Below, piece by piece: positions 1-64,000 of a stretch of DNA of 64,000 nucleotides. The translations under genes and the position numbers were made by a program. The stretch's first letter is position 1. Every line of letters begins with the position of its first letter. The notes under the pieces are model-generated. The model was given only the letters and a program-made list of their open reading frames with translations. It did not search any database and was not told the origin of the DNA. This stretch comes from Verrucomicrobiota bacterium (GTDB lineage: Bacteria > Verrucomicrobiota > Verrucomicrobiia > CAIQCK01), in the NCBI GenBank assembly GCA_026397915.1, contig JAPLTX010000060.1, forward strand, positions 110,210-174,209. Reading direction: 5' to 3'.

Positions 1-99
1 GAGTTGATCGGCTCCTGCGCGTTGATGGCGGTCGTCTATCTGGCGGTCGGCGCCTGGTTTTTCCGCAAACGCGAAGCGAAGCTGGCCGATATCCTGTAA
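1..99 (+). CDS. wzm: ABC transporter permease (O-antigen/polysaccharide export), 3' end only
   Basis: Frame +1 reads ELIGSCALMAVVYLAVGAWFFRKREAKLADIL*, a typical Wzm C-terminus (TM helix + FFRKxE..ADI), directly upstream of Wzt. Confidence 0.8.
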   Translation, partial: ELIGSCALMAVVYLAVGAWFFRKREAKLADIL

Positions 100-193
100 C
101 CACAGAATGCACGAAATGCACGAAAACCGGATTATGAATTGCGGATCATGGATGACCTTCCAGGCTTCCGTGTATTCCGTGCATTCCGTAGTT
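98..193. repeat. Imperfect palindromic intergenic element with 28-bp arms
   Basis: AACCACAGAATGCACGAAATGCACGAAA (98-125) matches the reverse complement of 166-193 at 23/28 positions. The arms have an internal 9-nt periodicity. Confidence 0.75.
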
Positions 194-201
194 CCTCCGT
201 C

Positions 202-1530
202 ATGAGTGACATAGCCATTCAAATTTTCGGCCTCGGCAAGCGTTACCGTTACGGCGGCGCCGCGCCGCTGAGCACCAACTTGCGTGCAGACATCAGCGAT
301 TGGGCCAAGGGCCTGTTCCGACGGAACAGCAAAGGCCATCCAACGCTTCAGCAGGTTCACGAACATCATCTCTCTGCGTCTCCGGAGTATTTCTGGGCGC
401 TCAAGGACGTCAGCTTCGAGGTGAATCAGGGCGAAGTCATCGGCATCATCGGCCGCAACGGCGCTGGCAAGAGCACCCTGCTGAAAATCCTCTCCCGCAT
501 CACTCCGCCCACCACCGGCCACATCGAATACCACGGCCGCATTGCCAGCTTGCTGGAGGTTGGCACCGGCTTCCACCGGGAGTTGACCGGCCGCGAAAAC
601 ATCTTCCTCAACGGCTCAATCCTTGGCATGAAACGCGCCGAAATCGCCCGTAAATTCGACGAAATCGTCGCATTCGCCGAGGTCGAGAAATTCATAGACA
701 CACCTGTGAAGTTTTACTCCAGCGGCATGTATGTGCGGCTGGCCTTCGCCGTCGCGGCGCATCTCGAACCGGAAATTCTGCTGGTGGATGAGGTGCTGGC
801 TGTCGGCGATATCGAGTTTCAAAGGAAATGTATCGGAAAAATGGAAGATGTTGCCCGTGAAGGCAGAACCGTGCTGGTGGTCAGTCACAGCATGAGCACC
901 GTCAAAGCGCTGTGCTCGAAGGCCGTGCTGCTTGAATCCGGTCGCATCAAGGCCAGCGGCGCGGTGGACGGGGTCGTCGCGGGATATGTGAGCGCGAGCA
1001 AGGTGGGCGCGGCGAAAACAGTGCTGACCGATGCGGATCACGACTCCGGCACCACCAACCAAGTCCGCGTTCGGAGCCTTCAGCTTCTGAACGCACCGGG
1101 GAACAGTTTCACTGTTCACTGGCAGCAGCCGATCTCCATGGTCGCGGACGTGGAAGTATTTGAGCCGCTCAGGGACTTGGTTTTCGGAGCGAGCATCAAG
1201 ACGATTTATGACACTGATATTCTGACGATTCACAGCGACATAGTTGACAGTAAGCCGCAGTCATCGTGGACGCTGGAACCCGGCCGATATGAGATTGCCT
1301 TCAAGCTGCGGAATGATCTGAGGCCTGGTTCTTACAGACTCCGATTGGGAGCCGCGTGCCTACAGCATCTTGGCCGTAGCAATGTGCTGAACGTCAACGC
1401 TGGCACACTACAGGTTCTGGATTTCTCGGAGCAGGGGCTTACACCAAGGCCTTCATGCACTGGACTGGTGAATGGATATTCCACGTGGAGTTACGAACGT
1501 TGTCCTCATCAGCCCAAGCAGACATCATGA
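202..1530 (+). CDS. wzt: Polysaccharide ABC transporter ATP-binding protein with C-terminal carbohydrate-binding (Wzt_C-like) domain
   Basis: WALKDVSF, Walker A GRNGAGKST, YSSGM signature, Walker B ILLVDE, plus a ~170-aa beta-rich C-terminal extension. Start moved to MSDIAIQ at 202. Confidence 0.95.
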   Translation: MSDIAIQIFGLGKRYRYGGAAPLSTNLRADISDWAKGLFRRNSKGHPTLQQVHEHHLSASPEYFWALKDVSFEVNQGEVIGIIGRNGAGKSTLLKILSRITPPTTGHIEYHGRIASLLEVGTGFHRELTGRENIFLNGSILGMKRAEIARKFDEIVAFAEVEKFIDTPVKFYSSGMYVRLAFAVAAHLEPEILLVDEVLAVGDIEFQRKCIGKMEDVAREGRTVLVVSHSMSTVKALCSKAVLLESGRIKASGAVDGVVAGYVSASKVGAAKTVLTDADHDSGTTNQVRVRSLQLLNAPGNSFTVHWQQPISMVADVEVFEPLRDLVFGASIKTIYDTDILTIHSDIVDSKPQSSWTLEPGRYEIAFKLRNDLRPGSYRLRLGAACLQHLGRSNVLNVNAGTLQVLDFSEQGLTPRPSCTGLVNGYSTWSYERCPHQPKQTS

Positions 1531-2456
1531 AGAAAAGCTTGAAAGAAACCATCAAGGGCGGATTGCAAACCCACTTGCCGCGACTGTGGAAGGCTTACTG
1601 TTTTCTGAGGACGCCCAGTGTGATCAAAGAGGCTCCGTGGATGCGTGAGAAAGCAGAAAAGGCGCGCTTTCGTCAATGTATCAAAGAGCGAAGACCTTAT
1701 TTCGGTCCCATTATGGCGGCTCGGCAGGGCGTGTCGGTCCGTCACGCTTATATGCGGGCTTTGGTGGAGGAGGAATGTGCCCGAATCGGTGACGGTTCGT
1801 ATCGAATCTTGGAAATCGGATCGTGGGCTGGAGGTTCCGCCATTACATGGGCTAGTGCAGTCCAATCTTTCAACAAAGGGCGGGGTTGTGTGGTATGCGT
1901 TGATCCTTGGGAGAGCTATGTGGACAACCTCGTTCGCGATGCCGAAGTCTACCAAGCGATGGATGCCGCGTTGAAGAGCGGCGATATATTCAACTTGTTC
2001 CTGCATAATATTCGTTCTTCCGGATTTTACTCCCTCATCAAAGTAATGAGAGGTCAAAGCGGCGACATCCTTCCACTGCTCAAGCCTGAGACATTTGATC
2101 TCGTGTTTGTGGATGGGGCGCACGATTACGCGAGCGTCGTGGCAGACTTGAAAAACGCATCGCCGTTGGTTCGTGACGGCGGAATCCTCTGTGGCGACGA
2201 CCTCGAACTCCAGACATCGGAAGTGGACATGGAGAACGCGAGAAATCACTCAGCTTCGGACTATGTTTGCGATCCAAGGACGAGTGAATGGTTTCATCCT
2301 GGCGTCACGCTGGCGATCGGGGAACGTTTCGGGTTGGTTTCCGTGTGGCAAGGCTTCTGGGCAATGAGAAAGACGGGAACCTGCTGGCAAAAGGTGAAAA
2401 GCTCAAAGCCGGATGCGAAATATCTAAACATTCCAAGCCACCTGAAGTCGGCGTGA
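1527..2456 (+). CDS. Class I SAM-dependent methyltransferase (Methyltransf_24-like)
   Basis: ILEIGSWAGGS motif I, CVDPW, FDLVFVDGAHDY. ATGA overlap with the wzt stop. Confidence 0.9.
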   Translation: MKKSLKETIKGGLQTHLPRLWKAYCFLRTPSVIKEAPWMREKAEKARFRQCIKERRPYFGPIMAARQGVSVRHAYMRALVEEECARIGDGSYRILEIGSWAGGSAITWASAVQSFNKGRGCVVCVDPWESYVDNLVRDAEVYQAMDAALKSGDIFNLFLHNIRSSGFYSLIKVMRGQSGDILPLLKPETFDLVFVDGAHDYASVVADLKNASPLVRDGGILCGDDLELQTSEVDMENARNHSASDYVCDPRTSEWFHPGVTLAIGERFGLVSVWQGFWAMRKTGTCWQKVKSSKPDAKYLNIPSHLKSA

Positions 2457-2665
2457 CTTAACAAGTCATTGCTGTCCTACCATCATCAATGACGAGAGCT
2501 ATGATGGATCAGCAAAGGCGGGGTGGGTGTTCCCGAGTATTATAGGAACAAGATGATTGGTTCGATGAGATTACGAGAGTTGATGCTCCAGTTGGGGTTT
2601 CTGAAGGCACACGAAGCTCATCGGTGGTCGTAACGCCTGCGAGCCAGAAACACCAGGCGATCTTC

Positions 2666-3769
2666 ATGCAAGCCCACCCGAAGATGCGCGTATTGTTATT
2701 GGTTAAAGAGTTTACGAATTGGCGTGTCGAAGCACGCCACTGGTCTTATACAGCCCAGCTCGGTTTCGAGGAAGGATTGCGGGCGCATGGGATTCAGGTT
2801 GTTTCGATCACATCGCCTTGGTTTTCTTGCGCGAGGAAGATTTGTGCGGGCAGGAAGTTTGATCAGGTCTGGGTTGATGCCGTGCATGCTCCGTTGGACG
2901 ACGACATGTTGGAATGGGTTGCCGGTCTCGCGCCCGTGCGGGTCGCCTTTTTGGCTGAGTCGCTGGAATACACTCCCGAAGAGCGCAAGATACAGCCATT
3001 GTTTGCGCAACGGAAACAGTTGGTCGAACAGCGCATGAGGTATTTTACGCACGCCGGGGCGTCTGATGAGCGCGACGCCGAGAATATCAACGCAAAGCGG
3101 TTGGCTTCCGCCATATTATGGCCGCCAGCGGTGCCGTTGCGGTTTATCCGAGAACGAAAGGCCGCTTCTTTGCATCAAGCCGCAGTATTCAGCGGCGCAC
3201 TTTACGGAAATCGCGCCGCTTGGCTGGATATCCCCAAACTGAAAGGCTTGTTGGTAAGACAGCCGTCGTCGGAGCAGGGAACGCCATATCCGTTTCTCTT
3301 CGACGCGTTGCAATGGGTGGTGCCGCGTTATTTGCGCCGCGTGGGTGTTGCTGAAACAGCCGCATTCGGTGCCTACCTGTGGGCGTTACGCCACATTCGC
3401 CGCCAATGTTTTGTGCGCTGGCAGCGTGGCATGCAAACAGGCGTCGCGGTCGTTAACCTGCCTTCCATGGTAAAGGCCTATGCAGGTCGGGTGGTGGAAG
3501 CGATGGCCGTCGAGTGTCCAGTGATCTCCTGGGAAATCCCTGATCGTCCGAGAACCAAGAGGCTCTTTGAAGATGGCAATGAAATCCTGCTTTACCAGGA
3601 GCCAGACGAGTTGGCGGATCATATTCAGCACATTCTAAAGGAACCCGGTTTCGGACGGCGCATCGGAGCCAACGCTCTTCGTAAGGTCCGGCAATTCCAT
3701 ACAATGGAAAAGCGTGTGGGGCAGATGTTGAACTGGGTTGAGACTGGCGCGGAGCCTGTTTACGCCTGA
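2666..3769 (+). CDS. Glycosyltransferase family protein (CgeB / Glyco_trans_1_2-like)
   Basis: C-terminal VVNLPS..RVVEAMAVECPVIS...LFEDGNEILLY...IGANALRKVRQFHTMEKR. Start codon uncertain (2666 or 2684). Confidence 0.8.
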   Translation: MQAHPKMRVLLLVKEFTNWRVEARHWSYTAQLGFEEGLRAHGIQVVSITSPWFSCARKICAGRKFDQVWVDAVHAPLDDDMLEWVAGLAPVRVAFLAESLEYTPEERKIQPLFAQRKQLVEQRMRYFTHAGASDERDAENINAKRLASAILWPPAVPLRFIRERKAASLHQAAVFSGALYGNRAAWLDIPKLKGLLVRQPSSEQGTPYPFLFDALQWVVPRYLRRVGVAETAAFGAYLWALRHIRRQCFVRWQRGMQTGVAVVNLPSMVKAYAGRVVEAMAVECPVISWEIPDRPRTKRLFEDGNEILLYQEPDELADHIQHILKEPGFGRRIGANALRKVRQFHTMEKRVGQMLNWVETGAEPVYA

Positions 3770-3803
3770 GCATTGCCGGAACACCAGCGACGAGAGCAGT
3801 CCA

Positions 3804-4565
3804 ATGAGTATTTCACCTGATCAAACAGAGTCATTCTACACCGCGTTTTTCACGAAAGACCCGTATTGGTCCACGCCATTTCCAAATCCCGACGAGGCGC
3901 GACGGTGGGCGAAGGTCGGCGAATATCTGAGCGACATTGCCCATCCGCGCGAGATGGCGGGCCAGCCGCGATTGCGGATACTCGAGGTTGGTTGTGGCCG
4001 CGGCTGGCTGACGCATCAAGCCAGTGCTTACGGCCAATGCGACGGGATTGATCCGGTGGCCGGCTCCATAGAGCAGGCGCGAAAACTTTATCCGGCGCTG
4101 AGTTTTCGCGCCGGGATGGTGGGTGACTTGTTGCGCAATCCATCCTTCAAGCCCTATGACGTCGTCATCAACTCCGAGGTGATCGAGCATGTGCAAGATA
4201 AGGATCCATTCGTGGAAGATTTGCGAAAGTGCTTGGTGATGGACGGTCATCTGGTCTTGACGACGCCGCTCGCAGAGCAGTTTGAGCATTGGAAGACGCG
4301 ATTGGGCGCAACGGGACAGCCGGTCGAGGAGTGGTTGACAGAGCGGGAAGTGCGGGTGCTGTTTCAGCGACACGGCTTCACGGTGCTGGCGCACGACCGG
4401 GTTTACTTGGAGATGCAGAAGATGTCGTTCTTAAACCGGCTTTGTGTGAGCCAGAAGCTGATGCGGTTGTTGGAAACGTTCCGGATGAGCTGTGTCATGA
4501 GTGCGATGAAGTATTCGGCAAGCATTTATCAGGTCTGGTTGTTCCGGCGAACGGGGGCGGAGTGA
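3804..4565 (+). CDS. Class I SAM-dependent methyltransferase (UbiG-like)
   Basis: RILEVGCGRGW, GIDP, YDVVINSEVIEHV, GHLVLTTP. Confidence 0.9.
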   Translation: MSISPDQTESFYTAFFTKDPYWSTPFPNPDEARRWAKVGEYLSDIAHPREMAGQPRLRILEVGCGRGWLTHQASAYGQCDGIDPVAGSIEQARKLYPALSFRAGMVGDLLRNPSFKPYDVVINSEVIEHVQDKDPFVEDLRKCLVMDGHLVLTTPLAEQFEHWKTRLGATGQPVEEWLTEREVRVLFQRHGFTVLAHDRVYLEMQKMSFLNRLCVSQKLMRLLETFRMSCVMSAMKYSASIYQVWLFRRTGAE

Positions 4566-4596
4566 GTGTGTTCACGATGAACAACTGGAGAAAGTC

Positions 4597-5436
4597 ATGA
4601 GCAAGTGCGACGTAAGAGTTTCTGTCATCGTTCCCTGTCACAACCAAGGGGAGTATTTGAATGAAGCCGTTGACTCGGTGTTGGCGCAGACTTATGAGGA
4701 CTTCGAAATCATCATCATCAACGACGGTTCCACGGACGAGCAGACCAACAAGATTCTCGCCGGGTTCAACCGGCCCAAGACGCGCGTCATTCACACCGCC
4801 AACCGCGGCCTCGCGACGGCGCGCAACACAGCCATCGGGGAAGCACGCGGCGACTATATCTTGCCGCTGGATGCGGATGACAAGATTGGCCCTCGATACA
4901 TGGAGCGCGCGGTAGAGGTGCTTGATCGCGACAAGCAGGTCGGCATCGTTTACTGCGAAGCGGAGACTTTTGGTGAAATATCTGTCAAGTGTGAGTTGCC
5001 GCCATTCTCATTCCCGGAGTTTCTCTTGACGAGTATGTTCTTTTGCTCGGCATTCTTCCGCATGGAGGACTATTGCAAGACGAAGGGCTACAATCCGAAC
5101 ATGATTTACGGCGGGGAGGACTACGACTTCTGGTTGTCCATCTTCGAACTCGGGCGGACGGTGCATCGCCTTCCCGAAACGATGTTCTACTATCGTCAGC
5201 ATTCAGACTCAATGGTCCATCGAATGACCCGCGAGCAGCGGATCGCTGCGATGGTGCAGCGTTTTGAGAACCATCGCGAGCTATACTTGGCGAACATGGA
5301 TTACGTTTTCTCTTGCATCGAAGATTTGCGCGAGGAGCTACGAGAGCGCCGGCGGGAGCTGTTGTTTATCAAGAGCCGGCGGCTGTTCAAGTTGTTGGAC
5401 CGATGGTGGCGTTTGAAGGAACGACTGAGAATCTGA
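4597..5436 (+). CDS. GT2 glycosyltransferase
   Basis: VSVIVPCHN, IIINDGSTD, NRGLATARN, LPLDADD, EDYDFW, with a short charged helical C-terminus. Confidence 0.95.
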   Translation: MSKCDVRVSVIVPCHNQGEYLNEAVDSVLAQTYEDFEIIIINDGSTDEQTNKILAGFNRPKTRVIHTANRGLATARNTAIGEARGDYILPLDADDKIGPRYMERAVEVLDRDKQVGIVYCEAETFGEISVKCELPPFSFPEFLLTSMFFCSAFFRMEDYCKTKGYNPNMIYGGEDYDFWLSIFELGRTVHRLPETMFYYRQHSDSMVHRMTREQRIAAMVQRFENHRELYLANMDYVFSCIEDLREELRERRRELLFIKSRRLFKLLDRWWRLKERLRI

Positions 5437-5543
5437 CAGGATTCGCGGCATCGTGGCGACAAACAGGCCCAACGATCCGTTGCGGTTGTGATGCCGATTT
5501 GGCGTTTGCCACTGTCGTCCAAGGAAGAGACTCCCTCCTCGTG

Positions 5544-5587
5544 TTGCCGTGGTATTGCTACCCGCCGCTGACGTGGAGCTTGCAGCG
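5544..5587 (+). pseudogene. Stranded duplicate of the 5' end of the downstream GT4 gene
   Basis: 44 bp matching 6502-6545 at 42/44. The frame reads SLLVLPWYCYPPLTWSLQR* versus LLILPWYCYPPLTGSLQRYY in the GT4. Confidence 0.85.
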
Positions 5588-5618
5588 ATGATGTTGCGCC
5601 ACAAACTGTCTGATCACA

Positions 5619-6374
5619 TCAGAACTCGCGATGGAATTCCCAGTGTCTGGTGTCGTCCGCCATTTTTTGGAAGGCGACGCAGCGGCTGCCGCGGACGATG
5701 CCCCAATCTTCATCCGGTTCCAACGATTCAGGCTTGAGGATCGAGCGCAGCGGGGCCATGCGGCGTGCCAGACTTCGCAGAAGCCGCCCCTTCCACGTAG
5801 ATTGCAGAATTGTGGCCGGTTCCAGACAACGATGAACGCGGTAGGCGCGATTGATGGCGATGAAGCGGCAGAGCCTCCGCACACTTGGCCAATTTGCGTC
5901 GTCCATGACGACGATCCCGCCAACGCGCAGCATCTGGTCAACGTAGAAGAAATCAACCAGCGCGTGGTCGAAGGTGTGGAAACCGTCAATGAAGGCAAAA
6001 TCAACCTTACAGCCTTCCCGGACGAGTTGGGGAAGGGTCGCTTGGGAAGGAGCGCTGTGGAACTGGATGAGGTCCTCATAACCGGCGGCCTTGAGGTTGT
6101 TCAAGCCGATGCTCTTATAAAAGTCGCCCGTCTGGCCGGGATCAATCACAATGTGGCGCGTTTGTGGTGTTCTTTCGAGGGCGTCGCAGATGAAAAGCGC
6201 CGACACGCCAAAGGCCAGGCCGACTTCGAGACTCGTTCGCGGTCGGAGTTCGGAAACCAGCCTGTGGAGGAAGTGGCCTTCTTCGGGCGTGATGTGGGTC
6301 TCCAGCTTGACCTTCTCGCCGGTGGGCGAAGTGGCATAGCCGGTTTCCAACATTTGCTTCAGGATGGCGTTCAT
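5619..6374 (-). CDS. Class I SAM-dependent methyltransferase (Methyltransf_24-like), antisense to the operon
   Basis: SLEVGLAFGVS, IVIDP, VDFAFIDGFHTFD, GGIVVMDD. Start set at MNAILKQ. Confidence 0.9.
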   Translation of the reverse strand: MNAILKQMLETGYATSPTGEKVKLETHITPEEGHFLHRLVSELRPRTSLEVGLAFGVSALFICDALERTPQTRHIVIDPGQTGDFYKSIGLNNLKAAGYEDLIQFHSAPSQATLPQLVREGCKVDFAFIDGFHTFDHALVDFFYVDQMLRVGGIVVMDDANWPSVRRLCRFIAINRAYRVHRCLEPATILQSTWKGRLLRSLARRMAPLRSILKPESLEPDEDWGIVRGSRCVAFQKMADDTRHWEFHREF

Positions 6375-6471
6375 AACGATGTCGAGCGGCCAATAGGCTA
6401 ACGAGAGCGGCCGGTGATTGCGAATAAGAAAACAAGAGAGTTGTGAGCGGAACAAAACGATAAAGAGAACG

Positions 6472-7707
6472 ATGGTAAACAAACCAACCTTGCTGCTCAT
6501 CTTGCCGTGGTATTGCTACCCGCCGCTGACGGGTAGCTTGCAGCGTTACTACCATCTGGCGCGATGGCTGGCACGGGATTTCGCCGTGACGCTGGTGGCG
6601 CCGCCGAATCAGGAGTCGCTTGAGGCGGTGGACTTCCTGCCGCCTTACGAAAAGCTTGGGATCGAGGTGGTGCCGGCCGTGCGCGACCGCCGGTTGCGGC
6701 ATCGCGTCCGTCGGAAGATCAAATACACCACGAAGTCGCTCTGGCACCGGCTCGTGCCAGCGAACCCGGAAGTGGAAAGCCGCAGCAACGACGACCTGCA
6801 TCAGGCGACGCGGTGTGTCGCGGCGGGGCGGCGATTCGATTTCACGGTGCTGGGGACGACGTTTCTGGCTGACATGATCGGCGTGCTGCCGCGCGAGCAG
6901 CGGGGCATCACGGTGCTCGACGTGCAGAACGTGGAATCCTCCGTCTGGGAACAGTGGTGGCGGGGATTGCCGGAGGGGCCGAAGCGACAGCAGGTCGAGC
7001 GCGGATGGAAGGCGCTGGTGCGGTTCGAGAAACGCTGGCTGCCGCGCCAGGACGCCATCGTGAACTGCTCGCCGGTGGACGATGAGTGGACGGCTCGGGA
7101 GACACCGGGGCTGCCGCGCGCCGTGGTGCCCAATGGGATTGATTGCGCTCTCTATGAGCCGGACCCGATGGGCACGGAGCCGGAGAGCGCGGCGTTCATC
7201 GGTTGGCTCGCTTGTTACACGAACGACAACGCGGTTCAGTGGTTTTGCCGCGAGGTTCTGCCGGCGGTGCTGCGCGATGCGCCGCGATTCCGCTTCATCG
7301 CGGCGGGCAAGGACCCGACGCCGGCGGCGCAGCGACTGGCTGGGCCGAATGTGGAGATCCAAGGCACGCTGGCGCGGCCGCAGGACTTGTTGAAACGGGC
7401 CGGCATTGTGGTGGTGCCGTTGCTGGAGGGCGGCGGGACGCGGTTCAAGATCCTGGAGGCGTTCGCGGCGGGCAAGGCGGTGGTCTCGACCTCCAAGGGG
7501 TGCGAGGGGCTGGCCGTGGCCCACGAGCGGGACATCCTGATCGCCGACGACCCCGCGGGATTCGCTGCGGCGGTCGTCCGGTTGCTGCGGGACGAAAACC
7601 TGCGGCGCCGGCTGGCGGCGACGGGACGGCGGCTGGTGGAACAGGTCTATGATTGGCGGATCGTGGCGGGTCAGTTCCGCGGGTTCTTGAAAGGATTGAA
7701 GCGATGA
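6472..7707 (+). CDS. GT4 glycosyltransferase
   Basis: VVPNGID, VVVPLLEGGGTRFKILEAFAAGKAVVSTSKGCEG, YDW. Confidence 0.93.
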   Translation: MVNKPTLLLILPWYCYPPLTGSLQRYYHLARWLARDFAVTLVAPPNQESLEAVDFLPPYEKLGIEVVPAVRDRRLRHRVRRKIKYTTKSLWHRLVPANPEVESRSNDDLHQATRCVAAGRRFDFTVLGTTFLADMIGVLPREQRGITVLDVQNVESSVWEQWWRGLPEGPKRQQVERGWKALVRFEKRWLPRQDAIVNCSPVDDEWTARETPGLPRAVVPNGIDCALYEPDPMGTEPESAAFIGWLACYTNDNAVQWFCREVLPAVLRDAPRFRFIAAGKDPTPAAQRLAGPNVEIQGTLARPQDLLKRAGIVVVPLLEGGGTRFKILEAFAAGKAVVSTSKGCEGLAVAHERDILIADDPAGFAAAVVRLLRDENLRRRLAATGRRLVEQVYDWRIVAGQFRGFLKGLKR

Positions 7708-7756
7708 TGGTTCTGCGACAGGCTGGTGACGTGCCGGCTGGGCGGGTGAAGGTCTT

Positions 7757-8806
7757 ATGAAAAAACTACTTGTCACAGGTTCCAACGGCCTCATCGGCTC
7801 GGAGATGGTTCGGCATTTCCATGAGCTGGGCTGGGAAGTTCATGGCGTGGACAACAACATGCGCGCCAGTTTCTTCGGCCCGCAGGGCGACACGCGATGG
7901 AACCAGCAGCGGTTGGTGGCGGCGTTTCTGCGGTTCACGCATCACGAACTCGACATGCGCCAACGCGATGCTGTGCGGGCGATGGTCGGGCAACTGAAGC
8001 CGGATGCGGTCATCCACACGGCGGCGCAGCCGAGTCATGACCTGGCGGCGTCGCGCGTGTTCGATGACTTCGACGTGAACGCCAACGGCACGCTTAACCT
8101 GCTGGAGGCGATGCGGCATGTCTGTCCCGAGGCGCCGCTGGTTCACCTCTCCACGAACAAGGTCTATGGTGACGCGCCGAACCGCATCAAGTTGAAGGAG
8201 CTGCCGATGCGTTGGGATTACGACGACCCGCGCTACGCTGATGGCATTACGGAGGATTTTACGATTGACCAGTCCAAGCACTCGCTTTTCGGCGCTTCGA
8301 AGGCGGCGGGCGACATCCTTGTGCAGGAATACGGTCGCTACTTCAACATGCCAACCTGCTGCTTGCGCGGTGGCTGTCTGACGGGACCATCGCACTCTGG
8401 CATCGAGTTGCACGGCTTCCTGAGCTATCTCGTGAAGGTCAATGTCACCGGCGGCACCTATCGCGTGTTCGGCTACAAGGGCAAACAGGTGCGCGACAAC
8501 ATCCATTCCCACGACGTGGCGTGTTTCGCGGAGCGGTTCATCGCCGCCCCGCGCTGCGCCGAGGTCTACAACATCGGCGGCGGCCGCGGCAACTCCTGCT
8601 CGATCCTCGAAGCGTTTGCGCGCGTCGAGAAACTCAGCGGCAAGCCGATGAAATGGGAATACGTGGACAAGGCGCGCGAAGGCGACCACATCTGCTACAT
8701 CAGCAACCTGGCGAAGATGCGGCAGCATTATCCCGGCTGGGACATCACCAAGAACCTCGACGCGATCTTTTCCGAGATCGTGGACTCCTGGCTGGAACGG
8801 GCGTGA
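7757..8806 (+). CDS. NAD-dependent epimerase/dehydratase, CDP-paratose 2-epimerase (RfbE/Tyv)-like
   Basis: [55 protein letters not shown]. Confidence 0.9.
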
Positions 8807-8846
8807 TGACGTTTCACGCGCCGTGGCCGCTGAAGAAAGTCTTGCT

Positions 8847-9971
8847 GTGACCAAACGTTTGCGCATCCAGATCGTCCTGCCGTTCCGTGGGATCACTGGC
8901 GGCAATCTCGTGTTGGTGGAACTGGCCAACCGGCTCGCGGCGCGCGGGCATGAAGTCTGGATGCTGTTCGAGCACGTGGACGTGCCGTGGTGGAAACCGC
9001 GAGGGTTTACGCGCGTCAAGCTGCGGGATGCGGGGTGGAAGTCGTGGATTGACTGGTTTGACCTGCGCGTGCCGGTGGTGCGCTGCCATCAATTGGAGGA
9101 CCGCTACGTGCCGGATGCGGATGTGATCCTGGCGAGCTACTGGCTGCACATCCCGAAGATCGCGGCACTCTCGGCGAACAAGGGGCGGAAACTCTACTAC
9201 GTGCAGGCGTATGAGACGGATTTCAACGAAGACTCGGAGACCAAGGTATCCGTGGACGCGACGTATCGGCTGCCGTTCCGGCACATTGTGGTGGCGTCGT
9301 GGATCGGCAGGTTGTTGTGGGAGAAGTTTGCCCAGCCATCAGTGAAGGTGAATCCGGCGATTGATTACACGAACCTGCCAGTGCCGGTCGGGCGCGAGTT
9401 TCGCAATCCGCCGCGCTGCCTCATGCAGCATCACACGCCAGCGGTGAAGGGCGTGGCCGACGGCATCAGGGCGTTCGAGTTGGCGGCGCGCGACGTGCCA
9501 GGCATGACGCTGTCGCTGTTCGGCCCGCACAGCGGGCAGTTCGAGACGCCCCACCGCACGCTGGGTCGGATTCTGCCAACGCAACTGGGCGGGTTGTATC
9601 GCGAACACGATATCCTGATCTGGCCGAGCCATTCGGAGGGCTTCGGCGTGCCGCCGGTGGAGGCGATGGCCTGCCAGTGCGCGGTGGCCACCACCGACAA
9701 CGGTGGCAGCGAGGAGTTCGCGTTCCACGAAGGGACGGCGCTCGTGTCGCCGTCGCACGACGTGGAGTCGCTCGCGGCAAACATCATCCGGCTTGCGAAA
9801 GACATGGAATTGCGTCGGCGGCTGGCGCGCACCGGTTGCGAATGGGTCCGGAAGCATATCACGTGGGAGCGCACATGCGACGCAGTTGAGCGGTGCTTCC
9901 ATGATGACACTTTGTGGAAAGGACCGAATTCGCCGGTGCTGCCGAAAGACGCAGTAATCCGTGGTCAGTAA
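8847..9971 (+). CDS. GT4 glycosyltransferase
   Basis: GGNLVLVELANRLAARGHEV, YYVQAYE, SHSEGFGVPPVEAMAC. Probable GTG start. Confidence 0.9.
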   Translation: MTKRLRIQIVLPFRGITGGNLVLVELANRLAARGHEVWMLFEHVDVPWWKPRGFTRVKLRDAGWKSWIDWFDLRVPVVRCHQLEDRYVPDADVILASYWLHIPKIAALSANKGRKLYYVQAYETDFNEDSETKVSVDATYRLPFRHIVVASWIGRLLWEKFAQPSVKVNPAIDYTNLPVPVGREFRNPPRCLMQHHTPAVKGVADGIRAFELAARDVPGMTLSLFGPHSGQFETPHRTLGRILPTQLGGLYREHDILIWPSHSEGFGVPPVEAMACQCAVATTDNGGSEEFAFHEGTALVSPSHDVESLAANIIRLAKDMELRRRLARTGCEWVRKHITWERTCDAVERCFHDDTLWKGPNSPVLPKDAVIRGQ

Positions 9972-9995
9972 TCAGTGACCGGTTGTCAGTCAGTT

Positions 9996-10994
9996 ATGAA
10001 CCCGATTGTCAGTGTGGTCATTCCGAACCTGAACGCCAGGAGCTGGCTGGAGCGCTGCATCCGCTCGTTGCAGGCGCAGACGTTGCAGCCGACCGAGATC
10101 ATTCTCGTGGACCAGAACTCCAACGACGGCTCGGCCGACTACGTGGCGGCGACTTTTCCCGACGTGCGCCTGTTCCGGCAGCCGGACGACCTCGGTTTCA
10201 CGGGCGCGTGCAACGAGGGGATGCGGGCGGCGCAGGGCGAGTTCATCGTGCTCTTCAACACCGATGCGCGCGCCGAGCCGGATTGGCTGGAGACGTTGGT
10301 GAAGGCGATGGGCAGCGACGAGACGATCGGCTCGGCGGCGTGCCTGACGCTCGACTACCATGACAGCAAGCTCATCTATTCGCTGGGCGATGGGTTTCTG
10401 CCGGGCGGCGACGCGTTCAACATCGGCCGTGGAATGGCTTGGCGGTCCGACCTTCCGATGCCGCGTTACGTTTTCGGCGGATCGGGTTGCACGGTGATTT
10501 ACCGGCGCTCGGCGCTGGACAGGGTGGGGTTGTTGGACGAGGACTTTTACACGTTCCACGAGGATGTGGATCTGGCTTGGCGCTTGCAGTTGGCGGGTTT
10601 CAAATGTCTTTACGTGCCCCAAGCCGTTGCCTATCACGTGGGCAACGCGACCGGCCGGAAATTCAAGGAACGCAACGCGTTTATCAGCGGTCGCAACCGC
10701 TGGCTGGTGTTGTTCAAAAACCTGCCCTTGGGCTTGTGGATACGCTTCGCGCCACAGATGGCGTTGCGGCAAGCGCAAGTAACTTGGTGGGCGATCAAAG
10801 GTGACGAGGAAAGCCGTGTGCGGTGCCGCGGCGCGTTGAGTTCGCTGGCGTTCCTGCGCCGCGAGTGGCGCAAGCGCCGCGCGGTGCAACGATTGCGGCG
10901 GGTCAGCGCGGGTGAACTGGCGGCGTTCTTTCGGATGCACGAGATGCTCCAGCGGCGGCTGAAGGACATCGCGGAAGAATCAGAAGGGAAATGA
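9996..10994 (+). CDS. GT2 glycosyltransferase (rhamnosyltransferase-like subfamily)
   Basis: VSVVIPNLN, LVDQNSNDGS, LGFTGACNEG, LFNTD, LLDEDFYTFHEDVDLAWR. Confidence 0.93.
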   Translation: MNPIVSVVIPNLNARSWLERCIRSLQAQTLQPTEIILVDQNSNDGSADYVAATFPDVRLFRQPDDLGFTGACNEGMRAAQGEFIVLFNTDARAEPDWLETLVKAMGSDETIGSAACLTLDYHDSKLIYSLGDGFLPGGDAFNIGRGMAWRSDLPMPRYVFGGSGCTVIYRRSALDRVGLLDEDFYTFHEDVDLAWRLQLAGFKCLYVPQAVAYHVGNATGRKFKERNAFISGRNRWLVLFKNLPLGLWIRFAPQMALRQAQVTWWAIKGDEESRVRCRGALSSLAFLRREWRKRRAVQRLRRVSAGELAAFFRMHEMLQRRLKDIAEESEGK

Positions 10995-10995
10995 C

Positions 10996-11865
10996 GTGAA
11001 CGCGCGCATTCTCAAAGCGGTCCGGCTCGCGGGCAAACTGGTCCTGTCGCTGAACCTCGGCAGCGTGCTGCGAGTGCTGCGATTCGGCCCCGGTGATTTT
11101 CGCAACCGGCTGCGGGAGATTTTCGAGTTGAGCAATCCGTTCGAGTGCCGCAGCGACATCACGACGATGGTGCGGACGTATTGCACGGGCAAGGGGATCG
11201 AGGTTGGTCCCGCAGACAATCCGTATTGCGACCCGGCGAACACGGTGTTCGTGGACAAGTTCGAGCGCGCGGGACAAGGGATGGCCGTCCAGAAGATCGA
11301 GAATGCATGGCAGTTGCCGTTTGCGGACAACCAGTTCGACTTCTTGATGTCGTCGCATTGTCTGGAGCACTGCCCGGACGCGATTCGCACGCTGCTGGAA
11401 TGGTGCCGCGTAGTGCGGCCGGGCGGGCGGTTGGTGGTGATCTTGCCGCACGCGTTCCGGATGTTTGATTGTGGCCGGACGCTGACGCCGTTGGCGCATC
11501 ACATCGAGGACTACGAGAAAGGCGTGGGTCTGGACGACCCGGCGCCTTGGGAAGAGTTTGAGCGTATTTCCATTCCGGCGCAGCATCACTACTGGCTGGA
11601 TTTTCCGGAAGCGCGTTTGCCGGACGGCCGGATCAACCGGAAGTGGGTCTATGAAAACGGCTGCATCCACTATCACGTCTGGCGGACGCAGGAGATGATT
11701 GAATTGCTTCGCCACGTTGGCTGCCGGGTCATCTTCAGTCAGGACAAGCTGGGCCAGCGGCCGGACAGCTTCGCGGTGGTGGTGGAAGTTGGAAAAAGCC
11801 AAGAACCGGTTGCGTTTCAGCGGAAATTCAAAGACAATCCGCCGCGCACTGACGCGAGCGAATGA
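10996..11865 (+). CDS. Class I SAM-dependent methyltransferase (Methyltransf_11-like)
   Basis: GIEVGP, FDFLMSSHCLEHCPD, RVVRPGGRLVVILP. GTG start one base after the upstream stop. Confidence 0.88.
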   Translation: MNARILKAVRLAGKLVLSLNLGSVLRVLRFGPGDFRNRLREIFELSNPFECRSDITTMVRTYCTGKGIEVGPADNPYCDPANTVFVDKFERAGQGMAVQKIENAWQLPFADNQFDFLMSSHCLEHCPDAIRTLLEWCRVVRPGGRLVVILPHAFRMFDCGRTLTPLAHHIEDYEKGVGLDDPAPWEEFERISIPAQHHYWLDFPEARLPDGRINRKWVYENGCIHYHVWRTQEMIELLRHVGCRVIFSQDKLGQRPDSFAVVVEVGKSQEPVAFQRKFKDNPPRTDASE

Positions 11866-11878
11866 AGAAACAAGGACG

Positions 11879-12994
11879 ATGAAAAAGCGCATTCTAGTCA
11901 CCGGCGGAGCCGGTTTCATCGGGTCGTTTCTGGTGGATGAACTGGTTCGGCGCGGACACGAGGTGACCGTGTTCGACAATTTCGAGCCGCAGGTCCACGG
12001 CCGGAAGCGGCCGAACTATCTCAATAAGAACGCCCGTTACATCAAGGGCGACGTGCGCAACATGGCGGCTTTCCAGAAGGTCGTGTTGCCGGCGGAGGTG
12101 ATTTTCCACGAAGCGGCGATGGTGGGCATCGGGCAGTCGCAGTATCAAGTCAGCCGCTACACCGACGTGAACGTGCTCGGCACGGCCAACCTGCTCGACA
12201 TCCTTGCCAACAAAAAGCACCGCTGCCAGAAGCTGGTGGTGGCGGCTTCGATGTCGAGCTATGGCGAGGGGCTTTACGAGTGCGGCCAGCACGGGAAGAT
12301 TCGGCCGCCGTTGCGCGGCGAGGACGACGTGGCCAGCGGCGTGTGGGAGCTGCGTTGTCCGCAGTGTGGCAAGCTTGCCGGGCCCGCGCCGACGCCGGAG
12401 ACGGCGGAGTTGATTTGCAGCTCGATTTACGCGCAGAACAAGAAGGACCAGGAGGAAATGGTGCTGATGTTCGGCCGGACCTACGGGCTGCCAACGGTGG
12501 CGCTGCGTTATTTCAACGTCTATGGGCCGCGCCAGTCGTTGTCGAATCCTTACACGGGTGTGTGCGCCATCTTCATGAGCCGCATCAAGAACGGCAACCG
12601 GCCGGTGGTCTATGAGGACGGCGGCCAGACGCGCGACTTTGTGAGCGTGCATGACATCGTGCAGGCGAACTTGCTGGCGATGGAGAAGGAGAGTGCCAAC
12701 GGCCACGTGTTCAACGTCGGCGCAGGCAGGCCGATCAGCGTGGCGGAGGTGGCGCGGGTGTTGGCGAAGCTCTTCGGCGTGGTGATTGAGCCGGAAATCA
12801 CGGGCAAGTTCCGCAAGGGCGACGTGCGGCATTGCTTCCCGGATGTTTCCAAGGCGGGCAAGCTGCTCGGCTACAAACCGGCCGTCAGTTTCGATAAAGG
12901 GATGCGTGAGTTGATCGAGTGGTCGCGCGAGGCCGAGGCGAAAGACAAGTTCGAGGAAGCGGCGCGCGAATTGAAAAAACGAGGACTGGCATGA
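11879..12994 (+). CDS. NAD-dependent epimerase, WbiB-like (dTDP-L-rhamnose 4-epimerase-like) subfamily
   Basis: ILVTGGAGFIGS, SSMSSYGEG followed by a YEC..HG...CPQC insert, YAQNK, LRYFNVYGPRQSLSNPYTG. Confidence 0.88.
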   Translation: MKKRILVTGGAGFIGSFLVDELVRRGHEVTVFDNFEPQVHGRKRPNYLNKNARYIKGDVRNMAAFQKVVLPAEVIFHEAAMVGIGQSQYQVSRYTDVNVLGTANLLDILANKKHRCQKLVVAASMSSYGEGLYECGQHGKIRPPLRGEDDVASGVWELRCPQCGKLAGPAPTPETAELICSSIYAQNKKDQEEMVLMFGRTYGLPTVALRYFNVYGPRQSLSNPYTGVCAIFMSRIKNGNRPVVYEDGGQTRDFVSVHDIVQANLLAMEKESANGHVFNVGAGRPISVAEVARVLAKLFGVVIEPEITGKFRKGDVRHCFPDVSKAGKLLGYKPAVSFDKGMRELIEWSREAEAKDKFEEAARELKKRGLA

Positions 12995-13290
12995 AGTATC
13001 TGATGTTTCCGCTGTATTTCTTCGGGGCGGTCGCCGTCATTGTGTTGGCGTTGCGTTTGTTCATGCCGTTCCGCGAAATCTGGGAGCGATGGAAGAAGGT
13101 CGCGCACCGGTTGGGCGTGTGGCAGACCAATCTGATCCTGACGCTGCTTTATTTCCTGATTATTCCGGTGTTCGCGTTGATTGCGGGCAAGAAACGGTTG
13201 CGGCTGAAACTGGATCCGGCGGCGGCCACTTACTGGGAAGACGTAAAGCCGCTGCCTCATTCGCTGGAAGAGGCCGGCAGGCCATTCTGA
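12991..13290 (+). CDS. SxtJ-like small membrane protein
   Basis: WKKVAHRLGVWQTNLILTLLYFLIIPV...RLKLD..ATYW pattern; two hydrophobic segments; adjacent to a carbamoyltransferase. Confidence 0.75.
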   Translation: MKYLMFPLYFFGAVAVIVLALRLFMPFREIWERWKKVAHRLGVWQTNLILTLLYFLIIPVFALIAGKKRLRLKLDPAAATYWEDVKPLPHSLEEAGRPF

Positions 13291-13297
13291 GCGTATC

Positions 13298-15076
13298 ATG
13301 AACATCCTCGGTCTTTCCTTCTTCTATCACGACGCAGCGGCGGCCTTGGTGCGCGACGGCGAGTTGGTGGCGGCGATCGAGCAGGAACGGTTCAGCCGGA
13401 AGAAACACGACTCGGAGTTCCCGGAGCTGGCCATCGAGTATTGCCTGAAGCAGGCGGGCATCACGCTGGAGCAGGTGGATCACATCGTGTTCTACGAGAA
13501 GCCGTTCGTGAAATTCGACCGCATCCTGCTCTGCGCGCTCGGCACGTGGCCGCACAGCTACAAGGGCTTCCTCAAGGCGATCCCGATCTGGATGAAAGAT
13601 AAGATCCGCATCCGCGCCTACATCCAGAAGAAGCTCGGCACGGACAAGGACATCCTGTTCTGCGGCCACCACATGAGCCACGCGGCAAGCGCGTTCTTGG
13701 TGTCGCCGTTCGAGAAGGCGGCGATCATCACCGCCGATGGCGTGGGCGAGTGGGACACAACCTGCATCGGCTACGGTGAGGGCAACCGGGTGGTCTTGGA
13801 GAAGAAGATCGAGTTTCCGCACTCGGTCGGGTTGTTCTACAGCGCCTTGACGGCGTATCTCGGTTTCAAAGTCAACGATGCCGAGTGGAAAGTGATGGGC
13901 TTGGCGCCCTACGGCGAGCCGAAGTATGTGGGCCAGTTCATGCAACTGGTGGACATCAAGGCCGACGGCAGCTTCCGGTTGAACATGGAATACTACGCCC
14001 ACCATTGGAGCGAGAACACGATGCTCAACCGATGGGAACGGTTGTTTGGCGAACCGCCACGCAGGCCGGAGACGGAACTGACGAAGTATCACTACGACAT
14101 CGCGCGCTCCGGCCAGGCGGTGGTCGAGAAGATCATGGTCAACATGGCCCGCGCCGTCCACGAGCGTTACAAGTTCGACGCGCTTTGCATCGGCGGCGGT
14201 GTCGGCCTCAACAGCGTGGCCAACTGGAAGATCCTCAAGCGGGGCAGTGGTTTCAAAAACATCTTCATTCAACCCGCAGCGGGCGATGACGGCGGGGCGC
14301 TCGGGGCGGCGTTCTGGGTCTGGAACTCTGTGCTGGGCCAACCGCGCAAGTTCACAATGCGCCACGCCTATTGGGGGCCGGAATACAACGACGCGGAAAT
14401 CCAAACCGCGCTGGACCGGGTTGGCGCGAAATACGAGAAGCTTTCCCGCGAACAGGTCGTTGAACGGACGGCGAAGGCGCTCGCCGAGGACAAGGTCATT
14501 GGTTGGTTCCAAGGGCGGCAGGAGTTCGGCCCGCGGGCGTTGGGGAGCCGCAGCATCCTCGCTAATCCCGGCAACCCGAAGATGAAGGACATCATCAACG
14601 CAAAGGTGAAATTCCGCGAATGGTTCCGGCCGTTTGCGCCAAGCGTGTTGAAGGAGAAGGCGCACCTCTATTTCGACATGCCGGAGGGGTTCGATTCGCC
14701 CTACATGTTGCTGGTGCCGCAGGTGCGGCCGGAATGGCGGTCGAAACTGTCGGCGATCACGCACGAGGACGGCACCGGCCGCGTGCAGACGGTGGAACCG
14801 GACATTGCGCCATTGTATTACGACCTGATCAAACGCTGGGGCGAGGTCAGCGGTGTGCCGGTGATCCTCAACACCAGCTTCAACGTTCGCGGCGAGCCGA
14901 TCGTGACGGCACCTGAGAACGCCTACAACACGTTTGTGAAAACCGGCATTGACGTGCTGGTGATGGGCAGCTACATGCTGCAGCACAAGGACCAGGCGGT
15001 GGATTTTGAGAAGGGCATGCGCGAGAGCGTGAACTTGGAATGGTCGCACGCCCCGACAGCGGTCCCGGCAGATTGA
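13298..15076 (+). CDS. O-carbamoyltransferase (NodU/CmcH/SxtI family)
   Basis: ILGLSFFYHDAAA, QERFSRKKHD, HHMSHAASAF, DGVGE, GGVGLNSVAN, QPAAGDDG, EFGPRALGSRS, FRPFAP, LNTSFN. Confidence 0.95.
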   Translation: MNILGLSFFYHDAAAALVRDGELVAAIEQERFSRKKHDSEFPELAIEYCLKQAGITLEQVDHIVFYEKPFVKFDRILLCALGTWPHSYKGFLKAIPIWMKDKIRIRAYIQKKLGTDKDILFCGHHMSHAASAFLVSPFEKAAIITADGVGEWDTTCIGYGEGNRVVLEKKIEFPHSVGLFYSALTAYLGFKVNDAEWKVMGLAPYGEPKYVGQFMQLVDIKADGSFRLNMEYYAHHWSENTMLNRWERLFGEPPRRPETELTKYHYDIARSGQAVVEKIMVNMARAVHERYKFDALCIGGGVGLNSVANWKILKRGSGFKNIFIQPAAGDDGGALGAAFWVWNSVLGQPRKFTMRHAYWGPEYNDAEIQTALDRVGAKYEKLSREQVVERTAKALAEDKVIGWFQGRQEFGPRALGSRSILANPGNPKMKDIINAKVKFREWFRPFAPSVLKEKAHLYFDMPEGFDSPYMLLVPQVRPEWRSKLSAITHEDGTGRVQTVEPDIAPLYYDLIKRWGEVSGVPVILNTSFNVRGEPIVTAPENAYNTFVKTGIDVLVMGSYMLQHKDQAVDFEKGMRESVNLEWSHAPTAVPAD

Positions 15077-15103
15077 GCGCATTGACGCAGGAGTGACAAC
15101 ATC

Positions 15104-15262
15104 ATGGCAAAACAATCTCTGTTTCGAGAGCTGATCCAATTTGCGATGCGGGAGAAGAAGTGGTGGTTGATCCCGCTGCTGGTAATCCTGGTGTTGATTG
15201 GCGGCCTGATTATCTTCGCCCAATCCTCGGCCATCGCGCCGTTCCTCTACCCGTTTTTTTGA
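15104..15262 (+). CDS. 52-aa membrane protein, DUF5989/SxtK-like (absent from the ORF track, <60 aa)
   Basis: Hand translation: MAKQSLFRELIQFAMREKKWWLIPLLVILVLIGGLIIFAQSSAIAPFLYPFF*. AGGAG upstream. Shows the KKWWL.P...APF.Y..F pattern. Confidence 0.82.
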   Translation: MAKQSLFRELIQFAMREKKWWLIPLLVILVLIGGLIIFAQSSAIAPFLYPFF

Positions 15263-15487
15263 TCGCAAGGAACTGCCGCTTTTCAGCTTCGAGTTTTCTG
15301 TTTGGTGTCCGTAGTTCACTCACCTGCACGGGGGAGCATCAGTTTTTGTGCCCGGTAAAATCAGGCAAATCATCAGGCCAAAAGGCATCCTCCCGCAGAG
15401 CCTGAACGACCATCAAGACATGGTGGTCTTGCAAAGAGAGTAACAGTCAGGGAGAACCTTCGGGGGCAGGGGGCGGCGGGATTCTGG

Positions 15488-17176
15488 TCACTTCTCAAAC
15501 CGATAGACCCGCCATTCGACCAGCGACGGCTCGCGCATGAACAGCGCGCGTCTGTGTTCCGTCTTCATTCCGAGGTAGTCTGGCAACCGGATGCCAGCTT
15601 GCGCCACCAGGTTAAAAATCGGCGCGTCGGGGTAGGAACTCAGAAGCTGGCGCTCGTATCGAAATCGTTGGACGAGGCTCAGACGGTCCTTCAACCGGTC
15701 CAAGGTTGCCGTGTGAAAAGATTCCGGCAACCACATTTCCGTGCCGCGGGGCGTGGCCGGTTCGCGGATGAACACCAGAAAGAAGTCGCCGCGTTTTGGC
15801 TCCGGCCGTCCCTTCGCATTGAAGTTGACCTGGGTCAGATCGGACCGTTCGTCGAGGACTTTGAGCAGTTTGGTCGTCTCGTTGAAAATGCTGTAACTGT
15901 CCCCCGGCATGTTCATGAAAAGCCGCGCGTTCGGCGGAGCTTGTCGTGCGACAGTCTGCCGCGCAAGCGCAGCGGTCATGTCGAAGTCGTGGCGAAAAAT
16001 GAAGTAGTTGTAATTTCGGATGAAGCCTGACAGCGCAAGCAGCGGGATATTGGCCAGCAAAACCCATCGCAAGGCGGGCGTCCACCAGAAGCGCAGGCCG
16101 GTAGCGGTGCCTTCAAACAATCTCGAAACAGTCACGCCAACGAACAGGCAGAGGCCGGGCACCGCAGGACCGATATAGCGGCCGAGCGGATGTATCCAAG
16201 GCAACAGGACGCTCCAGAACGCAAGAAACCAGCACAGACCAACCCAGCCCCAGCCGTCCCGATCGTCGAGCGAAATACGTCCTCGCGCCCAAAGCCAGAG
16301 CCGCCAGCCAAACAGCAGCAGCGCCGCGGGAAACAGCAACATCATGCCGTTCCACAAGACGTCGCAGTATTTGAACGCAGTGGCGGCCATGACTACCGGA
16401 TTCAGTTGGTAGTCCTGTGAGTAACTTCCTGCGGCAATCGCTTTGATGCCCGCCAGGTGGCGTCCACCGAACCAGCCGAGTGCCAGCGCAACGTGACCTG
16501 CTAAATAGATAGCAGCGTAACGCCGGTTGCGGCGAGCCAGCAACTCGCCGGCGCCGACAGCGCAAACCAGCAGCAACCCCGCGCCCAAACCGATCAATGC
16601 AATGCAGGTTTCACGTGTGAAGTAAGCCGGGACGAGGCACGCGATTGCCGCCAGCAACCAGCCCGCGCGCAAGGCGGCGCGTTCATTGGACAGCGCCAGA
16701 CCGCGCGCCATGCACCAGAGGGACGCCACGGCAAGGGCTGCGGGATAGAACGTGGGGTCTCCCAGCCGGAACCAGTTCTCGACGTTGGGCGAGAAGACAA
16801 TGAAAAGGAGCGTCGTCAGCGAACTGCAAACCAGAGAACCGGTGGCGCGCCGGGCGATGGAGAAGAGCAACTGACACACGGCGAGCATGACCAGCAGGTG
16901 CGCGGCGTGATGGAGGAGACAATTGGCGCCGAAGAGTTTGTATTCGGCCAGGCGCAGGAAAACGAAGCCGGGCCGGAAGATTCCTGAGTCGGCCCACAGG
17001 GTGGCGGCGAAGCTGGCGGTGAGAGTGCCGTTTTGCAGCCGATGGCTGTAGTCCACCATCCGCTCCAGGTCGTTGCCGTCGTCCACGACGGACCATGTGT
17101 TTTCCCAAAGCGCGCCTGCGTGGAGAAGAACCGCCACCAGCGCGAGCACAAACCGCAGCCCGATTGAGGAAGCCAT
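15488..17176 (-). CDS. Polytopic membrane protein, probable GT-C-fold glycosyltransferase
   Basis: About 10 TM segments, acidic VVDDGND after TM1, FRP..H and RY..P motifs, soluble C-terminal domain. Start set at MASSIG. Confidence 0.65.
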   Translation of the reverse strand: MASSIGLRFVLALVAVLLHAGALWENTWSVVDDGNDLERMVDYSHRLQNGTLTASFAATLWADSGIFRPGFVFLRLAEYKLFGANCLLHHAAHLLVMLAVCQLLFSIARRATGSLVCSSLTTLLFIVFSPNVENWFRLGDPTFYPAALAVASLWCMARGLALSNERAALRAGWLLAAIACLVPAYFTRETCIALIGLGAGLLLVCAVGAGELLARRNRRYAAIYLAGHVALALGWFGGRHLAGIKAIAAGSYSQDYQLNPVVMAATAFKYCDVLWNGMMLLFPAALLLFGWRLWLWARGRISLDDRDGWGWVGLCWFLAFWSVLLPWIHPLGRYIGPAVPGLCLFVGVTVSRLFEGTATGLRFWWTPALRWVLLANIPLLALSGFIRNYNYFIFRHDFDMTAALARQTVARQAPPNARLFMNMPGDSYSIFNETTKLLKVLDERSDLTQVNFNAKGRPEPKRGDFFLVFIREPATPRGTEMWLPESFHTATLDRLKDRLSLVQRFRYERQLLSSYPDAPIFNLVAQAGIRLPDYLGMKTEHRRALFMREPSLVEWRVYRFEK

Positions 17177-17187
17177 ACGCGAATCGC

Positions 17188-18885
17188 TCAACGCGACAAT
17201 GCAGGTTGCTGACCAGGCGGTCGGCGAGACACGCCGGAGGGTGATCGAGATCGCATCGGGGCAGTCACGTTGATGGCGGGGGCGCCGGCGGGTTTGGCCA
17301 GCCAGAGACGCGGCAAGGCCGTTCCGATGGCAAGGATGGGCCAGAGAGTAATCATGGACTGGCCGACCCACATGTCCACCAGATTGCCGAGCACCACCAG
17401 CATGAAGATCATCATGACCGAACGTTGAAGCTCGTCGGTGCTCTTTTGCAGAAAACGGAATGCCTGATTGTAAAAGGAGAACACGACAGTGAAAAACAGA
17501 CCCACGCCCACCAGTCCCATTTTCGACCAGAACTGGATGAACTGGTTATGCGCGCCCGTCTTGATCACATCGTCTATCAGGCTGAAATACCACGAATAAT
17601 AACCGCCGAAACCCTGCCCTATGAGAACCCAGAACGGGTTGGAGAAGATCTTCTCTATTTCCCATCGCCAGCCATATAAGCGCCACGATCCCGTCGGATC
17701 CAAGGAGGGATCAATAATGCCGCGATAGGTTTTGGCAAAAAACTCGTCCAGTTGGTTGCCCATGAATGGATTCATGGCTGCGACCGCAACGATGCCCAGT
17801 GTCACGGCAACAGCGCCCAGCAACATGGTTTTGAAGAAATGCCGGCGGGTGATCCACAGCAGGAAAGGCAGTGTGATCAAGACCGAAACCACAACCGCGC
17901 GCATGGCGCTGTAGAAGGTCAGAACAAGCAGCATCGCGATGCCGATGGCAGCGATGGAACGCTCTTGAATAGCCGACTCCAACAGTATCGCTGCACCAAT
18001 TCCGAGCGGCAACAACAGCAAAACCTGTGTAGAGAACGACAGATTTCCCACTACCCCTAGGAGGCTCGTTAAGCTTGTGATAAGCGACGGGTCGTAGATG
18101 GCCGCGAACGCTCCTGCCACTACGAGTAGCGTGCCACAGCCAAGTATTACGGACCACGACCCGGAGGGGCGTTTGATGTGATCGCGGCCAAGCAAAATGC
18201 CGAGCACAACGACGTTGAGGCAGCCGTATTCGTTCAACAAATTGCCGCCGGCGAACCGGGGTTTGAGTCCACCCACCACCACAACGAAGTAGAGCTGACA
18301 AACCGCGGTGATGATGCAAATCCACTTCAGCCAGCGAAGCGCCGAATCCGTTTGCTCAGCCCGTGTCACGTAATGGATGACGATGAAGTATGAAATGCAG
18401 TGCAGGAACTCGCGGCTCTCGCCAATCGCCGAATAACCGTTATCGAGGACTCCGCGCGCCACGCAACAGAGCGCCCATGCATACAAGGCCACCATCCAAC
18501 GGTCGGTCGCGGTGTAGAGATGAGTCTGCCGCATGCAACCGCGGAAGAATTCCACCACCAGAAATGCTGCCATGAAGACGTCGCCCGGATAGACCAGCGC
18601 GCTGCCCATGCCCACCATCGTTTCACCGCGCAGAAACGAGTGATACCAGATCGCCAGGCCCAGATAAAGCATCACGGCCTGATAGGGCCAGATCATGATG
18701 GTCAGGCCGGCCAGAATGCCGAGCGATGCGAAACCCGCCACCATCCACTGCGTGGAAACCTGCGAGGCGAATTGATACGCATACACCACCACCACCGCAA
18801 AGATCAGCAGATACAAGAACAGCCGCGGGTTGTATTCCAGCCCCTGAACCACCTGGCCATAGTAGTATGAACGACGTGATTTCAC
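17188..18885 (-). CDS. O-antigen ligase / Wzy_C family membrane protein
   Basis: Many TM helices, SAMRA, periplasmic loop TGSWRLYGW...GQGFGGY...AHNQFIQFWSKMGLVG. Probable GTG start at 18885. Confidence 0.8.
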   Translation of the reverse strand: MKSRRSYYYGQVVQGLEYNPRLFLYLLIFAVVVVYAYQFASQVSTQWMVAGFASLGILAGLTIMIWPYQAVMLYLGLAIWYHSFLRGETMVGMGSALVYPGDVFMAAFLVVEFFRGCMRQTHLYTATDRWMVALYAWALCCVARGVLDNGYSAIGESREFLHCISYFIVIHYVTRAEQTDSALRWLKWICIITAVCQLYFVVVVGGLKPRFAGGNLLNEYGCLNVVVLGILLGRDHIKRPSGSWSVILGCGTLLVVAGAFAAIYDPSLITSLTSLLGVVGNLSFSTQVLLLLPLGIGAAILLESAIQERSIAAIGIAMLLVLTFYSAMRAVVVSVLITLPFLLWITRRHFFKTMLLGAVAVTLGIVAVAAMNPFMGNQLDEFFAKTYRGIIDPSLDPTGSWRLYGWRWEIEKIFSNPFWVLIGQGFGGYYSWYFSLIDDVIKTGAHNQFIQFWSKMGLVGVGLFFTVVFSFYNQAFRFLQKSTDELQRSVMMIFMLVVLGNLVDMWVGQSMITLWPILAIGTALPRLWLAKPAGAPAINVTAPMRSRSPSGVSRRPPGQQPALSR

Positions 18886-19018
18886 GTTTCGATTTCTAAG
18901 TCTGCGCTTATCTTGGATTAGGAATCGCCTCGGTTCAACAGTAAAGCTTGCAACATCGCTTGACGTATCGGGTGCGCATCGGATAGAAAGCACCACCAAT
19001 TTCCAACGGAGCAAACCA

Positions 19019-20317
19019 GTGAAAAGCAAGAACCGCAAAGCCATCAACATCTCGTCGCGAAAAACCACGGCCGTCGCCAAGACTGCCGTTCACCGATCCG
19101 CCGGCAGGATCGTCAAACGCTTCAGCGCTCCCGGCGTCCAATATGCCGTCATCGAGATGGGGAAAGTCACCCGCCTCGCGTTGATGATCACGCCGGTTGG
19201 CCGCGGCCCGGTCCACATGCAACTCGGTGAAGCACTGCGCAGCCTCCGCACTGTCCTTGAGAAGCAGGCCGAGAAAATGAACGTGACCGTCCAAACAGTG
19301 TTCCTCAAGGACGCTGGCGACCAGACCCTGTGTGAGCAGATTCTTGCTGCGCGCTATGTGGACGAGCCGCCTGTCACGACGTTTGTTCACCAGCCGCCCT
19401 GCTCCGGCGCCGCGCTGGCGATCGAAGTGTGGGCCACCGGCGGCAAGACGGTGTATGTCGAACGGCCGTTGCCCAACGTGCTCCAAGTGAGCATGGGCAA
19501 CGTCACGTGGACACACTGCGGCGGCATTACGCCGCGGGACACGACCGGCAGCGTTTATGAACAATCGCTCGACGCGTTTAGCCAGATGAAGGAGAAGCTC
19601 AAGAAGTCCGGCGTCGAGATGGATCATCTCATCCGGACTTGGCTTTATTTGGGCAACATCACCGGCCCCGAAGGCGACCTCGAACGCTACATGGAGCTCA
19701 ACCGCGCCCGGACGGATTTTTATGAAGGCGTTCAATTTGGACGCGGGCACGTAATGGCCGGCGTGCGCCAAGCCGTTTACCCGGCGAGCACGGGCATCGG
19801 CATGTGCGGCGCGGTGATCACGATGAGTGCCACGGCCATTGACACGGATCGCAAGGACGTTTTCATCCTGCCGCTGGAGAACCCGCAGCAGACGCCTGTT
19901 TACGAGTATGAAGCAGTTTACTCGCCGAAAAGCCCGAAGTTCGTCCGCGCCATGGCCGAGGCGATCGGCGACTACGTCGTCATCTGGATCTCCGGCACGG
20001 CGAGCATCGTGAATTCCAAGACGCTGCACACCGGTAATCCCGGCAAGCAAGCCGACCAGACGCTCACCAATATCGAGTTGCTGCTCTCGCAGAAGAATCT
20101 CGCGCGGCACGGCGCGCCCGGCGCAGGAGCGACGCTGCGGGACTTGGCGAAGCTGCGCGTTTACGTGAAGCGGCCGCAGGATTATCCGGTCATCCGCAAA
20201 GTCTGTGAAAAACGGTGTGGGATAAACATCCCGATCATCTATGTCGTTGCGGACGTTTGCCGGTCGGATTTGCTGGTGGAGATGGAAGGTCTGGCCTTCG
20301 CCAAGCGAATCCGGTAG
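19019..20317 (+). CDS. RidA/YjgF-fold protein, FkbO/Hyg5/XanB2 chorismatase-like
   Basis: RTWLYLGNI, YPASTGIG, LENPQQTPVYEY, SPKF.RA, WISGTASI, ADVCRSDLLVEMEG. Confidence 0.72.
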   Translation: MKSKNRKAINISSRKTTAVAKTAVHRSAGRIVKRFSAPGVQYAVIEMGKVTRLALMITPVGRGPVHMQLGEALRSLRTVLEKQAEKMNVTVQTVFLKDAGDQTLCEQILAARYVDEPPVTTFVHQPPCSGAALAIEVWATGGKTVYVERPLPNVLQVSMGNVTWTHCGGITPRDTTGSVYEQSLDAFSQMKEKLKKSGVEMDHLIRTWLYLGNITGPEGDLERYMELNRARTDFYEGVQFGRGHVMAGVRQAVYPASTGIGMCGAVITMSATAIDTDRKDVFILPLENPQQTPVYEYEAVYSPKSPKFVRAMAEAIGDYVVIWISGTASIVNSKTLHTGNPGKQADQTLTNIELLLSQKNLARHGAPGAGATLRDLAKLRVYVKRPQDYPVIRKVCEKRCGINIPIIYVVADVCRSDLLVEMEGLAFAKRIR

Positions 20318-20337
20318 GACAGGCATCTTGCCTGTCC
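20314..20337 (+). repeat. GTAG-type REP-like palindrome
   Basis: GTAG foot overlapping the perfect hairpin GGACAGGCA-TCT-TGCCTGTCC. Confidence 0.7.
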
Positions 20338-20373
20338 CTCAGTCATCATCAACCAGTCAGGCTCAACGCCTCG

Positions 20374-22743
20374 ATGAAATCAGTTGTTCTGCTCGTCGTT
20401 CTGCCGTCGTTGCTTCTCGCCGCCGAACTGCCCGTGTCCGTCCTGCCTGCGGGCGTCGGCGTCAACATCCACTTCACCAAAGGTCGGGAGGCTGACCTCG
20501 ATCTTATCGCGGCGGCGGGATTCAAGTTCATCCGCATGGACTTCGGTTGGGCAGGCATCGAGCGCAAGAAGGGCGAATGCGACTGGTTGGCCTACGACGA
20601 GTTGACGGCGAATCTGGAGAAGCGTGGTCTGCGCGCGATCTACATCCTCGATTACTCCAACCCGCTCTACGAGGAAACCATTGCCATCACCGACAAGCGC
20701 ACCAAGCTCGAGCGCAAAGACATCGCCTCGCCGCAGCACCCGGAGAGCGTCGCGGCGTTCGCGCGCTGGGCTGGCGCGGCGGCGAAGCATTTCCGCGGTC
20801 GTCATGTCATCTGGGAAATCTGGAACGAGCCGAACATCAGCTTCTGGAAACCGAAGCCGGACGTGGCGCAATACATCGCCCTGACGCTGGCGACCTGCCG
20901 CGCCGTGCGCGCCGCCGACCCGCAGGCGACAATTGTCGCGCCGGCGTCGTCGGAGTTTCCGTGGACCTTCTTCGAATCGCTGTTCGCGTCAGGTGTCTTG
21001 AAGTATCTCGACGCCGTCAGCGTGCATCCATATCGGTCCTACAGCCATCCGCCGGAAACCGCCGCCGCCGATTACCTGCGGCTGCGCGGCCTCATCGCGA
21101 AATACGCGCCAGCCGGCAAGCGGAACCTGCCGGTCGTCAGCGGCGAATGGGGCTACGCCACGCACGACAAGGGCGTTTCGTTGGATACGCAGGCGGCGTT
21201 CATGGTTCGTCAGCAACTCGCCAACCTCCTCAACGACGTGCCGCTCTCGATCTGGTATGACTGGAAAAACGACGGCACGGACGCAGCCTACAGCGAACAC
21301 AACTTCGGCATCGTGGACAACCGGTTGAAGCCGAAGCCAGGCTACGTCGCGGCGCAGACGATGACGCGCGAACTGGCCGGCTACCGCGTCGCCCGTCGGC
21401 TTTCTCCGGCAGGCGCGCCGAACGACGACAATTTCATCCTGCTCTGCGAGAACGCCGCCGGCGACCATAAGCTCGCGGTGTGGACACTCGGCAAACCGCA
21501 CGCCGTAGCGCTCGACCTCGATCTGGCGGGTGCAGACCAGATCATGGCGGTGGACGGCGATGGCGGCGGCTACGTGCCACGACTCAGCCGCGACCAACTC
21601 ACCCTGGATTTGGGTCCGTTGCCGAAATACATCGCGCTGCGCCAGCGGACGCGCGCGTTGACGATGGCGGCGTCGTGGTCGGCGGCTGCAAAGTCGGGCG
21701 TGCTGGTCGAAGCCGGGGAGGCCGGCGGCGCGCAAGTGCGGGTGACACTGCGCAATCCCTATCCCGAACCGTTGCGTGTGGCGCTGGCGGTGGACGGGCT
21801 GGCCGACAAGTCCAAGCCGCTGTTGGTGGCATTGCCGCCGCAACGAACGATCGTGCAGGATATTCGCGGCACGCTCTGCCGGCGCGACCCGCCGACAACC
21901 ACCGTCACCGTGCAGGCGGAGTTCCAGCGGAAAACCGGGGCGAAGGTTTGGACGGCGTTCGCGCACTCATCGGAACGCGTGGCGTTCGTCATCGCGAATC
22001 CGTTGAGCGTCTTGATCATGCCGGTGGCGGACGGTATGCGGCTGCAAATCCAGAATCCGGCAGCGGCCGCATTCGCTGGCGTCGCCGTCGCGGGCGCTTC
22101 CACAAACAAAGTCTTGTTGAGCGTTGGACGGCGTGAGGCGGGTATCGCTCTGGGTGGCGTCGGCAACAGCCCGACGGGTGTGCAATTGCGCGACCGCAGC
22201 GGCAGCGTTGTGGTGGAGATTGCGCCGCGAACCTATCACAGCATCGAGGCGGCTGCGTTCCGGGCGGCGCTCGACGGCGACGCAAAGATCACCGCCACCG
22301 CCAGCATCACCCTCGCTGCCGCGCCGGGCGGCAAGGACGCGCCGTTTCCGAAAGCGTTCCGGATCAATTACAACTTCGACACCGGCTGGCGATTCGTTCG
22401 CTGCGTGCCGGACGCGCCAAAGCCGCTCCCGATCGCGGGCCGGCCGCAAGCGCTCGGCGTGTGGGTCTTTGGCGACAACTCCGGCTGCTCCTTGCACCTG
22501 CGCATCCGCGACGAGAGTGGCCAGACGTTTCAGTTCGGTGGGCCGAAGGTCGAGTGGACCGGCTGGCGATGGGTGACGTTCGACCTGGCTGACCTGCGCC
22601 GGGCCAGCCACTGGGGTGGTGCGAACGACGGCACCATCCACGGCGCGCTACGATGGGATTGTCCGTTGCTACTCGACGGCCTTCGCCAGAAAACCGTCGG
22701 CACCGTTTGGTTTGCGGGCTTGACGTTGATCGCTGCAGATTAG
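20374..22743 (+). CDS. Secreted clan GH-A glycoside hydrolase (GH5/GH39-like) with C-terminal CBM-like domain
   Basis: Signal peptide, FIRMDFGW, acid/base WEIWNEPN, VSVHPY, nucleophile SGEWGY, C-terminal GVWVFGDNSG..V.WTGWRWVTFDL. Confidence 0.85.
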   Translation: MKSVVLLVVLPSLLLAAELPVSVLPAGVGVNIHFTKGREADLDLIAAAGFKFIRMDFGWAGIERKKGECDWLAYDELTANLEKRGLRAIYILDYSNPLYEETIAITDKRTKLERKDIASPQHPESVAAFARWAGAAAKHFRGRHVIWEIWNEPNISFWKPKPDVAQYIALTLATCRAVRAADPQATIVAPASSEFPWTFFESLFASGVLKYLDAVSVHPYRSYSHPPETAAADYLRLRGLIAKYAPAGKRNLPVVSGEWGYATHDKGVSLDTQAAFMVRQQLANLLNDVPLSIWYDWKNDGTDAAYSEHNFGIVDNRLKPKPGYVAAQTMTRELAGYRVARRLSPAGAPNDDNFILLCENAAGDHKLAVWTLGKPHAVALDLDLAGADQIMAVDGDGGGYVPRLSRDQLTLDLGPLPKYIALRQRTRALTMAASWSAAAKSGVLVEAGEAGGAQVRVTLRNPYPEPLRVALAVDGLADKSKPLLVALPPQRTIVQDIRGTLCRRDPPTTTVTVQAEFQRKTGAKVWTAFAHSSERVAFVIANPLSVLIMPVADGMRLQIQNPAAAAFAGVAVAGASTNKVLLSVGRREAGIALGGVGNSPTGVQLRDRSGSVVVEIAPRTYHSIEAAAFRAALDGDAKITATASITLAAAPGGKDAPFPKAFRINYNFDTGWRFVRCVPDAPKPLPIAGRPQALGVWVFGDNSGCSLHLRIRDESGQTFQFGGPKVEWTGWRWVTFDLADLRRASHWGGANDGTIHGALRWDCPLLLDGLRQKTVGTVWFAGLTLIAAD

Positions 22744-22817
22744 CGGGACTCGTCGGCATCGGGATCCCTGTTCTTGCCGGTAAAGGGCGCATTGCCTGAA
22801 CGCCCTTGGGCGGCGTT

Positions 22818-22903
22818 GTAGAGTTGGCCGTCTCGGCCGATAAGATTGTTTGATGCGAAATCCTCTCAAAACGCCGCAACTTTGCCGCCGAGACGGCTGC
22901 TAC
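22818..22903. repeat. Degenerate inverted REP doublet
   Basis: GCCGTCTCGGC (22827-22837) is inverted at 22887-22897. Each arm is preceded by GTAG on its own strand. Confidence 0.5.
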
Positions 22904-22964
22904 TATAACGCTCCAGCCGCATCTTCCTTTCGGGCAACGCACCTTGTGAAGCGCGTTTCCCCAC

Positions 22965-22992
22965 TTGACGTTTTGGGAGGGCCGCGTAAGCT
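22965..22992 (+). promoter_or_regulatory. Sigma70-type promoter of tRNA-Ser
   Basis: TTGACG-N16-TAAGCT followed by a GC-rich discriminator, ~20 nt before the tRNA. Confidence 0.6.
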
Positions 22993-23013
22993 GCCGCGCA
23001 GGTTTGGCCGAGC

Positions 23014-23105
23014 GGAGAGGTGCCTGAGTGGCCGAAAGGGGCGGTTTGCTAAACCGTTGTAGCCGTAAAAAGCTACCCAGGGTTCGAATCCCTGCCTCTC
23101 CGCCA
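23014..23105 (+). tRNA. tRNA-Ser(GCT)
   Basis: Acceptor GGAGAGG/CCTCTCC + GCCA, D-loop GAGTGGCCGAAA, anticodon stem GCGGT-TTGCTAA-ACCGT, long variable arm GTAGC..GCTAC, T-loop GGTTCGAATCC. Confidence 0.97.
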
Positions 23106-23590
23106 TCTTTGCGCTGCCAGCAATCAGGGGTTTTCCAAACAGCGGCTTGTTCGCATAACGCATACCCCATTGCATTGAGTTGCGGCTGTGCCGGTTCCAA
23201 AAAAGAAAGCGTGGATCAGAATTCCCGAGCTGCTACTGCACTCGAACCGCTGCTTCCTGATCCACGTCAAAACTCTCTGCTGAATTGCTGCCACAATAAT
23301 TTGTTTGGACGATCTCGCAAGCCCTGATTAGCGGCTGCGTCTTTCGACGGGTGTTGAAACTCTTTAGAAACGTCCCCCTTGCTAACTCACGAGAGACTGT
23401 CCCTTTTGTTGCCTGTGGTTTGTTGTCTTGTTTCTGCGGCTGGGGGCGCGGGACGGGCTGAGCAGCTCGCGGGCGATTTCACACGACGGGGATTGAATTG
23501 GGGGGCGACTTCGGCTATGGCTGTCGGCGTCGCTCCGACGCCAGAGGGGCGCAATGGTTTCTGAGCAATCAACAACTCATGTGAATTTCT

Positions 23591-25714
23591 GTGACATCGT
23601 TCTCTGAAAATCTTCGCCGTGTGCTTGTCGTGCTGGCGCTGCTGGTGCTTTGGGGCGGCGCGACGTGGTTCAAGGCGGCGCGCGTGTTGGAGAACGCGAA
23701 GTTCAGTTCCTCGGATGACACGGCCATGTTCTGGGGGCAGGATGCGGTGCGTTACCGCTACGCGAAGATGCTGGCGGCAGGCATGGTGTTGCCCGCGCAG
23801 GACAAGGCGCTGGGCTGGCCAGAGGGACAAGACACGCGCGCGGCGGACAGTTGGGTGATGGAGAAGCTGGCGGCGGTCGCCTACCGGGAGGTGGTGTTGA
23901 AAACCGGCGCGGTGCCGTTTCATGTATTTATGTGGTGGTGGTGGAGCGCGCTGACGACACTGGCGGTGTGGCCGATTTACGCGTTGTCGAGGCGCGTGTG
24001 GAACCAGCGGCTGGCGGGAATTGCGAGCGCCTGTTTGTGGGCGAGTGCGTTTGGCGGGCTGCACGCGACCGCCGGGCTGCGGCTGTCCGTGACCGACGCA
24101 GCTTTGCCGTGGTTGTTCTTGACGGTGCATTTCTTTGTGACGGCGGCGGGCGGGCGGCAACTGTGGCGTGCGCTGCTGGCGGCCGGTTGTTGTTGTTGGA
24201 CGCTGGCGATCTGGCCGGGCGCGACGTGGTTCTTGTTGCTGATGATGGTGTTGGGGGCGGCGATTGATTTCCACCACTTGTCGTTCGACCTGGTCACGGA
24301 ACTCAGACCGGGCGCGACGGCGCGCACGATTCAGGGCCGGTCTCTTTACGCGCCTGTTGCATTGTTGGTATTGGCGATCATGGGCGCGGGGTTGACGGTG
24401 CCAACGCTGCAAGCGCGAGGCACGGCTTGGTCGTTGCCGGTGTGCTTTGGTGGCGCGTGGGTGTTGCTGGGAGGGCTGTTGCGGGTGGCGCGTCTGCCGT
24501 TGCCGGATCGTTGGAGGGTGACGGACGGAACGGCCGTGCTGATGCCGTTTGAGTTTCGCTGGCGGCGACGGCTGATCTCGATCGGGTTGTATGCGATCAC
24601 GTTCGGGGCGCTCGTCGCGTCGGCGCTGGCGTTGCAGTGGTGGCGCGGCACGCAGTTCTCGGAATTCATGCTGCTGGTTCGCCTGGCGGCCAGCAAGCTG
24701 GCGCATTTCGGCCAGATGCCGTTGTTGCCGTATGCGCTGAACGATGAGGTGCGGTTGCTGTGGTCGCTCGTGGCACAGAATCCGGCGGCAACGACGTGGT
24801 GGCTGTCGGCAGCCGGGCTGATTCTGCTGACACCGCTGGCAATCGCGCTGCCGTTCATCCAGGCACGGCACGCCGTCGGGGCAATCGCCATTGCCAGCGG
24901 CGCGCGGGTGACGTTGCCCTTCGAGCGCGCGTTGTTGGCGGCGCTGGCGGGATCGTTCAGCCTGTTGTGGTTGCTGGCGGCGAGGCTGGACGGTTGTTTC
25001 GCGTGGGCGGCGGCCGTGATGGCAGGATCGCTGGTGGATCTTGCTTTGAATGTGGGCCGTTATCCGCCGTTGTGGCGGCTGGGAAACCGGCCGCGGTTCT
25101 TCGCGGCGTTCTTGCTGCTAACGGCGCTGGCGGCCAATCTCATCGGGCTGAGAGTTTACAGTGGCACGGACGTTCCCCCGCACCAAAGTCAATTGCTGGC
25201 GTTGGTCAAACAGATTCGCTATCGCACCGAGCCTGACGCCCCGCTGGCCGCGCCGCCGCAACTCAGCGGCACGCTGGCCGCGGACACTGGCCGGCCGGTG
25301 CTATGGCGGGGCGACGTGCTCGATGGCGACAATCGCGCGGCGCTGTTGGAGTTCAACAACGCGATATTCGGTTCGGAGGCGGAGTTGACGGCGTATTGCC
25401 GGCATCGCGGCGCGCGTTATCTGGTGGTGGACGTGGAGACGTTGACGGCGGTGGATTCCGGCCGCGCGCGCTATGACAGCAATCATCCGGTCGTGTCGGA
25501 AGACTGCGCGGCTTACCGGCTGCATTTTGCGCCGGAGAAGCTGCGCAGTTTCCAATTGGTTTACACCGGGCCGATTTACCGGCTCTACCGGGTATTGGCG
25601 GCGGGCGAGCAAGCATCACCGGTCGCGCCCACGCCGCTGGCGGAGGCGTATTTCCCGACATGGGACCGCGCAAACTACAGCGCCGACCGGCTGCGGTTGT
25701 TGCCGCAAAAGTGA
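23591..25714 (+). CDS. STT3/AglB/DPY19-like GT-C membrane protein with divergent motifs
   Basis: After TM1: QDAVRYRYAKMLAAG..LP..D...WPEG; ~12 TM segments; soluble C-terminal IRYRTEPDA......TGRPVL....SEAELTAYCRHRGARYLVVD; no WWDxG. Confidence 0.62.
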   Translation: MTSFSENLRRVLVVLALLVLWGGATWFKAARVLENAKFSSSDDTAMFWGQDAVRYRYAKMLAAGMVLPAQDKALGWPEGQDTRAADSWVMEKLAAVAYREVVLKTGAVPFHVFMWWWWSALTTLAVWPIYALSRRVWNQRLAGIASACLWASAFGGLHATAGLRLSVTDAALPWLFLTVHFFVTAAGGRQLWRALLAAGCCCWTLAIWPGATWFLLLMMVLGAAIDFHHLSFDLVTELRPGATARTIQGRSLYAPVALLVLAIMGAGLTVPTLQARGTAWSLPVCFGGAWVLLGGLLRVARLPLPDRWRVTDGTAVLMPFEFRWRRRLISIGLYAITFGALVASALALQWWRGTQFSEFMLLVRLAASKLAHFGQMPLLPYALNDEVRLLWSLVAQNPAATTWWLSAAGLILLTPLAIALPFIQARHAVGAIAIASGARVTLPFERALLAALAGSFSLLWLLAARLDGCFAWAAAVMAGSLVDLALNVGRYPPLWRLGNRPRFFAAFLLLTALAANLIGLRVYSGTDVPPHQSQLLALVKQIRYRTEPDAPLAAPPQLSGTLAADTGRPVLWRGDVLDGDNRAALLEFNNAIFGSEAELTAYCRHRGARYLVVDVETLTAVDSGRARYDSNHPVVSEDCAAYRLHFAPEKLRSFQLVYTGPIYRLYRVLAAGEQASPVAPTPLAEAYFPTWDRANYSADRLRLLPQK

Positions 25715-25757
25715 CGGGGGTTGCCGTCACCGAGGACGTGTATTAGGTTCGGTGGTC

Positions 25758-26312
25758 ATGAGAACAGCAATTCTGATCTTAAGCGGTATGGCGGCCTTGG
25801 CGGCTGTTGTCATGGCCAGCGATAAACCGATCTTCCCGCCGCCTCAAACCGCGCCGAAGTTCAAAGAGGTGGAGGTCAACGTCGCCCATGAACCGACGGT
25901 GACGCCGCTGGAGGTCGAACGGCGATTGCGGTGGCGCGCAGAGCGGGAATTGTGTTCGCGCAAAGAGCCGAGCTTCAAGTCTGGCAGGAACGGTTTGCAT
26001 GTGGACATCAAGTTCATCCACTTCATCGAGCCGAAGCTGCCGATTCCGCAAACGTGGCGGGCGGTTCCGGGGCCGGGCGGCACCCGGGTCATGATGCCAC
26101 AAACGCCGCCGATGCCGACACCGCCGATCGGTGAAGCGCGGATTCTGCTCACGTTCAGCGAGGCTGACGGCACGAGACTGAGCCAGTTCGACATCGTCCA
26201 ACCCGTGCCGTTGCGAATGGACCTGGACGAAGAGAATGGCTATATCGGCGCCACGGCGAAGATCGCCGCCGAATACGCCCGCTACTACTTTCTCGAAAAG
26301 CCCGCCAAGTAG
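25758..26312 (+). CDS. Hypothetical exported proline-rich protein
   Basis: Signal-peptide-like MRTAILILSGMAALAAVVMA, coding-like composition, TTGCCG-N17-TAGGTT upstream. Confidence 0.68.
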   Translation: MRTAILILSGMAALAAVVMASDKPIFPPPQTAPKFKEVEVNVAHEPTVTPLEVERRLRWRAERELCSRKEPSFKSGRNGLHVDIKFIHFIEPKLPIPQTWRAVPGPGGTRVMMPQTPPMPTPPIGEARILLTFSEADGTRLSQFDIVQPVPLRMDLDEENGYIGATAKIAAEYARYYFLEKPAK

Positions 26313-26317
26313 CGCGC

Positions 26318-27469
26318 TCAGGCGACGACGAACGGCAGCTTCGGAAACTCCCGGCCCAGGACTGCCAGATGGTTTGCGCCCAGCCAGCCGTCCAGCACGG
26401 TGGCATAGACGCTCCGGAAATCCGTCGTGCATTTCAGGTCGCCGAAGTCGAGATCGGCCAGGTTCGGCGGCTCGCCGTAAATGCCGCCGTGGACCGGCCT
26501 GCCCCAGATGAACATGGGCGACGCGGCGCCGTGATCGGTGCCCTGTGAACCGTTCTCGGCCACACGCCGGCCAAACTCACTGAAGCTCATCACCACCACC
26601 CGGTCGTCAAGGCCGCGGTTTTCCAGATCGGCGAAGAACGCACGCAGCCCGTCACTCACTTCGGCCCAGAGGCGGCCGTGCGCGGCCGGCTCGTTGGCGT
26701 GCGTGTCGAAACCGGTGATGTCGTGGTGATAGACGCGCGCGCCGAGTTCGCCGTCAATCAGTGTTGCGATCCGCTTCAGACCAGCCGCAAAGCGTGTGTT
26801 GGGATACTTTGCGCCGCTCGATCCGGCGTGCCGCAGCAGGTCGCGGGTTTTCTCCAACGCCGCTTGCGCCACTTCGCCGGCATTACCTTCCGTTTGGAAC
26901 GCGGAGGGGTTCTCCTGGAGATGGATGCCGGCGATGCCGTGTCCCTTCAACGTTTGCGGCGCCTCCATGCCGACGCTGACACCCAAAGTCGGCGGGTTGC
27001 CGTCGAAGCAACGGCCGATCCAGCCGCAAGTTTCCTCTCCAGCCTCTGCGGCCGTGTGCCACATCTCCAGCGCGCGGAAATGGCTGCGATCCGCGTTTGG
27101 ACAACCGACGCCGTTGATGACGGCCATGCGACCGGACTCCCACAAGCCCATCAGCGGTCGCAGGCTCGGATGGAACCCGAGACGATCCGCATAGCGGTCG
27201 CCGCCGAGCTTCAGCACATGGCCCGGCTGGATGGCGATCACCGGCCGCGCGCTGTAATAAGCGTCGTCACTGAACGGCACAACCGTATTGAGGCCGTCAT
27301 TGCCGCCGCTGAGTTGGATGACGACGAGGATTCTGTCGCGCGGAGAGGCGGCCCGTGCCGTCCGCGTGGCCAACGACGACGCGGTCCAGCCGGCCGCCGC
27401 CAGCCCGATGCCGCTCAGTCCCGTGGTCCGCAGAAACTCACGCCGTGTCAACGTCGGTTGTGATTTCAT
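26318..27469 (-). CDS. DUF1501 family protein, Tat-exported
   Basis: TRREFL Tat motif, LVVIQLSGGNDGLNTVVP, RSHF, GFDTHA, FSEFGRRVAENGSQGTDHG, DFRSVYAT. Confidence 0.9.
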   Translation of the reverse strand: MKSQPTLTRREFLRTTGLSGIGLAAAGWTASSLATRTARAASPRDRILVVIQLSGGNDGLNTVVPFSDDAYYSARPVIAIQPGHVLKLGGDRYADRLGFHPSLRPLMGLWESGRMAVINGVGCPNADRSHFRALEMWHTAAEAGEETCGWIGRCFDGNPPTLGVSVGMEAPQTLKGHGIAGIHLQENPSAFQTEGNAGEVAQAALEKTRDLLRHAGSSGAKYPNTRFAAGLKRIATLIDGELGARVYHHDITGFDTHANEPAAHGRLWAEVSDGLRAFFADLENRGLDDRVVVMSFSEFGRRVAENGSQGTDHGAASPMFIWGRPVHGGIYGEPPNLADLDFGDLKCTTDFRSVYATVLDGWLGANHLAVLGREFPKLPFVVA

Positions 27470-27529
27470 AGCTCGTCTTCTTGTCCTCACGTTTCGGTTT
27501 CCAGAAATCGTCACTGCGAACAGCCAGCC

Positions 27530-28045
27530 TCAGTGCATCAAGGCCAGACGTTTGATGTCCATCGCGCGCCACCACTCGACCAGTTCGCCGGGGCCAACAC
27601 CGAAACCGGTGATCTCAATGATAAACCGTCCTTCGATCACGCCACGGATGGTTCCCTGGCGATCCTGTTTCGCGTAATGTTCATGCACCGGGTAGCCGTC
27701 CATCTTATAGCTTTTGTAATAGCCGGTCGCTCCTTCCTCGCTGATCTCTTTTACGGTTCGGAACTCGGCGTAGAGCTTGCTGTTGTAGGCACCGTCGGTG
27801 ATTTTGGCCCGGATGACTTTCTTCGGATTCGCCTTGTTTGCGTATTGCCGCGACGCTTCCGTGATGTCCGCGCCATCGGCGACCATCTTGACGCCGGCCG
27901 GCTTGGTTTTCTCGTAACCTTCCGGCGTGCGCGGCAGGCAATAGATGAGATTGACATAGTGGACCGGCTCGATGCCCTTCTGCGCGAGCGACGCGACAAC
28001 GAAGCCCGCCGCCATCAGACCGATTACAAACAAACGTTTGATCAC
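27530..28045 (-). CDS. Hypothetical exported protein
   Basis: Signal peptide (VIKRLFVIGLMAAGFVVASLA) followed by a compact alpha/beta domain. Probable GTG start. Confidence 0.7.
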   Translation of the reverse strand: MIKRLFVIGLMAAGFVVASLAQKGIEPVHYVNLIYCLPRTPEGYEKTKPAGVKMVADGADITEASRQYANKANPKKVIRAKITDGAYNSKLYAEFRTVKEISEEGATGYYKSYKMDGYPVHEHYAKQDRQGTIRGVIEGRFIIEITGFGVGPGELVEWWRAMDIKRLALMH

Positions 28046-28204
28046 GGCCGCAACGCTAACAACGCCCCGCAGCCCGCGCAAGTTTGATTCTCTGCTTCTC
28101 TGCTGCACAATCCGTCGTTTCCATACTTGCGCAGTCGTGGCGGGCCGCCTAGATTCCGCCGCTGTTATCAAACACTGAACAATAAAGAGGAGACCTTAAA
28201 AACC

Positions 28205-28786
28205 ATGGAACACAAACTGCCCGCGTTGCCGTTCGCCAAGGACGCTTTGGCGCCGATCATCTCTGCCGAGACAATTGACTATCACTACGGCAAACACCAC
28301 GCGACCTACGTCGCCAACCTGAACAAACTCATCCCCGGCACCGAGTTTGAAAACCTGACGCTGGACCAGATCGTCAAGAAAGCCACCCCCGGTGGCCTCT
28401 TCAACAACGCCGCGCAGGTCTGGAACCACACGTTCTACTGGAATTGCCTCTCGCCCAAGGGCGGCGGCGAGCCGACCGGTGCGCTGGCCGACGCGATCAA
28501 GAAGGCGTTCGGCACCTTTGCGCAGTTCCAGGAGAAGTTTGCCGCCACCGCCGTGGGGACGTTCGGCTCCGGCTGGGCATGGCTGGTGAAGAATCCCGAT
28601 GGCTCCCTCGCCATTGAGAGCACCAGCAACGCCGGCACGCCGCTCACCACCGCCAAGAAGCCGCTGCTCACGTGCGATGTGTGGGAGCATGCCTACTACA
28701 TTGACTACCGCAACGCCCGCGCCGGTTACGTCGAGAAGTTCTGGAAGCTCGCGAACTGGTCGTTCGTCGCCGACAACCTGAAGTAA
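28205..28786 (+). CDS. sodB: Fe superoxide dismutase
   Basis: [29 protein letters not shown] (Fe-type Gln), [28 protein letters not shown] upstream. Confidence 0.97.
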
Positions 28787-28812
28787 CAACGACGCGGCAA
28801 CCCGCTGTCACG

Positions 28813-28857
28813 CAACCGATGCAGTCAGCCTCGCGCTGGCTGCATCGGTTGTTTTTT
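28813..28857 (+). terminator. Rho-independent terminator after sodB
   Basis: CAACCGATGCAGTCAGC-CTCGC-GCTGGCTGCATCGGTTG followed by T6. Confidence 0.85.
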
Positions 28858-28888
28858 GACCGCGCGCCGAAGCGGCCGGCGCCGGCAA

Positions 28889-29593
28889 TCACTTGCGTGC
28901 CACTTTGCGGAAGCGGACGAAGTAGTTCTCGTTCATGAAGTCCCGCTCCTCGACCTTCTTGAAGCCCGCGGCCTCGATCTCCGCCGTGAACACCTCCTGT
29001 CCGGCGCGGACGTGCTTCACAATCCACTCCTTCGACTTGCCGGGGATGCGCTTGAACTCCACCAGCACCAGTTCGCCCTTCGGCCGCAACGCGCGGTGAA
29101 TGGACGCCATCGAGTCCTTCGCATGGTTGAAGTGGTGATAGACATCGCAGAGGAACACCACATCCGCGCAGCCTGCCGGCAACTCCACGGAGCGTTCCGT
29201 GCAGAGCGCCGTCTCGACGTTCGCGAAGCCGGCGTCCTTGGCGCGCTTGGCGATGTGCTCGATCAGCCGCTTCTCGATCTCCACGGCGATGACCTTGCCT
29301 TTCGGGCCGACGGCCTCGGCGAACATCATCGTGAACAACCCCGTGCCCGCGCCGATGTCGGCGACGACCGCGCCGGGTTTCACGGCGGCGGCTTTGAAGA
29401 TGTCCTGCCGCCGGTCGTAAGCTTCGCGGCCGGCTTTCTCGTAGCGTGCCGTCAACTGCTCGATGGTTGGCGGGGCGCTTTGCTTCGACGGCTGGCCCTT
29501 CGCGGTGGCGGACTGCTGGCTGAACGCGAGCGTCGCGGCGGCGAAGCAAAGCAGGAGGTTGAGCGTGGCGCGGAGAAGAGGCTTGAAGTTCAT
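28889..29593 (-). CDS. Class I SAM-dependent methyltransferase with N-terminal signal peptide
   Basis: VVADIGAGTG, VIAVEIE, DVVFLCDVYHH, LRPKGELVLVEF. The N-terminus MNFKPLLRATLNLLLCFAAATLAFS looks like a Sec signal. Confidence 0.9.
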   Translation of the reverse strand: MNFKPLLRATLNLLLCFAAATLAFSQQSATAKGQPSKQSAPPTIEQLTARYEKAGREAYDRRQDIFKAAAVKPGAVVADIGAGTGLFTMMFAEAVGPKGKVIAVEIEKRLIEHIAKRAKDAGFANVETALCTERSVELPAGCADVVFLCDVYHHFNHAKDSMASIHRALRPKGELVLVEFKRIPGKSKEWIVKHVRAGQEVFTAEIEAAGFKKVEERDFMNENYFVRFRKVARK

Positions 29594-29635
29594 GGCGCGG
29601 CATCGTAGCCGGACGGAAACGCCGGCGACAACTGC

Positions 29636-29672
29636 GATTTGCTCTTGCCTTGCCCGACGCGTGGGCGACTAT
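29636..29672 (+). promoter_or_regulatory. Promoter-like motif, copy 1
   Basis: GATTTGCTCTTGCCTTG-N11-GGCGACTAT (TTGCCT-N16-GACTAT), identical at 41352-41388. Confidence 0.6.
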
Positions 29673-29700
29673 CTCAGTCGTAATCATGCAACACGAATAC

Positions 29701-29847
29701 CCCCTCACCCTAGCCCTCTCCCTCGCAGCGGCGGAGAGGGAGAAGTTTCACGCGCCGCAGCGCGACTTGCTGAAAGGTGAACACTTTCAAGGCAGCGTGG
29801 ACGGTTTCCCTCTCCCCATCCGATGGGGAGAGGGTCAGGGTGAGGGG
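29701..29847. repeat. CCCCTCACCC...GGGTGAGGGG palindromic element, copy 1 (intergenic)
   Basis: Terminal arms CCCCTCACCCTAGCCCTCTCCC / GGGAGAGGGTCAGGGTGAGGGG, each with an internal CCCTCTCCC..GGGAGAGGG hairpin. Confidence 0.85.
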
Positions 29848-29901
29848 CCGCGGCGACTGAATAGTTGCGGCTTAGGGAATCCAAAGCATCCAATGCCTTG
29901 C

Positions 29902-32900
29902 ATGAAAATTTTTGCGTCCTTGCTGCTGTTCGCGTTTGCGAACTGTGCCGAAGCCGCGGACTGGCCGCAATGGCGCGGCAACGCCAACCGCACGGCGGAC
30001 ACGTCCGAGAAACTTCCCGCGCAGATGAGCCTGCGCTGGGTGCGCGAGTTTCCGGCGCGCGTGCCGGCGTGGGAGGATCCGCTGAACCAGGACTTGATGC
30101 CGTTCGACGCCGTCTTCGAGCCGGTGGTGATGGGCGACAGGATGTTCGTCGGGTTCAACGACGCCGACAAATTGGTCGCGCTGGACATTCACACGGGCCG
30201 GCAGCTCTGGGCGTTCTACGCCGACGGGCCGGTGCGGCTCGCGCCGGCTTGCTGGGAGGGCAGAGTCTATTTCGCCAGCGACGACGGCTGCCTCTATTGT
30301 GTGCGCGCTGACAACGGCGCGCTGGTGTGGAAATTCCGCGGCGGCCCCTCCAACCGCAAAGTGCTCGGCAACAGCCGCCTCATCTCCGCGTGGCCCGCGC
30401 GCGGCGGGCCGGTCATCCGCGACGGCGTGGTTTATTTCGCGGCGAGCATCTGGCCGTTCATGGGCACGTTCATCCACGCGCTCGATGCCGCGACCGGGCA
30501 GGTTGTCTGGGTCAACGACGGCACCGGTGCGCAGTTCGTCAAACAACCGCACAACGCGCCGGCGTTTGCCGGCGTCGCGCCGCAGGGCGCGCTCGTGGCG
30601 ACCGAGAAGTTCCTGCTCGTGCCGGGTGGCCGCTCCATTCCTGCGGCGTTCGACCGCGCGACTGGCGCGTTCCTCCACTTCCCCATCGCCGAGTCCGGCA
30701 AAGGCACGGGCGGCTCGACGGTGATGGCCAGCGAGAAGGAGTTCTTCGTCCACACCCGCGAGCGTGGCACGCGCGCCCACGATCTGGCGACGGGCAAGAA
30801 AACCATCTTCACCGTCAACGAGCCGGTGCTGGGCAAGACGCACGTCTATTGCGCCGCGAGCTGCTCGACGAACTTCGCCGCCCGCGCGGAAGCGGAGTTG
30901 AAACTGGAGACGGCGCGCCAGGCCCACCTCAAAGCGAAGAACGACCTCGCCGACGCGCAGGACGCGGCCGAGGCCAACGCCATCAAGCGCGCCGCCGCCG
31001 CGGTCAGTTCCGCCGAGAAGAAGGTCGAGCTTGCCGGAACGCTTGTGAGCCGCGCCCGACAGAACGCGCCGGATGGCGCCTCCGTCAAAGTCATCCAGGC
31101 GTGGAAGGCGGACAAATCGTTGCAGTGGGAAATCCCGGCCGACGGCTCCGGCGACCTCATCCGCGCCGCCGGCCGGCTCTACGCGGCCGGCTCAAACACC
31201 ATCGTCGCCATCGAAGTTCCGAAGCAGGGCGGCAAGCCCGCCATCGTCTGGTCGCAGCGCGTGCAGGGGACCGTGCGCCGGTTGCTCGCCGCCAACGGGA
31301 TGCTCTTCGCCGTGACGCTCGAAGGCCGCATCATGGCGTTCGGCGAAGGTGGAACGCGACCTCCGGGCGCGTTTCTGTCGAAAGCGAACGTGTCCAACAC
31401 GAACGCGTCCGGAGGCCGCGTTCCACCTGAACAAGCGCGCGAGATCATCGAGAAAACCGGCGCGCGCGAAGGCTGCGCGTTCGTGCTCGGCTTGGGCGAC
31501 GGCCAGTTGATCACGGCGCTGGCGACGGCCTCGAAGCTGCACCTCATCGGCGTGGATGCCGACGCCGCGAAAGTGGACCGCCTGCGACGGCAACTGGACG
31601 GCGCGGGCCTCTACGGCAAACGCGTGTCGCTGCTGGCGGCGCGGCCGGATGCGTTTGGCGCGCCGCCCTACATCGCCAGCCTCATCGTCGCTGATGACTC
31701 GCTGGCCCCGGCGGCGCTGCGCAAAGTTTATGAATCGCTGCGGCCCTACGGCGGTTCGCTCTGGATTGCCGGCGCGAAGAGCGTCGCCGTCGCCGGCCTG
31801 CCGAAGGCGAAAGTTGAAACCCTCGCCAACGCCGTGCGCATCGTGCGCGAAGGCGCGTTGCCGGGCGCGGCGGATTGGACCCACCAATACGGCGACATCG
31901 CCAACTCGGTGAAGTCCGACGATAGCGCGTTGAAGCTGCCAGTGGGCCTGCTGTGGTTTGGCGGCAACACGCACATGGACGTGCTGCCGCGCCACGGCCA
32001 CGGCCCGTCCGAGCAGGTCATTGGCGGCCGCTTGTTCATCGAAGGCATGGACTGCTTCAGCGCGCGCGACGTTTACACCGGCCGCGTGCTGTGGAAAACA
32101 ACCATTCCCGGCCTGAACACCGCCGGCATCTACCACGATAACACGCTGCTCGCGAATTCTCTGACCACGCTTTACAGCCAGCGCCATATCCCCGGCGCCA
32201 ACGCGCGCGGCGCGAACTTCGTCGCCACGGACGACAGGGTTTACATCGCCGTCGGCAACCACTGCGCCGTCCTCGACGCGGCGAGCGGCGCGATCCTCCG
32301 CGACATCCCGATGCCCGGCGGCGACTGGGGCTACATCGGCGTCTGCGGCGACGTGCTGCTCGGCGGTGCCGACTTCGCGCGCTTCAACAAACGCTTCCCG
32401 ACGCCCGGCCTCGACTTCCTCGCCGCCATCAGCGACTTCGCCGCCAGCCGCGGGCTGGTCGCGTTCGACCGCCACACCGGCGCGGTGCTCTGGCGGGCCG
32501 GCGCGCGGCACAGCTTCGTCCACAACGGCATCGTCGCCGGCGGCGGTCGCGTCTATTGCCTCGACCGCCTGCCGAAGAGCGCGGAACTCAAAGCCGCCGC
32601 GCGCGGCGAGAAAGTCGCGGCGAGCTACCGCATCGTCGCCCTCGACCTGCGCACGGGCAGGCCGCTGTGGGAAAACACCAACGGCGTCTTCGGCACGTGG
32701 CTGGCTTACTCGAAGGAGCGCGACCTCCTGCTCCAGGCCGGCGCGAGCGCCACCGACCGCTGGAAGGACGAGGCGAAGGAAGGCATGGCCGTCCTCCGCG
32801 CCAAAGATGGCACCGAGGTCTGGAAAAATCCGGGCCTCAAATACACCGGCCCGTGCATCCTCCACCACGACCTCATCATCACCACGCCGACCTCCTACAA

Positions 32901-33927
32901 ACAATCCGCCGGCGCCTTCAGCCTGCTCGACGGCAAGCCGCACCTCATCGCCAACCCGCTCACCGGCGAAGCCCAGCCCTGGCGCGTCTATCGCGCCTAC
33001 GGCTGCAACACGCCCGTCGCCTCCGAAAACGTGATGACCTTCCGCTCCGGCACCGCCGGCTTCTACGACCTGCAAACCCACGCCGGCACCGGCAACCTCG
33101 GCGGCTTCAAGAGCGGTTGCAGCGCCAACCTCATCGTCGCCAACGGCGTCCTCAACGCCCCCGACTACACCCGCACGTGCAGTTGCCCCTACCAGAACCA
33201 GACCTCCCTCGCCCTCGTCTCGATGCCGGAGGTGGAGATGTGGACCTGCAACCTCTCCGGTTTCGACGCGCCCGAGGGCAGGCGCATCGCGCGCATCGGC
33301 ATCAACCTCGGCGCGGCCGGCGACCGCATCGCGGACGACGGCACGCTCTGGCTCGAATACCCCTCCGCCGGCGGTATCTCCCCGCAACTGCCCGTCACCA
33401 TCACCGGCGACACCCGTAACATCTTCCGCCGGCACGCCAGCGCCGTCACCGGCAGCGGCCCCGCGTGGGTCGTCGCCTCCGGCCTGCGCGACATCGAGTC
33501 CATCGTCATCACCCCGCAGACACAGAAAGCCCCGCCGCCCTCCGCCCAGAAGGACGACGAGGAAGACGACAAAGCCGCCGCCAAGGGCAAGACCGCTGCC
33601 GCCCCCGCGCGGCCCGCCGAACCGGCCGCTGCGCCCGCCGCCGCCATTCCCCCGCTGCCGCCCGCCCGCTACACCGTGCGGCTCTACTTCATGGAACCGG
33701 ACGACATCGCGCCGGGCCAGCGCGTCTTCGACGTGCTCCTCCAAGGCCAGCCGGTCCTGAAGAACTTCGACATCGTCAGAGCCGCCGGCGCCGTCAACCG
33801 CGGCGTCGTGAAGGAATTCAAGAACGTCCAACTCGCCCCCCGGCTCGAAGTCCGCCTGCAAAAGTCAGCCGCCTCCACCCTCGGCCCCGCCCTCAGCGGC
33901 GTCGAGTTGGTGCTTGAGAAAAACTGA
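29902..33927 (+). CDS. Giant exported protein: PQQ-like beta-propeller + SAM-methyltransferase-like domain + second propeller with Cys motif + malectin-like domain
   Basis: Signal peptide then ADWPQWRG; repeated propeller blades (G..LW); VLGLGDG..GVDAD..LRPYGG; YGC..SGC..CSC; YTVRLYFMEP..RVFDVLLQG..FDI. Confidence 0.88.
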   Translation: MKIFASLLLFAFANCAEAADWPQWRGNANRTADTSEKLPAQMSLRWVREFPARVPAWEDPLNQDLMPFDAVFEPVVMGDRMFVGFNDADKLVALDIHTGRQLWAFYADGPVRLAPACWEGRVYFASDDGCLYCVRADNGALVWKFRGGPSNRKVLGNSRLISAWPARGGPVIRDGVVYFAASIWPFMGTFIHALDAATGQVVWVNDGTGAQFVKQPHNAPAFAGVAPQGALVATEKFLLVPGGRSIPAAFDRATGAFLHFPIAESGKGTGGSTVMASEKEFFVHTRERGTRAHDLATGKKTIFTVNEPVLGKTHVYCAASCSTNFAARAEAELKLETARQAHLKAKNDLADAQDAAEANAIKRAAAAVSSAEKKVELAGTLVSRARQNAPDGASVKVIQAWKADKSLQWEIPADGSGDLIRAAGRLYAAGSNTIVAIEVPKQGGKPAIVWSQRVQGTVRRLLAANGMLFAVTLEGRIMAFGEGGTRPPGAFLSKANVSNTNASGGRVPPEQAREIIEKTGAREGCAFVLGLGDGQLITALATASKLHLIGVDADAAKVDRLRRQLDGAGLYGKRVSLLAARPDAFGAPPYIASLIVADDSLAPAALRKVYESLRPYGGSLWIAGAKSVAVAGLPKAKVETLANAVRIVREGALPGAADWTHQYGDIANSVKSDDSALKLPVGLLWFGGNTHMDVLPRHGHGPSEQVIGGRLFIEGMDCFSARDVYTGRVLWKTTIPGLNTAGIYHDNTLLANSLTTLYSQRHIPGANARGANFVATDDRVYIAVGNHCAVLDAASGAILRDIPMPGGDWGYIGVCGDVLLGGADFARFNKRFPTPGLDFLAAISDFAASRGLVAFDRHTGAVLWRAGARHSFVHNGIVAGGGRVYCLDRLPKSAELKAAARGEKVAASYRIVALDLRTGRPLWENTNGVFGTWLAYSKERDLLLQAGASATDRWKDEAKEGMAVLRAKDGTEVWKNPGLKYTGPCILHHDLIITTPTSYKQSAGAFSLLDGKPHLIANPLTGEAQPWRVYRAYGCNTPVASENVMTFRSGTAGFYDLQTHAGTGNLGGFKSGCSANLIVANGVLNAPDYTRTCSCPYQNQTSLALVSMPEVEMWTCNLSGFDAPEGRRIARIGINLGAAGDRIADDGTLWLEYPSAGGISPQLPVTITGDTRNIFRRHASAVTGSGPAWVVASGLRDIESIVITPQTQKAPPPSAQKDDEEDDKAAAKGKTAAAPARPAEPAAAPAAAIPPLPPARYTVRLYFMEPDDIAPGQRVFDVLLQGQPVLKNFDIVRAAGAVNRGVVKEFKNVQLAPRLEVRLQKSAASTLGPALSGVELVLEKN
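31347..31428. repeat. REP doublet (REPIN-like) in frame inside the CDS
   Basis: 27-bp arms AGGTGGAACGCGACCTCCGGGCGCGTT / AACGCGTCCGGAGGCCGCGTTCCACCT (25/27), each with a GTGG foot and an AACGCG..CGCGTT hairpin. Confidence 0.85.
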
Positions 33928-33944
33928 ACGCGCCGCGCGCGCCT

Positions 33945-34577
33945 TCACGTCGCCCGGCAGCGCACCGGCGATCCCCACGGCCCCGTGCCCGCACGGGCCA
34001 GCGTCGCCACGCGAAACCAATACTCCTTGCCCGGCTCCAGTCCCGTCACCGTGCATTTGCGGCGCGTGAACGCTCCCACATACTTCCATCCCGCCTTCCC
34101 GTCCGGGTCCGTGCTCATCTCCACCAGATACGACGGCCTGCGCCGCCGCACGAGCGTCCACCTCAACAGAACACTGCCGGCGAGCAGACCCGGCAACGCC
34201 TTCAAACCATCCGGCGCGGGCAACAGCCCGATCCGCTTCTTCTCCGCCACCAGCTCCAGCCCCGCACTGACCAGCGCCGCGGCCACGCCCCCAGTCTGCG
34301 ACTCCACTCCCGCCCTCAACAGCCACGCCGCATGCCGCAACTCTCGCATCGCGTCGTTGCGCTTCAGCACCTGCGCCTTCAACGTCTTGCGCGCCGTCTC
34401 CACGGCGTCAATCAACGTGCGCGCCTCCTCCACCGCCCGTTGCAGCCGGGGCAGATGCTCCAGCTTCCCTGCCAGCGCCGCATCGCTGCTTGCGCCGCGC
34501 GCCAGCCGCTCCGCCACCCTCAACTGCTCACCCACCGGCTTGTCCTTGAAGGCCAACTTCGTTCTTGCGAGTTTCAT
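33945..34577 (-). CDS. Cytoplasmic fibronectin type III domain protein (helical N-terminus + FN3)
   Basis: PAPDGLKA..GSVLLRW..SYLVE..W..TVTGLEPGKEYWFRV..G.GPWG. Start set at MKLARTK. Confidence 0.8.
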   Translation of the reverse strand: MKLARTKLAFKDKPVGEQLRVAERLARGASSDAALAGKLEHLPRLQRAVEEARTLIDAVETARKTLKAQVLKRNDAMRELRHAAWLLRAGVESQTGGVAAALVSAGLELVAEKKRIGLLPAPDGLKALPGLLAGSVLLRWTLVRRRRPSYLVEMSTDPDGKAGWKYVGAFTRRKCTVTGLEPGKEYWFRVATLARAGTGPWGSPVRCRAT

Positions 34578-34717
34578 TCTCGTGCTCCGTTCATTTGCAA
34601 GCCGCCGGGCACCATCCGCCGACGGCAAACATCCTTCTGCAAAGACCATTTTCCATCCGGTGGATTGGTGAAAGCAAGGACGGAAAGTTCGTTTCCTTAC
34701 CAGCAGTAGGCCATTTC

Positions 34718-34975
34718 CAGACTGGAAAAGGCCTCCGGCAGACTGAAGAAGGCTCATGCGCGACTGGAATGAGCGGCCGTCAGACTGGAATCCGGCCCGA
34801 TCCGATTGATTTCGCCTCCTGCCGGGCTGGAGACAGCGGTTTCCAGCCTGCGGAATGCCTCCGCTCTCCTGCCGAATGCCTTCATATAGTAAGGAAACTA
34901 ACTTTCCTTACTAGCAACATGCTATTTCCAAACTAGAAACCAGCTATTTTCTTCAGGAAACCAGCAAAAACAGCC
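34718..34975. repeat. Degenerate 21-bp-period repeat tract containing an 11-bp perfect inverted repeat
   Basis: GACTG(G/A)A heads at 34718/34739/34760/34781; CTGC(G/C)GAATGCCT at 34848/34869; TAGTAAGGAAA-N5-TTTCCTTACTA at 34887-34913. Confidence 0.6.
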
Positions 34976-35057
34976 GGAAAGTGGGCAAAGCCAGGATGTT
35001 TTCCGCGCCTCACAACATGGAGATCAACCAAGCCGACTTGGAAGCCAGCCAACTCCA

Positions 35058-35106
35058 TCCGACGTCCGACTCCTTACGCCCTACGTCTCACGCATCGCGC
35101 TTCCCG
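35058..35106. repeat. Degenerate tandem heptamers
   Basis: TCCGACG TCCGACT CCTTACG CCCTACG TCTCACG CATCGCG CTTCCCG. Confidence 0.45.
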
Positions 35107-35173
35107 CCGCGCTGTCTCCGACTGCCGAAGCCGTCCCGCCCGTCCTCCGCCCCATTCCGCGTGCCGCACAACC

Positions 35174-35224
35174 TGACTCATAGTCCATAGACCTTTCGAC
35201 CGTTTTAGCATGGACTATCAGTCA
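35174..35224. promoter_or_regulatory. 15-bp inverted repeat containing two GACT-N3-AGTC (C-box-like) palindromes
   Basis: TGACTCATAGTCCAT...ATGGACTATCAGTCA; GACTCATAGTC at 35175 and GACTATCAGTC at 35213. Confidence 0.55.
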
Positions 35225-35306
35225 TGCCGAAACGTGACCCACCCTCGCCGCTCTTGGTCGGAATGTCCGTCATCACCGCGAAGCGCGCGGCTTGCGCTGT
35301 GAAGGT

Positions 35307-36107
35307 TCAGTCGCTGAAAACTTCCGAGCGATGATACGCAAGGAACTGCGGGTCTGGTTTCGCAAGCTTGCTGGGCAGTTGAATCGGTTTACCCTCGAAC
35401 GATACGAAATTCTTCTCCAGTGCTGGCTGCGGCAAGTAAGCTTTGAGCCTTTTGCTGAGGACAACCTTCAGCTTCTCGTCCAGCGTGATAAGCCCGGCGT
35501 CGAATGCGGCGTCGTGGATGGACGAGAGGCAAAGACCGTTTCGTGGGTTCAATCTCTGATCCGGAAAGTCACGCCACGGTTTGATATGGCTTGCAACGAG
35601 CAGGCGCGGCACGTTGATTCCGCTGATGCAGCAACGCACACCGTAAGCATTGAGAATCGCCTGACGGAAGAATTGTTGTCCGCGTCGCACCCGCACAGTC
35701 GCGTTGGATTCCGTCGGTCCTGTCGGCGGCGTTGGCTCAAGTCGGATTCTGTCGCGGTGAAGGAAATCCAGTTCCTTTGCTTCGTCTTTCGTAAAAAGGT
35801 CATGCAGCATTTCCTCGCTCTCCGGGCCAAGCGTCGCGAGTTCGGAGTGGAACTCTTCCCACAACGCGCGATCTAGTTTCGATACGTTCGGAAATCCACC
35901 TACGCCGCGCTCATGATGCACAGGATCAAAAGAAGCGAAATTGCAGAGCTTCATAACCAGAGCGTCTGGCGTGCGGCCGATCCTCTTCGCCACGTCAACG
36001 ATGATGGGATTCTTTTTGTCGAATTGTCCGAACGGCAGCTTGCAGTAGAGGTTCAGCGCGATTAGAAGTTGCTCGCGCGTCCAGTTGACTCTCGGGGCGT
36101 TAGCCAT
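35307..36107 (-). CDS. HNH endonuclease (predicted restriction endonuclease, N-terminal helical domain + HNH)
   Basis: WTREQL.IALNLYCKLPFG..RTPDALVMKL.NF; RRGQQFFRQAILNAYG.RCCISG..LVASHIKPW..NGLCL..HDAAFDAG. Confidence 0.92.
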   Translation of the reverse strand: MANAPRVNWTREQLLIALNLYCKLPFGQFDKKNPIIVDVAKRIGRTPDALVMKLCNFASFDPVHHERGVGGFPNVSKLDRALWEEFHSELATLGPESEEMLHDLFTKDEAKELDFLHRDRIRLEPTPPTGPTESNATVRVRRGQQFFRQAILNAYGVRCCISGINVPRLLVASHIKPWRDFPDQRLNPRNGLCLSSIHDAAFDAGLITLDEKLKVVLSKRLKAYLPQPALEKNFVSFEGKPIQLPSKLAKPDPQFLAYHRSEVFSD

Positions 36108-36196
36108 GAACGAAGCGTGCCACATTCAGACGCGTCTGCGAAGCTCGAAAGAGCTTGCCTTGCTCGCCATTCCTGGCCAGGTAGTTCTGTCGAGTT

Positions 36197-36430
36197 ATGG
36201 ATAAGACTTACACAATCAAACTCGACAGTGCCGATCTCGGCCAACTGCTTGACGGCTTGATAGCGCGCGCGGAGGCGTGGGAGAAAACAGCACACTACCA
36301 CCGAACGGGAGAAGATCCGAAAGACATTCTTGTGGAAGAGTGTGTTGACGCCGAGGAAGCCGAAACCATCGCCGACCATTACCGATCCATCATCGCCAAG
36401 ATTCAACAACAGCGGAAGGAGCAATCATGA
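36197..36430 (+). CDS. Hypothetical 77-aa acidic helical protein
   Basis: Clean ORF with protein-like composition; ATGA-coupled to the next ORF. Confidence 0.75.
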   Translation: MDKTYTIKLDSADLGQLLDGLIARAEAWEKTAHYHRTGEDPKDILVEECVDAEEAETIADHYRSIIAKIQQQRKEQS

Positions 36431-36729
36431 ACGGGGAAACCTCCCTCAACCTTCGGAACGGGTTCTGCATTTTCGAGAACGTGCTTTCGCAAGGCCCTAC
36501 ACCGATAGTCAGCGACGGCGAAAACAAGTATGTGGTTTTTGAGACCGAGCTGGAGGCGCAAAAAGAAATCGCTGATTACGCCATGACCCGCTTGCGGCAG
36601 TTTATTGATGGCGAGCGAGACTTCGACGACGCCATTGTCGTGGATGAATACGTGGTGCCCGTAACCGTGCATCCCGACGGCACGATCACAGATGAAGACG
36701 GCAGGTGTTTTGGACCATACGCAGAATGA
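36427..36729 (+). CDS. Hypothetical 100-aa acidic protein
   Basis: GGAG RBS, ATGA overlaps at both ends, protein-like composition. Confidence 0.75.
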   Translation: MNGETSLNLRNGFCIFENVLSQGPTPIVSDGENKYVVFETELEAQKEIADYAMTRLRQFIDGERDFDDAIVVDEYVVPVTVHPDGTITDEDGRCFGPYAE

Positions 36730-36974
36730 TGAAGCTGGCGGTGTTTGTGGACGGCTGTTTCTGGCATAGCTGTCCGAAGCACGGGACGAAGCCGGCGAAC
36801 AACGCGGCGTTCTGGCGGAAGAAACTGTCTGCGAACAAGGCGCGGGACCGGCGGGTGACGCGGACGCTGCGGCGGCTGGGCTGGCGGGTGGTGCGGATTT
36901 GGGAGCACGAGCTGGCGCGCAAGAATGAGACGCGCTGCGTGGAGAAGATACGGAGGAAACTTAGCCACGGATGA
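36726..36974 (+). pseudogene. vsr: Very short patch repair endonuclease, C-terminal half only
   Basis: KLAVFVDGCFWH.CP.H...FW..K...N..RD..V...L..LGWRV.RIWEHEL. The N-terminal MSRI..TKPE..PD segment is absent. Confidence 0.85.
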
Positions 36975-37028
36975 ACACAGATTCACACGGATGCGGCGAG
37001 GCTCACGCAAAGACGCGGAGACGCCAGG
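36963..37028. repeat. Half copy of a CCACGGATGAACACAGAT-type repeat
   Basis: AGCCACGGATGAACACAGATTCACACGGAT has 9-nt periodicity like the arms at 98-193. Confidence 0.5.
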
Positions 37029-37051
37029 CATCGAAAGCGGACGGTCGAGGA

Positions 37052-37261
37052 TCAGAAGCCGAAGTCAACCGGGGTCAGGCCGGACTGGCGGATGATGGAG
37101 CGGGTGGTGCCGGCGGGGATTTCCTTCTTCGGATGCGGCACGATGGCGATACGGCCGGTGGGGTTCTTGTATTTACAGTGGCTGCCTTTTTGCGAAACGA
37201 AGCCAAATCCGTGTTGCTGCAGCACACGGATGATTTCGGTCGAACTGAGCCGCCTAGGCAT
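37052..37261 (-). CDS. hicA: HicA-family toxin
   Basis: MPRRLSSTEIIRVLQQHGF..VSQKGSH.KY....VPHPKKEIPAGT.RSIIRQSGL. Confidence 0.92.
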   Translation of the reverse strand: MPRRLSSTEIIRVLQQHGFGFVSQKGSHCKYKNPTGRIAIVPHPKKEIPAGTTRSIIRQSGLTPVDFGF

Positions 37262-37463
37262 TGACCAGTTCCCGGCCGACGGTGGCCTCGCTGACCGGCG
37301 CAAAGGCGTCGGGAGTCTCGCCCTCGCAGTAAAGCTCGACCGCTTCCTTGAGGTTGCTCACAGCTTCCTCTTTGGTGTGGCCGAAGCTGGAGACATCCAC
37401 GTTGAGACATTGCGCCACGAAGAACTCGTCTTCCCGATACACACAGTAAGCAATCTCTTTCAC
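37254..37463 (-). CDS. hicB: HicB-family antitoxin (short, no C-terminal DNA-binding domain)
   Basis: VYREDEFFVAQC..VDVSSFGHTKEEAVSNLKEAVELY; overlaps the hicA start. Confidence 0.9.
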   Translation of the reverse strand: MKEIAYCVYREDEFFVAQCLNVDVSSFGHTKEEAVSNLKEAVELYCEGETPDAFAPVSEATVGRELVNA

Positions 37464-37556
37464 GAGGCGACCCTAACATGGCGTGTTCGCAAAGACAACC
37501 ACGCCGCTGAGTCGTTGTTGCAGGCGGGGCGGGGCGACGGCTAGAGTGCGGCTGCC

Positions 37557-40500
37557 ATGAGTTTTCATCTTCGAGCCTTTCTCGCCATCGCACTTTCCCT
37601 GCTCACACCGGCTTTGTTGGCGGCGGCCGACTGGCCGATGTGGCGCTGCGACGCGGGGCGGACGGCGGCCTCCAGCGAGACGCTGCCGCAGGAGCTGCAC
37701 TTGCAGTGGGTGCGGGAATATCCGGCGCTGAAGCCGGCGTTCTGGCAGGTGCGGCAGGAGCGGGTGCAGTTCGACCTCGGCTACGAGCCGGTGGTGATGG
37801 GGCGGACGATGTTCGTCGCGTCGTCGCGCAACGACAGTGTCACGGCGCTGGACGCGGAGACGGGCGCGGAGAAGTGGCGGTTCTACGCCGACGGCCCGGT
37901 GCGGTTCGCGCCGGTGGCCTGGGAGCGGAAGCTTTATTTTGTCTGCGACGACGGCTGTCTCTATTGCCTCGACGCGGCGGGCGGGAAGCTGCTCTGGAAG
38001 GTCCACGCCGTGCCCTCGAACCGCAAGGTGCTCGGCAACGGGCGGCTCATCTCGGTCTGGCCCGCGCGCGGCGGGCCGGTGCTCGACGGCGGGCGCGTGT
38101 TTTTCGCGGCGGGCGTCTGGCCGTTCGAGGGCATCTTTGTGCACGCGGTGGACGCGCGGACCGGCCGGTCGCTGTGGGTCAACGACAGCATGGGGTCGTT
38201 GTATCTGGTGCATCCACACAAGGCGATGTCGTTTGGCGGGCCGTCGCCGCAGGGCTATCTGCTGATGAACCGCGGGCGGCTGGTGGTGCCGAGCAGCCGT
38301 GCGTTTCCCGCGTTTCTCGATCCGGCGACGGGCAAGCTGCTGTCGTTCGACTTCGGCCACGGCCGCACGGACAGCGAGACGGGCGGATGGTTCCTGTCGA
38401 GTGACGCCGAAGGCCGGCTCTGCGTGGACCCGGCGATTGATTCGGAGATGCATGACGGCGGAATGCAGACCGTCGGGCAGATCGGGCTGCGCAGGAATCC
38501 CGGCGACAAGGTGAAAGAGACTGTCACGATCGGCAAGGAAACCTATCGCGTGATGGATGGCGTGGCGGGAGTGATCCGCGCCGGCTCGCGGGAGTTTCGG
38601 TTCCGCGACGGCTTCCCCGGTGTCGAGGGAACCATTCACACGATGCTCGCGGCGGACGGCCGGTTGTTCGTCGTGACGCGCGAGGGCCGCATTCATTGCT
38701 TCGGCGGCAAACAGGTCCAGCCCGTGCGTCACGCGGCGAAGGCGCGGCCGGCTGAGCCACGCCGGAACGATGCAGGCGCCGCCGCCCCTCACCCCGGCCC
38801 TCTCCCCGCTGACGCGGAGAGAGGGAGAATGCCTTCGTTGGGAGAACCGTCGAACCATTCGACGGGTTCGGCAACGACGGCGACAAGCTCCCCTCTCCCC
38901 CATCGGGGGAGAGGGCAGGGTGAGGGGGTGTCGGGCGGCAGGCAGGGCCAGGGTGAGGGGAGCCGACCGGAGACTGCCAAAGTATTGTTCAAGCTGAGCG
39001 GGCAGAGCGAAGGCTACGCGTTGGTGTTGGGCCTCGGCAACGGCAATCTCGCCGAAGCGCTGGCGACGCAACCGAAGCTGCGCGTCATCGCCGTGGATCG
39101 CGACGCGAAGAAGGTCGCGGTGTTCCGCCAGCGACTGGACGCGGCGGGACTTTATGGCGAGAAGATCACCGCGCACATCGGCGAGCCAGCGGCGTTCGGG
39201 TTGCCGCCTTACATGGCGAACCTGATCGTTGTCGAGGAACCCGCTGCGGCGGGAGAGAACTTCCTCGAAGCAGCCTTCGCGGCGCTGCGGCCTTACGGCG
39301 GCACGTTGTGCGTGAAGGTCGCGGAGCTGCCACGCGAGAAGGTCGTGAAGCTGGCGGGCGCGCAGTTGCGGCAGGAAGGCGGCTGGACGCTCGTGGTGCG
39401 GGCGGGGCCGTTGCCCGGCGCGGCGAACTACACCGGCCGCCCGAACTACGACGATCTCGTGCGCGCGCCGCTGGGCCTGCTGTGGTTCGGCGACACGTTC
39501 CATCATCACAAGCTCTTCTATAACGGCGTGACGGCGGAGTCGGGCCGCGGCCTACCCGCCTACGTCAAGGTCGAGGACGGCGTGGTGAGCTACATGGTCA
39601 CGGAGCCTTATGGCATGAAGCCGCCGAAGCTGAGCTATACGGACATGCTGAGGAAGTTCAACGAGCAGACGCACGCGGCGGCATTCAGCGATGTCTATAC
39701 GGGGCGGCTGCTGGAGCGCGGCCCGAAAGCTTCGCCCGCGGCCGCTTCCGCCGAGTCGCTGCCGCTCGCGCGCCGCAACCCGATCACCGGCCGCGAGGAG
39801 GCGCGAGAGTATATGAAGACCTACGGCTGCGACCTCGTCGGCGCGGACTACGGGAACTTCATCACGCTGCGCTCCGGCACGGGGGCGTTTTACGACAAGC
39901 GCAGCGAGAGTGGCACCGTCAACATCAGCGGCCTGCGCTCCGGCTGCCGCAACAACATGGTGCCGGCCTGCGGCGTCCTGAGCGTGCCGTCGTGGACCGG
40001 CAACTGCACCTGCAACTATCCGGTCTTCACCTCGCTCGCGCTGGTCTCGATGCCGGAGAGCTTCGAGCAATGGAGCGCGTGGGGCGGCGTGGCCGAGGAC
40101 GGGCCAATCCGGCGCGTCGGCATCAACTTCGGCGCGCCCGGCGACCGCATGACGCGCGACGGCACGCTCTGGCTCGATTGGCCCAGCGTGGGCGGCCCGT
40201 CGCCGGACGTGCGCGTGCAGGTCGCGCCCGCCGACGCGCAGCCGTTCTACCGGCACGCGCTCTGGATGAAGGGCGGCGAAGGCTGGCCGTGGGTGTTCGC
40301 GTCTGGCATCAAGGGCGCGCGCACCGTGCGCATCGAAACGATTGCCCGCGCGACCAACGCGCCCTCCGCGAACTTCAGCGCGCGCTGGACCGGCCAGATC
40401 GAGCCGCAGTTCAGCGAGGAATACACGTTCCACGCGCGCAGCGACGGACCGATGCACGTCTGGATAGACAACCGGCCATTGCTCGACAGCACGCTGAGGC

Positions 40501-41120
40501 CATTGCGCGACGGCCAGCGCGAGGCGTCGGCGAAGATCACGCTCGAGGCCGGCACGAAGCATGACCTGTTCGTGGATTACAAACACGCACCCGCCACCAA
40601 CTCCGCACCGTCTGCGTTTGCTGAGTTGAGTTGGAGCAGTCCGTCGGTGCCGAAGACCGTCATTCCGCCGGAGCGACTCCTGGCGCCCGACGGTCGTCGC
40701 GGCGGTCTGGCGGGCGTCTATTACAAAGCCGAGCGATCGTCCGGCGCTTACAGCAACGAGCGGACGAGCACCCCCGCGCTGTTCCAGCGCGACACGCAGG
40801 TCCGTTTCGAATGGGGCAGCGAACTGCCGGTGATTCTCAAGCCCCGCCCGCCGGTTCAACCGGCTGAGCGTGCCTACACGGTGCGGCTGATGTTCGCCGA
40901 GCCGGAGGAAATTCGCGCAGGCCAGCGCGTCTTCGACGTGAAGCTCCAGGGCCGCGAAGTTCTCCCGTCGCTCGACATCGTCAAGCAAGCCGGCGGCAGC
41001 AATCGCGGCATCGTCCGCGAGTTCCGCGGCGTGAAGGCCACCGACGCGTTGGAGATCGAGCTTGTCCCGCGCAGCGCCAAACCGCCGCTCATCTGCGGCG
41101 TCGAATTGATCGCCGAGTAG
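37557..41120 (+). CDS. Giant exported protein: PQQ-like propeller + SAM-methyltransferase-like domain + Cys motif + malectin-like domain with nested PA14
   Basis: Paralogue of 29902-33927 (ADWPMWR, GNGRLISVWPARGGP, VLGLGNG..AVDRD..LRPYGG, YGC..SGC..CTC, YTVRLMFAEP..RVFDV). PA14-like FSARWTGQIEP..YTF..SDG..VWID. Confidence 0.88.
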   Translation: MSFHLRAFLAIALSLLTPALLAAADWPMWRCDAGRTAASSETLPQELHLQWVREYPALKPAFWQVRQERVQFDLGYEPVVMGRTMFVASSRNDSVTALDAETGAEKWRFYADGPVRFAPVAWERKLYFVCDDGCLYCLDAAGGKLLWKVHAVPSNRKVLGNGRLISVWPARGGPVLDGGRVFFAAGVWPFEGIFVHAVDARTGRSLWVNDSMGSLYLVHPHKAMSFGGPSPQGYLLMNRGRLVVPSSRAFPAFLDPATGKLLSFDFGHGRTDSETGGWFLSSDAEGRLCVDPAIDSEMHDGGMQTVGQIGLRRNPGDKVKETVTIGKETYRVMDGVAGVIRAGSREFRFRDGFPGVEGTIHTMLAADGRLFVVTREGRIHCFGGKQVQPVRHAAKARPAEPRRNDAGAAAPHPGPLPADAERGRMPSLGEPSNHSTGSATTATSSPLPHRGRGQGEGVSGGRQGQGEGSRPETAKVLFKLSGQSEGYALVLGLGNGNLAEALATQPKLRVIAVDRDAKKVAVFRQRLDAAGLYGEKITAHIGEPAAFGLPPYMANLIVVEEPAAAGENFLEAAFAALRPYGGTLCVKVAELPREKVVKLAGAQLRQEGGWTLVVRAGPLPGAANYTGRPNYDDLVRAPLGLLWFGDTFHHHKLFYNGVTAESGRGLPAYVKVEDGVVSYMVTEPYGMKPPKLSYTDMLRKFNEQTHAAAFSDVYTGRLLERGPKASPAAASAESLPLARRNPITGREEAREYMKTYGCDLVGADYGNFITLRSGTGAFYDKRSESGTVNISGLRSGCRNNMVPACGVLSVPSWTGNCTCNYPVFTSLALVSMPESFEQWSAWGGVAEDGPIRRVGINFGAPGDRMTRDGTLWLDWPSVGGPSPDVRVQVAPADAQPFYRHALWMKGGEGWPWVFASGIKGARTVRIETIARATNAPSANFSARWTGQIEPQFSEEYTFHARSDGPMHVWIDNRPLLDSTLRPLRDGQREASAKITLEAGTKHDLFVDYKHAPATNSAPSAFAELSWSSPSVPKTVIPPERLLAPDGRRGGLAGVYYKAERSSGAYSNERTSTPALFQRDTQVRFEWGSELPVILKPRPPVQPAERAYTVRLMFAEPEEIRAGQRVFDVKLQGREVLPSLDIVKQAGGSNRGIVREFRGVKATDALEIELVPRSAKPPLICGVELIAE
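38785..38960. repeat. CCCCTCACCC...GGGTGAGGGG element, copy 2, in frame inside the CDS
   Basis: CCCCTCACCCCGGCCCTCTCCC (38785) ... GGGAGAGGGCAGGGTGAGGGG (to 38927), plus an extra right-arm fragment to 38960. The ORF stays open. Confidence 0.85.
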
Positions 41121-41169
41121 CCGTGTCGCTTTCTCGTCTGGCCAACGAAACAGTTATCTTCGGAGGGCT

Positions 41170-41310
41170 CCCCTCACCCTGGCCCTCTCCCCTCGCAAGC
41201 GAGGGGAGAGGGACGCCTGTCGCCGTCATGCACAGCAGATGGTTCGCCCGCTCGTGCGCAAGGAGTTTTTCCTCTCCCCGCGATAGTGGGGAGAGGGTCG
41301 GGGTGAGGGG
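41170..41310. repeat. CCCCTCACCC...GGGTGAGGGG element, copy 3 (intergenic)
   Basis: CCCCTCACCCTGGCCCTCTCCC ... GGGAGAGGGTCGGGGTGAGGGG, followed by CCGCGGC as in copy 1. Confidence 0.85.
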
Positions 41311-41351
41311 CCGCGGCAATTGAATCGTTTCGGGTTGGCAGGAATACCGTT

Positions 41352-41388
41352 GATTTGCTCTTGCCTTGGCCGGCCCGATGGCGACTAT
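41352..41388 (+). promoter_or_regulatory. Promoter-like motif, copy 2
   Basis: GATTTGCTCTTGCCTTG-N11-GGCGACTAT, 17 nt upstream of the GH106-like ATG. Confidence 0.6.
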
Positions 41389-41405
41389 GTCGGCGAGGCC
41401 TCAAT

Positions 41406-44400
41406 ATGAAAACTTCTGCATCTCTTCTCCTGCGCGCAACCGCCCTCTTCCTGCTCGCGTCCACGCTCCAAGCCGGAGCCGTGGACTCCACCGATGCGCG
41501 CAAACTCTTTGCCAAGCCGACGCGCGACTGCGCCAACGCGCCGCTCTGGGTCTGGAACGACATGATGACCGAGCGGGAGGTCGTCGAGACGATGCGCGAC
41601 CTCGCCGGCCAGCAGGTCAAGCAAGTCTTCGTCCATCCGCGGCCGGGCCTGATGACGCCGTATCTGTCGCCGGAATGGTTCCGGCTCTGGAAGGTCGCGC
41701 TGCGCGAGGCCGAGCGGCTCGACATGAACTGCTGGATTTACGACGAGAACTCCTATCCGTCGGGCTTTGCCGGCGGCTGGGTGCCGGAGTTGATGCCGGA
41801 ATCGCGCGGTCGCGGCCTGCACCTGCGCGAACACAAGCAACCGCCGCGGTGGAGCGACGATTACTTCGCGGTGTTCCAGTTGGCCAGCGACAAGGCCGTG
41901 AACGTGACCGCGAAGGCGCGCGCGGGCACGCTGCCGAAAGGGCGCTACCTCACCGCGGAGATCAAACGCGCGGAACCGCGGCCGTGGCACGGCGGGCGGA
42001 CTTACGTGGACCTGCTCTATCCCGGCGTCACCGAGAAGTTCCTCAACGTCACGCTCGAAGCGTATCGGCGCGAGATCGGCAGCCAGTTCGGCAAGCGCGT
42101 GCCCGGCTCGTTCACCGACGAACCGGAGATCCGGCCCGCCGGCGGGTTGCCGTGGACGGAGGATCTGCCGCAGCAGTTCCAGAAACGCTGGGGCTACGGG
42201 CTGATGGAAAACCTCGCCAGCCTCAGCCAGCCGGTCGGCGATTGGAAGAAGGTGCGGCACGATTTCTTCGCGACACTGCTCAGCCTCTTCATCGAGCGAT
42301 GGGCCAAGCCGTATTACGAGTATTGCGCGAAGAACGAGTTGGAGTTCACCGGCCACTACTGGGAGCACGACTGGCCGCGTTGCATCGGCGTGACCGACAA
42401 CATGGCAATGGCGGCGTGGCAGCAGCGGCCGGGCATAGACATCCTCATGAACCAGTATCGCGAGGACACGCACGCGCAGTTTGGCAACGTCCGCGCCTGC
42501 CGTGAGCTGTCCAGCATCGCCAACCAGCTCGGTCGCAAGCGCACGCTCGTGGAACTCTACGGCGCCGGCGGCTGGGATCTGCGGTTCGAGGACATGAAAC
42601 GCATCGGCGATTGGCTGGAGGTGCTTGGCGTCAACACGCTCGACGAGCATCTCTCCTACGCCACGCTCCGCGGCGCGCGCAAACGCGACCATCCGCAGTC
42701 GTTCTCGTATCACGAGCCGTGGTGGTCGGCGTATCACGTCTCGGCCGGCTACTTCGCGCGGCTGACAGCGGCGCTCACGCAGGGCGAGCAGATCAACCGC
42801 GTGCTGATCATCGAGCCGACAACCACCGCGTGGATGAACCAGAACGATGAAGCGCGGTTGAAGGACCTCGGCGACGCGTTCTTCAACCTGCTGATGCCGC
42901 TCGAAGCCGCGCAGGTGGAATACGACATCGGCTGCGAAGACGTGCTCGCCAACCACGGCTCCGTCAGCGGCGCGACGTTGCGCGTCGGCAAGCGGGACTA
43001 CACGACGGTCGTGCTGCCGCCGCTTGCCGAGAACCTCGACAGCAAGACCGTGGCGCTGCTCGACAACTACATGAAAGCCGGCGGCACAATCCTCTGCGCC
43101 GGTGAGCCGCCCGCCCGCGTGGACGGCGTGGTGTCGCCACGTGGCGCGGAGCTTGCGCGAAACGCGAAGTGGAAGAAGATCGAGCCAGCCGCACTACCGG
43201 AACTGCTGCGGAAGGCGACGGCCACTGACGGATTCGCCATCGGTCGCGCTGACGGCGACAAAGGCATCCTGTTCCACCACCGCCGCCAGTTCGACGACGG
43301 CGAGTTGCTCTTCCTCGTCAACACGAGCATCGAGTCGCCGTCGGCCGGCGTGATTGAGTCGCGCGCTCGCGGCGTCGAGCAATGGGACCTGCGCACCGGC
43401 AAGAGCGCGGCATATCACTTCGAGCCTCGTGACAATGGCGTTCGCGCGATATTCGCGCTGCCACCGTCGGGCAGCTTGCTGCTGTTCCTCTCAAAGAAAG
43501 CCTGCGCGCCCGCGCCGGTCGTTGAGGAGAAGGTCAAGCACATCGCCGCCGCCGGCCCGCCGCAAATCCGGCGCGTCGAGCCGAACGTGTTGACGCTCGA
43601 TGTCGTGGACATCACCGCCGGCGGCGAGACGCGAGCGGACGTCTATTTCTATCAGGCACAGCAGTTCGCGTTTCAGAAGAACGGCATGGACCGCAACCCG
43701 TGGGACAGCGCCGTGCAGTTCAAGGACGAGATCATCACGAAGAAGTTCCCGAAGGAGAGCGGCTTCGAGGCGAGCTACCGCTTCATCGTTGACGGCGCGG
43801 TGCCGAAGAACCTTGCCATCGTCATCGAGCGGCCCGACCTCTACGCCGTCACCTGCAACGGCCAGCCAGTGCGCGCGGCGAAAGGCGCGTGGTGGCTCGA
43901 CAAGGCGTTCGGGCGCATCTCCATCGCCCCGGCGGCGCGCGTCGGCGAGAACGTCGTCACCATCAAAGCATCGCCAATGACGATCTTCCACGAACTGGAG
44001 CCGGCCTACGTGCTCGGCGACTTCTCGCTCAAGCCGACAGCGAGAGGTTTCAACATTGCGCCGCCGCAGCCGCTGAGGCTCGGCCGCTGGAATGAACAAG
44101 GCGCGCCGTTCTTCAGCGCGGGTGTGGCGTATCGGCAGACGTTCAACGTGGCGTCGCCCGCCGGCCGCTACGCCGTGACGTTGCCGTCGTGGTATGGCAG
44201 CGTCGCGAAGGTGCTCGTCAACGGCAAGCTCGCCGGCCATATCGCCAGCCCGCCGTGGCGCTGCGACGTGAGCGGCAAGCTTAAGCGCGGCGCGAACTCC
44301 GTCGAGGTCATCGTCATCGGCACGCTCAAAAACACGCTCGGCCCGCATCACGGCAAACAGCCGCTCGGCAGCGCGTGGCCGCGGATGTTCCAGATCGGGC

Positions 44401-44489
44401 CGAAGACCTGCCCTGCGCCCGGCGCTGACTACGACACCGTCGGCTACGGCTTGTTTGCGCCGTTCGTCTTGGAGCAGGTGACACCATGA
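41406..44489 (+). CDS. Secreted GH106-like (alpha-L-rhamnosidase-like) glycoside hydrolase
   Basis: PLWVWN, VFVHPRPGLMTPYLS.EW, WIYDENSYPSGFAGG, FTDEP, ELYGAGGW, DYPQ-like DHPQSF; C-terminal GH2-type sugar-binding module. Confidence 0.85.
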   Translation: MKTSASLLLRATALFLLASTLQAGAVDSTDARKLFAKPTRDCANAPLWVWNDMMTEREVVETMRDLAGQQVKQVFVHPRPGLMTPYLSPEWFRLWKVALREAERLDMNCWIYDENSYPSGFAGGWVPELMPESRGRGLHLREHKQPPRWSDDYFAVFQLASDKAVNVTAKARAGTLPKGRYLTAEIKRAEPRPWHGGRTYVDLLYPGVTEKFLNVTLEAYRREIGSQFGKRVPGSFTDEPEIRPAGGLPWTEDLPQQFQKRWGYGLMENLASLSQPVGDWKKVRHDFFATLLSLFIERWAKPYYEYCAKNELEFTGHYWEHDWPRCIGVTDNMAMAAWQQRPGIDILMNQYREDTHAQFGNVRACRELSSIANQLGRKRTLVELYGAGGWDLRFEDMKRIGDWLEVLGVNTLDEHLSYATLRGARKRDHPQSFSYHEPWWSAYHVSAGYFARLTAALTQGEQINRVLIIEPTTTAWMNQNDEARLKDLGDAFFNLLMPLEAAQVEYDIGCEDVLANHGSVSGATLRVGKRDYTTVVLPPLAENLDSKTVALLDNYMKAGGTILCAGEPPARVDGVVSPRGAELARNAKWKKIEPAALPELLRKATATDGFAIGRADGDKGILFHHRRQFDDGELLFLVNTSIESPSAGVIESRARGVEQWDLRTGKSAAYHFEPRDNGVRAIFALPPSGSLLLFLSKKACAPAPVVEEKVKHIAAAGPPQIRRVEPNVLTLDVVDITAGGETRADVYFYQAQQFAFQKNGMDRNPWDSAVQFKDEIITKKFPKESGFEASYRFIVDGAVPKNLAIVIERPDLYAVTCNGQPVRAAKGAWWLDKAFGRISIAPAARVGENVVTIKASPMTIFHELEPAYVLGDFSLKPTARGFNIAPPQPLRLGRWNEQGAPFFSAGVAYRQTFNVASPAGRYAVTLPSWYGSVAKVLVNGKLAGHIASPPWRCDVSGKLKRGANSVEVIVIGTLKNTLGPHHGKQPLGSAWPRMFQIGPKTCPAPGADYDTVGYGLFAPFVLEQVTP

Positions 44490-46159
44490 AGCATGTGCTT
44501 GCGCTGCTGTTGGCGTGTTCTCTGAACGCTGTCGCGTCGGAAGACTGGGACGAGTGCTATCGCGGCTCAGTGCTGCCGGAGTCGGGCGAATGGCCTTGGG
44601 CCGTATCGGCAGGCTCGAACACGACGGCGGTCGTTGAGGGTGATTGCGTCCGCATCACCGACCGTGGCACTGCGAAGGGCCAGCTTCGGTTCTACAACCG
44701 CCAATGGCACGCGGACTCTTCGCTGGGCGGCGTGGTCGAGGCGCGGCTGAAAGTTTGCTCGTGCAGCGCGCAGGCGGGCGTGATCGTGATGATCGCCGAC
44801 GGTGCGAACGAAACCTCGCTGACGTTTTATCCCGACCGCGTCGAGTTCGGCCACGGCGGTCGCAGTCACACGATGAACACCGCCGCCGCGTTTCACACGT
44901 ATCGGTTGGAACTACGCGGCACACGCGTAAGCTTGTCAGTGGACGGTCGGCAGGTCGTTGACGAAGCGACAGGACTGACAAAGCCGGCCCACCAAGGTCG
45001 CAACTGTGTCGGTTTCGGTTCCTTGTCCAGCGCGGCGACGGGTGAGGCGTTGTGGGAGTTCGTCCGCCATCGCACGCACACGCCGGCGGCGCGACTTGCG
45101 GAAGGCGTCGAGCACATCGTCGTCTATAAGAAGCCCGACGTTTACGCGTGCTTCCCCGGCCTGATGCGGATGCCTGACAGCGCGCTCTTTACCAGCTTCG
45201 GCACGCGCGTGCGGCGCTCGCACATTGACGGCACGGGCGGCGGCGCGGCCTACACCTCGCACGACGGCGGGCGCACGTGGCAGCCGGTGGCGAAGGGCGT
45301 GACGCAACCGCTTTTCCTGCGACGCGACGGCGGCATGACCTACGCGACGGCCTACGGCTGGCGCGAGGTGCCGTCGGAACGCGCGGGGGAGTTTCGCTCG
45401 CAGGGCCTGACCGTGCGTGATGTGCGGCCCGGCGTCGTGGCGTATCTGAGTGGCGCTTACAGTTTTCTGCGACACGGTAACGAGGAGAAAGGCAAGCGCA
45501 CGCCCGTCGCCACGCCGGAGGGCCTCTCGCTGATGAACTACAACTCCGCCGCGTTGTGCGTGACGCGCGCGGGCGTGAGGCTGAATGCCATCTACGGCCG
45601 CCACAAAGACGGCGGTCGCTCGACGAGCTTCGTGCTTCGCTCCGACGACGATGGCGAGACGTGGGAACTGGTGACCATCGCCAAGCCTGTGACCGACGCG
45701 AAGGATGGCGAGATCGGCTTCGACGAAACCGCGGTTGCCGAACTGCCCGACGGGCGCGTCATCGCGATGATGCGGCCTGACCCGGATCGGCACGGCTATC
45801 TCTATCAATCCGTCTCCGACGATGGCGGCAAGACGTGGGGCCGGCCGGTGAAGACGCCGATGTGGGGTTATCCCGCGCAACTGCTCGCGCTGCGCGACGG
45901 CCGCGTGGTGTGCAGCTACGGCTACCGACGCGCGCCGATGGGCATCCGCGCCTGTCTCAGCCGCGACGGCGGCGGGACGTGGGACATCGCGCGCGAGTTT
46001 GTGCTGCGCGCAGACGGCAAACGCAGCGGCTCCGATCTCGGCTACCCGCTCACGACGGAGTTAGAGGATGGCACGCTGCTGACCATCTACTACTTCACCT
46101 GCGGCGACGGCATCACGCATATCGCGGCGACGCGGTGGAAGGCGCCGAAGCAAGACTGA
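44486..46159 (+). CDS. Secreted BNR/Asp-box (sialidase-fold) protein with N-terminal lectin-like domain
   Basis: Asp-boxes SHDGGRTW, SDDDGETW, SDDGGKTW, SRDGGGTW; YACFP; FDETAV; DLGYP. Confidence 0.82.
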   Translation: MKHVLALLLACSLNAVASEDWDECYRGSVLPESGEWPWAVSAGSNTTAVVEGDCVRITDRGTAKGQLRFYNRQWHADSSLGGVVEARLKVCSCSAQAGVIVMIADGANETSLTFYPDRVEFGHGGRSHTMNTAAAFHTYRLELRGTRVSLSVDGRQVVDEATGLTKPAHQGRNCVGFGSLSSAATGEALWEFVRHRTHTPAARLAEGVEHIVVYKKPDVYACFPGLMRMPDSALFTSFGTRVRRSHIDGTGGGAAYTSHDGGRTWQPVAKGVTQPLFLRRDGGMTYATAYGWREVPSERAGEFRSQGLTVRDVRPGVVAYLSGAYSFLRHGNEEKGKRTPVATPEGLSLMNYNSAALCVTRAGVRLNAIYGRHKDGGRSTSFVLRSDDDGETWELVTIAKPVTDAKDGEIGFDETAVAELPDGRVIAMMRPDPDRHGYLYQSVSDDGGKTWGRPVKTPMWGYPAQLLALRDGRVVCSYGYRRAPMGIRACLSRDGGGTWDIAREFVLRADGKRSGSDLGYPLTTELEDGTLLTIYYFTCGDGITHIAATRWKAPKQD

Positions 46160-46268
46160 GTTCGCTTAATGTTTCCTGTTCTTGCCGCGGGATGAGCTTT
46201 GCGGGATACTGGTGGCGTCGGTGACGCTGAACGAATCTGTTGTTTCCAAACATCATCAGGAGGTGCCC

Positions 46269-47702
46269 ATGCGAACCCAATACAGCTATCTTTCAGAGTC
46301 GGAGAAGGAACGAATCCACCGCGACAGTCTGCGGATTCTCGCGGAGGTCGGCGTCAAGTTCCACAGCGCCAAGGCCCGAGGGATACTGAAGCGAGCCGGC
46401 GCGAAGGTGGACGAGGAGAGCCAGATCGTCCGCATCCCGGCCGAGTTGGTCGAGCAGGCACTGAAGGCCGCGCCGAAATCGTTCACGCTCGGCGCGCGCA
46501 ACTCGGCGTTTGATTTCGCCATGCCTTCCACTTTCACCGGCTACACGCTCGACGGCGCGGGAACATTTGCGATTGATTTCGAAACCGGCCAGCGGCGATA
46601 CGCCATCACCAAGGACCTGGTGGCCAGCCTGCGAATCTTCGAGGAGTTGCCGCTGGGAACCGTGGTGTGGCCGAACGTGGTGCTCAGCGACATTCCGGAG
46701 CATTCCAGCGACGTCCGCACAGCGCTGCTGTCGTTCATCCACTCGTCCAAGCACATCCAGCACGAGATGCACCATCCCTCTCATGTGCCTTACCTGATCG
46801 AAGGGTTGGCGGCGATTCTCGGCAGCGAGGAGGCGGTCCGGCAGCGGAAAATATTTTCGGTGTGCTACTGCACTATCCCGCCGCTGACGCACGACGACGA
46901 GATGTGCGACGCGTGTCTGGAATTGGCGAAGTTTCACGTGCCGATTCTGCCTTACCCGATGCCGGCGACGGGTTCGACCGGTCCGGCCAGCCTCTACTCG
47001 GACATCGCGGTCGCCAACGCCGAGAGCTTGTCTGCGCTGGTGCTCTTCCAGATGGCCAGCCCCGGCACGCCGATCATCTATGGCAGCGCGGCCGGCGTCA
47101 CCAACTTCAGCAGCGGCGGATTCGTCGAAGGCGCGCCGGAGTCAAACCTGATCAACGGCGCGCTGGGCGAGATGGCGCGGTTCTACAAGCTGCCGAACAC
47201 ACAGGCCGGATGCCTCACCGACGCGAAAGCTCCAGGCGCGCAAGCGATGCTGGAGAAGATGTTCACGACGCTGCCGCTGGTGCTCTCCGGCGTGGACGTG
47301 ATCAACGGCATCGGCGAGATCGCCACCAGCCAGCTTTTGGTCCAGGAGCAAATCGTGGTGGACCACGAGTTGGCCGTGCTCTGCAAGCGGATGAAGGACG
47401 GCATCGAGGTCAGCGACGCGAAGGATTACTTTGACGACGTCGCGCGCGTCGGCCCTGGCGGAAACTTCCTGATGGAAGACAGCACCGTCATGGCCTGCCG
47501 CAGCGAGGAGTTCTGCCAGCCGCAGTTGGCCGACCGCAACACCCACGAGCGATGGCTCGAACTCGGTCGGCCGGACCTCTACACCAAGGCACGGAAGCAA
47601 GTCGAAGCCATCCTCGCGTCGCCCGTGAAGAATCCGTTGCCGTCCAACGTTATCGGCAAACTCGAAGACATCATGAGACGAGCTGACGACGAACTGGACT
47701 AG
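46269..47702 (+). CDS. mttB: Trimethylamine methyltransferase (MttB) family protein, non-pyrrolysine
   Basis: IH..SLRIL.EVGV.F, ALKAAPKSFTLGARN, MPATGSTGPASL, QMASPG.P, AGCLTDAKAPGAQAMLEK, EQIVVDHE, VGPGGNFL. No in-frame TAG. Symbol is family-level only. Confidence 0.92.
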   Translation: MRTQYSYLSESEKERIHRDSLRILAEVGVKFHSAKARGILKRAGAKVDEESQIVRIPAELVEQALKAAPKSFTLGARNSAFDFAMPSTFTGYTLDGAGTFAIDFETGQRRYAITKDLVASLRIFEELPLGTVVWPNVVLSDIPEHSSDVRTALLSFIHSSKHIQHEMHHPSHVPYLIEGLAAILGSEEAVRQRKIFSVCYCTIPPLTHDDEMCDACLELAKFHVPILPYPMPATGSTGPASLYSDIAVANAESLSALVLFQMASPGTPIIYGSAAGVTNFSSGGFVEGAPESNLINGALGEMARFYKLPNTQAGCLTDAKAPGAQAMLEKMFTTLPLVLSGVDVINGIGEIATSQLLVQEQIVVDHELAVLCKRMKDGIEVSDAKDYFDDVARVGPGGNFLMEDSTVMACRSEEFCQPQLADRNTHERWLELGRPDLYTKARKQVEAILASPVKNPLPSNVIGKLEDIMRRADDELD

Positions 47703-50419
47703 TCTTTTTTGATCCGCAGGTTATCGAGGTAGAACGTCGTATCGGCCGCGGCGGTGCTGCTGAAGCCGAGCCAGTGGACTTCGTGGAAGCTGCTGCCGGG
47801 AATCGGGAGGTCGCTGAAGACCTGTGGCGCGCCGCCGGAAAGCGTGAGCGTCAGCTTGAACGTCCGCGGTCCGTCCTTGCTGAGAGTCGCCTCAATCTCG
47901 ACGCGGAACCACGCGCTCGCAGGCATCCGTGCCAGCGATTTGCCGCCTGCGCTGACCCAACCATTCCCGTTGAAACAGATGCTTGGGCCGACATTCTGCG
48001 GATACGCGGCGCTGTCACGCCACTCGGTGAAGAACTGCGCTTCCGGCGCAAGCCATGCATCGAAGCTCGCGCGCACCGTGCCGCTTGTGAGATGCGGCGT
48101 GTAATAGAAGTGCGGCTGCCACGTCGGCTTGAGGGCTTTGGAGTCGGTAATCTTCAGGCTGCGTTTGCCGCCGGCGGCGCGTTCGTCGCTGACGCGAATG
48201 GATGCGCCGCTTTGTTCACCGTCCACGTGCGCGTTGTCCGGCGGCAGGCCCATGGCGGTTTTCTCGAAGTCGTCGTTCACCGTCAACGGCTTCGGCGCGG
48301 GCGGTGGCGGCGGCAGCGGACGCGCGCGGCACTTGGCGTGGCGCGCTTCGTTCACCCACGCAGCGTCGCCGTGGAGACCGACTCGGCTCGTGTCAATCGG
48401 CTGGAAGCCGAGCTTGAGCGCGGGCGAGGTGGGCTTGAGGTGAAAATCGTGGCGCACGGCGCTGGCGAATTGCGGATCGGCAACGAGTGAGTGGCAGTCA
48501 AGGCCCAGCGTCTGCCACTCGGCAAACGTGCGCCGGTAGAAGCGAAGCTGGTCGGCGCCGCCGGTGTGCCAGTAGAGATTCTGGTCCCAATCACCCGGCG
48601 GTTCTTTCGCGGCAAGCCGCTCGTTCAGCGAACGCTCGCCATGCGGGATGAGCAGCGTGCCTTGGGTCAGGAAGACGATGTTGCGACGCAGCGCGCTGGG
48701 CCGTTTTTCCGAGTAAGGCCAGAGCGCTTGGTTGGCGGAAAGTGCGAAGATGTTGTTGCGGATGACGTGGGCGTGACCGCCGTTGTTGAACATGAGACCG
48801 CCGCTGAGCGTGTTGAAGACGACGTTGCTCTCGACGAGATAGTTGCCGGTCTGGCCGTCGAGGTAGATGCCCCAGCCGAGCGCGGGCTGCTCGTAGGGCC
48901 AGATGTCGTGGAAGACGTTGTTGCGGATGACGCTGCCCGGCGAGACGCCGAGCGTGTAGATGAGGCCTGCATCGCTGAGCGTGCCGTGGACGCAATCGTG
49001 GACGTGGTTGAACTCGATGACGTTGTGGTGCGTGCGGTTGGTTTCGAGGCCCCAGTTCCAGCCGATGCTCATGCCGCTGTAGAGCATGTCGTGGATGTCG
49101 TTGTGCGAAATCCAGTTGTGGCTGCTCTGCGCGACCCAGATGCCGACGCCCGCCGCATAGACGCGCCCGCCGTTGAAGATGTGGTTGTTGTCAACGAGCG
49201 TGCGGCTCGACTCGGCTGCGTCGCTCTTCGCCATCTTGTCCTCGCCGACGCGAACGCCGCCCGCGCCGAGGTCGTGGAGGCGGTTCTGCTGGATGCGGCA
49301 GTCCTTGCAGCCGCGCCGGAACCAGACGCCGTAGGTGCCGACATGCGCCACCTCGCAACGCTCGAACGCGCAGTTGAGCGCGCCGTCGGCCATCACCGCA
49401 GCGGGCACCTCAACCGCCGCCTGCGTGCTGCTGTTGCCTTTCGGATCGAGCACCCAGTCGCTGTGATGGAACGCCAGCCCGCGCAGCGTGACGTTCTGCA
49501 CGAAGCGCCCTTCGTCGGCGTTTCCGGCGAGCCGAATCAGTTCGGTGAGCCGCGGCGCGACGACTTCGGTCTTGCCGAGCCGCTCGCCGGGCAACGGCCA
49601 GTAGCTCAGCACGCCGGTCTCGCGGTTCAGATACCACTCGCCGGGCTGGTCGAGGAGTTCGAGCGCGTTCTCGACGTAGTAACGCTGGTTCTTCTCCCAG
49701 TAGCCGATGCACCACCATTCCTTCAGTGGCGCGGCGAACGTGACGACGTTGGAGGTGGTGTCCACGGATTTCAGTGGATGGATTGAAGTCTCCCACGAGT
49801 GCATGAGAACGACGTTCACGTCGCCAAGCCGCGCCCACGGTTGGAGATCACCGGGCTTGAAGACGAACTTCTCGCGGGCGATTTCCTTGCCGTGAGCGTC
49901 GCGCGGCCCCGGCAACTGCGACGCGACGCGGTGGTAGCCGGTGTTCGGCGAGCGCGCTCGCTGACGTCGCTGGCCGTTGACGAACAGTTGCCGGAAATAC
50001 CACTGGCCGGCTTTCACTTCGGGAATCTCCGCCTCCCACAGCTTGCCGTTGCGCTGAAAGCCGGTGATGACGCGCCCGCCGCTGAAGACGGGCTTCTCTT
50101 TTCCATACGCCGCAAACGTGACGCCCGAATCCTGCGGCTCCAACACAAACGGCGCGTCGAGGCGGTAGGTGCCGCCGCGGACGAAAACGGTCGCGGGTTT
50201 CTGCTCCTTTCGAGCGGCGTCTCGCGCGCCGGCAAGCGTCGCCTTCGGCCCGTCGGTGCGGTCGGCGTTCGGCGCGGGTAGGCGGCCGGACCAAGTGTCG
50301 TTGCCGTTGGTGGCGACGTAGAGGGCGGGTGGGAGGGCGGATTCGGAGGCTGAGGTTGCCGTCGTGAGGAGTGTCAGCCACCCCACGATGCCGAGGAGTC
50401 TGGCGCAGTTGGTTTGCAT
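47699..50419 (-). CDS. Secreted right-handed beta-helix protein (GH141-like architecture) with C-terminal CBM-like domain
   Basis: LYVATNGNDTWSG..DGPKATL..RGGTY..DSG; RQLFVNG.R..RAR.PN; NxI repeats; DAGLIYTLG, GIYLD. Confidence 0.85.
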   Translation of the reverse strand: MQTNCARLLGIVGWLTLLTTATSASESALPPALYVATNGNDTWSGRLPAPNADRTDGPKATLAGARDAARKEQKPATVFVRGGTYRLDAPFVLEPQDSGVTFAAYGKEKPVFSGGRVITGFQRNGKLWEAEIPEVKAGQWYFRQLFVNGQRRQRARSPNTGYHRVASQLPGPRDAHGKEIAREKFVFKPGDLQPWARLGDVNVVLMHSWETSIHPLKSVDTTSNVVTFAAPLKEWWCIGYWEKNQRYYVENALELLDQPGEWYLNRETGVLSYWPLPGERLGKTEVVAPRLTELIRLAGNADEGRFVQNVTLRGLAFHHSDWVLDPKGNSSTQAAVEVPAAVMADGALNCAFERCEVAHVGTYGVWFRRGCKDCRIQQNRLHDLGAGGVRVGEDKMAKSDAAESSRTLVDNNHIFNGGRVYAAGVGIWVAQSSHNWISHNDIHDMLYSGMSIGWNWGLETNRTHHNVIEFNHVHDCVHGTLSDAGLIYTLGVSPGSVIRNNVFHDIWPYEQPALGWGIYLDGQTGNYLVESNVVFNTLSGGLMFNNGGHAHVIRNNIFALSANQALWPYSEKRPSALRRNIVFLTQGTLLIPHGERSLNERLAAKEPPGDWDQNLYWHTGGADQLRFYRRTFAEWQTLGLDCHSLVADPQFASAVRHDFHLKPTSPALKLGFQPIDTSRVGLHGDAAWVNEARHAKCRARPLPPPPPAPKPLTVNDDFEKTAMGLPPDNAHVDGEQSGASIRVSDERAAGGKRSLKITDSKALKPTWQPHFYYTPHLTSGTVRASFDAWLAPEAQFFTEWRDSAAYPQNVGPSICFNGNGWVSAGGKSLARMPASAWFRVEIEATLSKDGPRTFKLTLTLSGGAPQVFSDLPIPGSSFHEVHWLGFSSTAAADTTFYLDNLRIKKD

Positions 50420-50459
50420 GTTCGGTTTAGCCGGCCAGCCGGCGTTCCGCGCGGAGCCG

Positions 50460-51767
50460 TCACTCTTCCACGCGCAACACGAACGCCTTCGCGGCGCTCA
50501 TCTCGTGGCTCTCGATGCTCGCGATGGCGGCTTGGATGCCCTTTTCCTTCGCAAGGTGCGTCACGATGGAGATCGTCGCCGGCCGGTTGCCGGAATCGTC
50601 GCTCTGGTGTTGGATCATCGAGCGGATCGAGACGCCTTGGTCGGCGAGCGCGCGGCCGATGGTGGCCATCGCGCCGGGCCGGTCGGCCATCGTGAAGCGG
50701 ATATAATAATGGGTCTCCAGCGCGTCCATCGGCTTGATCGTCTTCACACCAGGGCGGACGCGGAGGCGGCTGTCGCGCCAGCGGCTGAAACCGCGTTCGT
50801 CCGCCGCGAGCGCCATCAGGTCGCTGATGACGGCGGAACTGGTAACGTCCGCGCCAGCGCCGCGGCCGTAATACATCGTCGTGCCGATGGGCCGGCCATC
50901 CACGAGGATGCCGTTGAAGACGCCGTTAACCTTGCCGAGCGGTGAGTCGAGCGGGATCAGCGTCGGATGCACGCGCACCTCGGCTGGCGCGCCAGCGGCT
51001 TCGCGTTTGGCGATGCCAAGCAGTTTGATCGTGTAGCCCATCTCGTGAGCGGCACGGATGTCAGCCGGCTCGAGTTGCGTGATGCCCTGCGTGAAAACGT
51101 CCTTGAACCGGATGTCCATCCCGAAGGCCAGCGAGGCGAGGATGGCGATCTTGTGCGCGGTGTCGTAGCCCTCGATATCGTAGGTCGGGTCGGGTTCGGC
51201 GTAGCCTTGGGCCTTCGCCTCGTCGAGCGCTTGCGCGAATGGCAGTTCACGCTCGCCCATGCGGGTGAGGATGTAATTGCAGGTGCCGTTGAGGATGCCC
51301 TGCACGCTAGTCAGTTCGTTGGCGCAGAGGCCTTGCTGGAGCGCGCGGATGATCGGGATGCCGCCGCCGACGCTCGCCTCGAAGAGCAGGCCGACGTTCT
51401 TCTCCTCCGCGAGTGCCATCAGTTCCGGGCCGTGGACGGCCAGCAACGCCTTGTTGGCGGTGACGACGTGTTTGCCGGCGCGCAGGGCGCGTTCGACAAA
51501 CGTGCGGGCCGGCTCCAGACCGCCGACGAGTTCGATCACCGCCTCGATTTCAGGATCGTTGATGAGGGTCATGGCGTCGCCGACGAGCTGCTCCGGCCGG
51601 TAGGGGGCGTTGCGTTTCGTAGCGGTGTCCTTGTCGGCGATCGTCTTGAGAACGATCGGGCGCGGCAGGCGCGCGCGAATGAGATCAGCGCGCGCGGCCA
51701 GCGTGCGCATGACACCGCTGCCGATGTTGCCAAAACCGATGAGACCGATGACCAATGGTTTGCTCAT
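50460..51767 (-). CDS. hom: Homoserine dehydrogenase with ACT domain
   Basis: GLIGFGNIG, HVVTANKALLA, FEASVGGGIP, GILNGTCNYIL, GYAEPDP..DIEG.DTAHK, YGRGAG, C-terminal DRPG ACT. Confidence 0.97.
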   Translation of the reverse strand: MSKPLVIGLIGFGNIGSGVMRTLAARADLIRARLPRPIVLKTIADKDTATKRNAPYRPEQLVGDAMTLINDPEIEAVIELVGGLEPARTFVERALRAGKHVVTANKALLAVHGPELMALAEEKNVGLLFEASVGGGIPIIRALQQGLCANELTSVQGILNGTCNYILTRMGERELPFAQALDEAKAQGYAEPDPTYDIEGYDTAHKIAILASLAFGMDIRFKDVFTQGITQLEPADIRAAHEMGYTIKLLGIAKREAAGAPAEVRVHPTLIPLDSPLGKVNGVFNGILVDGRPIGTTMYYGRGAGADVTSSAVISDLMALAADERGFSRWRDSRLRVRPGVKTIKPMDALETHYYIRFTMADRPGAMATIGRALADQGVSIRSMIQHQSDDSGNRPATISIVTHLAKEKGIQAAIASIESHEMSAAKAFVLRVEE

Positions 51768-51895
51768 GACGCCATCCTTTCTACCCTCCGTGCGGCCGTT
51801 GTCCATCAAATCTTCGCGTCTTTTGCGACTGACGGATCACGCGAAACATTTCCGATGTTGACTTGCCCGGCTATCAGCGTAAAACAATCCGCCCC

Positions 51896-53305
51896 ATGAA
51901 CCAACTTACGCCCAGTTCCACCACCCGTCGTGAATTCCTCAAAACCTCCGGCCGCATTGCAGCGGTGTCGGCGCTCGCGGGCGCCGTCATCCCGCGCGTC
52001 CATGCGGCCAGCGGCGACACCGTCCAGCTCGCCATTGTGGGCTGCGGCGGACGCGGCACGGGCGCGGTCATGAACGCGCTGAACACCGCCACGCTCGGCC
52101 CGATCAAGCTGGTGGCGATGGCGGACGCGTTTGAGGACAGGCTCAAGAAGAGCCACGAGAGTCTGAGCAAGAACAAGAAGGTGAACACGATGGTGGAGGT
52201 GCCGGAGGAGAAGAAGTTCCTCGGCTTCGACGCCTACAAGAAGGCGATGGATTGCCTGAAGCCGGGCGACGTGGTGATCCTGACGACGCCGCCGGCGTTC
52301 CGCTGGGTGCATTTCACCTACGCCATCCAGAAGGGCCTGAACGTCTTCATGGAGAAGCCGGTGACGGTGGACGGCCCGACGACCAAGCGCATGATCGCGC
52401 TCGGCGAAGAAGCGGCGAAGAAAAACCTCAAGGTCGGTGTGGGTCTCATGTCCCGCCACAACAAGGCGCTGCAAGAGCTGGCCAACCGCATCCACGGCGG
52501 CGAGCTGGGCGAGATCATCCTCATGCGCGGCTACCGCATGCACGGGCCGGTCGGCTATTTCTCATCGCTGCCGAAGCCGGAGGGCATCAGCGAGCTGCGC
52601 TACCAGGTGCAGCGGTTCCACAGCTTCCTCTGGGCCAGCGGCGGTAACTACAGCGATTTCTACATCCATGTCATTGATCATCTCTGTTGGATGAAGAACG
52701 CGTGGCCCGTGTCGGCTCAGGCGCTGGGTGGGCGGCATTACAAGAAGAGCCCCGAGGGCATCGAATACATTGACCAGAACCTCGACACGTATTCGGTGGA
52801 ATACACGTTCGCCGACGGGACGAAGTTCTTCTACGACGGCCGCTGCATGAACGGCTGCGAGAACATTTACAACAGCTACATCCACGGCTCGAAGGGTTCG
52901 GCCATCGGCTCCAAGCACGGCGACCAAGGCTTGCCATCCGCCATCTACAAGGGCCAGCAGCCGAAGCCTGAAGACTTGGTGTGGGAATCGAAGGTCGCGC
53001 CGGCGGAACAGAATGCTTACGACAACGAGTGGATGGATCTCATTGCGGCGATCCGCGAGAACAAGCCTTACAATGAGGTCAAGCGCGGCGCCGAGGCGAG
53101 CCTCGTCACCTCGATGGGCCGCATGGCGGCGCACACGGGTCAGATCATCACGTTCGACCAGATCCTCAACGGCGACCATGAGTTCGCTCCGGGCCTTGAC
53201 AAGCTCACGGAGGACTCGCCCGCTCCGTTGCAGGCCGGTCCCGACGGCAAGTATCCCGTCCCGATGCCGGGCATCACGCGCAAGCGCGAATACGGCACCG
53301 CCTAA
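51896..53305 (+). CDS. Tat-exported Gfo/Idh/MocA family oxidoreductase
   Basis: TRREFL, VGCGGRGTGA, VILTTPPAFR, VFMEKP. Confidence 0.92.
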   Translation: MNQLTPSSTTRREFLKTSGRIAAVSALAGAVIPRVHAASGDTVQLAIVGCGGRGTGAVMNALNTATLGPIKLVAMADAFEDRLKKSHESLSKNKKVNTMVEVPEEKKFLGFDAYKKAMDCLKPGDVVILTTPPAFRWVHFTYAIQKGLNVFMEKPVTVDGPTTKRMIALGEEAAKKNLKVGVGLMSRHNKALQELANRIHGGELGEIILMRGYRMHGPVGYFSSLPKPEGISELRYQVQRFHSFLWASGGNYSDFYIHVIDHLCWMKNAWPVSAQALGGRHYKKSPEGIEYIDQNLDTYSVEYTFADGTKFFYDGRCMNGCENIYNSYIHGSKGSAIGSKHGDQGLPSAIYKGQQPKPEDLVWESKVAPAEQNAYDNEWMDLIAAIRENKPYNEVKRGAEASLVTSMGRMAAHTGQIITFDQILNGDHEFAPGLDKLTEDSPAPLQAGPDGKYPVPMPGITRKREYGTA

Positions 53306-55182
53306 CGCTTGGCCATCGCCACAATCTCTTCGGAGGCAACAACGCGCAGGTTGGCGGCGGCGTAGGCAACCAACGCTTCGTAGGCATTCCAGATTTTCTC
53401 GCGCGCCTCCGCTGTCCGCGGGTGCGACGGGTCGGGGGCGTTGAGGTCGTAGGGCGGCTGCTTTGGCCGACTGTTGCGGCCTTCGCCGTCGAGATAGATG
53501 CCGCTCCAACCCGTGCCGGATCGTGAGAAGTCATTCTCGTGGATGAGCGCGGTGACGAACGGCGCGCGCGAACCTTTCCACGCGCCGAGTTGGTTCTTGA
53601 GGCGCGCGGTTGGATCGAAGTCAGCGGCGCGCGGCGTGTCGAGCATGTTCCACCAAAACATCTCTTGTCGGTCGCCCACCCCCCAACGCGTAATGCTGAA
53701 GTCGCTCGGTCGCGCCAGCAGGCCCTGAATCCACTCGAACGGTTGCTCCAGCTTCGTGCCGCTCTCGTGGTAGGCAACGACCATCTTCGCGCCCAGCTCG
53801 GCATAGACTTTCAATGCGGCGGCGCGGATGCGCATGTCGCGGCATTGCGGTGAGACAACGACCGGCGCGCGGCCGAAGACTTTGGCGACGTAGGAGTAAC
53901 CGCCGGGCTTGTCGCACTGGAGGTCGCCAGTGGCGGGATCGAGCCGGTAGGTTTCGTAGTCGCGCAGCGTCTTCGCAAGCGTTGCGTCGTCGAGGTCGCG
54001 CAGTCGCCCGTCAAAGCCGGCGTAAGTCGGATGTGGCGGACGGACGTGGTAACTGATGCACATGCCGCTCTGCTTGAGTCGCCGGATCACATCAGGTCGC
54101 TTCTGCTCGTAATGTTCGACCATCTGCGGCGTGAAGTAGAAATCGCCGCGCACATTGTTCTTCTCAAAGATGCCGATGAGCCGCAGCACGGTTGCAGCGC
54201 TCTCGTCAAGGTGCGGCCAGTCGTGGACGTTCACAGCGAAGGTAATGCAGGCGCGCTCATCAGAGCGCGACGATTGAGGTGGTGTCTGCGTTCCTGCCAT
54301 CTCACGAATCCAACGAAGTGTGTCGTCAGTCCGCCCCCGTCCCTGTCGCCCCGCAAACCACTTTGGCGGGTTGTCCTTCGTATAGACTCGGTTCGGCTCG
54401 TTCTCCGAGCCGTTGACGCGTGTCCATCGGGATTTGCCTTTGCCGCCATGCTTCGTGTTGGTGGCAGCGTTGATGATGTCAATGGCGTGGCCTTTGTTAG
54501 GCCCGTGGACGTGGTCCAGTTCATACTGAATCCGCAGGTAGGGACAGACGATGTTTTGGATCGTGCGCACCACCTCGCGTTCGGCCCACCAGTCGGCGTC
54601 CTCGGTGGTGTGGCCACCGAAGATGCGGCCGAAACCCGGATCATCGTTTTTGGTGATGTAGAACCGATCCGTCGGGCCTTCGATGTCTATGAAGTATTTT
54701 ACCGGCGGGTCGTTCGGGTAGCGTCCCAGCGTGCCCGCCGCCATTGCCAAGCCCAACGAGCTGGAGACAACGCCGATGTTGCTCGCGTCCACGAACGGCA
54801 GGCTGGCGATGTGCTTCAGGAACGCGTGCAACCCGTCCTGATGCACCTTGCCGTTCCAGTTTTCCCAACCGCGGCTCCGTCCGCGTCCATCCGGGTCGAA
54901 CAACCCAAAAACAAACCCGGCCTGGACGTATTCGCCAGCGGCGGGCGTGCGCGCCATTTGCGAGCCGAAGCCCAAGCCGCCCGGCACGAACACGACGGCG
55001 GGGTATTTCTTCCGCTCGCTGGCGTCGCTGGGATGAAAGACTGTCGCCCAAAGTTCCGCACCGCTGTTTGGGTTGATGAGCGTGAATTCCTGCTGGGCGG
55101 CTTCCGCCGCGAGACCCGGTTGAATCGGGCCGATCGGTGCGCTCAGCAAGGCCAGGACAAGTGCCGCGTGTTTCGGAGTCAT
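53302..55182 (-). CDS. Exported fusion: alpha/beta hydrolase + polysaccharide-deacetylase-like barrel
   Basis: N-half: VVFVPGG, FDPDGRGRS, nucleophile elbow VVSSSLG, YELDHVH. C-half: ITFAVNVHD..GDFYFT..ISYHVRPPHP. Confidence 0.72.
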   Translation of the reverse strand: MTPKHAALVLALLSAPIGPIQPGLAAEAAQQEFTLINPNSGAELWATVFHPSDASERKKYPAVVFVPGGLGFGSQMARTPAAGEYVQAGFVFGLFDPDGRGRSRGWENWNGKVHQDGLHAFLKHIASLPFVDASNIGVVSSSLGLAMAAGTLGRYPNDPPVKYFIDIEGPTDRFYITKNDDPGFGRIFGGHTTEDADWWAEREVVRTIQNIVCPYLRIQYELDHVHGPNKGHAIDIINAATNTKHGGKGKSRWTRVNGSENEPNRVYTKDNPPKWFAGRQGRGRTDDTLRWIREMAGTQTPPQSSRSDERACITFAVNVHDWPHLDESAATVLRLIGIFEKNNVRGDFYFTPQMVEHYEQKRPDVIRRLKQSGMCISYHVRPPHPTYAGFDGRLRDLDDATLAKTLRDYETYRLDPATGDLQCDKPGGYSYVAKVFGRAPVVVSPQCRDMRIRAAALKVYAELGAKMVVAYHESGTKLEQPFEWIQGLLARPSDFSITRWGVGDRQEMFWWNMLDTPRAADFDPTARLKNQLGAWKGSRAPFVTALIHENDFSRSGTGWSGIYLDGEGRNSRPKQPPYDLNAPDPSHPRTAEAREKIWNAYEALVAYAAANLRVVASEEIVAMAKR

Positions 55183-55235
55183 TCACTCTACTAACGTCTG
55201 GCGCGGCGTTTTAATTGCGTCGCAGCGACTCGAAC

Positions 55236-56906
55236 TTATTTCTGCGGCGGCGTGGTGTCGTGGTCGTGATCGCCGGCTTTGTGGGTGTGGTCGGGCTTGC
55301 CGGTCTTGAAGTAGTTTTCCGTCGGGCCGGGGCCGAGTATCGCGGGATCCATCCGGAATTTCTTGATCATCTCGGTGGGTTTGTCCGCCGAGGTGGCCGG
55401 CGCGTCGGTCTTACTGCGAAAGACGTCGCCCAACCGCGCCTTGCCGCGAAACTCATTCGCGGCGACACGGCACGCGCTTTCCTTGGCGAGGAAGATGTGC
55501 GCGCCGCCAGAGCCGGCGTTGTCTTCCAAAATGTTCGCTGCAACGCTCGCGCGACATTCCTTGCCCGCGATGAGGATGCCGTGGTGGGCGCTGCCATTGA
55601 TCGTGTTGCGCGTGACGGTGACGCGCGAGTTGTTCAGCATCATGCCGACAGCACCGGCGCGCGTGATGTGGTTGTTGTCGAGCGTGGCAACCGAATCGTC
55701 CACACGGATGCCGGTCTTCTGCGGGCCGGCGATCTGGTTGCCAGAGATGGTGGCGGTGGCGCTGATGACGGCGATGCTGGCGAACGGGCCAGGCTCGATG
55801 CTGTTGCCGATGACAGTGGCGGTGGAACCGTCCACGACAGCGATGCCGGGCATGCCGTCGCCGTTGGGGCCGACCGCGTTCTCGATGATGGTCGCCTCGG
55901 AGCCGATGTTAATTCCGATGCCGGGGCCGCGATTACCGCGAACGGTATTCTTGCGGATGACAGCGGTCGCGGCACGATGGCCGCCAATGCCGATGCCGGG
56001 CATCTGGTTGCCGCGCACGTCGTTTTCCTCGATCAGCGCGAACGCGCCGTTGTCCACGCTGATGCCGCAGAGCGCGTTGCCGCTGACCTTGTTCTTGCGG
56101 ACGATGGCGCGCGCGCCGTCCTTGATGCCGATGCCGGGCCAGAGGCTCCGCGGGTCCTTGTCGAACTTCTTGCACTCGACGGGGTCGAGCGATTTGTAAC
56201 CGCGGCCGTTGTCGAAGACGATATTGCCTTCGATGAGCGGGGCGGCCTCATTACGTGCGCCGATGCCGGCCTCATGGTTCTCAAAGACGACGTTGGCGAT
56301 GATGACGGTCTGCGAACGGTGATTGTTGCCGATGCCGATGCCTTTGTTGCGGAAGACGAAGTTATTGGCCACGTAGGGCGCGGCGACGCGGCCCTCGGTG
56401 GCGCCCTTTAGCGCATGCTGGCCGATGCCGGTGCTGCCGTTGTCGCGGATGATGTTGTTGATGATGGTAGCTGAGCAATTGCGGCATTCGACGGCGTGCG
56501 CGTGGCCCGGCAGGTGGTGGTTGACGTGTCCCAGCCCGGTGACGGTGAACCCGTCGAGCGTTGCGCCCTCGGCCCCCGCGACCACGGCGCCTTTCGTCGA
56601 GCTTTGCACGTCAATGACCGTCTGCTCCGCGCGTTTCAACGGCCGTCGACCGCCATACTCCTGCGCGCCGGGAGAATCATCGCCTTCGCTGCGCAGGCAG
56701 ACGCCTTCCTTGAGTTGGATGTGGTCGTGGTAACTGCCGGCGCTGACCAGAACCGTGTCGCCGGCTTGTGCATGGTCGAGCGCGACTTGGATGGATGGAT
56801 GGTCAGCCGGCACGCGCAAGGTGCGACTGGGTGTGCTGTCGGTGCCGCTGGCAAACAGGCAGGAACAAAGCCAGACGGTTTGGAATGTAATTGCGTGTCG
56901 AGTCAT
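55236..56906 (-). CDS. Exported right-handed beta-helix (NosD/pectate-lyase-like) protein with His-rich tail
   Basis: LRVPADHPSIQVALD.A..GDTV.V..G.Y, many IxNNxIxxN repeats, C-terminal DHTHKAGDHDHD. Confidence 0.85.
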   Translation of the reverse strand: MTRHAITFQTVWLCSCLFASGTDSTPSRTLRVPADHPSIQVALDHAQAGDTVLVSAGSYHDHIQLKEGVCLRSEGDDSPGAQEYGGRRPLKRAEQTVIDVQSSTKGAVVAGAEGATLDGFTVTGLGHVNHHLPGHAHAVECRNCSATIINNIIRDNGSTGIGQHALKGATEGRVAAPYVANNFVFRNKGIGIGNNHRSQTVIIANVVFENHEAGIGARNEAAPLIEGNIVFDNGRGYKSLDPVECKKFDKDPRSLWPGIGIKDGARAIVRKNKVSGNALCGISVDNGAFALIEENDVRGNQMPGIGIGGHRAATAVIRKNTVRGNRGPGIGINIGSEATIIENAVGPNGDGMPGIAVVDGSTATVIGNSIEPGPFASIAVISATATISGNQIAGPQKTGIRVDDSVATLDNNHITRAGAVGMMLNNSRVTVTRNTINGSAHHGILIAGKECRASVAANILEDNAGSGGAHIFLAKESACRVAANEFRGKARLGDVFRSKTDAPATSADKPTEMIKKFRMDPAILGPGPTENYFKTGKPDHTHKAGDHDHDTTPPQK

Positions 56907-56930
56907 GTTCGTTTCCTTCAGTTCTGCGTT

Positions 56931-57023
56931 TCAGTCCATAGCTTTTAACACCGCCTCGGCGATTTTGTGCCGCAGTGATTCCAGTTTCATCCAGTCGGTC
57001 CGGTTGAGTTCGCGCGAAGTGGA
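56931..57023 (-). pseudogene. Stranded 3' end of a DUF4091-type gene
   Basis: Reads STSRELNRTDWMKLESLRHKIAEAVLKAMD*, similar to YWTDPMKLESLRHRMYEAVERIADN* at the end of 58596-60314; the DNA core is 26/31 identical. Confidence 0.78.
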
Positions 57024-57026
57024 CTA

Positions 57027-58571
57027 TTATCTTTCGGACGTTCTTCCGGACGTTGGTGCTTGCCGTGGCTGTCCCAAGCAGAACAATGCGCGCTCGGTGC
57101 GCAGGTAGAGTGTTCCACCGACGATCGCGGGCGTGGCCAGACAACGCTCGCCGAACGAGCTTTGGGTCAAGACCTTCAGCGCGGGGCCTGCGGCCAGCAC
57201 GGTGACTCGGCCCTTTTCGCTGACGAGATACAGCTTCCCATCGCCCGCGACCGGAGAGGCGTAGTAGTTGCCGGTGGCGGCGAGACGTTGCCGATTGAGC
57301 AGCTTGCCGGTGGCGGGATCGAAGCAGGAGAGGATGCCGCCTTCTTTGATCACATAGAGGTGGTCTTCGTAAAGCAGCGGCGACGGCACATACGGGGCAG
57401 CGCGCGGTTCGCGCCACGCGACGTGGGTTGCGGTCGCGTCGCCTTGGCCGCCGGGACGGATGGCCATCAGCACGTTGCCGGTCTGTGTTGCCGCGGCCGG
57501 AGGAGACTCAGCGTGTGCTTGTGGTTGCTGTTGCTGCCGGTAGAAGTCCGCGTCCAGTTCCTCTCGAGTCAGAAATCCGTCGTGGTTCATGTCAATGCGG
57601 TCGAAGGCTTTCGGGTTCATCCGGGGAATTTCCTCGCGGCTGACCTTGCCGTCGCGGTTGCCGTCGTGGTTGGCGAACAGCATGTCCCAGTTGGGTTTCT
57701 GCCGCGGTTTCTCCGAGCTGCTGAAATCGCTGACGGCAACCGACCAGTCCACGCCGGCGGCAAACAACAACTGCGGCGAGGCGACGGGGGTGGTGGCGAC
57801 AAAGGACTTCGGTTGTTCGGCGTGCCAGAGTTCCTTGCCGGTGTCCGCGTCGTAGGCGCTGACCCGGCCCGAACCGGCGACGACGAGTTGCGTTTGGCCG
57901 CCGATGTCCCAGAGGATGGGCGTGGCGTATCCAGCGGCCGCGTTCGGACGAGACGTTTTCCATTTCTCCTCCCCCGTCCGCTTGTCCAACGCCAACAGGA
58001 ACGATTCGCCATCGTGATCGCAGTTCTGAATCACCGAGTCACCATGCACAATCGGCGAACTGGCCGCACCCCAGCCGAGGTTATACTTGAAAGGGCCGAG
58101 CGCGTGTTTCCAAACCACCTGCCCTTGGAAATCGAAACAGACCACGCCGACAGAACCGAAGAAGACATAAACCCGCTCGCCATCGGCGGCCGGCGTCGCG
58201 GATGCCGGGCTGCCGGCCGACGGATGGACGTTCTCGATGCGCTCGGCAGGCACTTCGCGCTCCCATCGAATCCGTCCGTCGTCGCGGCCGACGCAGAGCA
58301 CGACGAGCCGTTGCTTGTCCGTGAACGCCGTCAGAAAAATATTGTCGCCCCAGACGCACGGTGAGGAGTTGCCCGGAGGCACCGGCGTCTTCCACACCAC
58401 ATTGGTTGCCGGGCCAAACTCCACCGGCAAGTCGCGATCAGACGACACACCGGCCGCGTTCGGTCCTCGGAACTGTGGCCAGTGGGGCGACGACGCTGTT
58501 TCGGCGCCGGCGGTCGCCACAGCCGCGGCGAGCAGTCCGCCCACCATCAACAGATTGAGAACGTTCTTCAT
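57027..58571 (-). CDS. Exported PQQ-like (BamB-like) beta-propeller with EF-hand pair insertion
   Basis: WPQFRGPN, VVWKTPVPPGNSSP, ASSPI, YATP, YVPSP, YYASPV; EF-hands DGNRDGKVSREE and DMNHDGFLTREE. Confidence 0.88.
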   Translation of the reverse strand: MKNVLNLLMVGGLLAAAVATAGAETASSPHWPQFRGPNAAGVSSDRDLPVEFGPATNVVWKTPVPPGNSSPCVWGDNIFLTAFTDKQRLVVLCVGRDDGRIRWEREVPAERIENVHPSAGSPASATPAADGERVYVFFGSVGVVCFDFQGQVVWKHALGPFKYNLGWGAASSPIVHGDSVIQNCDHDGESFLLALDKRTGEEKWKTSRPNAAAGYATPILWDIGGQTQLVVAGSGRVSAYDADTGKELWHAEQPKSFVATTPVASPQLLFAAGVDWSVAVSDFSSSEKPRQKPNWDMLFANHDGNRDGKVSREEIPRMNPKAFDRIDMNHDGFLTREELDADFYRQQQQPQAHAESPPAAATQTGNVLMAIRPGGQGDATATHVAWREPRAAPYVPSPLLYEDHLYVIKEGGILSCFDPATGKLLNRQRLAATGNYYASPVAGDGKLYLVSEKGRVTVLAAGPALKVLTQSSFGERCLATPAIVGGTLYLRTERALFCLGQPRQAPTSGRTSER

Positions 58572-58595
58572 CGTTGCGGCTCCTACTCCATCCTG

Positions 58596-60314
58596 TCAGT
58601 TGTCGGCGATTCTCTCCACCGCTTCATACATGCGATGGCGCAGCGACTCCAGCTTCATCGGGTCGGTCCAGTAAGGCTCAGTGGAGAGGTCGCGCACGCC
58701 GGGCCAGGTCGGGCAAACGGCATCAGCTTCGGCGAGCAGTCGCTTCAGTTCCGCGTTGCCGGGATGCTTCTTTGCGAGCGACGTGGCCAGTTCCAGCAGA
58801 CGATGATCTTCCAAACTGTCGCGCCAGACTTCCCAGCGGATCGAATCAATCGGGCCTTGCTCGTCCTCGTCGCGCGGTGGGTAGAGCAGCACGCCGCCGC
58901 CGTTCCACGGGCCGTAGAGCGTGTCTTCCCACGGGTTCTGGCCGGTCATCGCCCACGCGGTCAGGTCCCACCACGCGCCCGTGCCGGTCACGCGGTGCTT
59001 CCAGAGCGCCCACGCAAAGGTGCGGACCCGCATCAGTGAGTAGTCAATCAGCGGGATGCTGTTGTGATAGACCCAGATTTCCGAGCCGGCCTGCCGCGCC
59101 GCTTCGATGTGCGCACCGTAGGGTGGTCCCCACAGATCGGTGTGGGCACTCCAAATGTCGGTGAGCGGTATCAGCGCAGGGACAGGTGATCGGGTGTTCA
59201 GAATCCGCAGCGAGGGCGCATTTTCCTTGATGAGCTTGCTGACCCGCGCGATCCAGTCAACGGTGCGTTGGTCTTCCAGCAACGGCTCGTCAATGAACCG
59301 GACGAACGAGTGGTCCAGGATGCCGAGTTGCCGGTAGTGCTCGACGGATTGGCGAATCAGATTGCTCAACGTTTCGCGAAACTTCGGGTCGAAGTCGGTG
59401 CCGGCTTCGTTGGCGATGCGCAGCGCGCGTGGCGAATCGCGGGGCAGGATCGGCACGCCCTGCATCTCCCACATCGCATTCGCCGGCCAGCGGTGGCGCT
59501 CGTGTTTGACCCAGCCCAACGGCATGATGAAGTGGCGCACGCCGGCCGATTTCAGGAACGCGATCTGGTCGTCGTGTTCTTTCCAACCTTGACCGGGCCG
59601 AGGCACGTGCGCGCCGAGCGTGTTGACGCCGTGGTCGGTCATGTTGCGGATGTAGTCGTTCGGCGAGCGGGACCGCGAGCCGGCGCGGGCTGAGGCCATC
59701 ACCTTCAACGCCGTCGGTGGCAACTCGAAGCGCCACACGTGCAAAGCCAGCGGCACCGCGCACAATGTCGCGCCGTTGGCTGTGAACGTGACCCGCGCGC
59801 GATAATCGCCCGGCTTGGCCGAGACGGGGACACGCACCGTGATCCAGACCGGCTGATTCTGATTGGCGGCGATGGATGCCGGAGCGCGCAGCGGCAGCGG
59901 ATCGGGAAACAATCCCGTTCCGCCTTTGGGTCCCGACGCTTGCTTCAGCGGCACGTAAGCCACCCAGCGGACTGTCGCGATGCTTGCGGGCAACTTCATA
60001 GGCCCTTCGAAATCGCTGACGGTTGCCGCGAGGCCCGACATTGCTTGCTTGGGCCGTAACACGATTTGCACCGCTTCAGTTTCGCTGCGCGCCGCGAAGA
60101 GCGTTGCAGCCTGTGATCTCCCGGCCGGCACGGCATCGTTCGGGAACACTTTCACGCAGGCATGGCAACACCAAACCGCCACCTGATTGTTCTCGATGAG
60201 AGTTGCCTGCGCCGGAGGCGGCCCTGCGAAACCATCCGCGCCCAGCGAGATGAGGCAGGCTATCTGTGCTGCACACATGAGATACCATCTCACACTTGTG
60301 TTCATGCCCTTCAT
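58596..60314 (-). CDS. Exported DUF4091 / GH123-like glycoside hydrolase
   Basis: AARSETEAVQIV, FPDPL, NQPVWITV.VP..A.PG.Y, FIDEP, WVYH, G.G.LLYP..PIDSIRWEVWRDSLED. TGATG overlap with the upstream gene. Confidence 0.8.
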   Translation of the reverse strand: MKGMNTSVRWYLMCAAQIACLISLGADGFAGPPPAQATLIENNQVAVWCCHACVKVFPNDAVPAGRSQAATLFAARSETEAVQIVLRPKQAMSGLAATVSDFEGPMKLPASIATVRWVAYVPLKQASGPKGGTGLFPDPLPLRAPASIAANQNQPVWITVRVPVSAKPGDYRARVTFTANGATLCAVPLALHVWRFELPPTALKVMASARAGSRSRSPNDYIRNMTDHGVNTLGAHVPRPGQGWKEHDDQIAFLKSAGVRHFIMPLGWVKHERHRWPANAMWEMQGVPILPRDSPRALRIANEAGTDFDPKFRETLSNLIRQSVEHYRQLGILDHSFVRFIDEPLLEDQRTVDWIARVSKLIKENAPSLRILNTRSPVPALIPLTDIWSAHTDLWGPPYGAHIEAARQAGSEIWVYHNSIPLIDYSLMRVRTFAWALWKHRVTGTGAWWDLTAWAMTGQNPWEDTLYGPWNGGGVLLYPPRDEDEQGPIDSIRWEVWRDSLEDHRLLELATSLAKKHPGNAELKRLLAEADAVCPTWPGVRDLSTEPYWTDPMKLESLRHRMYEAVERIADN

Positions 60315-63172
60315 CACTCCTGCTCCAGCAAAACGACTTCGGTTGGGGCCAGATCGAATCTTCTGAGATTGGGCGAAGCCAGCCTTGTTATTCCGCTCAC
60401 GGTCACCCGGCGCAGAGTTTGGGCGGTGGCAAGTTCGGAAAACCACGGCGGCAACGGCGGCTGCGCGACGCACGTCTGGCTTTGGTCGGTGTGATTGACC
60501 AGCACCCAGCCGATCTTGCCGTCGGGCGCGCGATACGCCTGTTGGATGATGGCCGGCGCCTGCACGTCATTCTGTTTCCACTGGCCCCTGGCCGCGTCCC
60601 GGAGTCCGATCTTCAACGTTACCCACGGCTCGACACGGATGGGTCTGAGCATCTGGCCGAGGAGCAGGTGTTTTTGCGCGAAGGTTTCTCTAGCCTTTGT
60701 GCCTGCGATGAAGACTTTCATCCAGGGACTTTCGAGGATGCTCCGGAAGGTCAACCACGGTGTTGTCTGCGGTCCGGCACACACGCCCAGTGCCATGCTG
60801 GCCGCCGCCTGATACGCCACAGGGCCATGTGCCCAGAAGAAACCCGTCTCGATCATCCGATCGTGATAGACAAATGAGAACATGCCCGGCAACGGAGTCA
60901 TCCGCCTGTCCGCGAATCGGTCGAGGGCGCGGGTGGTGCCGTCTCGCATCAGTTCCTGTTCGCACCGCGTATAAACCGCGACGTAGGAATGCAGCCGCAG
61001 CTCGTTGAAATACTCTTCAAAGAAGCCAAAGCCCGATTCTCGCGAGCCGGGGATGGCGTCTCGAACTCGGTCGTAGTAATCCCTCGCCATCCCCGTCTGC
61101 CAGTGGCCGTGGCCTTGGGCGTGCGAGTGCTTCGAGTTCCAACATGGCTGCGTGATCAAATAGCCGCCGCCGTCGAACTGGACATCGTCGAAGCCCGCTT
61201 CCTTCATGCGGCTGAGCGTCCAGACCACGTCGTTGAAGATCGCAGGAACGGTCGGGCAGGCGTAGTTGCAGCGATATGCCGGCGGGCCGACCCATGGCGC
61301 TTCGCCTTTTTCGTTCCTCACCACCGCGTCCTCCAGGACGATCCCGCGCGCCTTGATCGCCCGCAGTCCTTCCTCGCCGAAGCCGCCGTGATCTTCTTTC
61401 GGCCTGTGGATGCTCAGCTCGTTGAACATCACGTCGGTGGTCACGTGAAGGCCGGCTTTGCGGATGGCCCCGATGGCCTGACGAAGCACCGCTTCGCCCT
61501 GTCGCGGCGGCCACCAGTCGGGATTCATCCACAGGCCCCATTTCTCCCAGCCGCGCAGGTCCACCACCCCGCCCAACTCGGTGATCTCCTTGGGCAGCGC
61601 GTCCATGACAGCGGGCACTTCGGCCAGTTGAAACCGTCCTTGGTGCATCTTCTGGTGCTCCGCGATTTCGGCGGCGCTCATTTCCTTGGGCGGTTTCTTA
61701 AAAGTGTTCGGGCCGGACTCGGGTAGATAGATGAAGTAGTGCGGCACGCCGCGCAGACGCCATGAGCCGATGTCCTTGCGCTGACTGAGCGGCTTTGGAA
61801 ACCACGCCTGTTTGCTCGCCCAGTCGCGATAGACTTCCGCCGCCTCATACGGACTGTCCTGAATCGGGCCGAGCCGGGCCGTGTATCGTGGCGGTGCATC
61901 GCCCGCCGCCATCTGGACGCTGTAGCGCCAGGCAATCGAGTTCGGCATGTTCCCGGAGGCGTCGAGATACGGCGCCATCTCCACCTTCTTCACCCACTGG
62001 TCAGGGTCCAGAACCATGAGATATGCGCCGCCGCGCGGCCCGTATTGATAGAGCACGGGAACGCGAGGATTCATCGGATACATGCCGTTTTGAAAATGCC
62101 AGCCCGTGCCGAGCGAAACAGGCTTTTCGCCACCGACGAATGTGTCTTTCGGCTCGTCGCTCAGCAGACCGCGCGTGACCATCTGCGGAAAGACGATTTC
62201 GCTGATTGTCCATCCCGGCATCGGCTGTCCCGGCTCCAACCGCATGTCCACGAAGCCGCCCTCATCCAGCGCCACGTGGACCGAAACCTTGGCGATCGCG
62301 CCCGCGTGAGCAGCTTCGATCACGCACGAACGGCCTTGCTCGCCGGGCCGCGTTTTCACCGAAACAGACTGCGCGTCCAGCGAAAGGATTTCCTCGCTGC
62401 GTCCGTCGGGGCCGCGGACCCTGATCTGATACAGTGGCGTTTCGGGCCGCAAGCCGGGCGAAAGCTGCAAGGCCGGCCGCTTCTTGAACTCGACGGAGCG
62501 TATGCGCAGACGCGGCTCGGCGAACGCGATCTTGACCGCGCCGTTCTCCAGCGTGATGAGCCGGCTGTTCTGAATCGCCGTCTCCAGTTCCTTCGCCGAC
62601 AACCTCGGCCTGCCGGTTTTTTTCTCAACCAACACAACATCGTCGAGCCAGACGTTGCCCTTCATCGGCTGCTTGTCACCAAGCCGGCCGATGTGGCGCG
62701 GGCCAATGCGGATCGCCGCGGTCGTGAGGCTGGTCCGAAACGGCACCTCAACCTTCGTCCAATCGGTTTGCCCGCTCAGGGGCGCCGAGCCTTTCGAGAG
62801 CATCTTCCAACCCCGATCATCCTGAACTTCGAGGTGAATCGCATTGCTCGCCAGCGCCGTCTTGATGCAGGCAGAAAGCAAATACTCGGTGTCGGCGAAG
62901 ACCGCCACGGTCTGCGTCGGCGTGTAGAACTGGGCGTTCTGATCGAAGTTGAGCGTCAGCCTGACCGAGCCGTTGCCTGAATGCCGCACCTGCCGATCAA
63001 CGCTGACATCCACTTTCCGGTCTCCCTCACCCTTGCGCGGACCCTGGACCGTCCAAGCTCGAAGCCCTTCCTCGAATCCCGGATTCTTGATGAGATTGTC
63101 TTCGGCGAAACCACAGCGGAACGCGCTGAGCTGAACAATCAAGAGCACGACATTGGTTTTGCTCAGGCGCAT
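60314..63172 (-). CDS. Exported protein: CBM4/9-like module + DUF6259-like barrel (putative glycoside hydrolase)
   Basis: Signal peptide, NLIKNPGFEEG..W, WLDDV; later AAEVYRDWA..W, WEK..PDWWP, DVQFDGG, C.NSKHSHA.G.G.W. Confidence 0.72.
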   Translation of the reverse strand: MRLSKTNVVLLIVQLSAFRCGFAEDNLIKNPGFEEGLRAWTVQGPRKGEGDRKVDVSVDRQVRHSGNGSVRLTLNFDQNAQFYTPTQTVAVFADTEYLLSACIKTALASNAIHLEVQDDRGWKMLSKGSAPLSGQTDWTKVEVPFRTSLTTAAIRIGPRHIGRLGDKQPMKGNVWLDDVVLVEKKTGRPRLSAKELETAIQNSRLITLENGAVKIAFAEPRLRIRSVEFKKRPALQLSPGLRPETPLYQIRVRGPDGRSEEILSLDAQSVSVKTRPGEQGRSCVIEAAHAGAIAKVSVHVALDEGGFVDMRLEPGQPMPGWTISEIVFPQMVTRGLLSDEPKDTFVGGEKPVSLGTGWHFQNGMYPMNPRVPVLYQYGPRGGAYLMVLDPDQWVKKVEMAPYLDASGNMPNSIAWRYSVQMAAGDAPPRYTARLGPIQDSPYEAAEVYRDWASKQAWFPKPLSQRKDIGSWRLRGVPHYFIYLPESGPNTFKKPPKEMSAAEIAEHQKMHQGRFQLAEVPAVMDALPKEITELGGVVDLRGWEKWGLWMNPDWWPPRQGEAVLRQAIGAIRKAGLHVTTDVMFNELSIHRPKEDHGGFGEEGLRAIKARGIVLEDAVVRNEKGEAPWVGPPAYRCNYACPTVPAIFNDVVWTLSRMKEAGFDDVQFDGGGYLITQPCWNSKHSHAQGHGHWQTGMARDYYDRVRDAIPGSRESGFGFFEEYFNELRLHSYVAVYTRCEQELMRDGTTRALDRFADRRMTPLPGMFSFVYHDRMIETGFFWAHGPVAYQAAASMALGVCAGPQTTPWLTFRSILESPWMKVFIAGTKARETFAQKHLLLGQMLRPIRVEPWVTLKIGLRDAARGQWKQNDVQAPAIIQQAYRAPDGKIGWVLVNHTDQSQTCVAQPPLPPWFSELATAQTLRRVTVSGITRLASPNLRRFDLAPTEVVLLEQE

Positions 63173-63188
63173 ACAGGAGTCCTCCGGC

Positions 63189-64000
63189 TCATCGAGTGGC
63201 TTCCGCAATGACCGATTTCAGATATTCGCAGGCCAGACGGGCGTTCTTGTCGGCGAAGTCGCGGCCGACGGTCTGACCCTCGACGACTGGCAGCGGATGG
63301 CAGAGTTCGTAGCCGAAATAGCCGTTGAAGCCGATCTCGCGCATGGCGCGGATGAAGGCGGGCATGTTCTGCTGGCCCTTGTGCACAAAGGCGCGGCCGT
63401 TGGCGTTGCGTTCATATTCGCCGCCGAAGTGCGACAGGACTTGCAGGCTGCGAACACCCAGAGCGGCTTGGCGCGTCGCTGCGTCGCTCTTGTCCTTCAA
63501 CAAAGGAGCATCGAGGCATGCCTTCAAGTGAGGCGAAGCCACTTCGCGAATCATCCGCAGGATGTCGGGATGGTCTTCGATGACGGGGCCGTGGTTCTGG
63601 AGCGCGAGGGTGACGCCGTGGTCGCCGGCGATGCGCGCCGACTCGACGAGTGCTGCCCGGCACCAGGACCACGTTTCCTCGGCCGGGAAATCCTTGTGCG
63701 TTTCCTGCCAGATGCGCTTGGCGATGTCGTAGCGGCCGAGTTGCGGATGCCGCGTCACGCCCGGCCAGGCCAGAAACACGCGCAGCAACTTCGCGCCCAG
63801 ATCAGCGGTCATGCGGATGAGGTCGCGCATATAGACGATCTGGCACTCGCGGTTTTCGGGCACCGGGTTGCTGAAATCATTGTTGGCGGCGACGGCGTAG
63901 ATTTCGACGCCTTGATCGTCGGCAAAACGGCGAAGCTCGTTGCACCGCTTCGTCGGCATGTCCAGCGGATTGCCGTGCGGGCGTTTGCCGTCAATCTCCA
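63189..64000 (-). CDS. Sugar phosphate isomerase/epimerase (xylose isomerase-like TIM barrel), 5' end outside the window
   Basis: Frame is open to the window edge (EIDGKRPHGNPLDMP..). A.DLGAKLLRVF, LALQNH, ACLD, GFNGYFGYELC. Confidence 0.88.
   Translation of the reverse strand, partial: EIDGKRPHGNPLDMPTKRCNELRRFADDQGVEIYAVAANNDFSNPVPENRECQIVYMRDLIRMTADLGAKLLRVFLAWPGVTRHPQLGRYDIAKRIWQETHKDFPAEETWSWCRAALVESARIAGDHGVTLALQNHGPVIEDHPDILRMIREVASPHLKACLDAPLLKDKSDAATRQAALGVRSLQVLSHFGGEYERNANGRAFVHKGQQNMPAFIRAMREIGFNGYFGYELCHPLPVVEGQTVGRDFADKNARLACEYLKSVIAEATR

What the first reader, a model, noticed from the sequence alone, without database searches (positions are those of the whole stretch)
1..15262. 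ABC-exported glycan with four methyltransferases, a carbamoyltransferase and a Wzt C-terminal domain: candidate new chain cap
Seen: Wzt has a C-terminal extension, and the locus encodes four stand-alone SAM methyltransferases plus an O-carbamoyltransferase. Established: in E. coli O8/O9a the Wzt C-terminal CBM recognises a non-reducing terminal cap added by WbdD (methyl or phospho-methyl). No obvious WbdD-like kinase or long coiled coil is visible here. Inference: the export signal may be an unusual methylated and/or carbamoylated terminal sugar.
Basis: partly seen in the sequence, partly recalled or inferred. Interest (0 to 1): 0.55.

Follow-up and report, generated by a model that had tools for sequence, protein, structure and literature searches.

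The report
Cap-gated glycan exporter locus, swappable reader
An uncultured freshwater Verrucomicrobium carries an ordinary-type gene cluster for a surface sugar polymer whose export pump has a sugar-reading domain; the most likely export mark is a methylated end sugar, while the carbamoyl-adding gene belongs to a separate movable three-gene unit.

Summary
Observation confirmed. Wzt (202-1530, 442 aa) carries a genuine carbohydrate-binding domain. There are four stand-alone methyltransferases, one of them on the minus strand, and a full two-domain O-carbamoyltransferase. No WbdD-like kinase or coiled-coil ruler lies in the locus or in the 20 kb upstream.

Interpretation partly supported. In relatives of the same genus a conserved frame (wzm, Wzt ATPase half, two epimerase-like genes, GT4c, GT2b) surrounds a lower-GC variable part. 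The reader domain is exchanged together with the gene directly after wzt. Here that gene is a TylF-type sugar O-methyltransferase whose start overlaps the wzt stop (ATGA). The only genus relative sharing it (73%) also has the most similar reader domain (40-43%, against 10-20% for most others). A methylated terminal sugar is therefore the best candidate export mark. This design is already known from E. coli O8, Aquifex aeolicus, Pseudomonas aeruginosa and P. syringae.

The carbamoyl part is weak. The enzyme belongs to an SxtJ-like/carbamoyltransferase/DUF5989 triad (12991-15262). In four genus relatives this triad sits at unrelated places, and two others lack an ortholog, including the genome with the closest reader domain.

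The scan has noted both themes on other DNA (337 Wzt-cap notes, 138 triad notes). Verdict: new member of a known kind, modest interest.

The parts
1..99 (+). 3' end of wzm (ABC-2 permease). The gene starts 722 bp upstream of the window (L001:19188 to window 99).
   Evidence: ABC2_membrane E 5e-19. 50-93% identical in genus relatives.
202..990 (+). wzt, nucleotide-binding half (residues 1-263). Part of the conserved frame.
   Evidence: ABC_tran. Aligns with 8DKU. 64-81% identical among relatives. DNA similarity to relatives ends near 875-990.
994..1530 (+). wzt, C-terminal carbohydrate-binding domain (residues 265-442). First element of the variable part.
   Evidence: PF14524 above cut-off. Model pLDDT 91.4 with top PDB hits 5HNO, 2R5O and 6O14. 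Only 10-43% identical among genus relatives.
1527..2456 (+). MTA: TylF/Methyltransf_24-type sugar O-methyltransferase, 309 aa. Best candidate cap-forming enzyme.
   Evidence: Methyltransf_24 76 bits; TylF 22.9 bits, just under its cut-off of 23. ATG 1527 overlaps the wzt stop as ATGA. 73% ortholog only in G006, which has the closest CBD. The 309-aa gene call is on record.
2624..3769 (+). GT4a: single-module GT-B glycosyltransferase (PF13524 family).
   Evidence: Model pLDDT 88.6 is a plain two-Rossmann GT-B with no coiled coil. Foldseek gives PglA, methylmannose-polysaccharide ManT and PimB'. Absent from genus relatives.
3738..4565 (+). MTB: class I SAM methyltransferase (Methyltransf_23).
   Evidence: No WbdD among PDB hits. 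No ortholog in relatives.
4597..5436 (+). GT2a: family 2 glycosyltransferase.
   Evidence: Glycos_transf_2 115 bits. 58-61% orthologs in G004 and G007.
5535..6545 (-). MTC cassette. A minus-strand O-methyltransferase (ORF 5619-6500; start probably near 6380, inferred from the 252-253-aa orthologs in G003 and G010) bracketed by 53-nt direct repeats at 5535-5587 and 6493-6545. The repeats duplicate the 5' end of GT4b.
   Evidence: Methyltransf_24 69 bits and Methyltransf_3 52 bits. Repeats 91% identical. 55% orthologs at other positions in G003 and G010.
6418..7707 (+). GT4b: GT4 glycosyltransferase.
   Evidence: 62-66% orthologs in G003 and G010.
7757..8806 (+). SDR1: nucleotide-sugar epimerase, closest to CDP-tyvelose 2-epimerase. 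Conserved frame.
   Evidence: 89-93% identical in relatives.
8823..10994 (+). GT4c (8823-9971) and GT2b (9975-10994). Conserved frame glycosyltransferases.
   Evidence: 59-88% orthologs in all relatives examined.
10996..11865 (+). MTD: Methyltransf_11-type methyltransferase. An insertion unique to this genome between GT2b and SDR2.
   Evidence: In the relatives examined where the two genes adjoin (G001, G003, G007, G009, G010), GT2b and SDR2 are 14-38 bp apart with no gene between them.
11891..12994 (+). SDR2: WbgU/WbpP-like UDP-hexose/HexNAc 4-epimerase. Last gene of the conserved frame.
   Evidence: 82-92% identical in relatives.
12991..15262 (+). Separate triad: 2-TM SxtJ-like protein (12991-13290), O-carbamoyltransferase (13298-15076) and DUF5989 microprotein (15104-15262, ending FLYPFF).
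   Evidence: The block conserved at the DNA level runs from 12966-13093 (depending on the relative) to 15258-15265, and sits at unrelated sites in G001, G003, G004 and G007. It follows SDR2 only here and in G009.
15488..19080 (-). Convergent pair conserved downstream of the frame: a 627-aa multi-TM protein and a Wzy_C (WaaL/O-OTase-type) protein. Candidate acceptors of the exported glycan.
   Evidence: Wzy_C 47 bits. Orthologs directly follow SDR2 in G001, G003 and G007, and lie about 1 kb beyond the SDR2 remnant in G006.

Best explanation
This is an ABC-transporter-dependent surface-glycan locus, O-antigen-like, of the 'cap first, then export' type.

Proposed pathway:
1. A polyprenol-linked chain is built on the cytoplasmic face by the conserved GT4c/GT2b pair plus the strain-specific glycosyltransferases GT4a, GT2a and GT4b.
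2. Sugars come from two epimerase-type SDR enzymes.
3. The chain is O-methylated at several positions.
4. The non-reducing end is marked, most likely by MTA, the TylF-type O-methyltransferase translated in tandem with Wzt. MTA may act on a terminal sugar added by GT4a.
5. The C-terminal jelly-roll domain of Wzt reads that mark and admits the chain to the Wzm/Wzt channel.
6. The convergent Wzy_C protein then attaches the chain to its acceptor.

There is no coiled-coil ruler, so termination is probably stochastic or kinetic.

The carbamoyltransferase belongs to an independent SxtJ-like/CmT/DUF5989 unit that has landed at the operon's end in this genome. It may carbamoylate this or another envelope polymer, but it is unlikely to write the signal that Wzt reads.

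Shown: domain identities, CBD fold, gene order and overlaps, and the swap pattern among relatives. Inferred: which methyltransferase caps, the chemistry of the cap, the acceptor, and the target of the triad.
For: - The CBD is real.
- wzm lies directly upstream, and a Wzy_C gene lies downstream.
- MTA overlaps the wzt stop by ATGA.
- The low-GC segment (CBD to the minus-strand methyltransferase MTC, 52.6-58% GC, against 60-65% for the frame genes) coincides with the variable part.
- Within the genus, Wzt NBDs are 64-81% identical while CBDs are 10-43% identical. CBD similarity follows the neighbouring gene:
  - G000/G006: CBD 40-43%, and they share MTA at 73%.
  - G003/G007: CBD 40%, and both have a PF13524 protein right after wzt.
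  - G004/G007: wzm (91% DNA identity), the NBD (86% DNA, 81% protein), GT2 (90% protein), FkbM (92% protein) and GT2a (73% protein) are shared, but a clean 2.3-kb replacement covers the CBD plus the next gene and the first ~45 codons of the following GT2.
  Sources.
- From established knowledge, not tested here: TylF-family enzymes methylate sugars that are already attached to an acceptor.
- Precedents for methyl caps read by Wzt CBDs with stand-alone methyltransferases: PMC9445017, PMC3560663, PMC7820976.
Against: - The sample of CBD/neighbour pairs is tiny, and the genomes are related, so the pairs are not independent.
- G004 has a CBD 31-35% identical to this one but no MTA ortholog. It has an unassigned 494-aa gene after wzt and an FkbM methyltransferase further on.
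- In G006, a B12-radical-SAM gene lies between wzt and the MTA ortholog.
- In 401 genomes of the class (G000 included), MTA-like genes are rare. The one more distant hit whose contig extends far enough to judge (G130) has no Wzt match within 14 kb.
- Nothing shows which residue is methylated, or that any methyl group is terminal.
- The contig-length match for P0004/P0246 is a proxy, not a seen adjacency.
Confidence: 0.5

Rival explanations
1. The cap is a distinct terminal sugar added by a glycosyltransferase of the variable part (GT4a, PF13524 family), by analogy with Kdo capping in Klebsiella O12 and O4. All four methyltransferases would then only decorate residues, producing a heavily O-methylated polymer.
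For: - In G003 and G007 the gene swapped together with the CBD is a PF13524-domain protein, not a methyltransferase.
- GT4a belongs to the same Pfam family and lies in the same low-GC segment.
- A GT4a homolog (P0125, 77%) and a Wzt homolog with this CBD type (P0009) share contig length and source (45,054 bp). No MTA homolog from a contig of that length appears among the top 120.
- Every locus variant carries some methyltransferase, or a formyltransferase (G001) or B12-radical-SAM enzyme (L106), whatever its CBD type.
Against: - GT4a has no BLAST similarity to the G003 or G007 proteins.
- GT4a is absent from G006, whose CBD is the closest.
- MTA, not GT4a, is the gene coupled to wzt.
Confidence: 0.27
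2. One reading: a carbamoyl group, alone or together with methyl, on the terminal sugar is the signal read by the Wzt CBD.
For: - The triad is co-oriented with the operon, and its first gene overlaps the SDR2 stop (ATGA).
- The same junction exists in G009.
- Two of 80 distant Wzt loci have a carbamoyltransferase within 2-4 kb.
Against: - The triad is an autonomous unit with sharp, gene-precise borders. It lies next to housekeeping genes in G001, G003, G004 and G007, all of which keep the Wzm/Wzt frame.
- G006, which has the most similar CBD and shares MTA, has no ortholog (best match 34%).
- The DUF5989 microprotein ends in FLYPFF. This fits the FXYXXF acyl-shuttle motif, which in DltX carries the acyl group on the outer side of the membrane (PMC12148441). 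If the analogy holds, carbamoylation happens after export, out of reach of the cytoplasmic CBD.
Confidence: 0.07
3. The CBD does not gate export on a terminal mark. Instead it binds the repeat unit itself, or serves mainly as a dimerisation or regulatory domain, and chain length is set only by the balance between polymerisation and export.
For: - No coiled-coil ruler or dedicated multidomain terminator is present.
- The Wzt_C score is only just above its cut-off.
Against: - In every CBD-bearing Wzt studied so far, the domain binds the terminal structure and is needed for export (PMC9445017, PMC11231755).
- The rapid, cassette-like turnover of the CBD together with one neighbouring gene is what a reader/writer pair predicts.
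Confidence: 0.1

Closest known systems
Pseudomonas syringae CPA 'TET' operon (wzm-wzt-O-methyltransferase-GT; PMC7820976) and P. aeruginosa CPA with PA5457/PA5459 (PMC3560663)
   Same: - Wzt has a C-terminal reader domain.
- A stand-alone methyltransferase without kinase or ruler sits beside wzt.
- wzm and the 5' side are conserved, while everything from wzt onward is variable and exchanged by recombination.
   Different: - The methyltransferase here is TylF/Methyltransf_24-type and overlaps the wzt stop.
- There are four methyltransferases.
- There is no dual-GT4 WbdA-like polymerase in this locus. One exists in the genome's second system on contig C62.
- The host is a Verrucomicrobium, and the glycan is chemically unknown.
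Aquifex aeolicus WzmWzt with a 3-O-methyl-mannose/rhamnose cap (PDB 8DKU, 8DKY, 6O14; PMC9445017)
   Same: - Best sequence match in the PDB, extending through NBD and CBD.
- Same CBD fold.
- The cap is a simple O-methyl group on the terminal sugar.
   Different: - CBD identity is only about 20%.
- The alignment stops before the A. aeolicus methyl-pocket residue Trp362, so the pocket could not be compared.
- The sugar genes here are epimerase-type, and no rhamnose or mannose pathway lies in the locus.
E. coli O8/O9a and Klebsiella O3/O5/O7/O12/O4 terminator systems (WbdD, WbbB, ORF6-O7, ORF7-O4; PMC3482155, PMC11231755)
   Same: A non-reducing terminal modification licenses export through a CBM on Wzt.
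   Different: [quoted passage not shown] No kinase, no coiled coil and no PDB-level similarity to WbdD was found here.
sxtI-sxtJ-sxtK block of cyanobacterial saxitoxin clusters (PMC2679770)
   Same: A carbamoyltransferase is flanked by a small 2-TM protein and a ~52-aa DUF5989 microprotein.
   Different: - Different gene order.
- No toxin genes.
- No SGNH (SxtL-like) gene lies next to it here.
- It is found in a glycan or housekeeping context and moves between sites within one genus.

Membership tests
Cap-dependent (CBD-gated) Wzm/Wzt glycan export system | ABC-2 permease Wzm encoded next to the ATPase Wzt | tested here: met
   ABC2_membrane, E 5e-19, ends at window 99. wzt starts at 202.
Cap-dependent (CBD-gated) Wzm/Wzt glycan export system | Wzt carries a C-terminal jelly-roll carbohydrate-binding domain (Pfam Wzt_C) | tested here: met
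   33.9 and 36.9 bits against a cut-off of 30.4. Aligns with 8DKU. Model pLDDT 91.4, with top folds 5HNO, 2R5O and 6O14.
Cap-dependent (CBD-gated) Wzm/Wzt glycan export system | A chain-terminating enzyme encoded in the locus that writes the mark | tested here: inconclusive
   Candidates exist: MTA coupled to wzt, plus three more methyltransferases and GT4a. Co-variation with the CBD favours MTA, but it rests on very few related genomes.
Cap-dependent (CBD-gated) Wzm/Wzt glycan export system | Export depends on CBD binding to the terminal mark | not testable with these tools
   Needs binding and export assays.
WbdD-type terminator / coiled-coil molecular ruler | Extended coiled coil separating the membrane anchor from the catalytic domain(s) | tested here: not met
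   All locus proteins are 430 aa or shorter (Wzt, at 442 aa, is fully accounted for by its NBD and CBD) and filled by enzyme domains. The only protein with a large unassigned region, GT4a, models as a plain GT-B. A crude heptad scan finds no long Pro/Gly-free helix.
WbdD-type terminator / coiled-coil molecular ruler | Kinase domain paired with the methyltransferase (O9a/O3/O7 type) | tested here: not met
   No kinase family was hit in the locus or in the 20 kb upstream. WbdD is absent from the PDB hits of all four methyltransferases.
TylF-family sugar O-methyltransferases (for MTA) | Methyltransf_24/TylF class I SAM fold | tested here: inconclusive
   Methyltransf_24 scores 76 bits, well above its cut-off. 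TylF scores 22.9 bits against a cut-off of 23. Homologs in the protein collection carry PF05711. Substrate was not tested.
NodU/CmcH/TobZ O-carbamoyltransferases | Carbam_trans_N plus Carbam_trans_C, full length | tested here: met
   272 and 234 bits. Residues 3-562 align with TobZ, E 2.5e-93.
SxtI/J/K-type carbamoylation cassette | DUF5989 microprotein and a small TM protein flanking the carbamoyltransferase | tested here: met
   PF19451 at 70.3 bits. The 99-aa hydrophobic protein with two apparent TM segments has no Pfam match, but it is conserved with the enzyme in 7 relatives.
SxtI/J/K-type carbamoylation cassette | Membrane-anchored SGNH partner (SxtL-like), as proposed in earlier notes of this scan | tested here: not met
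   The gene after the triad is the convergent 627-aa TM protein, and no SGNH family hit was seen in the neighbours scanned. The rest of the genome was not searched.

The most novel reading that the evidence does not exclude
The Wzt reader domain of this clade recognises a terminal sugar that is multiply modified: O-methylated by MTA and/or MTB, and in this strain additionally carbamoylated by the triad. That would be a chain-end chemistry not yet described for any ABC-exported glycan. It would also give the widespread SxtJ/CmT/DUF5989 cassette its first defined substrate.
Probability: 0.08. Interest if true: 0.6.

Novelty: new member of a known kind. Interest (0 to 1): 0.3.

Why it matters
Surface glycans of Verrucomicrobia are almost unstudied. 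This locus shows that the 'cap, read, export' logic worked out in enterobacteria also operates there, in its simplest form: a stand-alone methyltransferase and no ruler.

The comparison within the genus gives a clean natural experiment. One 2.3-kb replacement exchanges the reader domain and the gene next to it, leaving the rest untouched apart from the first ~45 codons of the following GT2. That offers a practical rule for finding the cap-writing enzyme in uncharacterised loci.

The work also separates the carbamoyltransferase triad from the export question, which prevents a wrong assignment.

Tried and rejected
Adjacency of Wzt and MTA homologs on the 63,091-bp contig, and of Wzt and GT4a homologs on the 45,054-bp contig, rests only on matching contig length and source.
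- A metagenome scan with a three-sequence CBD alignment returned only 4 loci. One was G006 again, and one new locus (L106) has no MTA ortholog.
- A class-wide search for MTA (401 genomes, G000 included) found only G006 and three distant hits. G130 has no Wzt match within 14 kb; the other two contigs are short. A statistical co-occurrence test was therefore not possible.
- None of the 80 Wzt loci from other phyla holds an MTA, MTB, MTD or GT4a relative at E 1e-10.
- The promoter and terminator scan found no more sites than shuffled sequence.
- The survey by Mann, Kimber and Whitfield (Glycobiology 2019) is not held.
- A literature search for the Rhizobium etli tri-O-methyl-fucose cap found nothing usable. 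That precedent is recalled from memory and is not relied on.
- The WbdD-like reading was rejected because no kinase, no coiled coil and no sequence similarity were found.
- The A. aeolicus methyl pocket (Leu300, Thr346, Ala348, Trp362) could not be compared. The sequence alignment ends before Trp362, and identity is about 20%.

Full report
**Where the window lies.** The window is G000:C35:110210-174209 in a 6.17-Mb, 62-contig assembly. The nearest named relatives are Verrucomicrobiia MAGs.

**Gene map.** The assignments come from Pfam, NCBIfam and PDB sequence searches.
- wzm (ABC-2 permease) starts 722 bp before the window and ends at 99.
- wzt runs 202-1530. The ORF opens at 139, but the ATG at 202 gives the N-terminus MSDIAIQI shared by homologs.
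- MTA 1527-2456.
- GT4a 2624-3769.
- MTB 3738-4565.
- GT2a 4597-5436.
- MTC 5619-6500, on the minus strand.
- GT4b 6418-7707.
- SDR1 7757-8806.
- GT4c 8823-9971.
- GT2b 9975-10994.
- MTD 10996-11865.
- SDR2 11891-12994.
- A 99-aa two-TM protein 12991-13290.
- The carbamoyltransferase 13298-15076.
- A 52-aa DUF5989 protein 15104-15262.
- Converging on the minus strand: a 627-aa multi-TM protein (15488-17371) and a Wzy_C protein (17188-19080).

**Checking the observation.**
- Wzt_C scores above Pfam's gathering cut-off in two separate searches: 33.9 bits and 36.9 bits, against 30.4.
- Wzt aligns with full-length A. aeolicus Wzt (8DKU) across both domains.
- An AlphaFold model of residues 265-442 built on 35 sequences has pLDDT 91.4.
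- Its top PDB matches are the three solved Wzt carbohydrate-binding domains: 5HNO, 2R5O and 6O14/8DKY.
- All four methyltransferases are significant.
- The carbamoyltransferase is a complete TobZ/NodU-type enzyme.

**Is there a canonical terminator?** None was found.
- The 20 kb upstream hold, in order: an ABC exporter, a GT2, a Wzz/BY-kinase, a Wzy_C protein, lutABC, a UbiA prenyltransferase, a MarR-like regulator and wzm. There is no kinase-methyltransferase and no coiled coil.
- In the locus, every protein other than Wzt is 430 aa or shorter and filled by an enzyme domain.
- GT4a is the only protein with a long unassigned N-terminal part. Its homologs have the same length and cover 95% of it.
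- GT4a models as an ordinary GT-B (pLDDT 88.6). It resembles PglA, the methylmannose-polysaccharide mannosyltransferase and PimB'.
- A crude heptad scan finds no long helix.
- WbdD does not appear among the PDB hits of any of the four methyltransferases.

Kelly et al. describe the coiled-coil protein as a characteristic marker of the Klebsiella/E. coli strategy (PMC11231755). That marker is absent here.

**Comparison within the genus.** This is the most informative result.

A DNA search of 40 relatives, followed by protein mapping on fetched loci, shows a conserved frame in the same-genus genomes G001, G003, G004, G006 and G007:

lutABC - ubiA - marR - wzm - wzt(NBD) - [variable] - SDR1 - [variable] - GT4c - GT2b - SDR2 - (minus strand) TM protein - Wzy_C - fkbO

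Frame genes are 59-93% identical. Distribution of the other genes among these relatives:

| Gene | Shared with |
|---|---|
| MTA | G006 only (73%) |
| MTC | G003 and G010 (55%), at other positions |
| GT2a | G004 and G007 (about 60%) |
| GT4a, MTB, MTD | none |

MTD is an insertion between GT2b and SDR2. In G001, G003, G007, G009 and G010 these two genes lie 14-38 bp apart with nothing between them. MTC is bracketed by a 53-nt direct repeat (5535-5587 and 6493-6545, 91% identical) that duplicates the start of GT4b.

The segment from the CBD to MTC has 52.6-58% GC, against 60-65% for the frame genes.

**Reader and writer move together.** Wzt NBDs are 64-81% identical among seven genomes, but CBDs are only 10-43% identical. 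The CBDs fall into types: {G000, G006, G004}, {G003, G007}, G001 alone and G010 alone. CBD type follows the neighbouring gene.
- G000 and G006 have CBDs 40-43% identical and share MTA.
- G003 and G007 have CBDs 40% identical. In both, wzt is followed by a PF13524-domain protein.
- G004 and G007 share wzm (91% DNA identity), the Wzt NBD (86% DNA, 81% protein), GT2 (90% protein), FkbM methyltransferase (92% protein) and GT2a (73% protein). Between them lies a 2.3-kb stretch with no similarity (L094:2668-4938). It covers the CBD, the gene after wzt and the first ~45 codons of the following GT2.

This is what a reader/writer pair predicts. In G000 the gene in that position is MTA. Its ATG at 1527 overlaps the wzt stop codon (ATGA), and the 309-aa gene call is on record.

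In the large protein collection, the two closest MTA homologs are P0245 (73%) and P0246 (69%). They come from contigs of 25,622 and 63,091 bp. These are the same lengths and sources as the contigs of the two closest long-contig Wzt homologs, P0006 and P0004.

**Limits of that inference.**
- The genomes are few and related.
- G004 has a CBD of the same type but no MTA. It has an unassigned 494-aa gene after wzt and an FkbM methyltransferase further on.
- In G006 a B12-radical-SAM gene lies between wzt and the MTA ortholog.
- MTA-like genes are rare in 401 genomes of the class (G000 included). The one more distant copy whose contig extends far enough to judge (G130) has no Wzt match within 14 kb.
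- Every locus variant has some methyltransferase, or a formyltransferase (G001) or B12-radical-SAM enzyme (L106), whatever its CBD type. Methylation as such is therefore a general decoration in these glycans.
- With four methyltransferases here, most must act on internal residues.

A cap made by GT4a remains a serious rival.

**The carbamoyltransferase.**
- DNA similarity to relatives starts at 12966-13093 (the latest start is a contig end). This is at or just inside the first gene, whose start is 12991. It ends at 15258-15265, the stop of the DUF5989 gene.
- The intact unit is 87-95% identical at the protein level in G001, G003, G004, G005, G007, G008 and G009.
- In G001 it lies between an amylase-like gene and a TPR gene. 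In G003 it lies beside glutamate dehydrogenase and NrpR. In G004 and G007 it lies beside NAD synthase.
- In G001, G003 and G007, SDR2 is followed directly by the convergent TM gene. In G006 only a 97-bp remnant of SDR2 was detected, about 1 kb before that gene.
- Only G000 and G009 have the unit after SDR2.
- G006, the genome with the closest CBD and the shared MTA, has no ortholog (best match 34%). G002 has none either.

The unit is therefore not a stable member of the Wzm/Wzt locus, and its presence does not follow the CBD type.

The DUF5989 protein ends in FLYPFF. This fits the FXYXXF 'acyl shuttle' motif, whose tyrosine carries D-alanine on the outer face of the membrane in DltX (PMC12148441). 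Earlier notes of this scan (for example e1-2406905) proposed, without proof, that the cassette carbamoylates polymers outside the cytoplasm. I checked only that the motif is present. No SGNH partner lies next to the unit here. If the analogy holds, the carbamoyl group would be added after export, where the cytoplasmic CBD cannot read it.

In this genome the unit is co-oriented with the operon and coupled to SDR2 by an ATGA overlap. Carbamoylation of this glycan somewhere along its length therefore remains possible.

**Comparison with what is known.**
- Caps recognised by Wzt CBDs include methyl, methyl-phosphate and Kdo (PMC9445017, PMC11231755).
- A. aeolicus uses 3-O-methyl-mannose or 3-O-methyl-rhamnose (PMC9445017).
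- P. aeruginosa CPA needs at least one of two stand-alone methyltransferases, which lack WbdD's interaction domains (PMC3560663).
- P. syringae has a wzm-wzt-methyltransferase-GT operon. Everything from wzt onward varies by recombination, while wzm and the upstream genes stay conserved (PMC7820976).

The present locus has the same logic and the same pattern of variation. It is a new member of this kind in a little-studied phylum, not a new kind.

The same genome also holds a second, more classical system on contig C62. It comprises a Wzt with a strong Wzt_C match (124.6 bits), a 397-aa methyltransferase, a 788-aa dual-GT4 protein, a second methyltransferase and a PMT_2 protein.

**Verdict.**
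- Methylated terminal sugar as the export mark, with MTA the best candidate: confidence about 0.5.
- Carbamoyl as the mark: about 0.07.
- Interest: 0.3.

The scan has met both themes many times on other DNA.

Noticed in passing
window 12966-15262; L088, L089, L090, L099: The SxtJ-like/carbamoyltransferase/DUF5989 unit occupies at least four different genomic sites within one genus, with gene-precise borders. No transposase or terminal repeats were seen. How it moves is unexplained.
   Followed up: partly
window 15104-15262: The 52-aa DUF5989 protein has a basic N-terminus and one TM segment, and ends in FLYPFF. This fits the FXYXXF acyl-shuttle motif of DltX and of MBOAT C-termini.
   Followed up: partly
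G000:C62:113598-123629 (L109:9598-19629): A second Wzm/Wzt system in the same genome. Its Wzt has a strong Wzt_C domain (124.6 bits). It also has a 397-aa methyltransferase with a 190-aa N-terminal extension, a 788-aa dual-GT4 (WbdA-like) protein, a second methyltransferase and a PMT_2 membrane protein.
   Followed up: partly
L094:2668-4938 versus L095:11908-13983: In relatives G004 and G007, a clean 2.3-kb replacement exchanges the Wzt CBD, the next gene (a 494-aa unassigned protein versus a 430-aa PF13524 protein) and the first ~45 codons of the following GT2. The flanks are 85-91% identical.
   Followed up: yes
window 5535-6545; L091:1754-2512: The antisense methyltransferase is bracketed by 53-nt direct repeats. 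Its 55% ortholog in G003 sits between lutB and lutC, outside the glycan operon, so it behaves as a single-gene cassette.
   Followed up: partly
L092:5006-6826; L106:8608-9984: B12-binding radical-SAM enzymes, possibly C-methyltransferases, lie downstream of Wzt proteins with this CBD type in two other loci.
   Followed up: no
L001:17416-18939 and window 19019-20317: A UbiA prenyltransferase plus a MarR-like regulator upstream, and an FkbO/Hyg5-type chorismatase downstream, flank the glycan locus in relatives of the genus: the upstream pair was seen in G003 and G006, the chorismatase in G003. Whether they are linked (a hydroxybenzoate prenylation pathway?) is open.
   Followed up: no
window 20215-22743: An 842-aa GH5 cellulase-like protein lies directly after the chorismatase gene. 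It is conserved in G003 (81%).
   Followed up: no
I did not check this.
   Followed up: no

Follow-up and report, generated by a model that had tools for sequence, protein, structure and literature searches.

Two collinear paralogues with a conserved four-cysteine module in a verrucomicrobial genome represent a large, uncharacterised family of apparently exported proteins of the PVC bacteria

Two genes in a stretch of 64,000 nucleotides from a Verrucomicrobiota bacterium (hereafter the window) encode collinear paralogues, A and B (Table 1). Within one large uncharacterised family of apparently exported proteins that is found mainly in PVC bacteria, A belongs to the long subtype and B to the short one. 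Their role probably concerns the sugar polymers of the cell envelope. More specifically, and tentatively, we propose that A and B are glycan-binding or glycan-processing proteins that have an arginine-rich Cys module as their functional centre. The sequence features listed in a preliminary description of this DNA were as a whole confirmed in both proteins. Of its interpretation, the paralogy, the exported appearance, the methyltransferase fold and the conservation of the cysteines stood, whereas nucleoside binding, sugar binding by PA14 and a general CAZyme context did not; the label 'giant' is an overstatement for proteins of 1341 and 1187 aa.

Table 1. Features of proteins A and B (nucleotide positions in the window) and the blocks aligned between them
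Feature	Position	Strand	Segment	Evidence or remark
Protein A, ORF	29902-33927	+	1341 aa	long subtype; ORF/translation and Pfam
A signal peptide	29902..29955	+	aa 1-18	MKIFASLLLFAFANCAEA, then ADWP; read from sequence
A N-terminal PQQ/BamB-like beta-propeller	29956..31416	+	aa 19-505	Pfam PQQ_2 9.3e-29
A methyltransferase-fold domain	31432..31848	+	aa 511-649	VLGLGDG, GVD at beta-2 end, LRPYGG
A second beta-propeller region	31849..32949	+	aa 650-1016	Pfam PQQ_2 5.5e-10 on segment
A Cys module	32950..33246	+	aa 1017-1115	local Cys-module HMM 6e-29
A malectin-like unit	33292..33924	+	N-half aa 1131-1209, C-half aa 1254-1341	low-complexity loop aa 1210-1253
Protein B, ORF	37557-41120	+	1187 aa	short subtype, carries PA14; ORF/translation and Pfam
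B signal peptide	37557..37625	+	aa 1-23	read from sequence
B N-terminal PQQ/BamB-like propeller	37626..38753	+	aa 24-399	Pfam PQQ_2 9.9e-20
B disordered low-complexity linker	38754..38963	+	aa 400-469	pLDDT 24-38
B methyltransferase-fold domain	38964..39401	+	aa 470-615	VLGLGNG, VD514-R-D516, LPPY, LRPYGG
B core	39402..40112	+	aa 616-852	blade-like stretch 616-737, then Cys module 738-852
B malectin-like N-half	40113..40358	+	aa 853-934	GINFGAPGDR..DGTLW; pLDDT 85-97
B PA14 domain	40374..40721	+	aa 940-1055	Pfam PA14 2.1e-16
B malectin-like C-half	40848..41117	+	aa 1098-1187	Pfam Malectin 1.5e-9
BLASTP block 1			A20-260 / B25-264	54% identity, E 1.5e-80
BLASTP block 2			A509-699 / B471-657	42% identity, E 1e-35
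BLASTP block 3			A1018-1216 / B741-939	43% identity, E 1e-39
BLASTP block 4			A1250-1339 / B1098-1187	51% identity, E 2e-21

The similarity between A and B is well above chance and falls into four collinear BLASTP blocks, in line with the earlier claim of paralogues that share one domain order. This order is identical in 110/110 full-length representatives and runs from an N-terminal PQQ/BamB-like propeller via a flexible linker, a domain of class-I methyltransferase fold, a second beta-rich region (with the complete blade set in A, shortened in B) and a four-Cys module of ~105 aa to a malectin-like beta-sandwich. The full-length AlphaFold2 model of B is confident (pLDDT 81.7, pTM 0.84); the 1341 aa of A are counted from the ATG at 29902, and another possible start codon (ATG) lies at 29893. 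More than 120 full-length relatives of A (49-94% identity) derive mostly from Verrucomicrobia, and more than 100 of B (43-92% identity) from Verrucomicrobia, Kiritimatiellae, Lentisphaerae and Planctomycetes. The family is confined almost wholly to Verrucomicrobia, Planctomycetes and their relatives: the best 80 genome matches are almost all PVC MAGs, the other labels among them being two 'uncultured bacterium', one Omnitrophota MAG and one 'Klebsiella' MAG, which is probably mis-binned. A pattern scan over the contigs of 185,579 species genomes yielded 196 encoding stretches, which is a lower bound. In each of three different lineages, namely L010-13, L070 and L083/L084, a long and a short subtype are neighbours. 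The remark that the architecture had no assigned function agrees with our searches, which turned up no curated family, solved structure or paper that covers either the Cys module or the protein as a whole.

Judged from their N-termini, A and B look Sec-exported: a basic residue, a hydrophobic stretch and an AxA site precede ADWP in both. A comparable leader is present in 223/255 full-length relatives (87%) and a twin-arginine-like pattern in just 14/255. The signal peptides proposed before are retained as Sec-type leaders.

The four cysteines of the Cys module are conserved, as had been suggested: they occur in YGC, SGC and CxC contexts in both proteins, are kept in 71/71 A-type proteins (C1035, C1073, C1093, C1095 in A), are invariant in 60/60 B-type proteins (C758, C797, C817, C819 in B) and are all present in 374/376 proteins when both subfamilies and distant representatives are taken together. 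Further conserved cysteines are C788, C886 and C985 in A and, in B, C137 (invariant) and C381 (56/60). Nowhere else in B are invariant Arg, Asp, Glu and Tyr packed as densely as in the core region, whose invariant polar residues include R615, D632, D646, K652, D712, R739, E748, R750, R772, D780, R794 and E837. A profile of the core region recovered 885 clusters (50% identity) at E<=1e-10; the same region had no Pfam match at E<=10 and nothing under E 1 in a PDB sequence search, and the Cys module itself gave no Pfam, NCBIfam or PDB sequence match. In the AlphaFold2 model of B the Cys-bearing loops have a pLDDT of 56-58, and the core modelled in isolation did not fold (pLDDT 40, shallow alignment of 20 sequences). 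In the model, the Cys module does not appear as an autonomous domain. The failure of the isolated core may be due to the shallow alignment rather than to a genuine need for the remaining domains.

In the mechanism that we propose, A and B would be periplasmic or surface-located and would act on a (probably anionic) glycan. The malectin-like unit would hold the polymer, and the Arg-rich Cys module would be the site of function, at which the glycan would either be bound or undergo a reaction of the lyase or hydrolase type. The four cysteines would steady the loops of this module, forming either two disulfides or a Zn-type site. Since the pair heads a GH106 / BNR / GH141 cluster, the substrate in this genome may be a rhamnose- or uronate-containing polysaccharide of plant or algal origin.

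That cluster lies 3' of B on the same strand and consists of GH106-like, BNR and MttB genes, with GH141 beyond; the 285-bp gap that separates B from the GH106-like gene contains two hairpin repeats and makes co-transcription uncertain. The proteins had been placed beside a large CAZyme region, which is correct here and for a 92%-identical relative with the same gene order (L001), but does not extend to the family, as no neighbour family occurs in more than 15 of 80 loci. The most frequent are sulfatases (15/80), which are common in these genomes anyway, and 167 Pfam families, none of them dominant, are represented among the 100 nearest neighbours. Individual contexts vary accordingly: GH2, beta-helix and GH20 genes (L004), three sulfatases and GH38 (L006), a beta-helix protein with CBM4_9, GH28 and an ECF sigma factor (L008), or zero CAZymes (L002). 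The CAZyme neighbourhood is thus lineage-specific and not a family trait.

This lack of conserved catabolic neighbours is also what would be seen if A and B were scaffold or assembly factors, whose propellers and lectin-like domains bind the cell's own envelope glycans or proteins without breaking down nutrient glycans. A role of this kind in structure or biogenesis, as is typical of the envelopes of PVC cells, would fit the ~50% identity maintained across phyla over more than 1100 aa, the one or two copies per locus among the loci sampled, the BamB-like fold of the propeller and the cluster for O-antigen/polysaccharide synthesis (Wzt, GT4 genes, epimerases, Wzy_C) upstream in the window. We nevertheless consider it rather unlikely, as BamB equivalog models score far under their cut-offs (44.9 vs 285 and 40.8 vs 423), the distribution implied by at least 196 stretches in so many genomes looks patchy and accessory, and glycoside hydrolases or sulfatases do appear in several contexts.

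The middle domain of A and B is of class-I methyltransferase fold. Its profile matches in the PDB are SAM methyltransferases (3dlc at 2.6e-5, 2yqz, 3bus) and the order of elements in the AlphaFold2 model of B is beta1-alphaA-beta2-alphaB-beta3-beta4-alphaD-beta5-beta6-beta7, which bears out the Rossmann methyltransferase-like assignment; the motifs put forward with it, VLGLGDG or VLGLGNG and a VD at the beta-2 end, are likewise in place. An active SAM-dependent methyltransferase, to which propellers and lectin-like domains would present a glycan or other exported substrate, could be imagined on these grounds, given that A and B keep GxGxG and LRPYGG and that family members have Asp or Glu at the beta-2 end (95%) and at the beta-3 position (68%). 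It is improbable nonetheless. The central Gly of GxGxG is present in 48% of 340 family members and replaced by Asp or Glu in 34%, and features unrelated to SAM are better conserved: PPYxA, AGLYG and RPYGG are at or near invariance in the domain alignment, and PPYxA and RPYGG are 87-99% conserved family-wide. With Pfam Methyltransf_25 the domains stay under the cut-off of 27 (20.8 bits, E 6.2e-4 for A; 23.7 bits, 7.8e-5 for B), as against 59.7 bits for a genuine methyltransferase encoded next door (28889-29593). Furthermore, a chain exported unfolded via a Sec-type leader is unable to bring SAM along, and we know of no periplasmic SAM pool. The loss of the Gly and the lack of an obvious SAM supply weaken the earlier idea of a nucleoside-binding fold and make a pseudo-enzyme more likely: the domain has probably lost the strict constraint of SAM binding and, within the glycan-directed mechanism proposed above, would most likely serve as a structural or ligand-docking pseudo-enzyme that transfers no methyl group.

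The malectin-like end described before exceeds the Pfam cut-off of 23 in both proteins (45 bits, 1.2e-11 in A; 38 bits in B), but solely its C-terminal half is recognised, which in A comprises aa 1254-1310 and profile positions 74-129. The 80 aa that precede the C-half start with INxGxxxD..G..W, which is similar to how malectin domains begin. Pfam does not recognise this N-half, nor did a spliced construct of N-half and C-half lengthen the match; local HMMs match both halves in A, and the N-half of B is conserved together with the C-half in all architectures. As a correction to the earlier domain order, the PA14 domain of B (60.5 bits in Pfam, above the cut-off) lies inside the malectin-like unit, nested between its halves as a fixed insertion of ~154 aa in 97 PA14-bearing relatives. 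The halves are contiguous in about one third of the PA14-less relatives. The central loop of the beta-sandwich is a hot-spot for insertions and is occupied by PA14 in B, by low-complexity sequence in A.

A calcium triad, DcisD-N, is tied to sugar binding in PA14 domains (PMC6852018). It is absent from the PA14 of B, which has D963-G964 and K1009 instead. In the 97 PA14 domains of the family, the second Asp of the triad does not rank among the five most frequent residues at its position. This leaves the statement that PA14 binds carbohydrate unsupported in this case. Clostridial RsgI anti-sigma factors carry a PA14 dyad, and A and B might, in a comparable way, sense polysaccharide outside the cytoplasm and pass the signal on to a regulator. 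Among PDB sequences the B domain indeed matches the RsgI3 dyad best (6qe7, 1.5e-35) and is also close to the PA14 dyad of C. clariflavum (6qdi, RsgI4 in PMC6852018; 7.6e-27), and some members lie near sigma-54 response regulators (8/80 loci), Ser/Thr kinases (7/80) or the ECF sigma factor mentioned above. Such a role is nonetheless highly doubtful: neither A nor B has a transmembrane segment or output domain, PA14 is missing from A and most of the family, and the triad that RsgI PA14 domains require for sugar binding is lacking. Regulator genes are, moreover, infrequent as neighbours, and they are abundant in these genomes.

The propellers described before were recovered in both proteins (Pfam PQQ_2: 101 bits in A, 72 in B; cut-off 27.6). 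In A, the local N-propeller HMM matches aa 20-294 and 452-487, and ~aa 326-390 form an insertion rich in alanine and charged residues whose sequence suggests a coiled coil. In B, AlphaFold2 predicts 32 strands, for which Foldseek returns BamB, tetrathionate hydrolase and quinoprotein alcohol dehydrogenase (E ~1e-12); the linker that follows includes one copy of a short repeated hairpin element (38777-38823). A further correction concerns the region of A that leads from the methyltransferase-like domain to the Cys module: it contains PQQ-like blades. It opens with DW..(W/Y)..D....S......PL.LLW, a motif shared with the N-terminus of A, resembles the N-propeller in hhalign (probability 86-90%, E ~1e-6) and has several extra PQQ-type blades that B does not possess. 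A PQQ-dependent (quinoprotein) sugar dehydrogenase, to which the PQQ and PQQ_2 repeats and the structural similarity to quinohemoprotein alcohol dehydrogenase 1kv9 in Foldseek might point, can practically be dismissed, as the matches are limited to generic blades and the scores are far below the cut-offs (TIGR03075 38.6 vs 480; TIGR03074 12.5 vs 833).

Compared to known systems, the PA14 of B has the strand pattern of the RsgI3 dyad of Clostridium thermocellum (6qe7; PMC6852018), yet it stands alone, nested in another domain, whereas the RsgI3 modules are paired in tandem on an anti-sigma factor of the membrane. Its D-G...K in place of DcisD-N resembles the RsgI3 PA14-B module, which alone did not bind pectin (PMC6852018). 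The C-terminal 90 aa of A and B match Malectin/CBM57 (PF11721) above the cut-off, but the match covers only positions 74-129 of the 163 in the profile, and the unit is split by PA14 or low-complexity loops. The N-terminal propeller is similar in fold to the eight-bladed BamB/PQQ_2 propellers (PF13360; 4imm, 2yh3; tetrathionate hydrolase 6l8a), PQQ_2 being well above cut-off for it and for the extra blades of A. Unlike BamB equivalogs, A and B score about six- to ten-fold under the NCBIfam cut-offs, are three to four times as long and belong to a family with methyltransferase-fold, Cys-module, malectin-like and PA14 parts. With class-I SAM methyltransferases (Methyltransf_25/11; 3dlc, 2yqz, RebM 3bus) the middle domain has the order of strands and helices in common and, in A and B, also GxGxG, the acidic beta-2 end and an LkpGG-like LRPYGG; it differs in its sub-threshold Pfam scores, the loss of the middle Gly of motif I in half of the family, its setting in an exported protein with a beta-propeller region on either side and the placement of its most conserved residues outside the SAM pocket. 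The likeness to beta-propeller lyases and hydrolases of polysaccharides (e.g. PL11, PL22, PL24/25, PL42, GH145) is by analogy only, no sequence or fold match having been obtained. These enzymes are exported, act on anionic glycans by Arg, Tyr or His chemistry, and often carry fused carbohydrate-binding modules and have further CAZyme genes nearby.

The proteins A (long subtype) and B (short subtype) of the window belong to a large, conserved, exported and mainly PVC (Planctomycetes/Verrucomicrobia group) family that combines a fixed, unusual architecture with an unannotated, cysteine-bearing and arginine-rich core. Members of the Verrucomicrobia, Planctomycetes and Kiritimatiellae rank among the main degraders of complex polysaccharides in soil, groundwater and the oceans, and a large share of the proteins that they export lacks annotation. 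Searched against 1.84 billion representatives, a profile of aa 612-852 (the B core) recovered 1429 clusters at E<=1e-3, of which 885 reached E<=1e-10; most of the best matches listed were proteins of ~900-1900 aa, with some shorter fragments. The family is large, at roughly 900-1400 clusters (50% identity), and it is strongly conserved across phyla. Full-length relatives of B (>100, at 43-92% identity) are found in Verrucomicrobia, Kiritimatiellae, Lentisphaerae and Planctomycetes, and those of A (>120) mostly in Verrucomicrobia. Scanning one genome per species for the pattern yielded 196 encoding stretches, and the best 80 of these all derive from MAGs of PVC lineages but for four, namely two entries under the label 'uncultured bacterium', one Omnitrophota MAG and a probably mis-binned 'Klebsiella' MAG; the closest genome match among these 80 was a groundwater Verrucomicrobiia MAG. 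When HMMs of seven segments were run over the retrieved proteins, all 110 of the 110 representatives of at least 850 aa showed the same order (N-terminal propeller, methyltransferase-like domain, core, Cys module, malectin N-half, malectin C-half), with a few of them lacking one end.

Both long forward-strand ORFs lie exactly at the coordinates that the preliminary description had given, in a window that is G+C-rich (about 0.6-0.69). BLASTP aligns A and B in four collinear blocks (see the table), so that the proposed paralogy is real. Long and short subtypes are adjacent in three separate lineages, a hint that such neighbours can work together. Both proteins also have the signal peptide that had been noticed: a Sec-type leader (MKIFASLLLFAFANCAEA in A, MSFHLRAFLAIALSLLTPALLAA in B, each with ADWP after the cleavage point) in which an N-terminal basic residue, a hydrophobic core and a small-x-small site can be read. 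By a heuristic pattern census of 255 full-length relatives, a comparable leader is present in 223 and a twin-arginine-like pattern in only 14.

Coordinates of A, B and associated features (positions in the window unless a protein or another locus is named)
Feature	Location	Strand	Details
Surface polysaccharide/O-antigen cluster	139-20326
DUF1501 ORF	26318-27514	-	matches only profile positions 229-341 of 390
Class-I SAM methyltransferase	28889-29593	-	Methyltransf_25 59.7 bits
Hairpin repeat	29808-29860		upstream of A
A	29902-33927	+	1341 aa; start ATG 29902, second ATG three codons upstream (29893)
Islet between A and B	33945-37463		G+C 0.59 vs about 0.68
fn3-containing ORF	33945-34757	-	islet
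HNH_2 endonuclease	35307-36125	-	islet
Vsr/DUF559-like endonuclease fragment	36705-36974	+	islet; truncated
HicA toxin	37052-37303	-	islet
DUF7387 small ORF	37254-37463	-	islet; antitoxin position, overlaps HicA
B	37557-41120	+	1187 aa
Hairpin repeat	38777-38823		within B
Hairpin repeat	41166-41215		between B and GH106-like gene
Hairpin repeat	41271-41325		between B and GH106-like gene
MttB-family gene	46182-47702	+	E 2.3e-81
PQQ_2 propeller protein	57027-58571	-	514 aa
BLASTP block 1	A 20-260 / B 25-264		54% identity, E 1.5e-80
BLASTP block 2	A 509-699 / B 471-657		42% identity, E 1e-35
BLASTP block 3	A 1018-1216 / B 741-939		43% identity, E 1e-39
BLASTP block 4	A 1250-1339 / B 1098-1187		51% identity, E 2e-21
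Reversed-order family member	L024 9763-12834	-	locus in another genome
Reversed-order family member	L061 4292-8248	-	locus in another genome
Reversed-order family member	L067 12540-15584	-	locus in another genome

The conservation claimed for the four cysteines of the ~105-aa Cys module (C758, C797, C817 and C819 in B, equivalent to C1035, C1073, C1093 and C1095 in A) extends through the family: they are invariant in B-type (60/60) and A-type (71/71) proteins, and 374 of the 376 homologues overall keep all four. They lie within the stretch of the protein that is conserved best, where invariant Arg, Asp, Glu and Tyr residues abound (in B: R739, E748, R750, Y765, R772, Y779, D780, R794, Y821 and E837). 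Neither the core nor the Cys module has a match in Pfam at E<=10 or, by profile and sequence search, anything below E 1 in the PDB; neither the combination of domains nor the core module is described in Pfam, NCBIfam or PDB entries or in searchable literature, and queries of the literature for the architecture and the annotation names returned nothing relevant. That the module is merely a set of additional PQQ blades is unsupported by sequence, since hhalign detects no similarity with the N-terminal propeller (probability below 1%). In the AlphaFold2 model of full-length B (60 homologues; pLDDT 81.7, pTM 0.84, disordered linker at aa 403-469) short strands cover aa 639-831 and well-modelled beta domains follow after aa 831; three 10-residue Cys-bearing blocks have a pLDDT of only 56-58. 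The isolated B core (aa 612-852, 20-sequence alignment) gave an unfolded model (pLDDT 40, pTM 0.33) that is too poor for a fold search, either because it may depend on the remaining protein or because the alignment may be too shallow. A search for disulfide partners by pairwise co-loss of cysteines was uninformative, as just two of the 376 proteins deviate. The four residues may form disulfides or a Zn-type site; Fe-S clusters are in general not to be expected in proteins exported through Sec. This module is without a Pfam, NCBIfam or PDB counterpart. Defining it would warrant a domain entry of its own and improve an annotation ('BamB', 'PQQ-binding-like') that is now misleading, and could, if the function were established, reveal a new glycan-binding or glycan-cleaving activity.

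From the malectin-like unit, the PA14 domain and some of the genomic contexts we infer a glycan-directed role. The reading that we tentatively favour, while giving it somewhat less than an even chance, is that A and B would reside in the envelope and would bind or cleave glycans, with the Cys module as the working site. The nearest alternative, which we consider unlikely, is an envelope scaffold whose targets would be the glycans of the cell itself. As to context, A is preceded by a cluster for polysaccharide and O-antigen synthesis, and the same-strand genes after B encode GH106-like, BNR/sialidase-like and MttB-family proteins, followed farther on by a GH141-like gene on the opposite strand and then by beta-helix, GH123-like and CBM4_9 proteins. 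The location beside a large CAZyme region thus stands for the window and for a 92%-identical contig with identical gene order, but not for the family as a whole: more distant relatives are accompanied by GH2, beta-helix and GH20 proteins, by three sulfatases and GH38, by beta-helix proteins with CBM4_9 and GH28 or, at one locus, by no CAZyme at all. The CAZyme setting is a trait of some lineages only. Clustering of the neighbours at 80 loci gave sulfatases (in 15 loci), an ABC ATPase (in 10) and sigma-54 regulators (in 8), among others, and the 100 nearest neighbours comprise 167 Pfam families of which none dominates. Neither these two analyses nor Pfam assignment of the top clusters produced a conserved operon partner, and the notion of a fixed 'system' was abandoned, since no partner gene recurred. 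A sensor is a less likely reading than either the glycan-binding or glycan-cleaving protein or the envelope scaffold.

Several further features of the window deserve mention. The upstream cluster encodes a Wzt-type ABC ATPase, a TylF-like methyltransferase, several GT4 glycosyltransferases, epimerases/dehydratases and a Wzy_C ligase-like protein. The MttB-family gene (trimethylamine methyltransferase superfamily) sits inside the GH106-like/BNR/GH141 cluster, an arrangement that is kept in the 92%-identical contig, and is an odd partner for glycoside hydrolases. A and B are separated by an islet of lower G+C content; in the 92%-identical contig, MazE/PIN, NOV_C and Vsr genes occupy this gap instead, which marks it as a variable hot-spot of toxin-antitoxin and nuclease genes. 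A repeated hairpin element (CCTCTCCCC-loop-GGGGAGAGG, then GTC(A/G)GGGTGAGGGGCCGCGGC) occurs in four copies; the two between B and the GH106-like gene have opposite orientations, and the one in the coding sequence of B falls in the disordered linker, where it may contribute to the low-complexity stretch. The DUF1501 gene may be truncated or frameshifted. A promoter and terminator scan of 29400-41500 gave no signal beyond chance level.

The middle domain had been described as Rossmann methyltransferase-like, and predicted structure and profile matches agree with this. In the B model, aa 471-615 form a clean alpha/beta domain (pLDDT 85-95) with the class-I methyltransferase strand/helix order, i.e. 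a seven-strand Rossmann-like fold with a beta6-beta7 hairpin, and the domain profile matches SAM methyltransferases in the PDB (3dlc, 2.6e-5; 2yqz, 6.4e-4; 3bus, 3.5e-3) over motif I, the beta-2 acidic residue and the 'LkpGG' motif. An active methyltransferase could be envisaged in so far as the GxGxG motif I and the acidic residue at the end of beta-2 are both intact in A and B, with D/E at position 514 in 95% of 340 members. Methyltransf_25, however, scores 20.8 bits in A and 23.7 in B, under the gathering cut-off of 27, whereas the adjacent genuine methyltransferase, which served as a control, reaches 59.7. Among the same 340 members, the glycines of motif I are kept unevenly (G492 96%, G494 48% with Asp/Glu in 34%, G496 74%), as against 87-99% conservation of PPYxA and RPYGG, and AGLYG is invariant or near-invariant in a 17-sequence alignment of the domain. 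The strongest constraint consequently lies outside the SAM pocket, which together with Sec export makes a non-catalytic role the likelier one. The domain is, as far as its sequence indicates, more likely a non-catalytic pseudo-enzyme than an active methyltransferase, and the family would then be a clear case of a methyltransferase fold re-used non-catalytically in an exported protein.

The genuine class-I SAM methyltransferase gene next to A is transcribed divergently from it, and the 92%-identical contig has a similar gene at the same place. In a third, related family the order is reversed, with a methyltransferase-like domain preceding a PQQ-type propeller and neither Cys module nor malectin; its members adjoin short-subtype proteins in one Kiritimatiellae, one Kiritimatiellia and one Verrucomicrobiales MAG.

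In the case of the propeller, PQQ_2 (PF13360) scores 101.2 bits in A and 71.6 bits in B against a gathering score of 27.6, Foldseek returns BamB matches at E about 1e-12, and the B model has 32 strands in aa 48-392, compatible with eight blades. Between its methyltransferase-like domain and Cys module, A has extra PQQ blades (Pfam 5.5e-10; hhalign probability 86-90%) in a segment that begins with 'DW..W/Y..D....S......PL.LLW', the same motif as the N-terminus, and therefore contains a second propeller region; at the corresponding place B carries a short blade-like stretch only. Further conserved cysteines (C137 and C381 in B; C788, C886 and C985 in A) occupy ordinary blade positions. A Foldseek comparison of the whole B model with the PDB gave generic propellers only (BamB, tetrathionate hydrolase, quinoprotein alcohol dehydrogenase) and left the core uninformed. 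A PQQ-dehydrogenase is a less likely reading, and the assignment was rejected on NCBIfam cut-offs, TIGR03075 and TIGR03074 scoring 38.6 and 12.5 in A and 29.1 and 18.1 in B against cut-offs of 480 and 833. Equivalence to BamB was rejected on the same grounds (TIGR03300 44.9 in A and 36.4 in B, cut-off 285.2; NF008351 40.8 and 24.1, cut-off 423), and the database labels 'BamB' and 'PQQ-binding-like' denote the presence of PQQ-type blades and nothing more. The window encodes another exported-looking propeller protein, with an EF-hand calcium-binding motif, which falls outside the A/B family (no methyltransferase-like or Cys-module match).

The malectin-like domain that had been assigned to both proteins exceeds the Pfam cut-off of 23 (PF11721; 45.3 bits in A, 38.4 in B), although only positions 74-129 of the 163-position profile are matched, so that Pfam sees the C-half alone; splicing the two halves before the scan did not extend the match beyond it. 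B 853-934 (80 aa before PA14) and 1098-1187 (90 aa after it) co-occur in almost all members. In roughly a third of the PA14-less relatives they adjoin each other directly, which favours a single malectin-like unit; in the rest a loop of 10-50 aa or of about 180 aa lies between them, and the members that bear PA14 (97) have a constant gap of ~154 aa. We read the halves as one beta-sandwich of ~170 aa with an insertion hot-spot.

PA14 (PF07691) is found in B (60.5 bits against a cut-off of 24) and not in A, and is closest in sequence to the RsgI3 PA14 dyad (6qe7, 1.5e-35). In that dyad, sugar binding is tied to a DcisD-N calcium triad, the motif of calcium-dependent sugar-binding PA14 domains (flocculin/Epa/RsgI type) being defined as a DcisD (or DcisN) pair on beta-5 with Asn/Gln in calcium-binding loop 2 (PMC6852018). 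B has D963-G964 and K1009 at these positions. Across the 97 PA14 domains of the family, G, H, E, Y and Q are the main residues at the second position, where Asp does not rank among the top five, and Y, S, F, A and V prevail at the loop position. The usual mechanism by which PA14 domains bind sugar is therefore not preserved, which weakens the carbohydrate binding previously ascribed to this domain.

The family qualifies as a solid candidate for designation as a new domain family, and perhaps as a new enzyme class, with no specific surprising mechanism indicated as yet. We think it rather improbable that it constitutes a new, mainly PVC class of carbohydrate-active enzymes, in which an arginine-rich, four-cysteine active site, metal- or disulfide-dependent, would lie at the end of the second beta-rich (propeller-like) region and be held in place by the methyltransferase-derived pseudo-enzyme domain, the long and short subtypes acting as a pair on complex anionic polysaccharides. 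Every recognisable part of A and B is of a known domain kind, and the family itself can be placed among exported multi-domain propeller and lectin proteins.

Follow-up and report, generated by a model that had tools for sequence, protein, structure and literature searches.

How a nearly perfect palindrome came to be read as protein inside the gene for a large secreted protein is the question raised by the locus described here, which lies in a 64-kb stretch of verrucomicrobial DNA (the window) that was analyzed as a whole. The host gene, paralogue 1, has 2745 homologues, most of them in MAGs of Verrucomicrobia, and is laid out as a signal peptide, a PQQ-like beta-propeller, a methyltransferase-like Rossmann domain, a second propeller-like region and a C-terminal malectin domain. 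Pfam recognized the N-terminal propeller and the malectin domain, and gave a weak match to Methyltransf_25 at residues 529–617 (E = 6e-4). An earlier note on this DNA had placed a palindrome with 27-bp arms, matching at 25 of 27 positions, at 31347–31428, in frame and exactly between the propeller end and the methyltransferase-like domain. The palindrome was recovered at these coordinates (its 27-nt core, 31348–31374 against 31401–31427, pairs at 25 of 27 positions), and the in-frame location agreed with the ORF list, Pfam and AlphaFold. The 81 bases 31348–31428 share the reading frame of ORF 29902–33927, and the first residues downstream, EQAREII, are encoded by 31429–31449. The features are collected in the table.

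Table. Features of the host gene and of the REP doublet (positions in the window)
Feature	Start	End	Strand	Description and evidence
Host gene, paralogue 1	29902	33927	+	1341-aa ORF; ORF list, Pfam, homologues
Propeller end, EGRIMAFG	31321	31344	+	Last predicted beta-strand, directly before the REP doublet; AlphaFold strand E98-101 of the modelled segment
Whole REP doublet (REPIN-like)	31347	31428	+	27 in-frame codons (31348–31428) encoding GGTRPPGAFLSKANVSNTNASGGRVPP
REP unit 1	31348	31373	+	GGTGGA tag, stem ACGCG, loop region ACCTCCGGG (A..G variant), stem CGCGT; peptide GGTRPPGA; exact family-pattern match
Spacer between units	31374	31401	+	28 nt; comparison with L001/L058, DNA fold
REP unit 2, inverted	31402	31427	-	GGTGGA, ACGCG, GCCTCCGGA (G..A variant), CGCGT; + strand peptide (N)ASGGRVPP
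Methyltransferase-like domain start	31429	31503	+	Helix EQAREIIEKTG, then strand and glycine motif AFVLGLGDG; AlphaFold helix H130-140, strand E144-150

The sequence between the two domains was consistent with a structured nucleic acid that encodes an unstructured peptide. A repeat search delimited inverted arms of 32 nt at 31347–31378 and 31397–31428, 88% complementary and separated by 18 nt. The mRNA of the doublet region was predicted to fold at -58.1 kcal/mol (z = -6.6; none of 200 shuffles was as stable) and the two strands, folded as single-stranded DNA, at -38.6 and -37.8 kcal/mol (z ~ -8.5), with hairpins of their own for unit 1 (-8.8 kcal/mol) and unit 2 (-10.4 kcal/mol, z = -3.5). 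In the AlphaFold model the element covers residues 104–130, and pLDDT fell below 50 at residues 105–126 with confident domains on either side; disorder is thus predicted for the encoded peptide, which joins the propeller to the Rossmann-like domain. An assembly artefact is unlikely, since the in-frame element is present in at least seven independent assemblies.

The explanation that we consider quite probable is that a REPIN-like doublet, belonging to a REP family found throughout the PVC superphylum (Planctomycetes, Verrucomicrobia, Chlamydiae and relatives), was inserted in frame and now forms the inter-domain linker. The units of this family are 26 nt long and consist of a GGTGGA tag, which was read as the GTGG form of the GTAG tag, a stem of 5–6 bp, the loop region (A/G)CCTCCGG(G/A) and the complementary stem; each unit forms a hairpin whose 8-pair stem is interrupted by a conserved mismatch (A.G or G.A) and capped by a TCC triloop. 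The pattern GGAACGCGNCCTCCGGNCGCGTT was found at at least 120 loci in about 70 genomes (MAGs of Verrucomicrobiota, Kiritimatiellia and Lentisphaerae), and GGT immediately 5' of it was conserved in spite of lying outside the search pattern. The earlier note would have counted a motif not repeated elsewhere as refutation, and this is not what was found. A near-identical unit extends from Opitutaceae to Kiritimatiellia and Lentisphaerae. Among the matches listed, the related genomes yielded up to 8 sampled loci per MAG, 173 units had stems paired at 5 of 5 positions, the loop ends covaried (A..G in 119, G..A in 43 and mixed in 9), and the strict doublets were head-out in 57 of 58 cases with a spacer mode of 22–25 nt. 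The window doublet is likewise head-out. Random decay does not account for its two arm mismatches: arm 1 has the A..G form and arm 2 the G..A form, the two that are common in the family. Furthermore, when 59 partner units were collected without requiring stem pairing, 44 of them had 5/5 Watson-Crick stems, with more than 10 different stem sequences. Changes on both sides were found at 7 of the 8 stem pairs, and the covariation score was 0.52 against 0.17 in shuffles, none of 500 reaching 0.52. These sequence comparisons support covarying stems and a hairpin that would be under selection.

In the window itself, the 26-nt arm pattern with up to three mismatches occurred at just two sites, the two arms (0.00 expected from shuffles), and no further copy of the unit was detected in the 64 kb or in about 100 kb of DNA from close relatives. 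This single copy is what could be said for a native coding palindrome, arisen by chance or local duplication and unrelated to any mobile repeat. We regard that reading as extremely improbable and rejected it: the unit, tag included, occurs at the many loci described above in other genomes, mostly outside genes and also flanking RayT genes, and it is missing from more than 100 orthologues of the host gene. Searches of Rfam 15 gave only generic miRNA-like hairpin matches, far under gathering, for the window region at permissive E-values, and nothing but tRNAs for 12 repeat-bearing loci at gathering scores.

The count of intragenic against extragenic copies, obtained with our own ORF and GC3 heuristic on a sample picked by exact pattern match, placed 119 of 128 elements (about 93%) outside genes and 9 inside among the matches listed. 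The hosts of the 9 intragenic copies are genuine genes, in which the element falls either inside a Pfam domain or between domains; among these hosts are FtsY (two cases, at the N/G junction), HrpA, a Ser/Thr kinase, HsdM and, in two cases, a Type ISP enzyme. The unit is free of stop codons in all six frames and the length of the doublet is a multiple of three.

The family was also linked to a transposase. In locus L076, ORF 1040–1489 exceeded the cut-off for Y1_Tnp (PF01797), and RayT is the name given to its homologues. At this gene and at three homologues (L129, L130 and L131), units abut the start codon and sit at or just downstream of the stop, and gene neighbourhoods were conserved among the four loci. 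In this the family resembles the REPIN-RAYT systems of Pseudomonas and Enterobacteria (Bertels and Rainey, 2011, PMC3116915; Nunvar et al.), in which REP hairpins with a conserved 5' tag are likewise paired as inverted doublets, repeats flank a RayT gene, and the many copies are dispersed and lie mostly outside genes. The short tagged palindromic unit and the inverted doublet were found in the window and in other genomes, and the RayT gene between units at the four loci named; dispersed, mostly extragenic copies were seen across related genomes, whereas the window has one copy in 64 kb. Unlike the REP families of Pseudomonas and Enterobacteria, usually species- or genus-specific, the present unit spans several PVC classes, and intragenic copies are rarely reported for the gammaproteobacterial systems. 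When the L076 RayT was used as a tblastn query, no match was obtained in the window or in the close relatives L001–L004. Together with the lack of further units there, this weighs against the preferred explanation as far as the window genome is concerned. The tie between RayT and the window genome would therefore run through the family in related genomes, and the differing occupancy of orthologous sites is the sole indirect sign that units have been mobilized by RayT.

Two other classes of element were considered, and neither was preferred. Bacterial MITEs inside genes (reviewed in PMC10969869) are also short and non-autonomous, have inverted ends and can be translated as part of a protein, but they carry IS-derived terminal inverted repeats and target-site duplications. 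No consistent flanking direct repeats were seen when about 70 oriented copies were inspected by eye, and the enzyme of the present family is RayT, not a DDE transposase. An integron attC site did not fit: GTGGAAC/GTTCCAC departs from RYYYAAC/GTTRRRY, and the copies are dispersed inverted pairs, not arrays of one orientation.

When orthologues were aligned, the element was found in 4 of the 5 closest lineages (the window, L001/L058, L002/L128 and L003/L127), a small clade with at least 84% identity. It was missing from L004 and from all the more distant orthologues (more than 100), so the peptide is not universal, as the other refuting condition of the earlier note would have required. Since the linker of the orthologues lacking the element is unrelated to it yet about as long, the element is now the linker itself. 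The ancestral linker had about 21–23 residues, and the distance between anchors was most often 58 residues without the element and 58–66 in carriers. As judged from these alignments, the REP element has taken the place of the ancestral linker and is not a simple addition. No carrier allele retained remnants of the ancestral linker beside the element, which simple insertion does not predict and which speaks against our preferred explanation in its plainest form. The claim of the earlier note that a mobile repeat had been absorbed as a linker was supported: the dispersed family, the flanking of RayT, the orthologues and the predicted disorder favor it, with the correction that the old linker was replaced.

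The same linker has received other repeats. In paralogue 2 it holds a 69-aa insert that belongs to a different repeat family and for which the L004 orthologue shows a clean empty site; in L125, a more distant orthologue, it holds a third kind of palindromic doublet. For a GC-rich repeat, a spaced pattern gave no matches and a different pattern did match. These cases support the linker between propeller and methyltransferase as a permissive spot for repeats.

Whether the carriers descend from a single insertion was less straightforward. In the gene tree, the element-free L004 branches within the carriers (92% bootstrap), so that one gain is not sufficient and replacement, recombination or repeated gains are needed in addition. 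It is conceivable, if on balance unlikely, that the three carrier lineages gained the doublet independently or by allele exchange, with a linker that attracts REPs and no single ancestral insertion. Besides the position of L004, this would account for junctions that vary by lineage (FGE/GGT...VPP/EQ, FSEAKPE/GGT and FGLPV/GGT...VPP/SVQEQ, the slash marking the junction), for spacers unrelated in length and largely so in sequence, for arms near the consensus in two lineages, and for the independent arrival of other repeat families in the same place. Nevertheless, the exact junctions FGE/GGT and VPP/EQ are common to P0132/L128 and the window, and parallel deletions would be needed for the ancestral linker to be gone in all carriers. 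Nor does the L004 linker pass as ancestral, its alignment giving z = 1.4 to the outgroup and about 0 to the element, neither of which beats shuffles.

The two parts of the doublet have diverged differently. A comparison of the window with L002 showed 2 differences over the 52 arm positions and about 13 over the 25 of the spacer, for a gene-wide four-fold divergence of 0.24, a value that is low because GC3 is extreme. This contrast hints at arm constraint, gene conversion or separate insertions over plain neutral inheritance. Within the spacer, a 15-nt stretch AACGTGTCCAACACG (about 31387–31401), which forms a small hairpin of its own, is missing from the 94%-identical orthologue L001/L058 and appears to duplicate part of the beginning of unit 2. 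In L127 the allele has decayed (GGMQPPGA...PADAVPS), from which it follows that the peptide itself is not needed.

That the element is retained because it has a function, and not simply tolerated, appears improbable to us, although several observations would suit this. The stable hairpin (-58 kcal/mol) might delay ribosomes and give the propeller time to fold ahead of the next domain, or might act on mRNA stability, and intact arms might be a live RayT substrate renewed by gene conversion from other copies. The better conservation of the arms is in keeping with this, as are the perfect 27/27 arms in L002 and L128, and what separates arm 2 of the window and L001 from that of L002 is precisely the paired A..G to G..A change seen as covariation in the family; the same domain boundary, moreover, holds three different palindromic repeat families in orthologues and paralogues. 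Against these stand the more than 100 orthologues without any palindrome at the linker, the arms of L003/L127, which decay faster than four-fold sites (10/52 against 0.096), and the REP insertions in many unrelated proteins. The four-fold-site test on the arms alone was weak (P ~0.1 for the window and L002; 0.004 for the best pair, uncorrected for multiple tests); L001, whose gene coordinates are out of frame, was left out of the codon analysis, and L058 represents the same allele. We also think it rather doubtful that REP arms are actively maintained, by hairpin selection or gene conversion, at a domain boundary serving as a recurrent landing pad where three palindromic families independently replaced or extended the linker. 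If that were true, REPINs would be a regular source of inter-domain linkers in PVC bacteria, not rare accidents.

The in-frame insertion that we favor could have proceeded as follows. The units would be substrates of RayT, the REP-associated HUH tyrosine transposase that is itself flanked by them, and we infer that this enzyme mediated the insertion. A doublet would have landed in the linker that leads from the first propeller into the methyltransferase-like domain, where sequence is unconstrained, in an ancestor of a small clade of Verrucomicrobiia. There it may have survived, presumably as a neutral change, by bringing no stop codon in any of the six frames, by a length divisible by three, and by encoding a disordered peptide rich in Gly, Pro, Thr, Arg and Ala. 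The old linker residues would have been lost, leaving the repeat to supply the linker with the domain spacing nearly unchanged.

The use of a REP doublet as a protein linker is real and well supported, but the same phenomenon is documented in Opitutus terrae. The earlier note had in-frame palindromes known mainly from Rickettsia, which does not hold: about 70 in-frame REP insertions, some of them dimers encoding 20–30 residues, were described in O. terrae, a Verrucomicrobium (Di Nocera et al., 2013, BMC Genomics 14:522, PMC3733652). Those intragenic GTAG-tagged REPs form the families GTAG-17/18/19, with a GTGG tag variant, and the authors suggest that the inserts occupy flexible linkers or loops. 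Like the present family they belong to the same phylum, and their hosts (PMC3733652) include FtsY, Ser/Thr kinase, N6 DNA methylase and HrpA, the kinds of gene that host the present units. The unit sequences differ, however, with the peptides GTGVPPV, VGPALAAG and VAGVADPGPGSASPA in O. terrae against GGTRPPGA and GGRVPP here, and none of GGTRPP, GGRVPP and GTGGAACG appears in the tables of PMC3733652. In contrast to the O. terrae families, the present one is spread across several PVC classes, and its repeat stands in for the ancestral linker instead of lengthening it. As for the Rickettsia palindromic elements (Ogata et al., 2000, as cited in PMC3733652), they too are described as in-frame palindromic inserts; the host genes keep their function, and the protein gains a peptide segment where its surface or a linker tolerates one. 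The likeness is one of behavior only: their hosts are unrelated Alphaproteobacteria, and RPE-1 elements are, according to PMC3733652, longer palindromic insertions.

The case lets one follow the passage of a selfish repeat into protein sequence, as it brings together the family and its transposase, carrier and non-carrier alleles, one allele in decay and the predicted disorder. This extends the O. terrae case to a REP family common to several PVC classes, and it points to one inter-domain boundary open to repeated colonization. Peptides such as GGTRPPGA and GGRVPP in proteins of PVC bacteria are marks of REP read-through and are best not read as conserved motifs. REP inserts of this kind inflate the apparent diversity of linkers, and can mislead alignment and gene calling in high-GC MAGs.

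The inverted repeat described in the earlier note, its in-frame reading and its place between the propeller end and the methyltransferase-like domain of paralogue 1 were all confirmed as written. The 27-nt core of the REP doublet matched at 25 of 27 positions, and the 26-nt arm pattern, allowing up to three mismatches, matched just the two arms in the 64-kb window and nothing in shuffled sequences. The encoded peptide, GGTRPPGAFLSKANVSNTNASGGRVPP, was preceded by EGRIMAFG and followed by EQAREIIEKTG. The mRNA strand of the doublet was predicted to fold as a single long hairpin (-58.1 kcal/mol, z = -6.6), and each arm alone also gave a small hairpin in the predicted single-stranded DNA fold. 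Pfam assigned to paralogue 1 a PQQ-type propeller, a malectin domain at the C terminus and, as a weak match over residues 529-617, Methyltransf_25; paralogue 2, downstream of it and 45% identical, shares this arrangement and has a PA14 domain in addition. In an AlphaFold2 model of residues 380-760, built from an alignment of 57 orthologues, the propeller strands were confident as far as model residue 101, and a confident Rossmann-like fold, with its first helix at 130-140, came after the linker. The element occupies model residues 104-130, of which 105-126 had a pLDDT below 50 and were devoid of secondary structure. This low pLDDT between confident domains predicts that the repeat-encoded peptide is a disordered inter-domain linker.

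Positions of the doublet, of related repeats and of RayT genes in the window and in other loci
Feature	Position	Setting	Details
REP doublet	window 31347-31428	paralogue 1	repeat search; arms 32 nt, 88% complementary, gap 18 nt
In-frame part of doublet	window 31348-31428	1341-aa ORF 29902-33927 (+)	81 bases
Extra stretch in doublet	window 31387-31401	paralogue 1	15 nt, 5 codons (VSNTN)
Unit loop regions	window 31359-31367, 31408-31416	paralogue 1
GC-rich CTCACCCnnnCCCTCTCCCC repeat	window 29704-29844	just upstream of paralogue 1 start	inverted pair outside genes
GC-rich CTCACCCnnnCCCTCTCCCC repeat	window 41173-41307	between paralogue 2 and GH106-like gene	inverted pair outside genes
Paralogue 2 insert	window ~38760-38969	propeller/methyltransferase linker	69 aa, in frame
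CTCACCCCGGCCCTCTCCCC unit	window 38788-38807	paralogue 2 (37557-41120, +)	imperfect inverted partner 38906-38934
Different doublet	L125 4000-4060	same linker, P0009	GCAGACATTCTTGTCTGC + inverted partner
FtsY doublets	L037 2102-2163; L080 6640-6701	two different Verrucomicrobiota MAGs	GGARPPGA...GGRVPP
RayT ORF	L076 1040-1489	Pontiellaceae MAG	149 aa
RayT	1501-2040 in L129-L131	Verrucomicrobia and Opitutaceae contigs

The motif was indeed repeated elsewhere. A scan of one genome per species with the pattern GGAACGCGNCCTCCGGNCGCGTT detected at least 120 loci in about 70 MAGs, those listed deriving from Opitutaceae, Lacunisphaera, Chthoniobacteraceae, Udaeobacter, Limisphaerales, Kiritimatiellia, Lentisphaerae and Victivallales, with one labelled Nitrospirota. 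Since the GGT lying 5' of the pattern was conserved in the listed loci though not demanded by it, and nothing further upstream was, the unit was taken as 26 nt: GGTGGA, a stem of 5-6 nt, (A/G)CCTCCGG(G/A) and the complementary stem. One strand of the conserved loop region contains an anti-Shine-Dalgarno-like CCTCC, and the complementary strand a Shine-Dalgarno-like GGAGG. In the listed loci, 173 units had 5/5 stems and the ends of the loop region covaried (A..G in 119 units, G..A in 43, mixed in 9). In the window, arm 1 is an A..G unit and arm 2 a G..A unit; hence, their two "mismatches" are two standard unit variants and not random decay. Strict doublets were head-out in 57 of 58 cases, with spacers mostly of 22-25 nt, and many apparent singletons had a diverged partner, e.g. 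with the loop region CTCGGAGAT.

To avoid circularity, the stem was tested on partner units gathered by tag and loop only, with the stem left free and matches to the search pattern removed. Five Watson-Crick pairs were present in 44 of these 59 stem-blind units, and four plus one G-T pair in 7 more; the well-paired units carried more than 10 different stem sequences. Among 40 distinct unit sequences, two-sided changes occurred in 7 of the 8 proposed pairs, and the covariation score was 0.52 vs 0.17 in shuffled alignments, a value attained in 0 of 500 shuffles. Paired cells amounted to 84% of the unit alignment, against 20-43% with the partner slid, and the pair of positions 12 and 20 was a conserved A.G or G.A mismatch. 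Judging from this covariation, selection acts on the unit's hairpin. A search of Rfam found no family matching the unit.

Copies of the same unit also flanked transposase genes. The L076 ORF, found with a tblastn probe, was a Y1_Tnp (PF01797; 27.4 bits vs a cut-off of 23) with 714 homologues, many of them named "REP element-mobilizing transposase RayT". Doublets of the window's unit lay on both sides of it, directly against the ATG at one end and across the stop codon at the other; the arrangement was the same in L129-L131, and a unit reached or overlapped the end of the RayT CDS in three of the four loci. REP/REPIN-RAYT systems are defined by just this arrangement, a RayT flanked by its own units. 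At two loci the gene order was phosphoglucomutase, RayT, E2 acyltransferase (2-oxoacid dehydrogenase E2); at the other two RayT lay upstream of tsf, with mevalonate-diphosphate decarboxylase before it in L076 and both this gene and Fpg before it in L131. These conserved neighbourhoods fit vertical inheritance of the RayT gene. Neither RayT nor a further unit was detected in the 64-kb window or in the flanks of close relatives (unit scan, tblastn).

Using our own ORF-span and GC3 test, 9 of 128 elements (7%) were placed inside coding regions, and all nine lay in real genes according to Pfam: FtsY (between the N and G domains, two genomes), HrpA (between the OB fold and DUF3418), a Ser/Thr kinase, an HsdM methylase, a Type ISP restriction enzyme (two genomes), a DUF6298 protein and an orthologue of paralogue 1. 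The unit contains no stop codon in any of the six frames, and the commonest reading in genes was that of the window, GG[TA]RPPGA ... GGRVPP. A REP of another family is listed at residues 105-111 of Opitutus terrae FtsY (PMC3733652), and the FtsY N/G junction may be a second place where such elements land repeatedly.

Alignment of orthologues established that the peptide is not universal: among the best 120 homologues, it was carried only by the window protein and the P0003, P0004 and P0005 clusters (at least 84% identity). The distance from TLEGR to GLGDG was 58 residues in most of the non-carriers listed (outliers 49-71), whose linker varied (e.g. QGSGAAPTIKEQARPLAPPPAAL), and 58-66 residues in carriers. 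The element has therefore taken over the position of the old linker instead of lengthening it by some 25 residues. The arms were perfect in the relatives L002 and L128 (27/27), as in the window in L001 and L058, and 24/28 in L003, while the element of L127 was clearly decaying (GGMQPPGA ... PADAVPS). The orthologue in L001/L058, 94% identical, has a spacer 15 nt shorter, lacking window 31387-31401. This stretch is probably a local partial duplication, given its likeness to the beginning of unit 2 (AACGTGTCC vs AACGCGTCC) and its own small hairpin. In L004 (P0002), identical flanks enclose an unrelated linker of 21 residues, yet this orthologue was nested in the carrier clade (neighbour-joining with the linker left out; 92% bootstrap for the clade without P0004). 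Its linker could be derived demonstrably from neither the element nor the outgroup linker, so that the history needs either one gain and a replacement or several gains.

The window and L002 differed at 24% of four-fold sites gene-wide, at 2 of 52 arm positions and at about 13 of 25 spacer positions, whereas L003 and L127, a far closer pair (9.6% at four-fold sites), had arms differing at 10 of 52. Some lineages thus keep the arms, and another lets them decay freely. This unevenness, a hint of constraint on the arms, is compatible with constraint, with gene conversion from other copies or with separate insertions of consensus-like copies; a formal four-fold test of the arms alone was weak (P ~0.1).

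Other repeats occupied the same boundary. In paralogue 2, 119 residues separate EGRIHCF from VLGLG, vs 50 in the L004 orthologue, a clean empty site. The 69 extra residues, also present in L001, contain a CTCACCCnnnCCCTCTCCCC unit with its inverted partner and read ...APHPGPLPADAERG...SPLPHRGRGQGEG... The GC-rich CTCACCCnnnCCCTCTCCCC repeat gave 5 matches vs 0.01 expected, and its copy upstream of paralogue 1 lengthens the mechanical ORF of that gene to 1425 aa. The different doublet of P0009 (73% identity) encodes AQTFLSAP...ERNVCVT (AQTFLSAPARADAERNVCVT), and its motif had one more copy, in L072. The propeller/methyltransferase boundary is, then, colonised repeatedly by repeats. Separately, the gap between the paralogues (window 33930-37550) differs in gene content among relatives, resembling a small, variable defence and toxin-antitoxin island: MazE/PIN, NOV_C and Vsr in L001 (6700-9500), HTH, C5 DNA methylase, EcoRII-C and Vsr in L004 (14100-17800) and MazE/PIN in L127 (7250-8100), the two paralogue genes abutting in L003.

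The proposal that a mobile repeat was absorbed as a protein linker holds, given the dispersed family, the RayT-flanking copies and the predicted disordered linker. The rarity attributed to REPs within genes was overstated for this phylum: Di Nocera et al. (2013; PMC3733652), who divide REPs into GTAG- and CGTC-tagged super-families, tabulated about 70 such ORFs in Opitutus terrae, including FtsY, Ser/Thr kinase, N6 methylase and HrpA. Their REP peptides differ from those of the present family, whose strings are absent from the tables of that paper, so the present repeat is another family of the same kind. As regards behaviour, the classical analogue is provided by the RPEs of Rickettsia. In-frame REP linkers are thus a known kind of which the present family is a well-supported further example; some added interest lies in its spread over PVC classes, in the replacement of an old linker with the spacing kept, in a single domain boundary that repeats have colonised repeatedly and in arms that are unevenly conserved.
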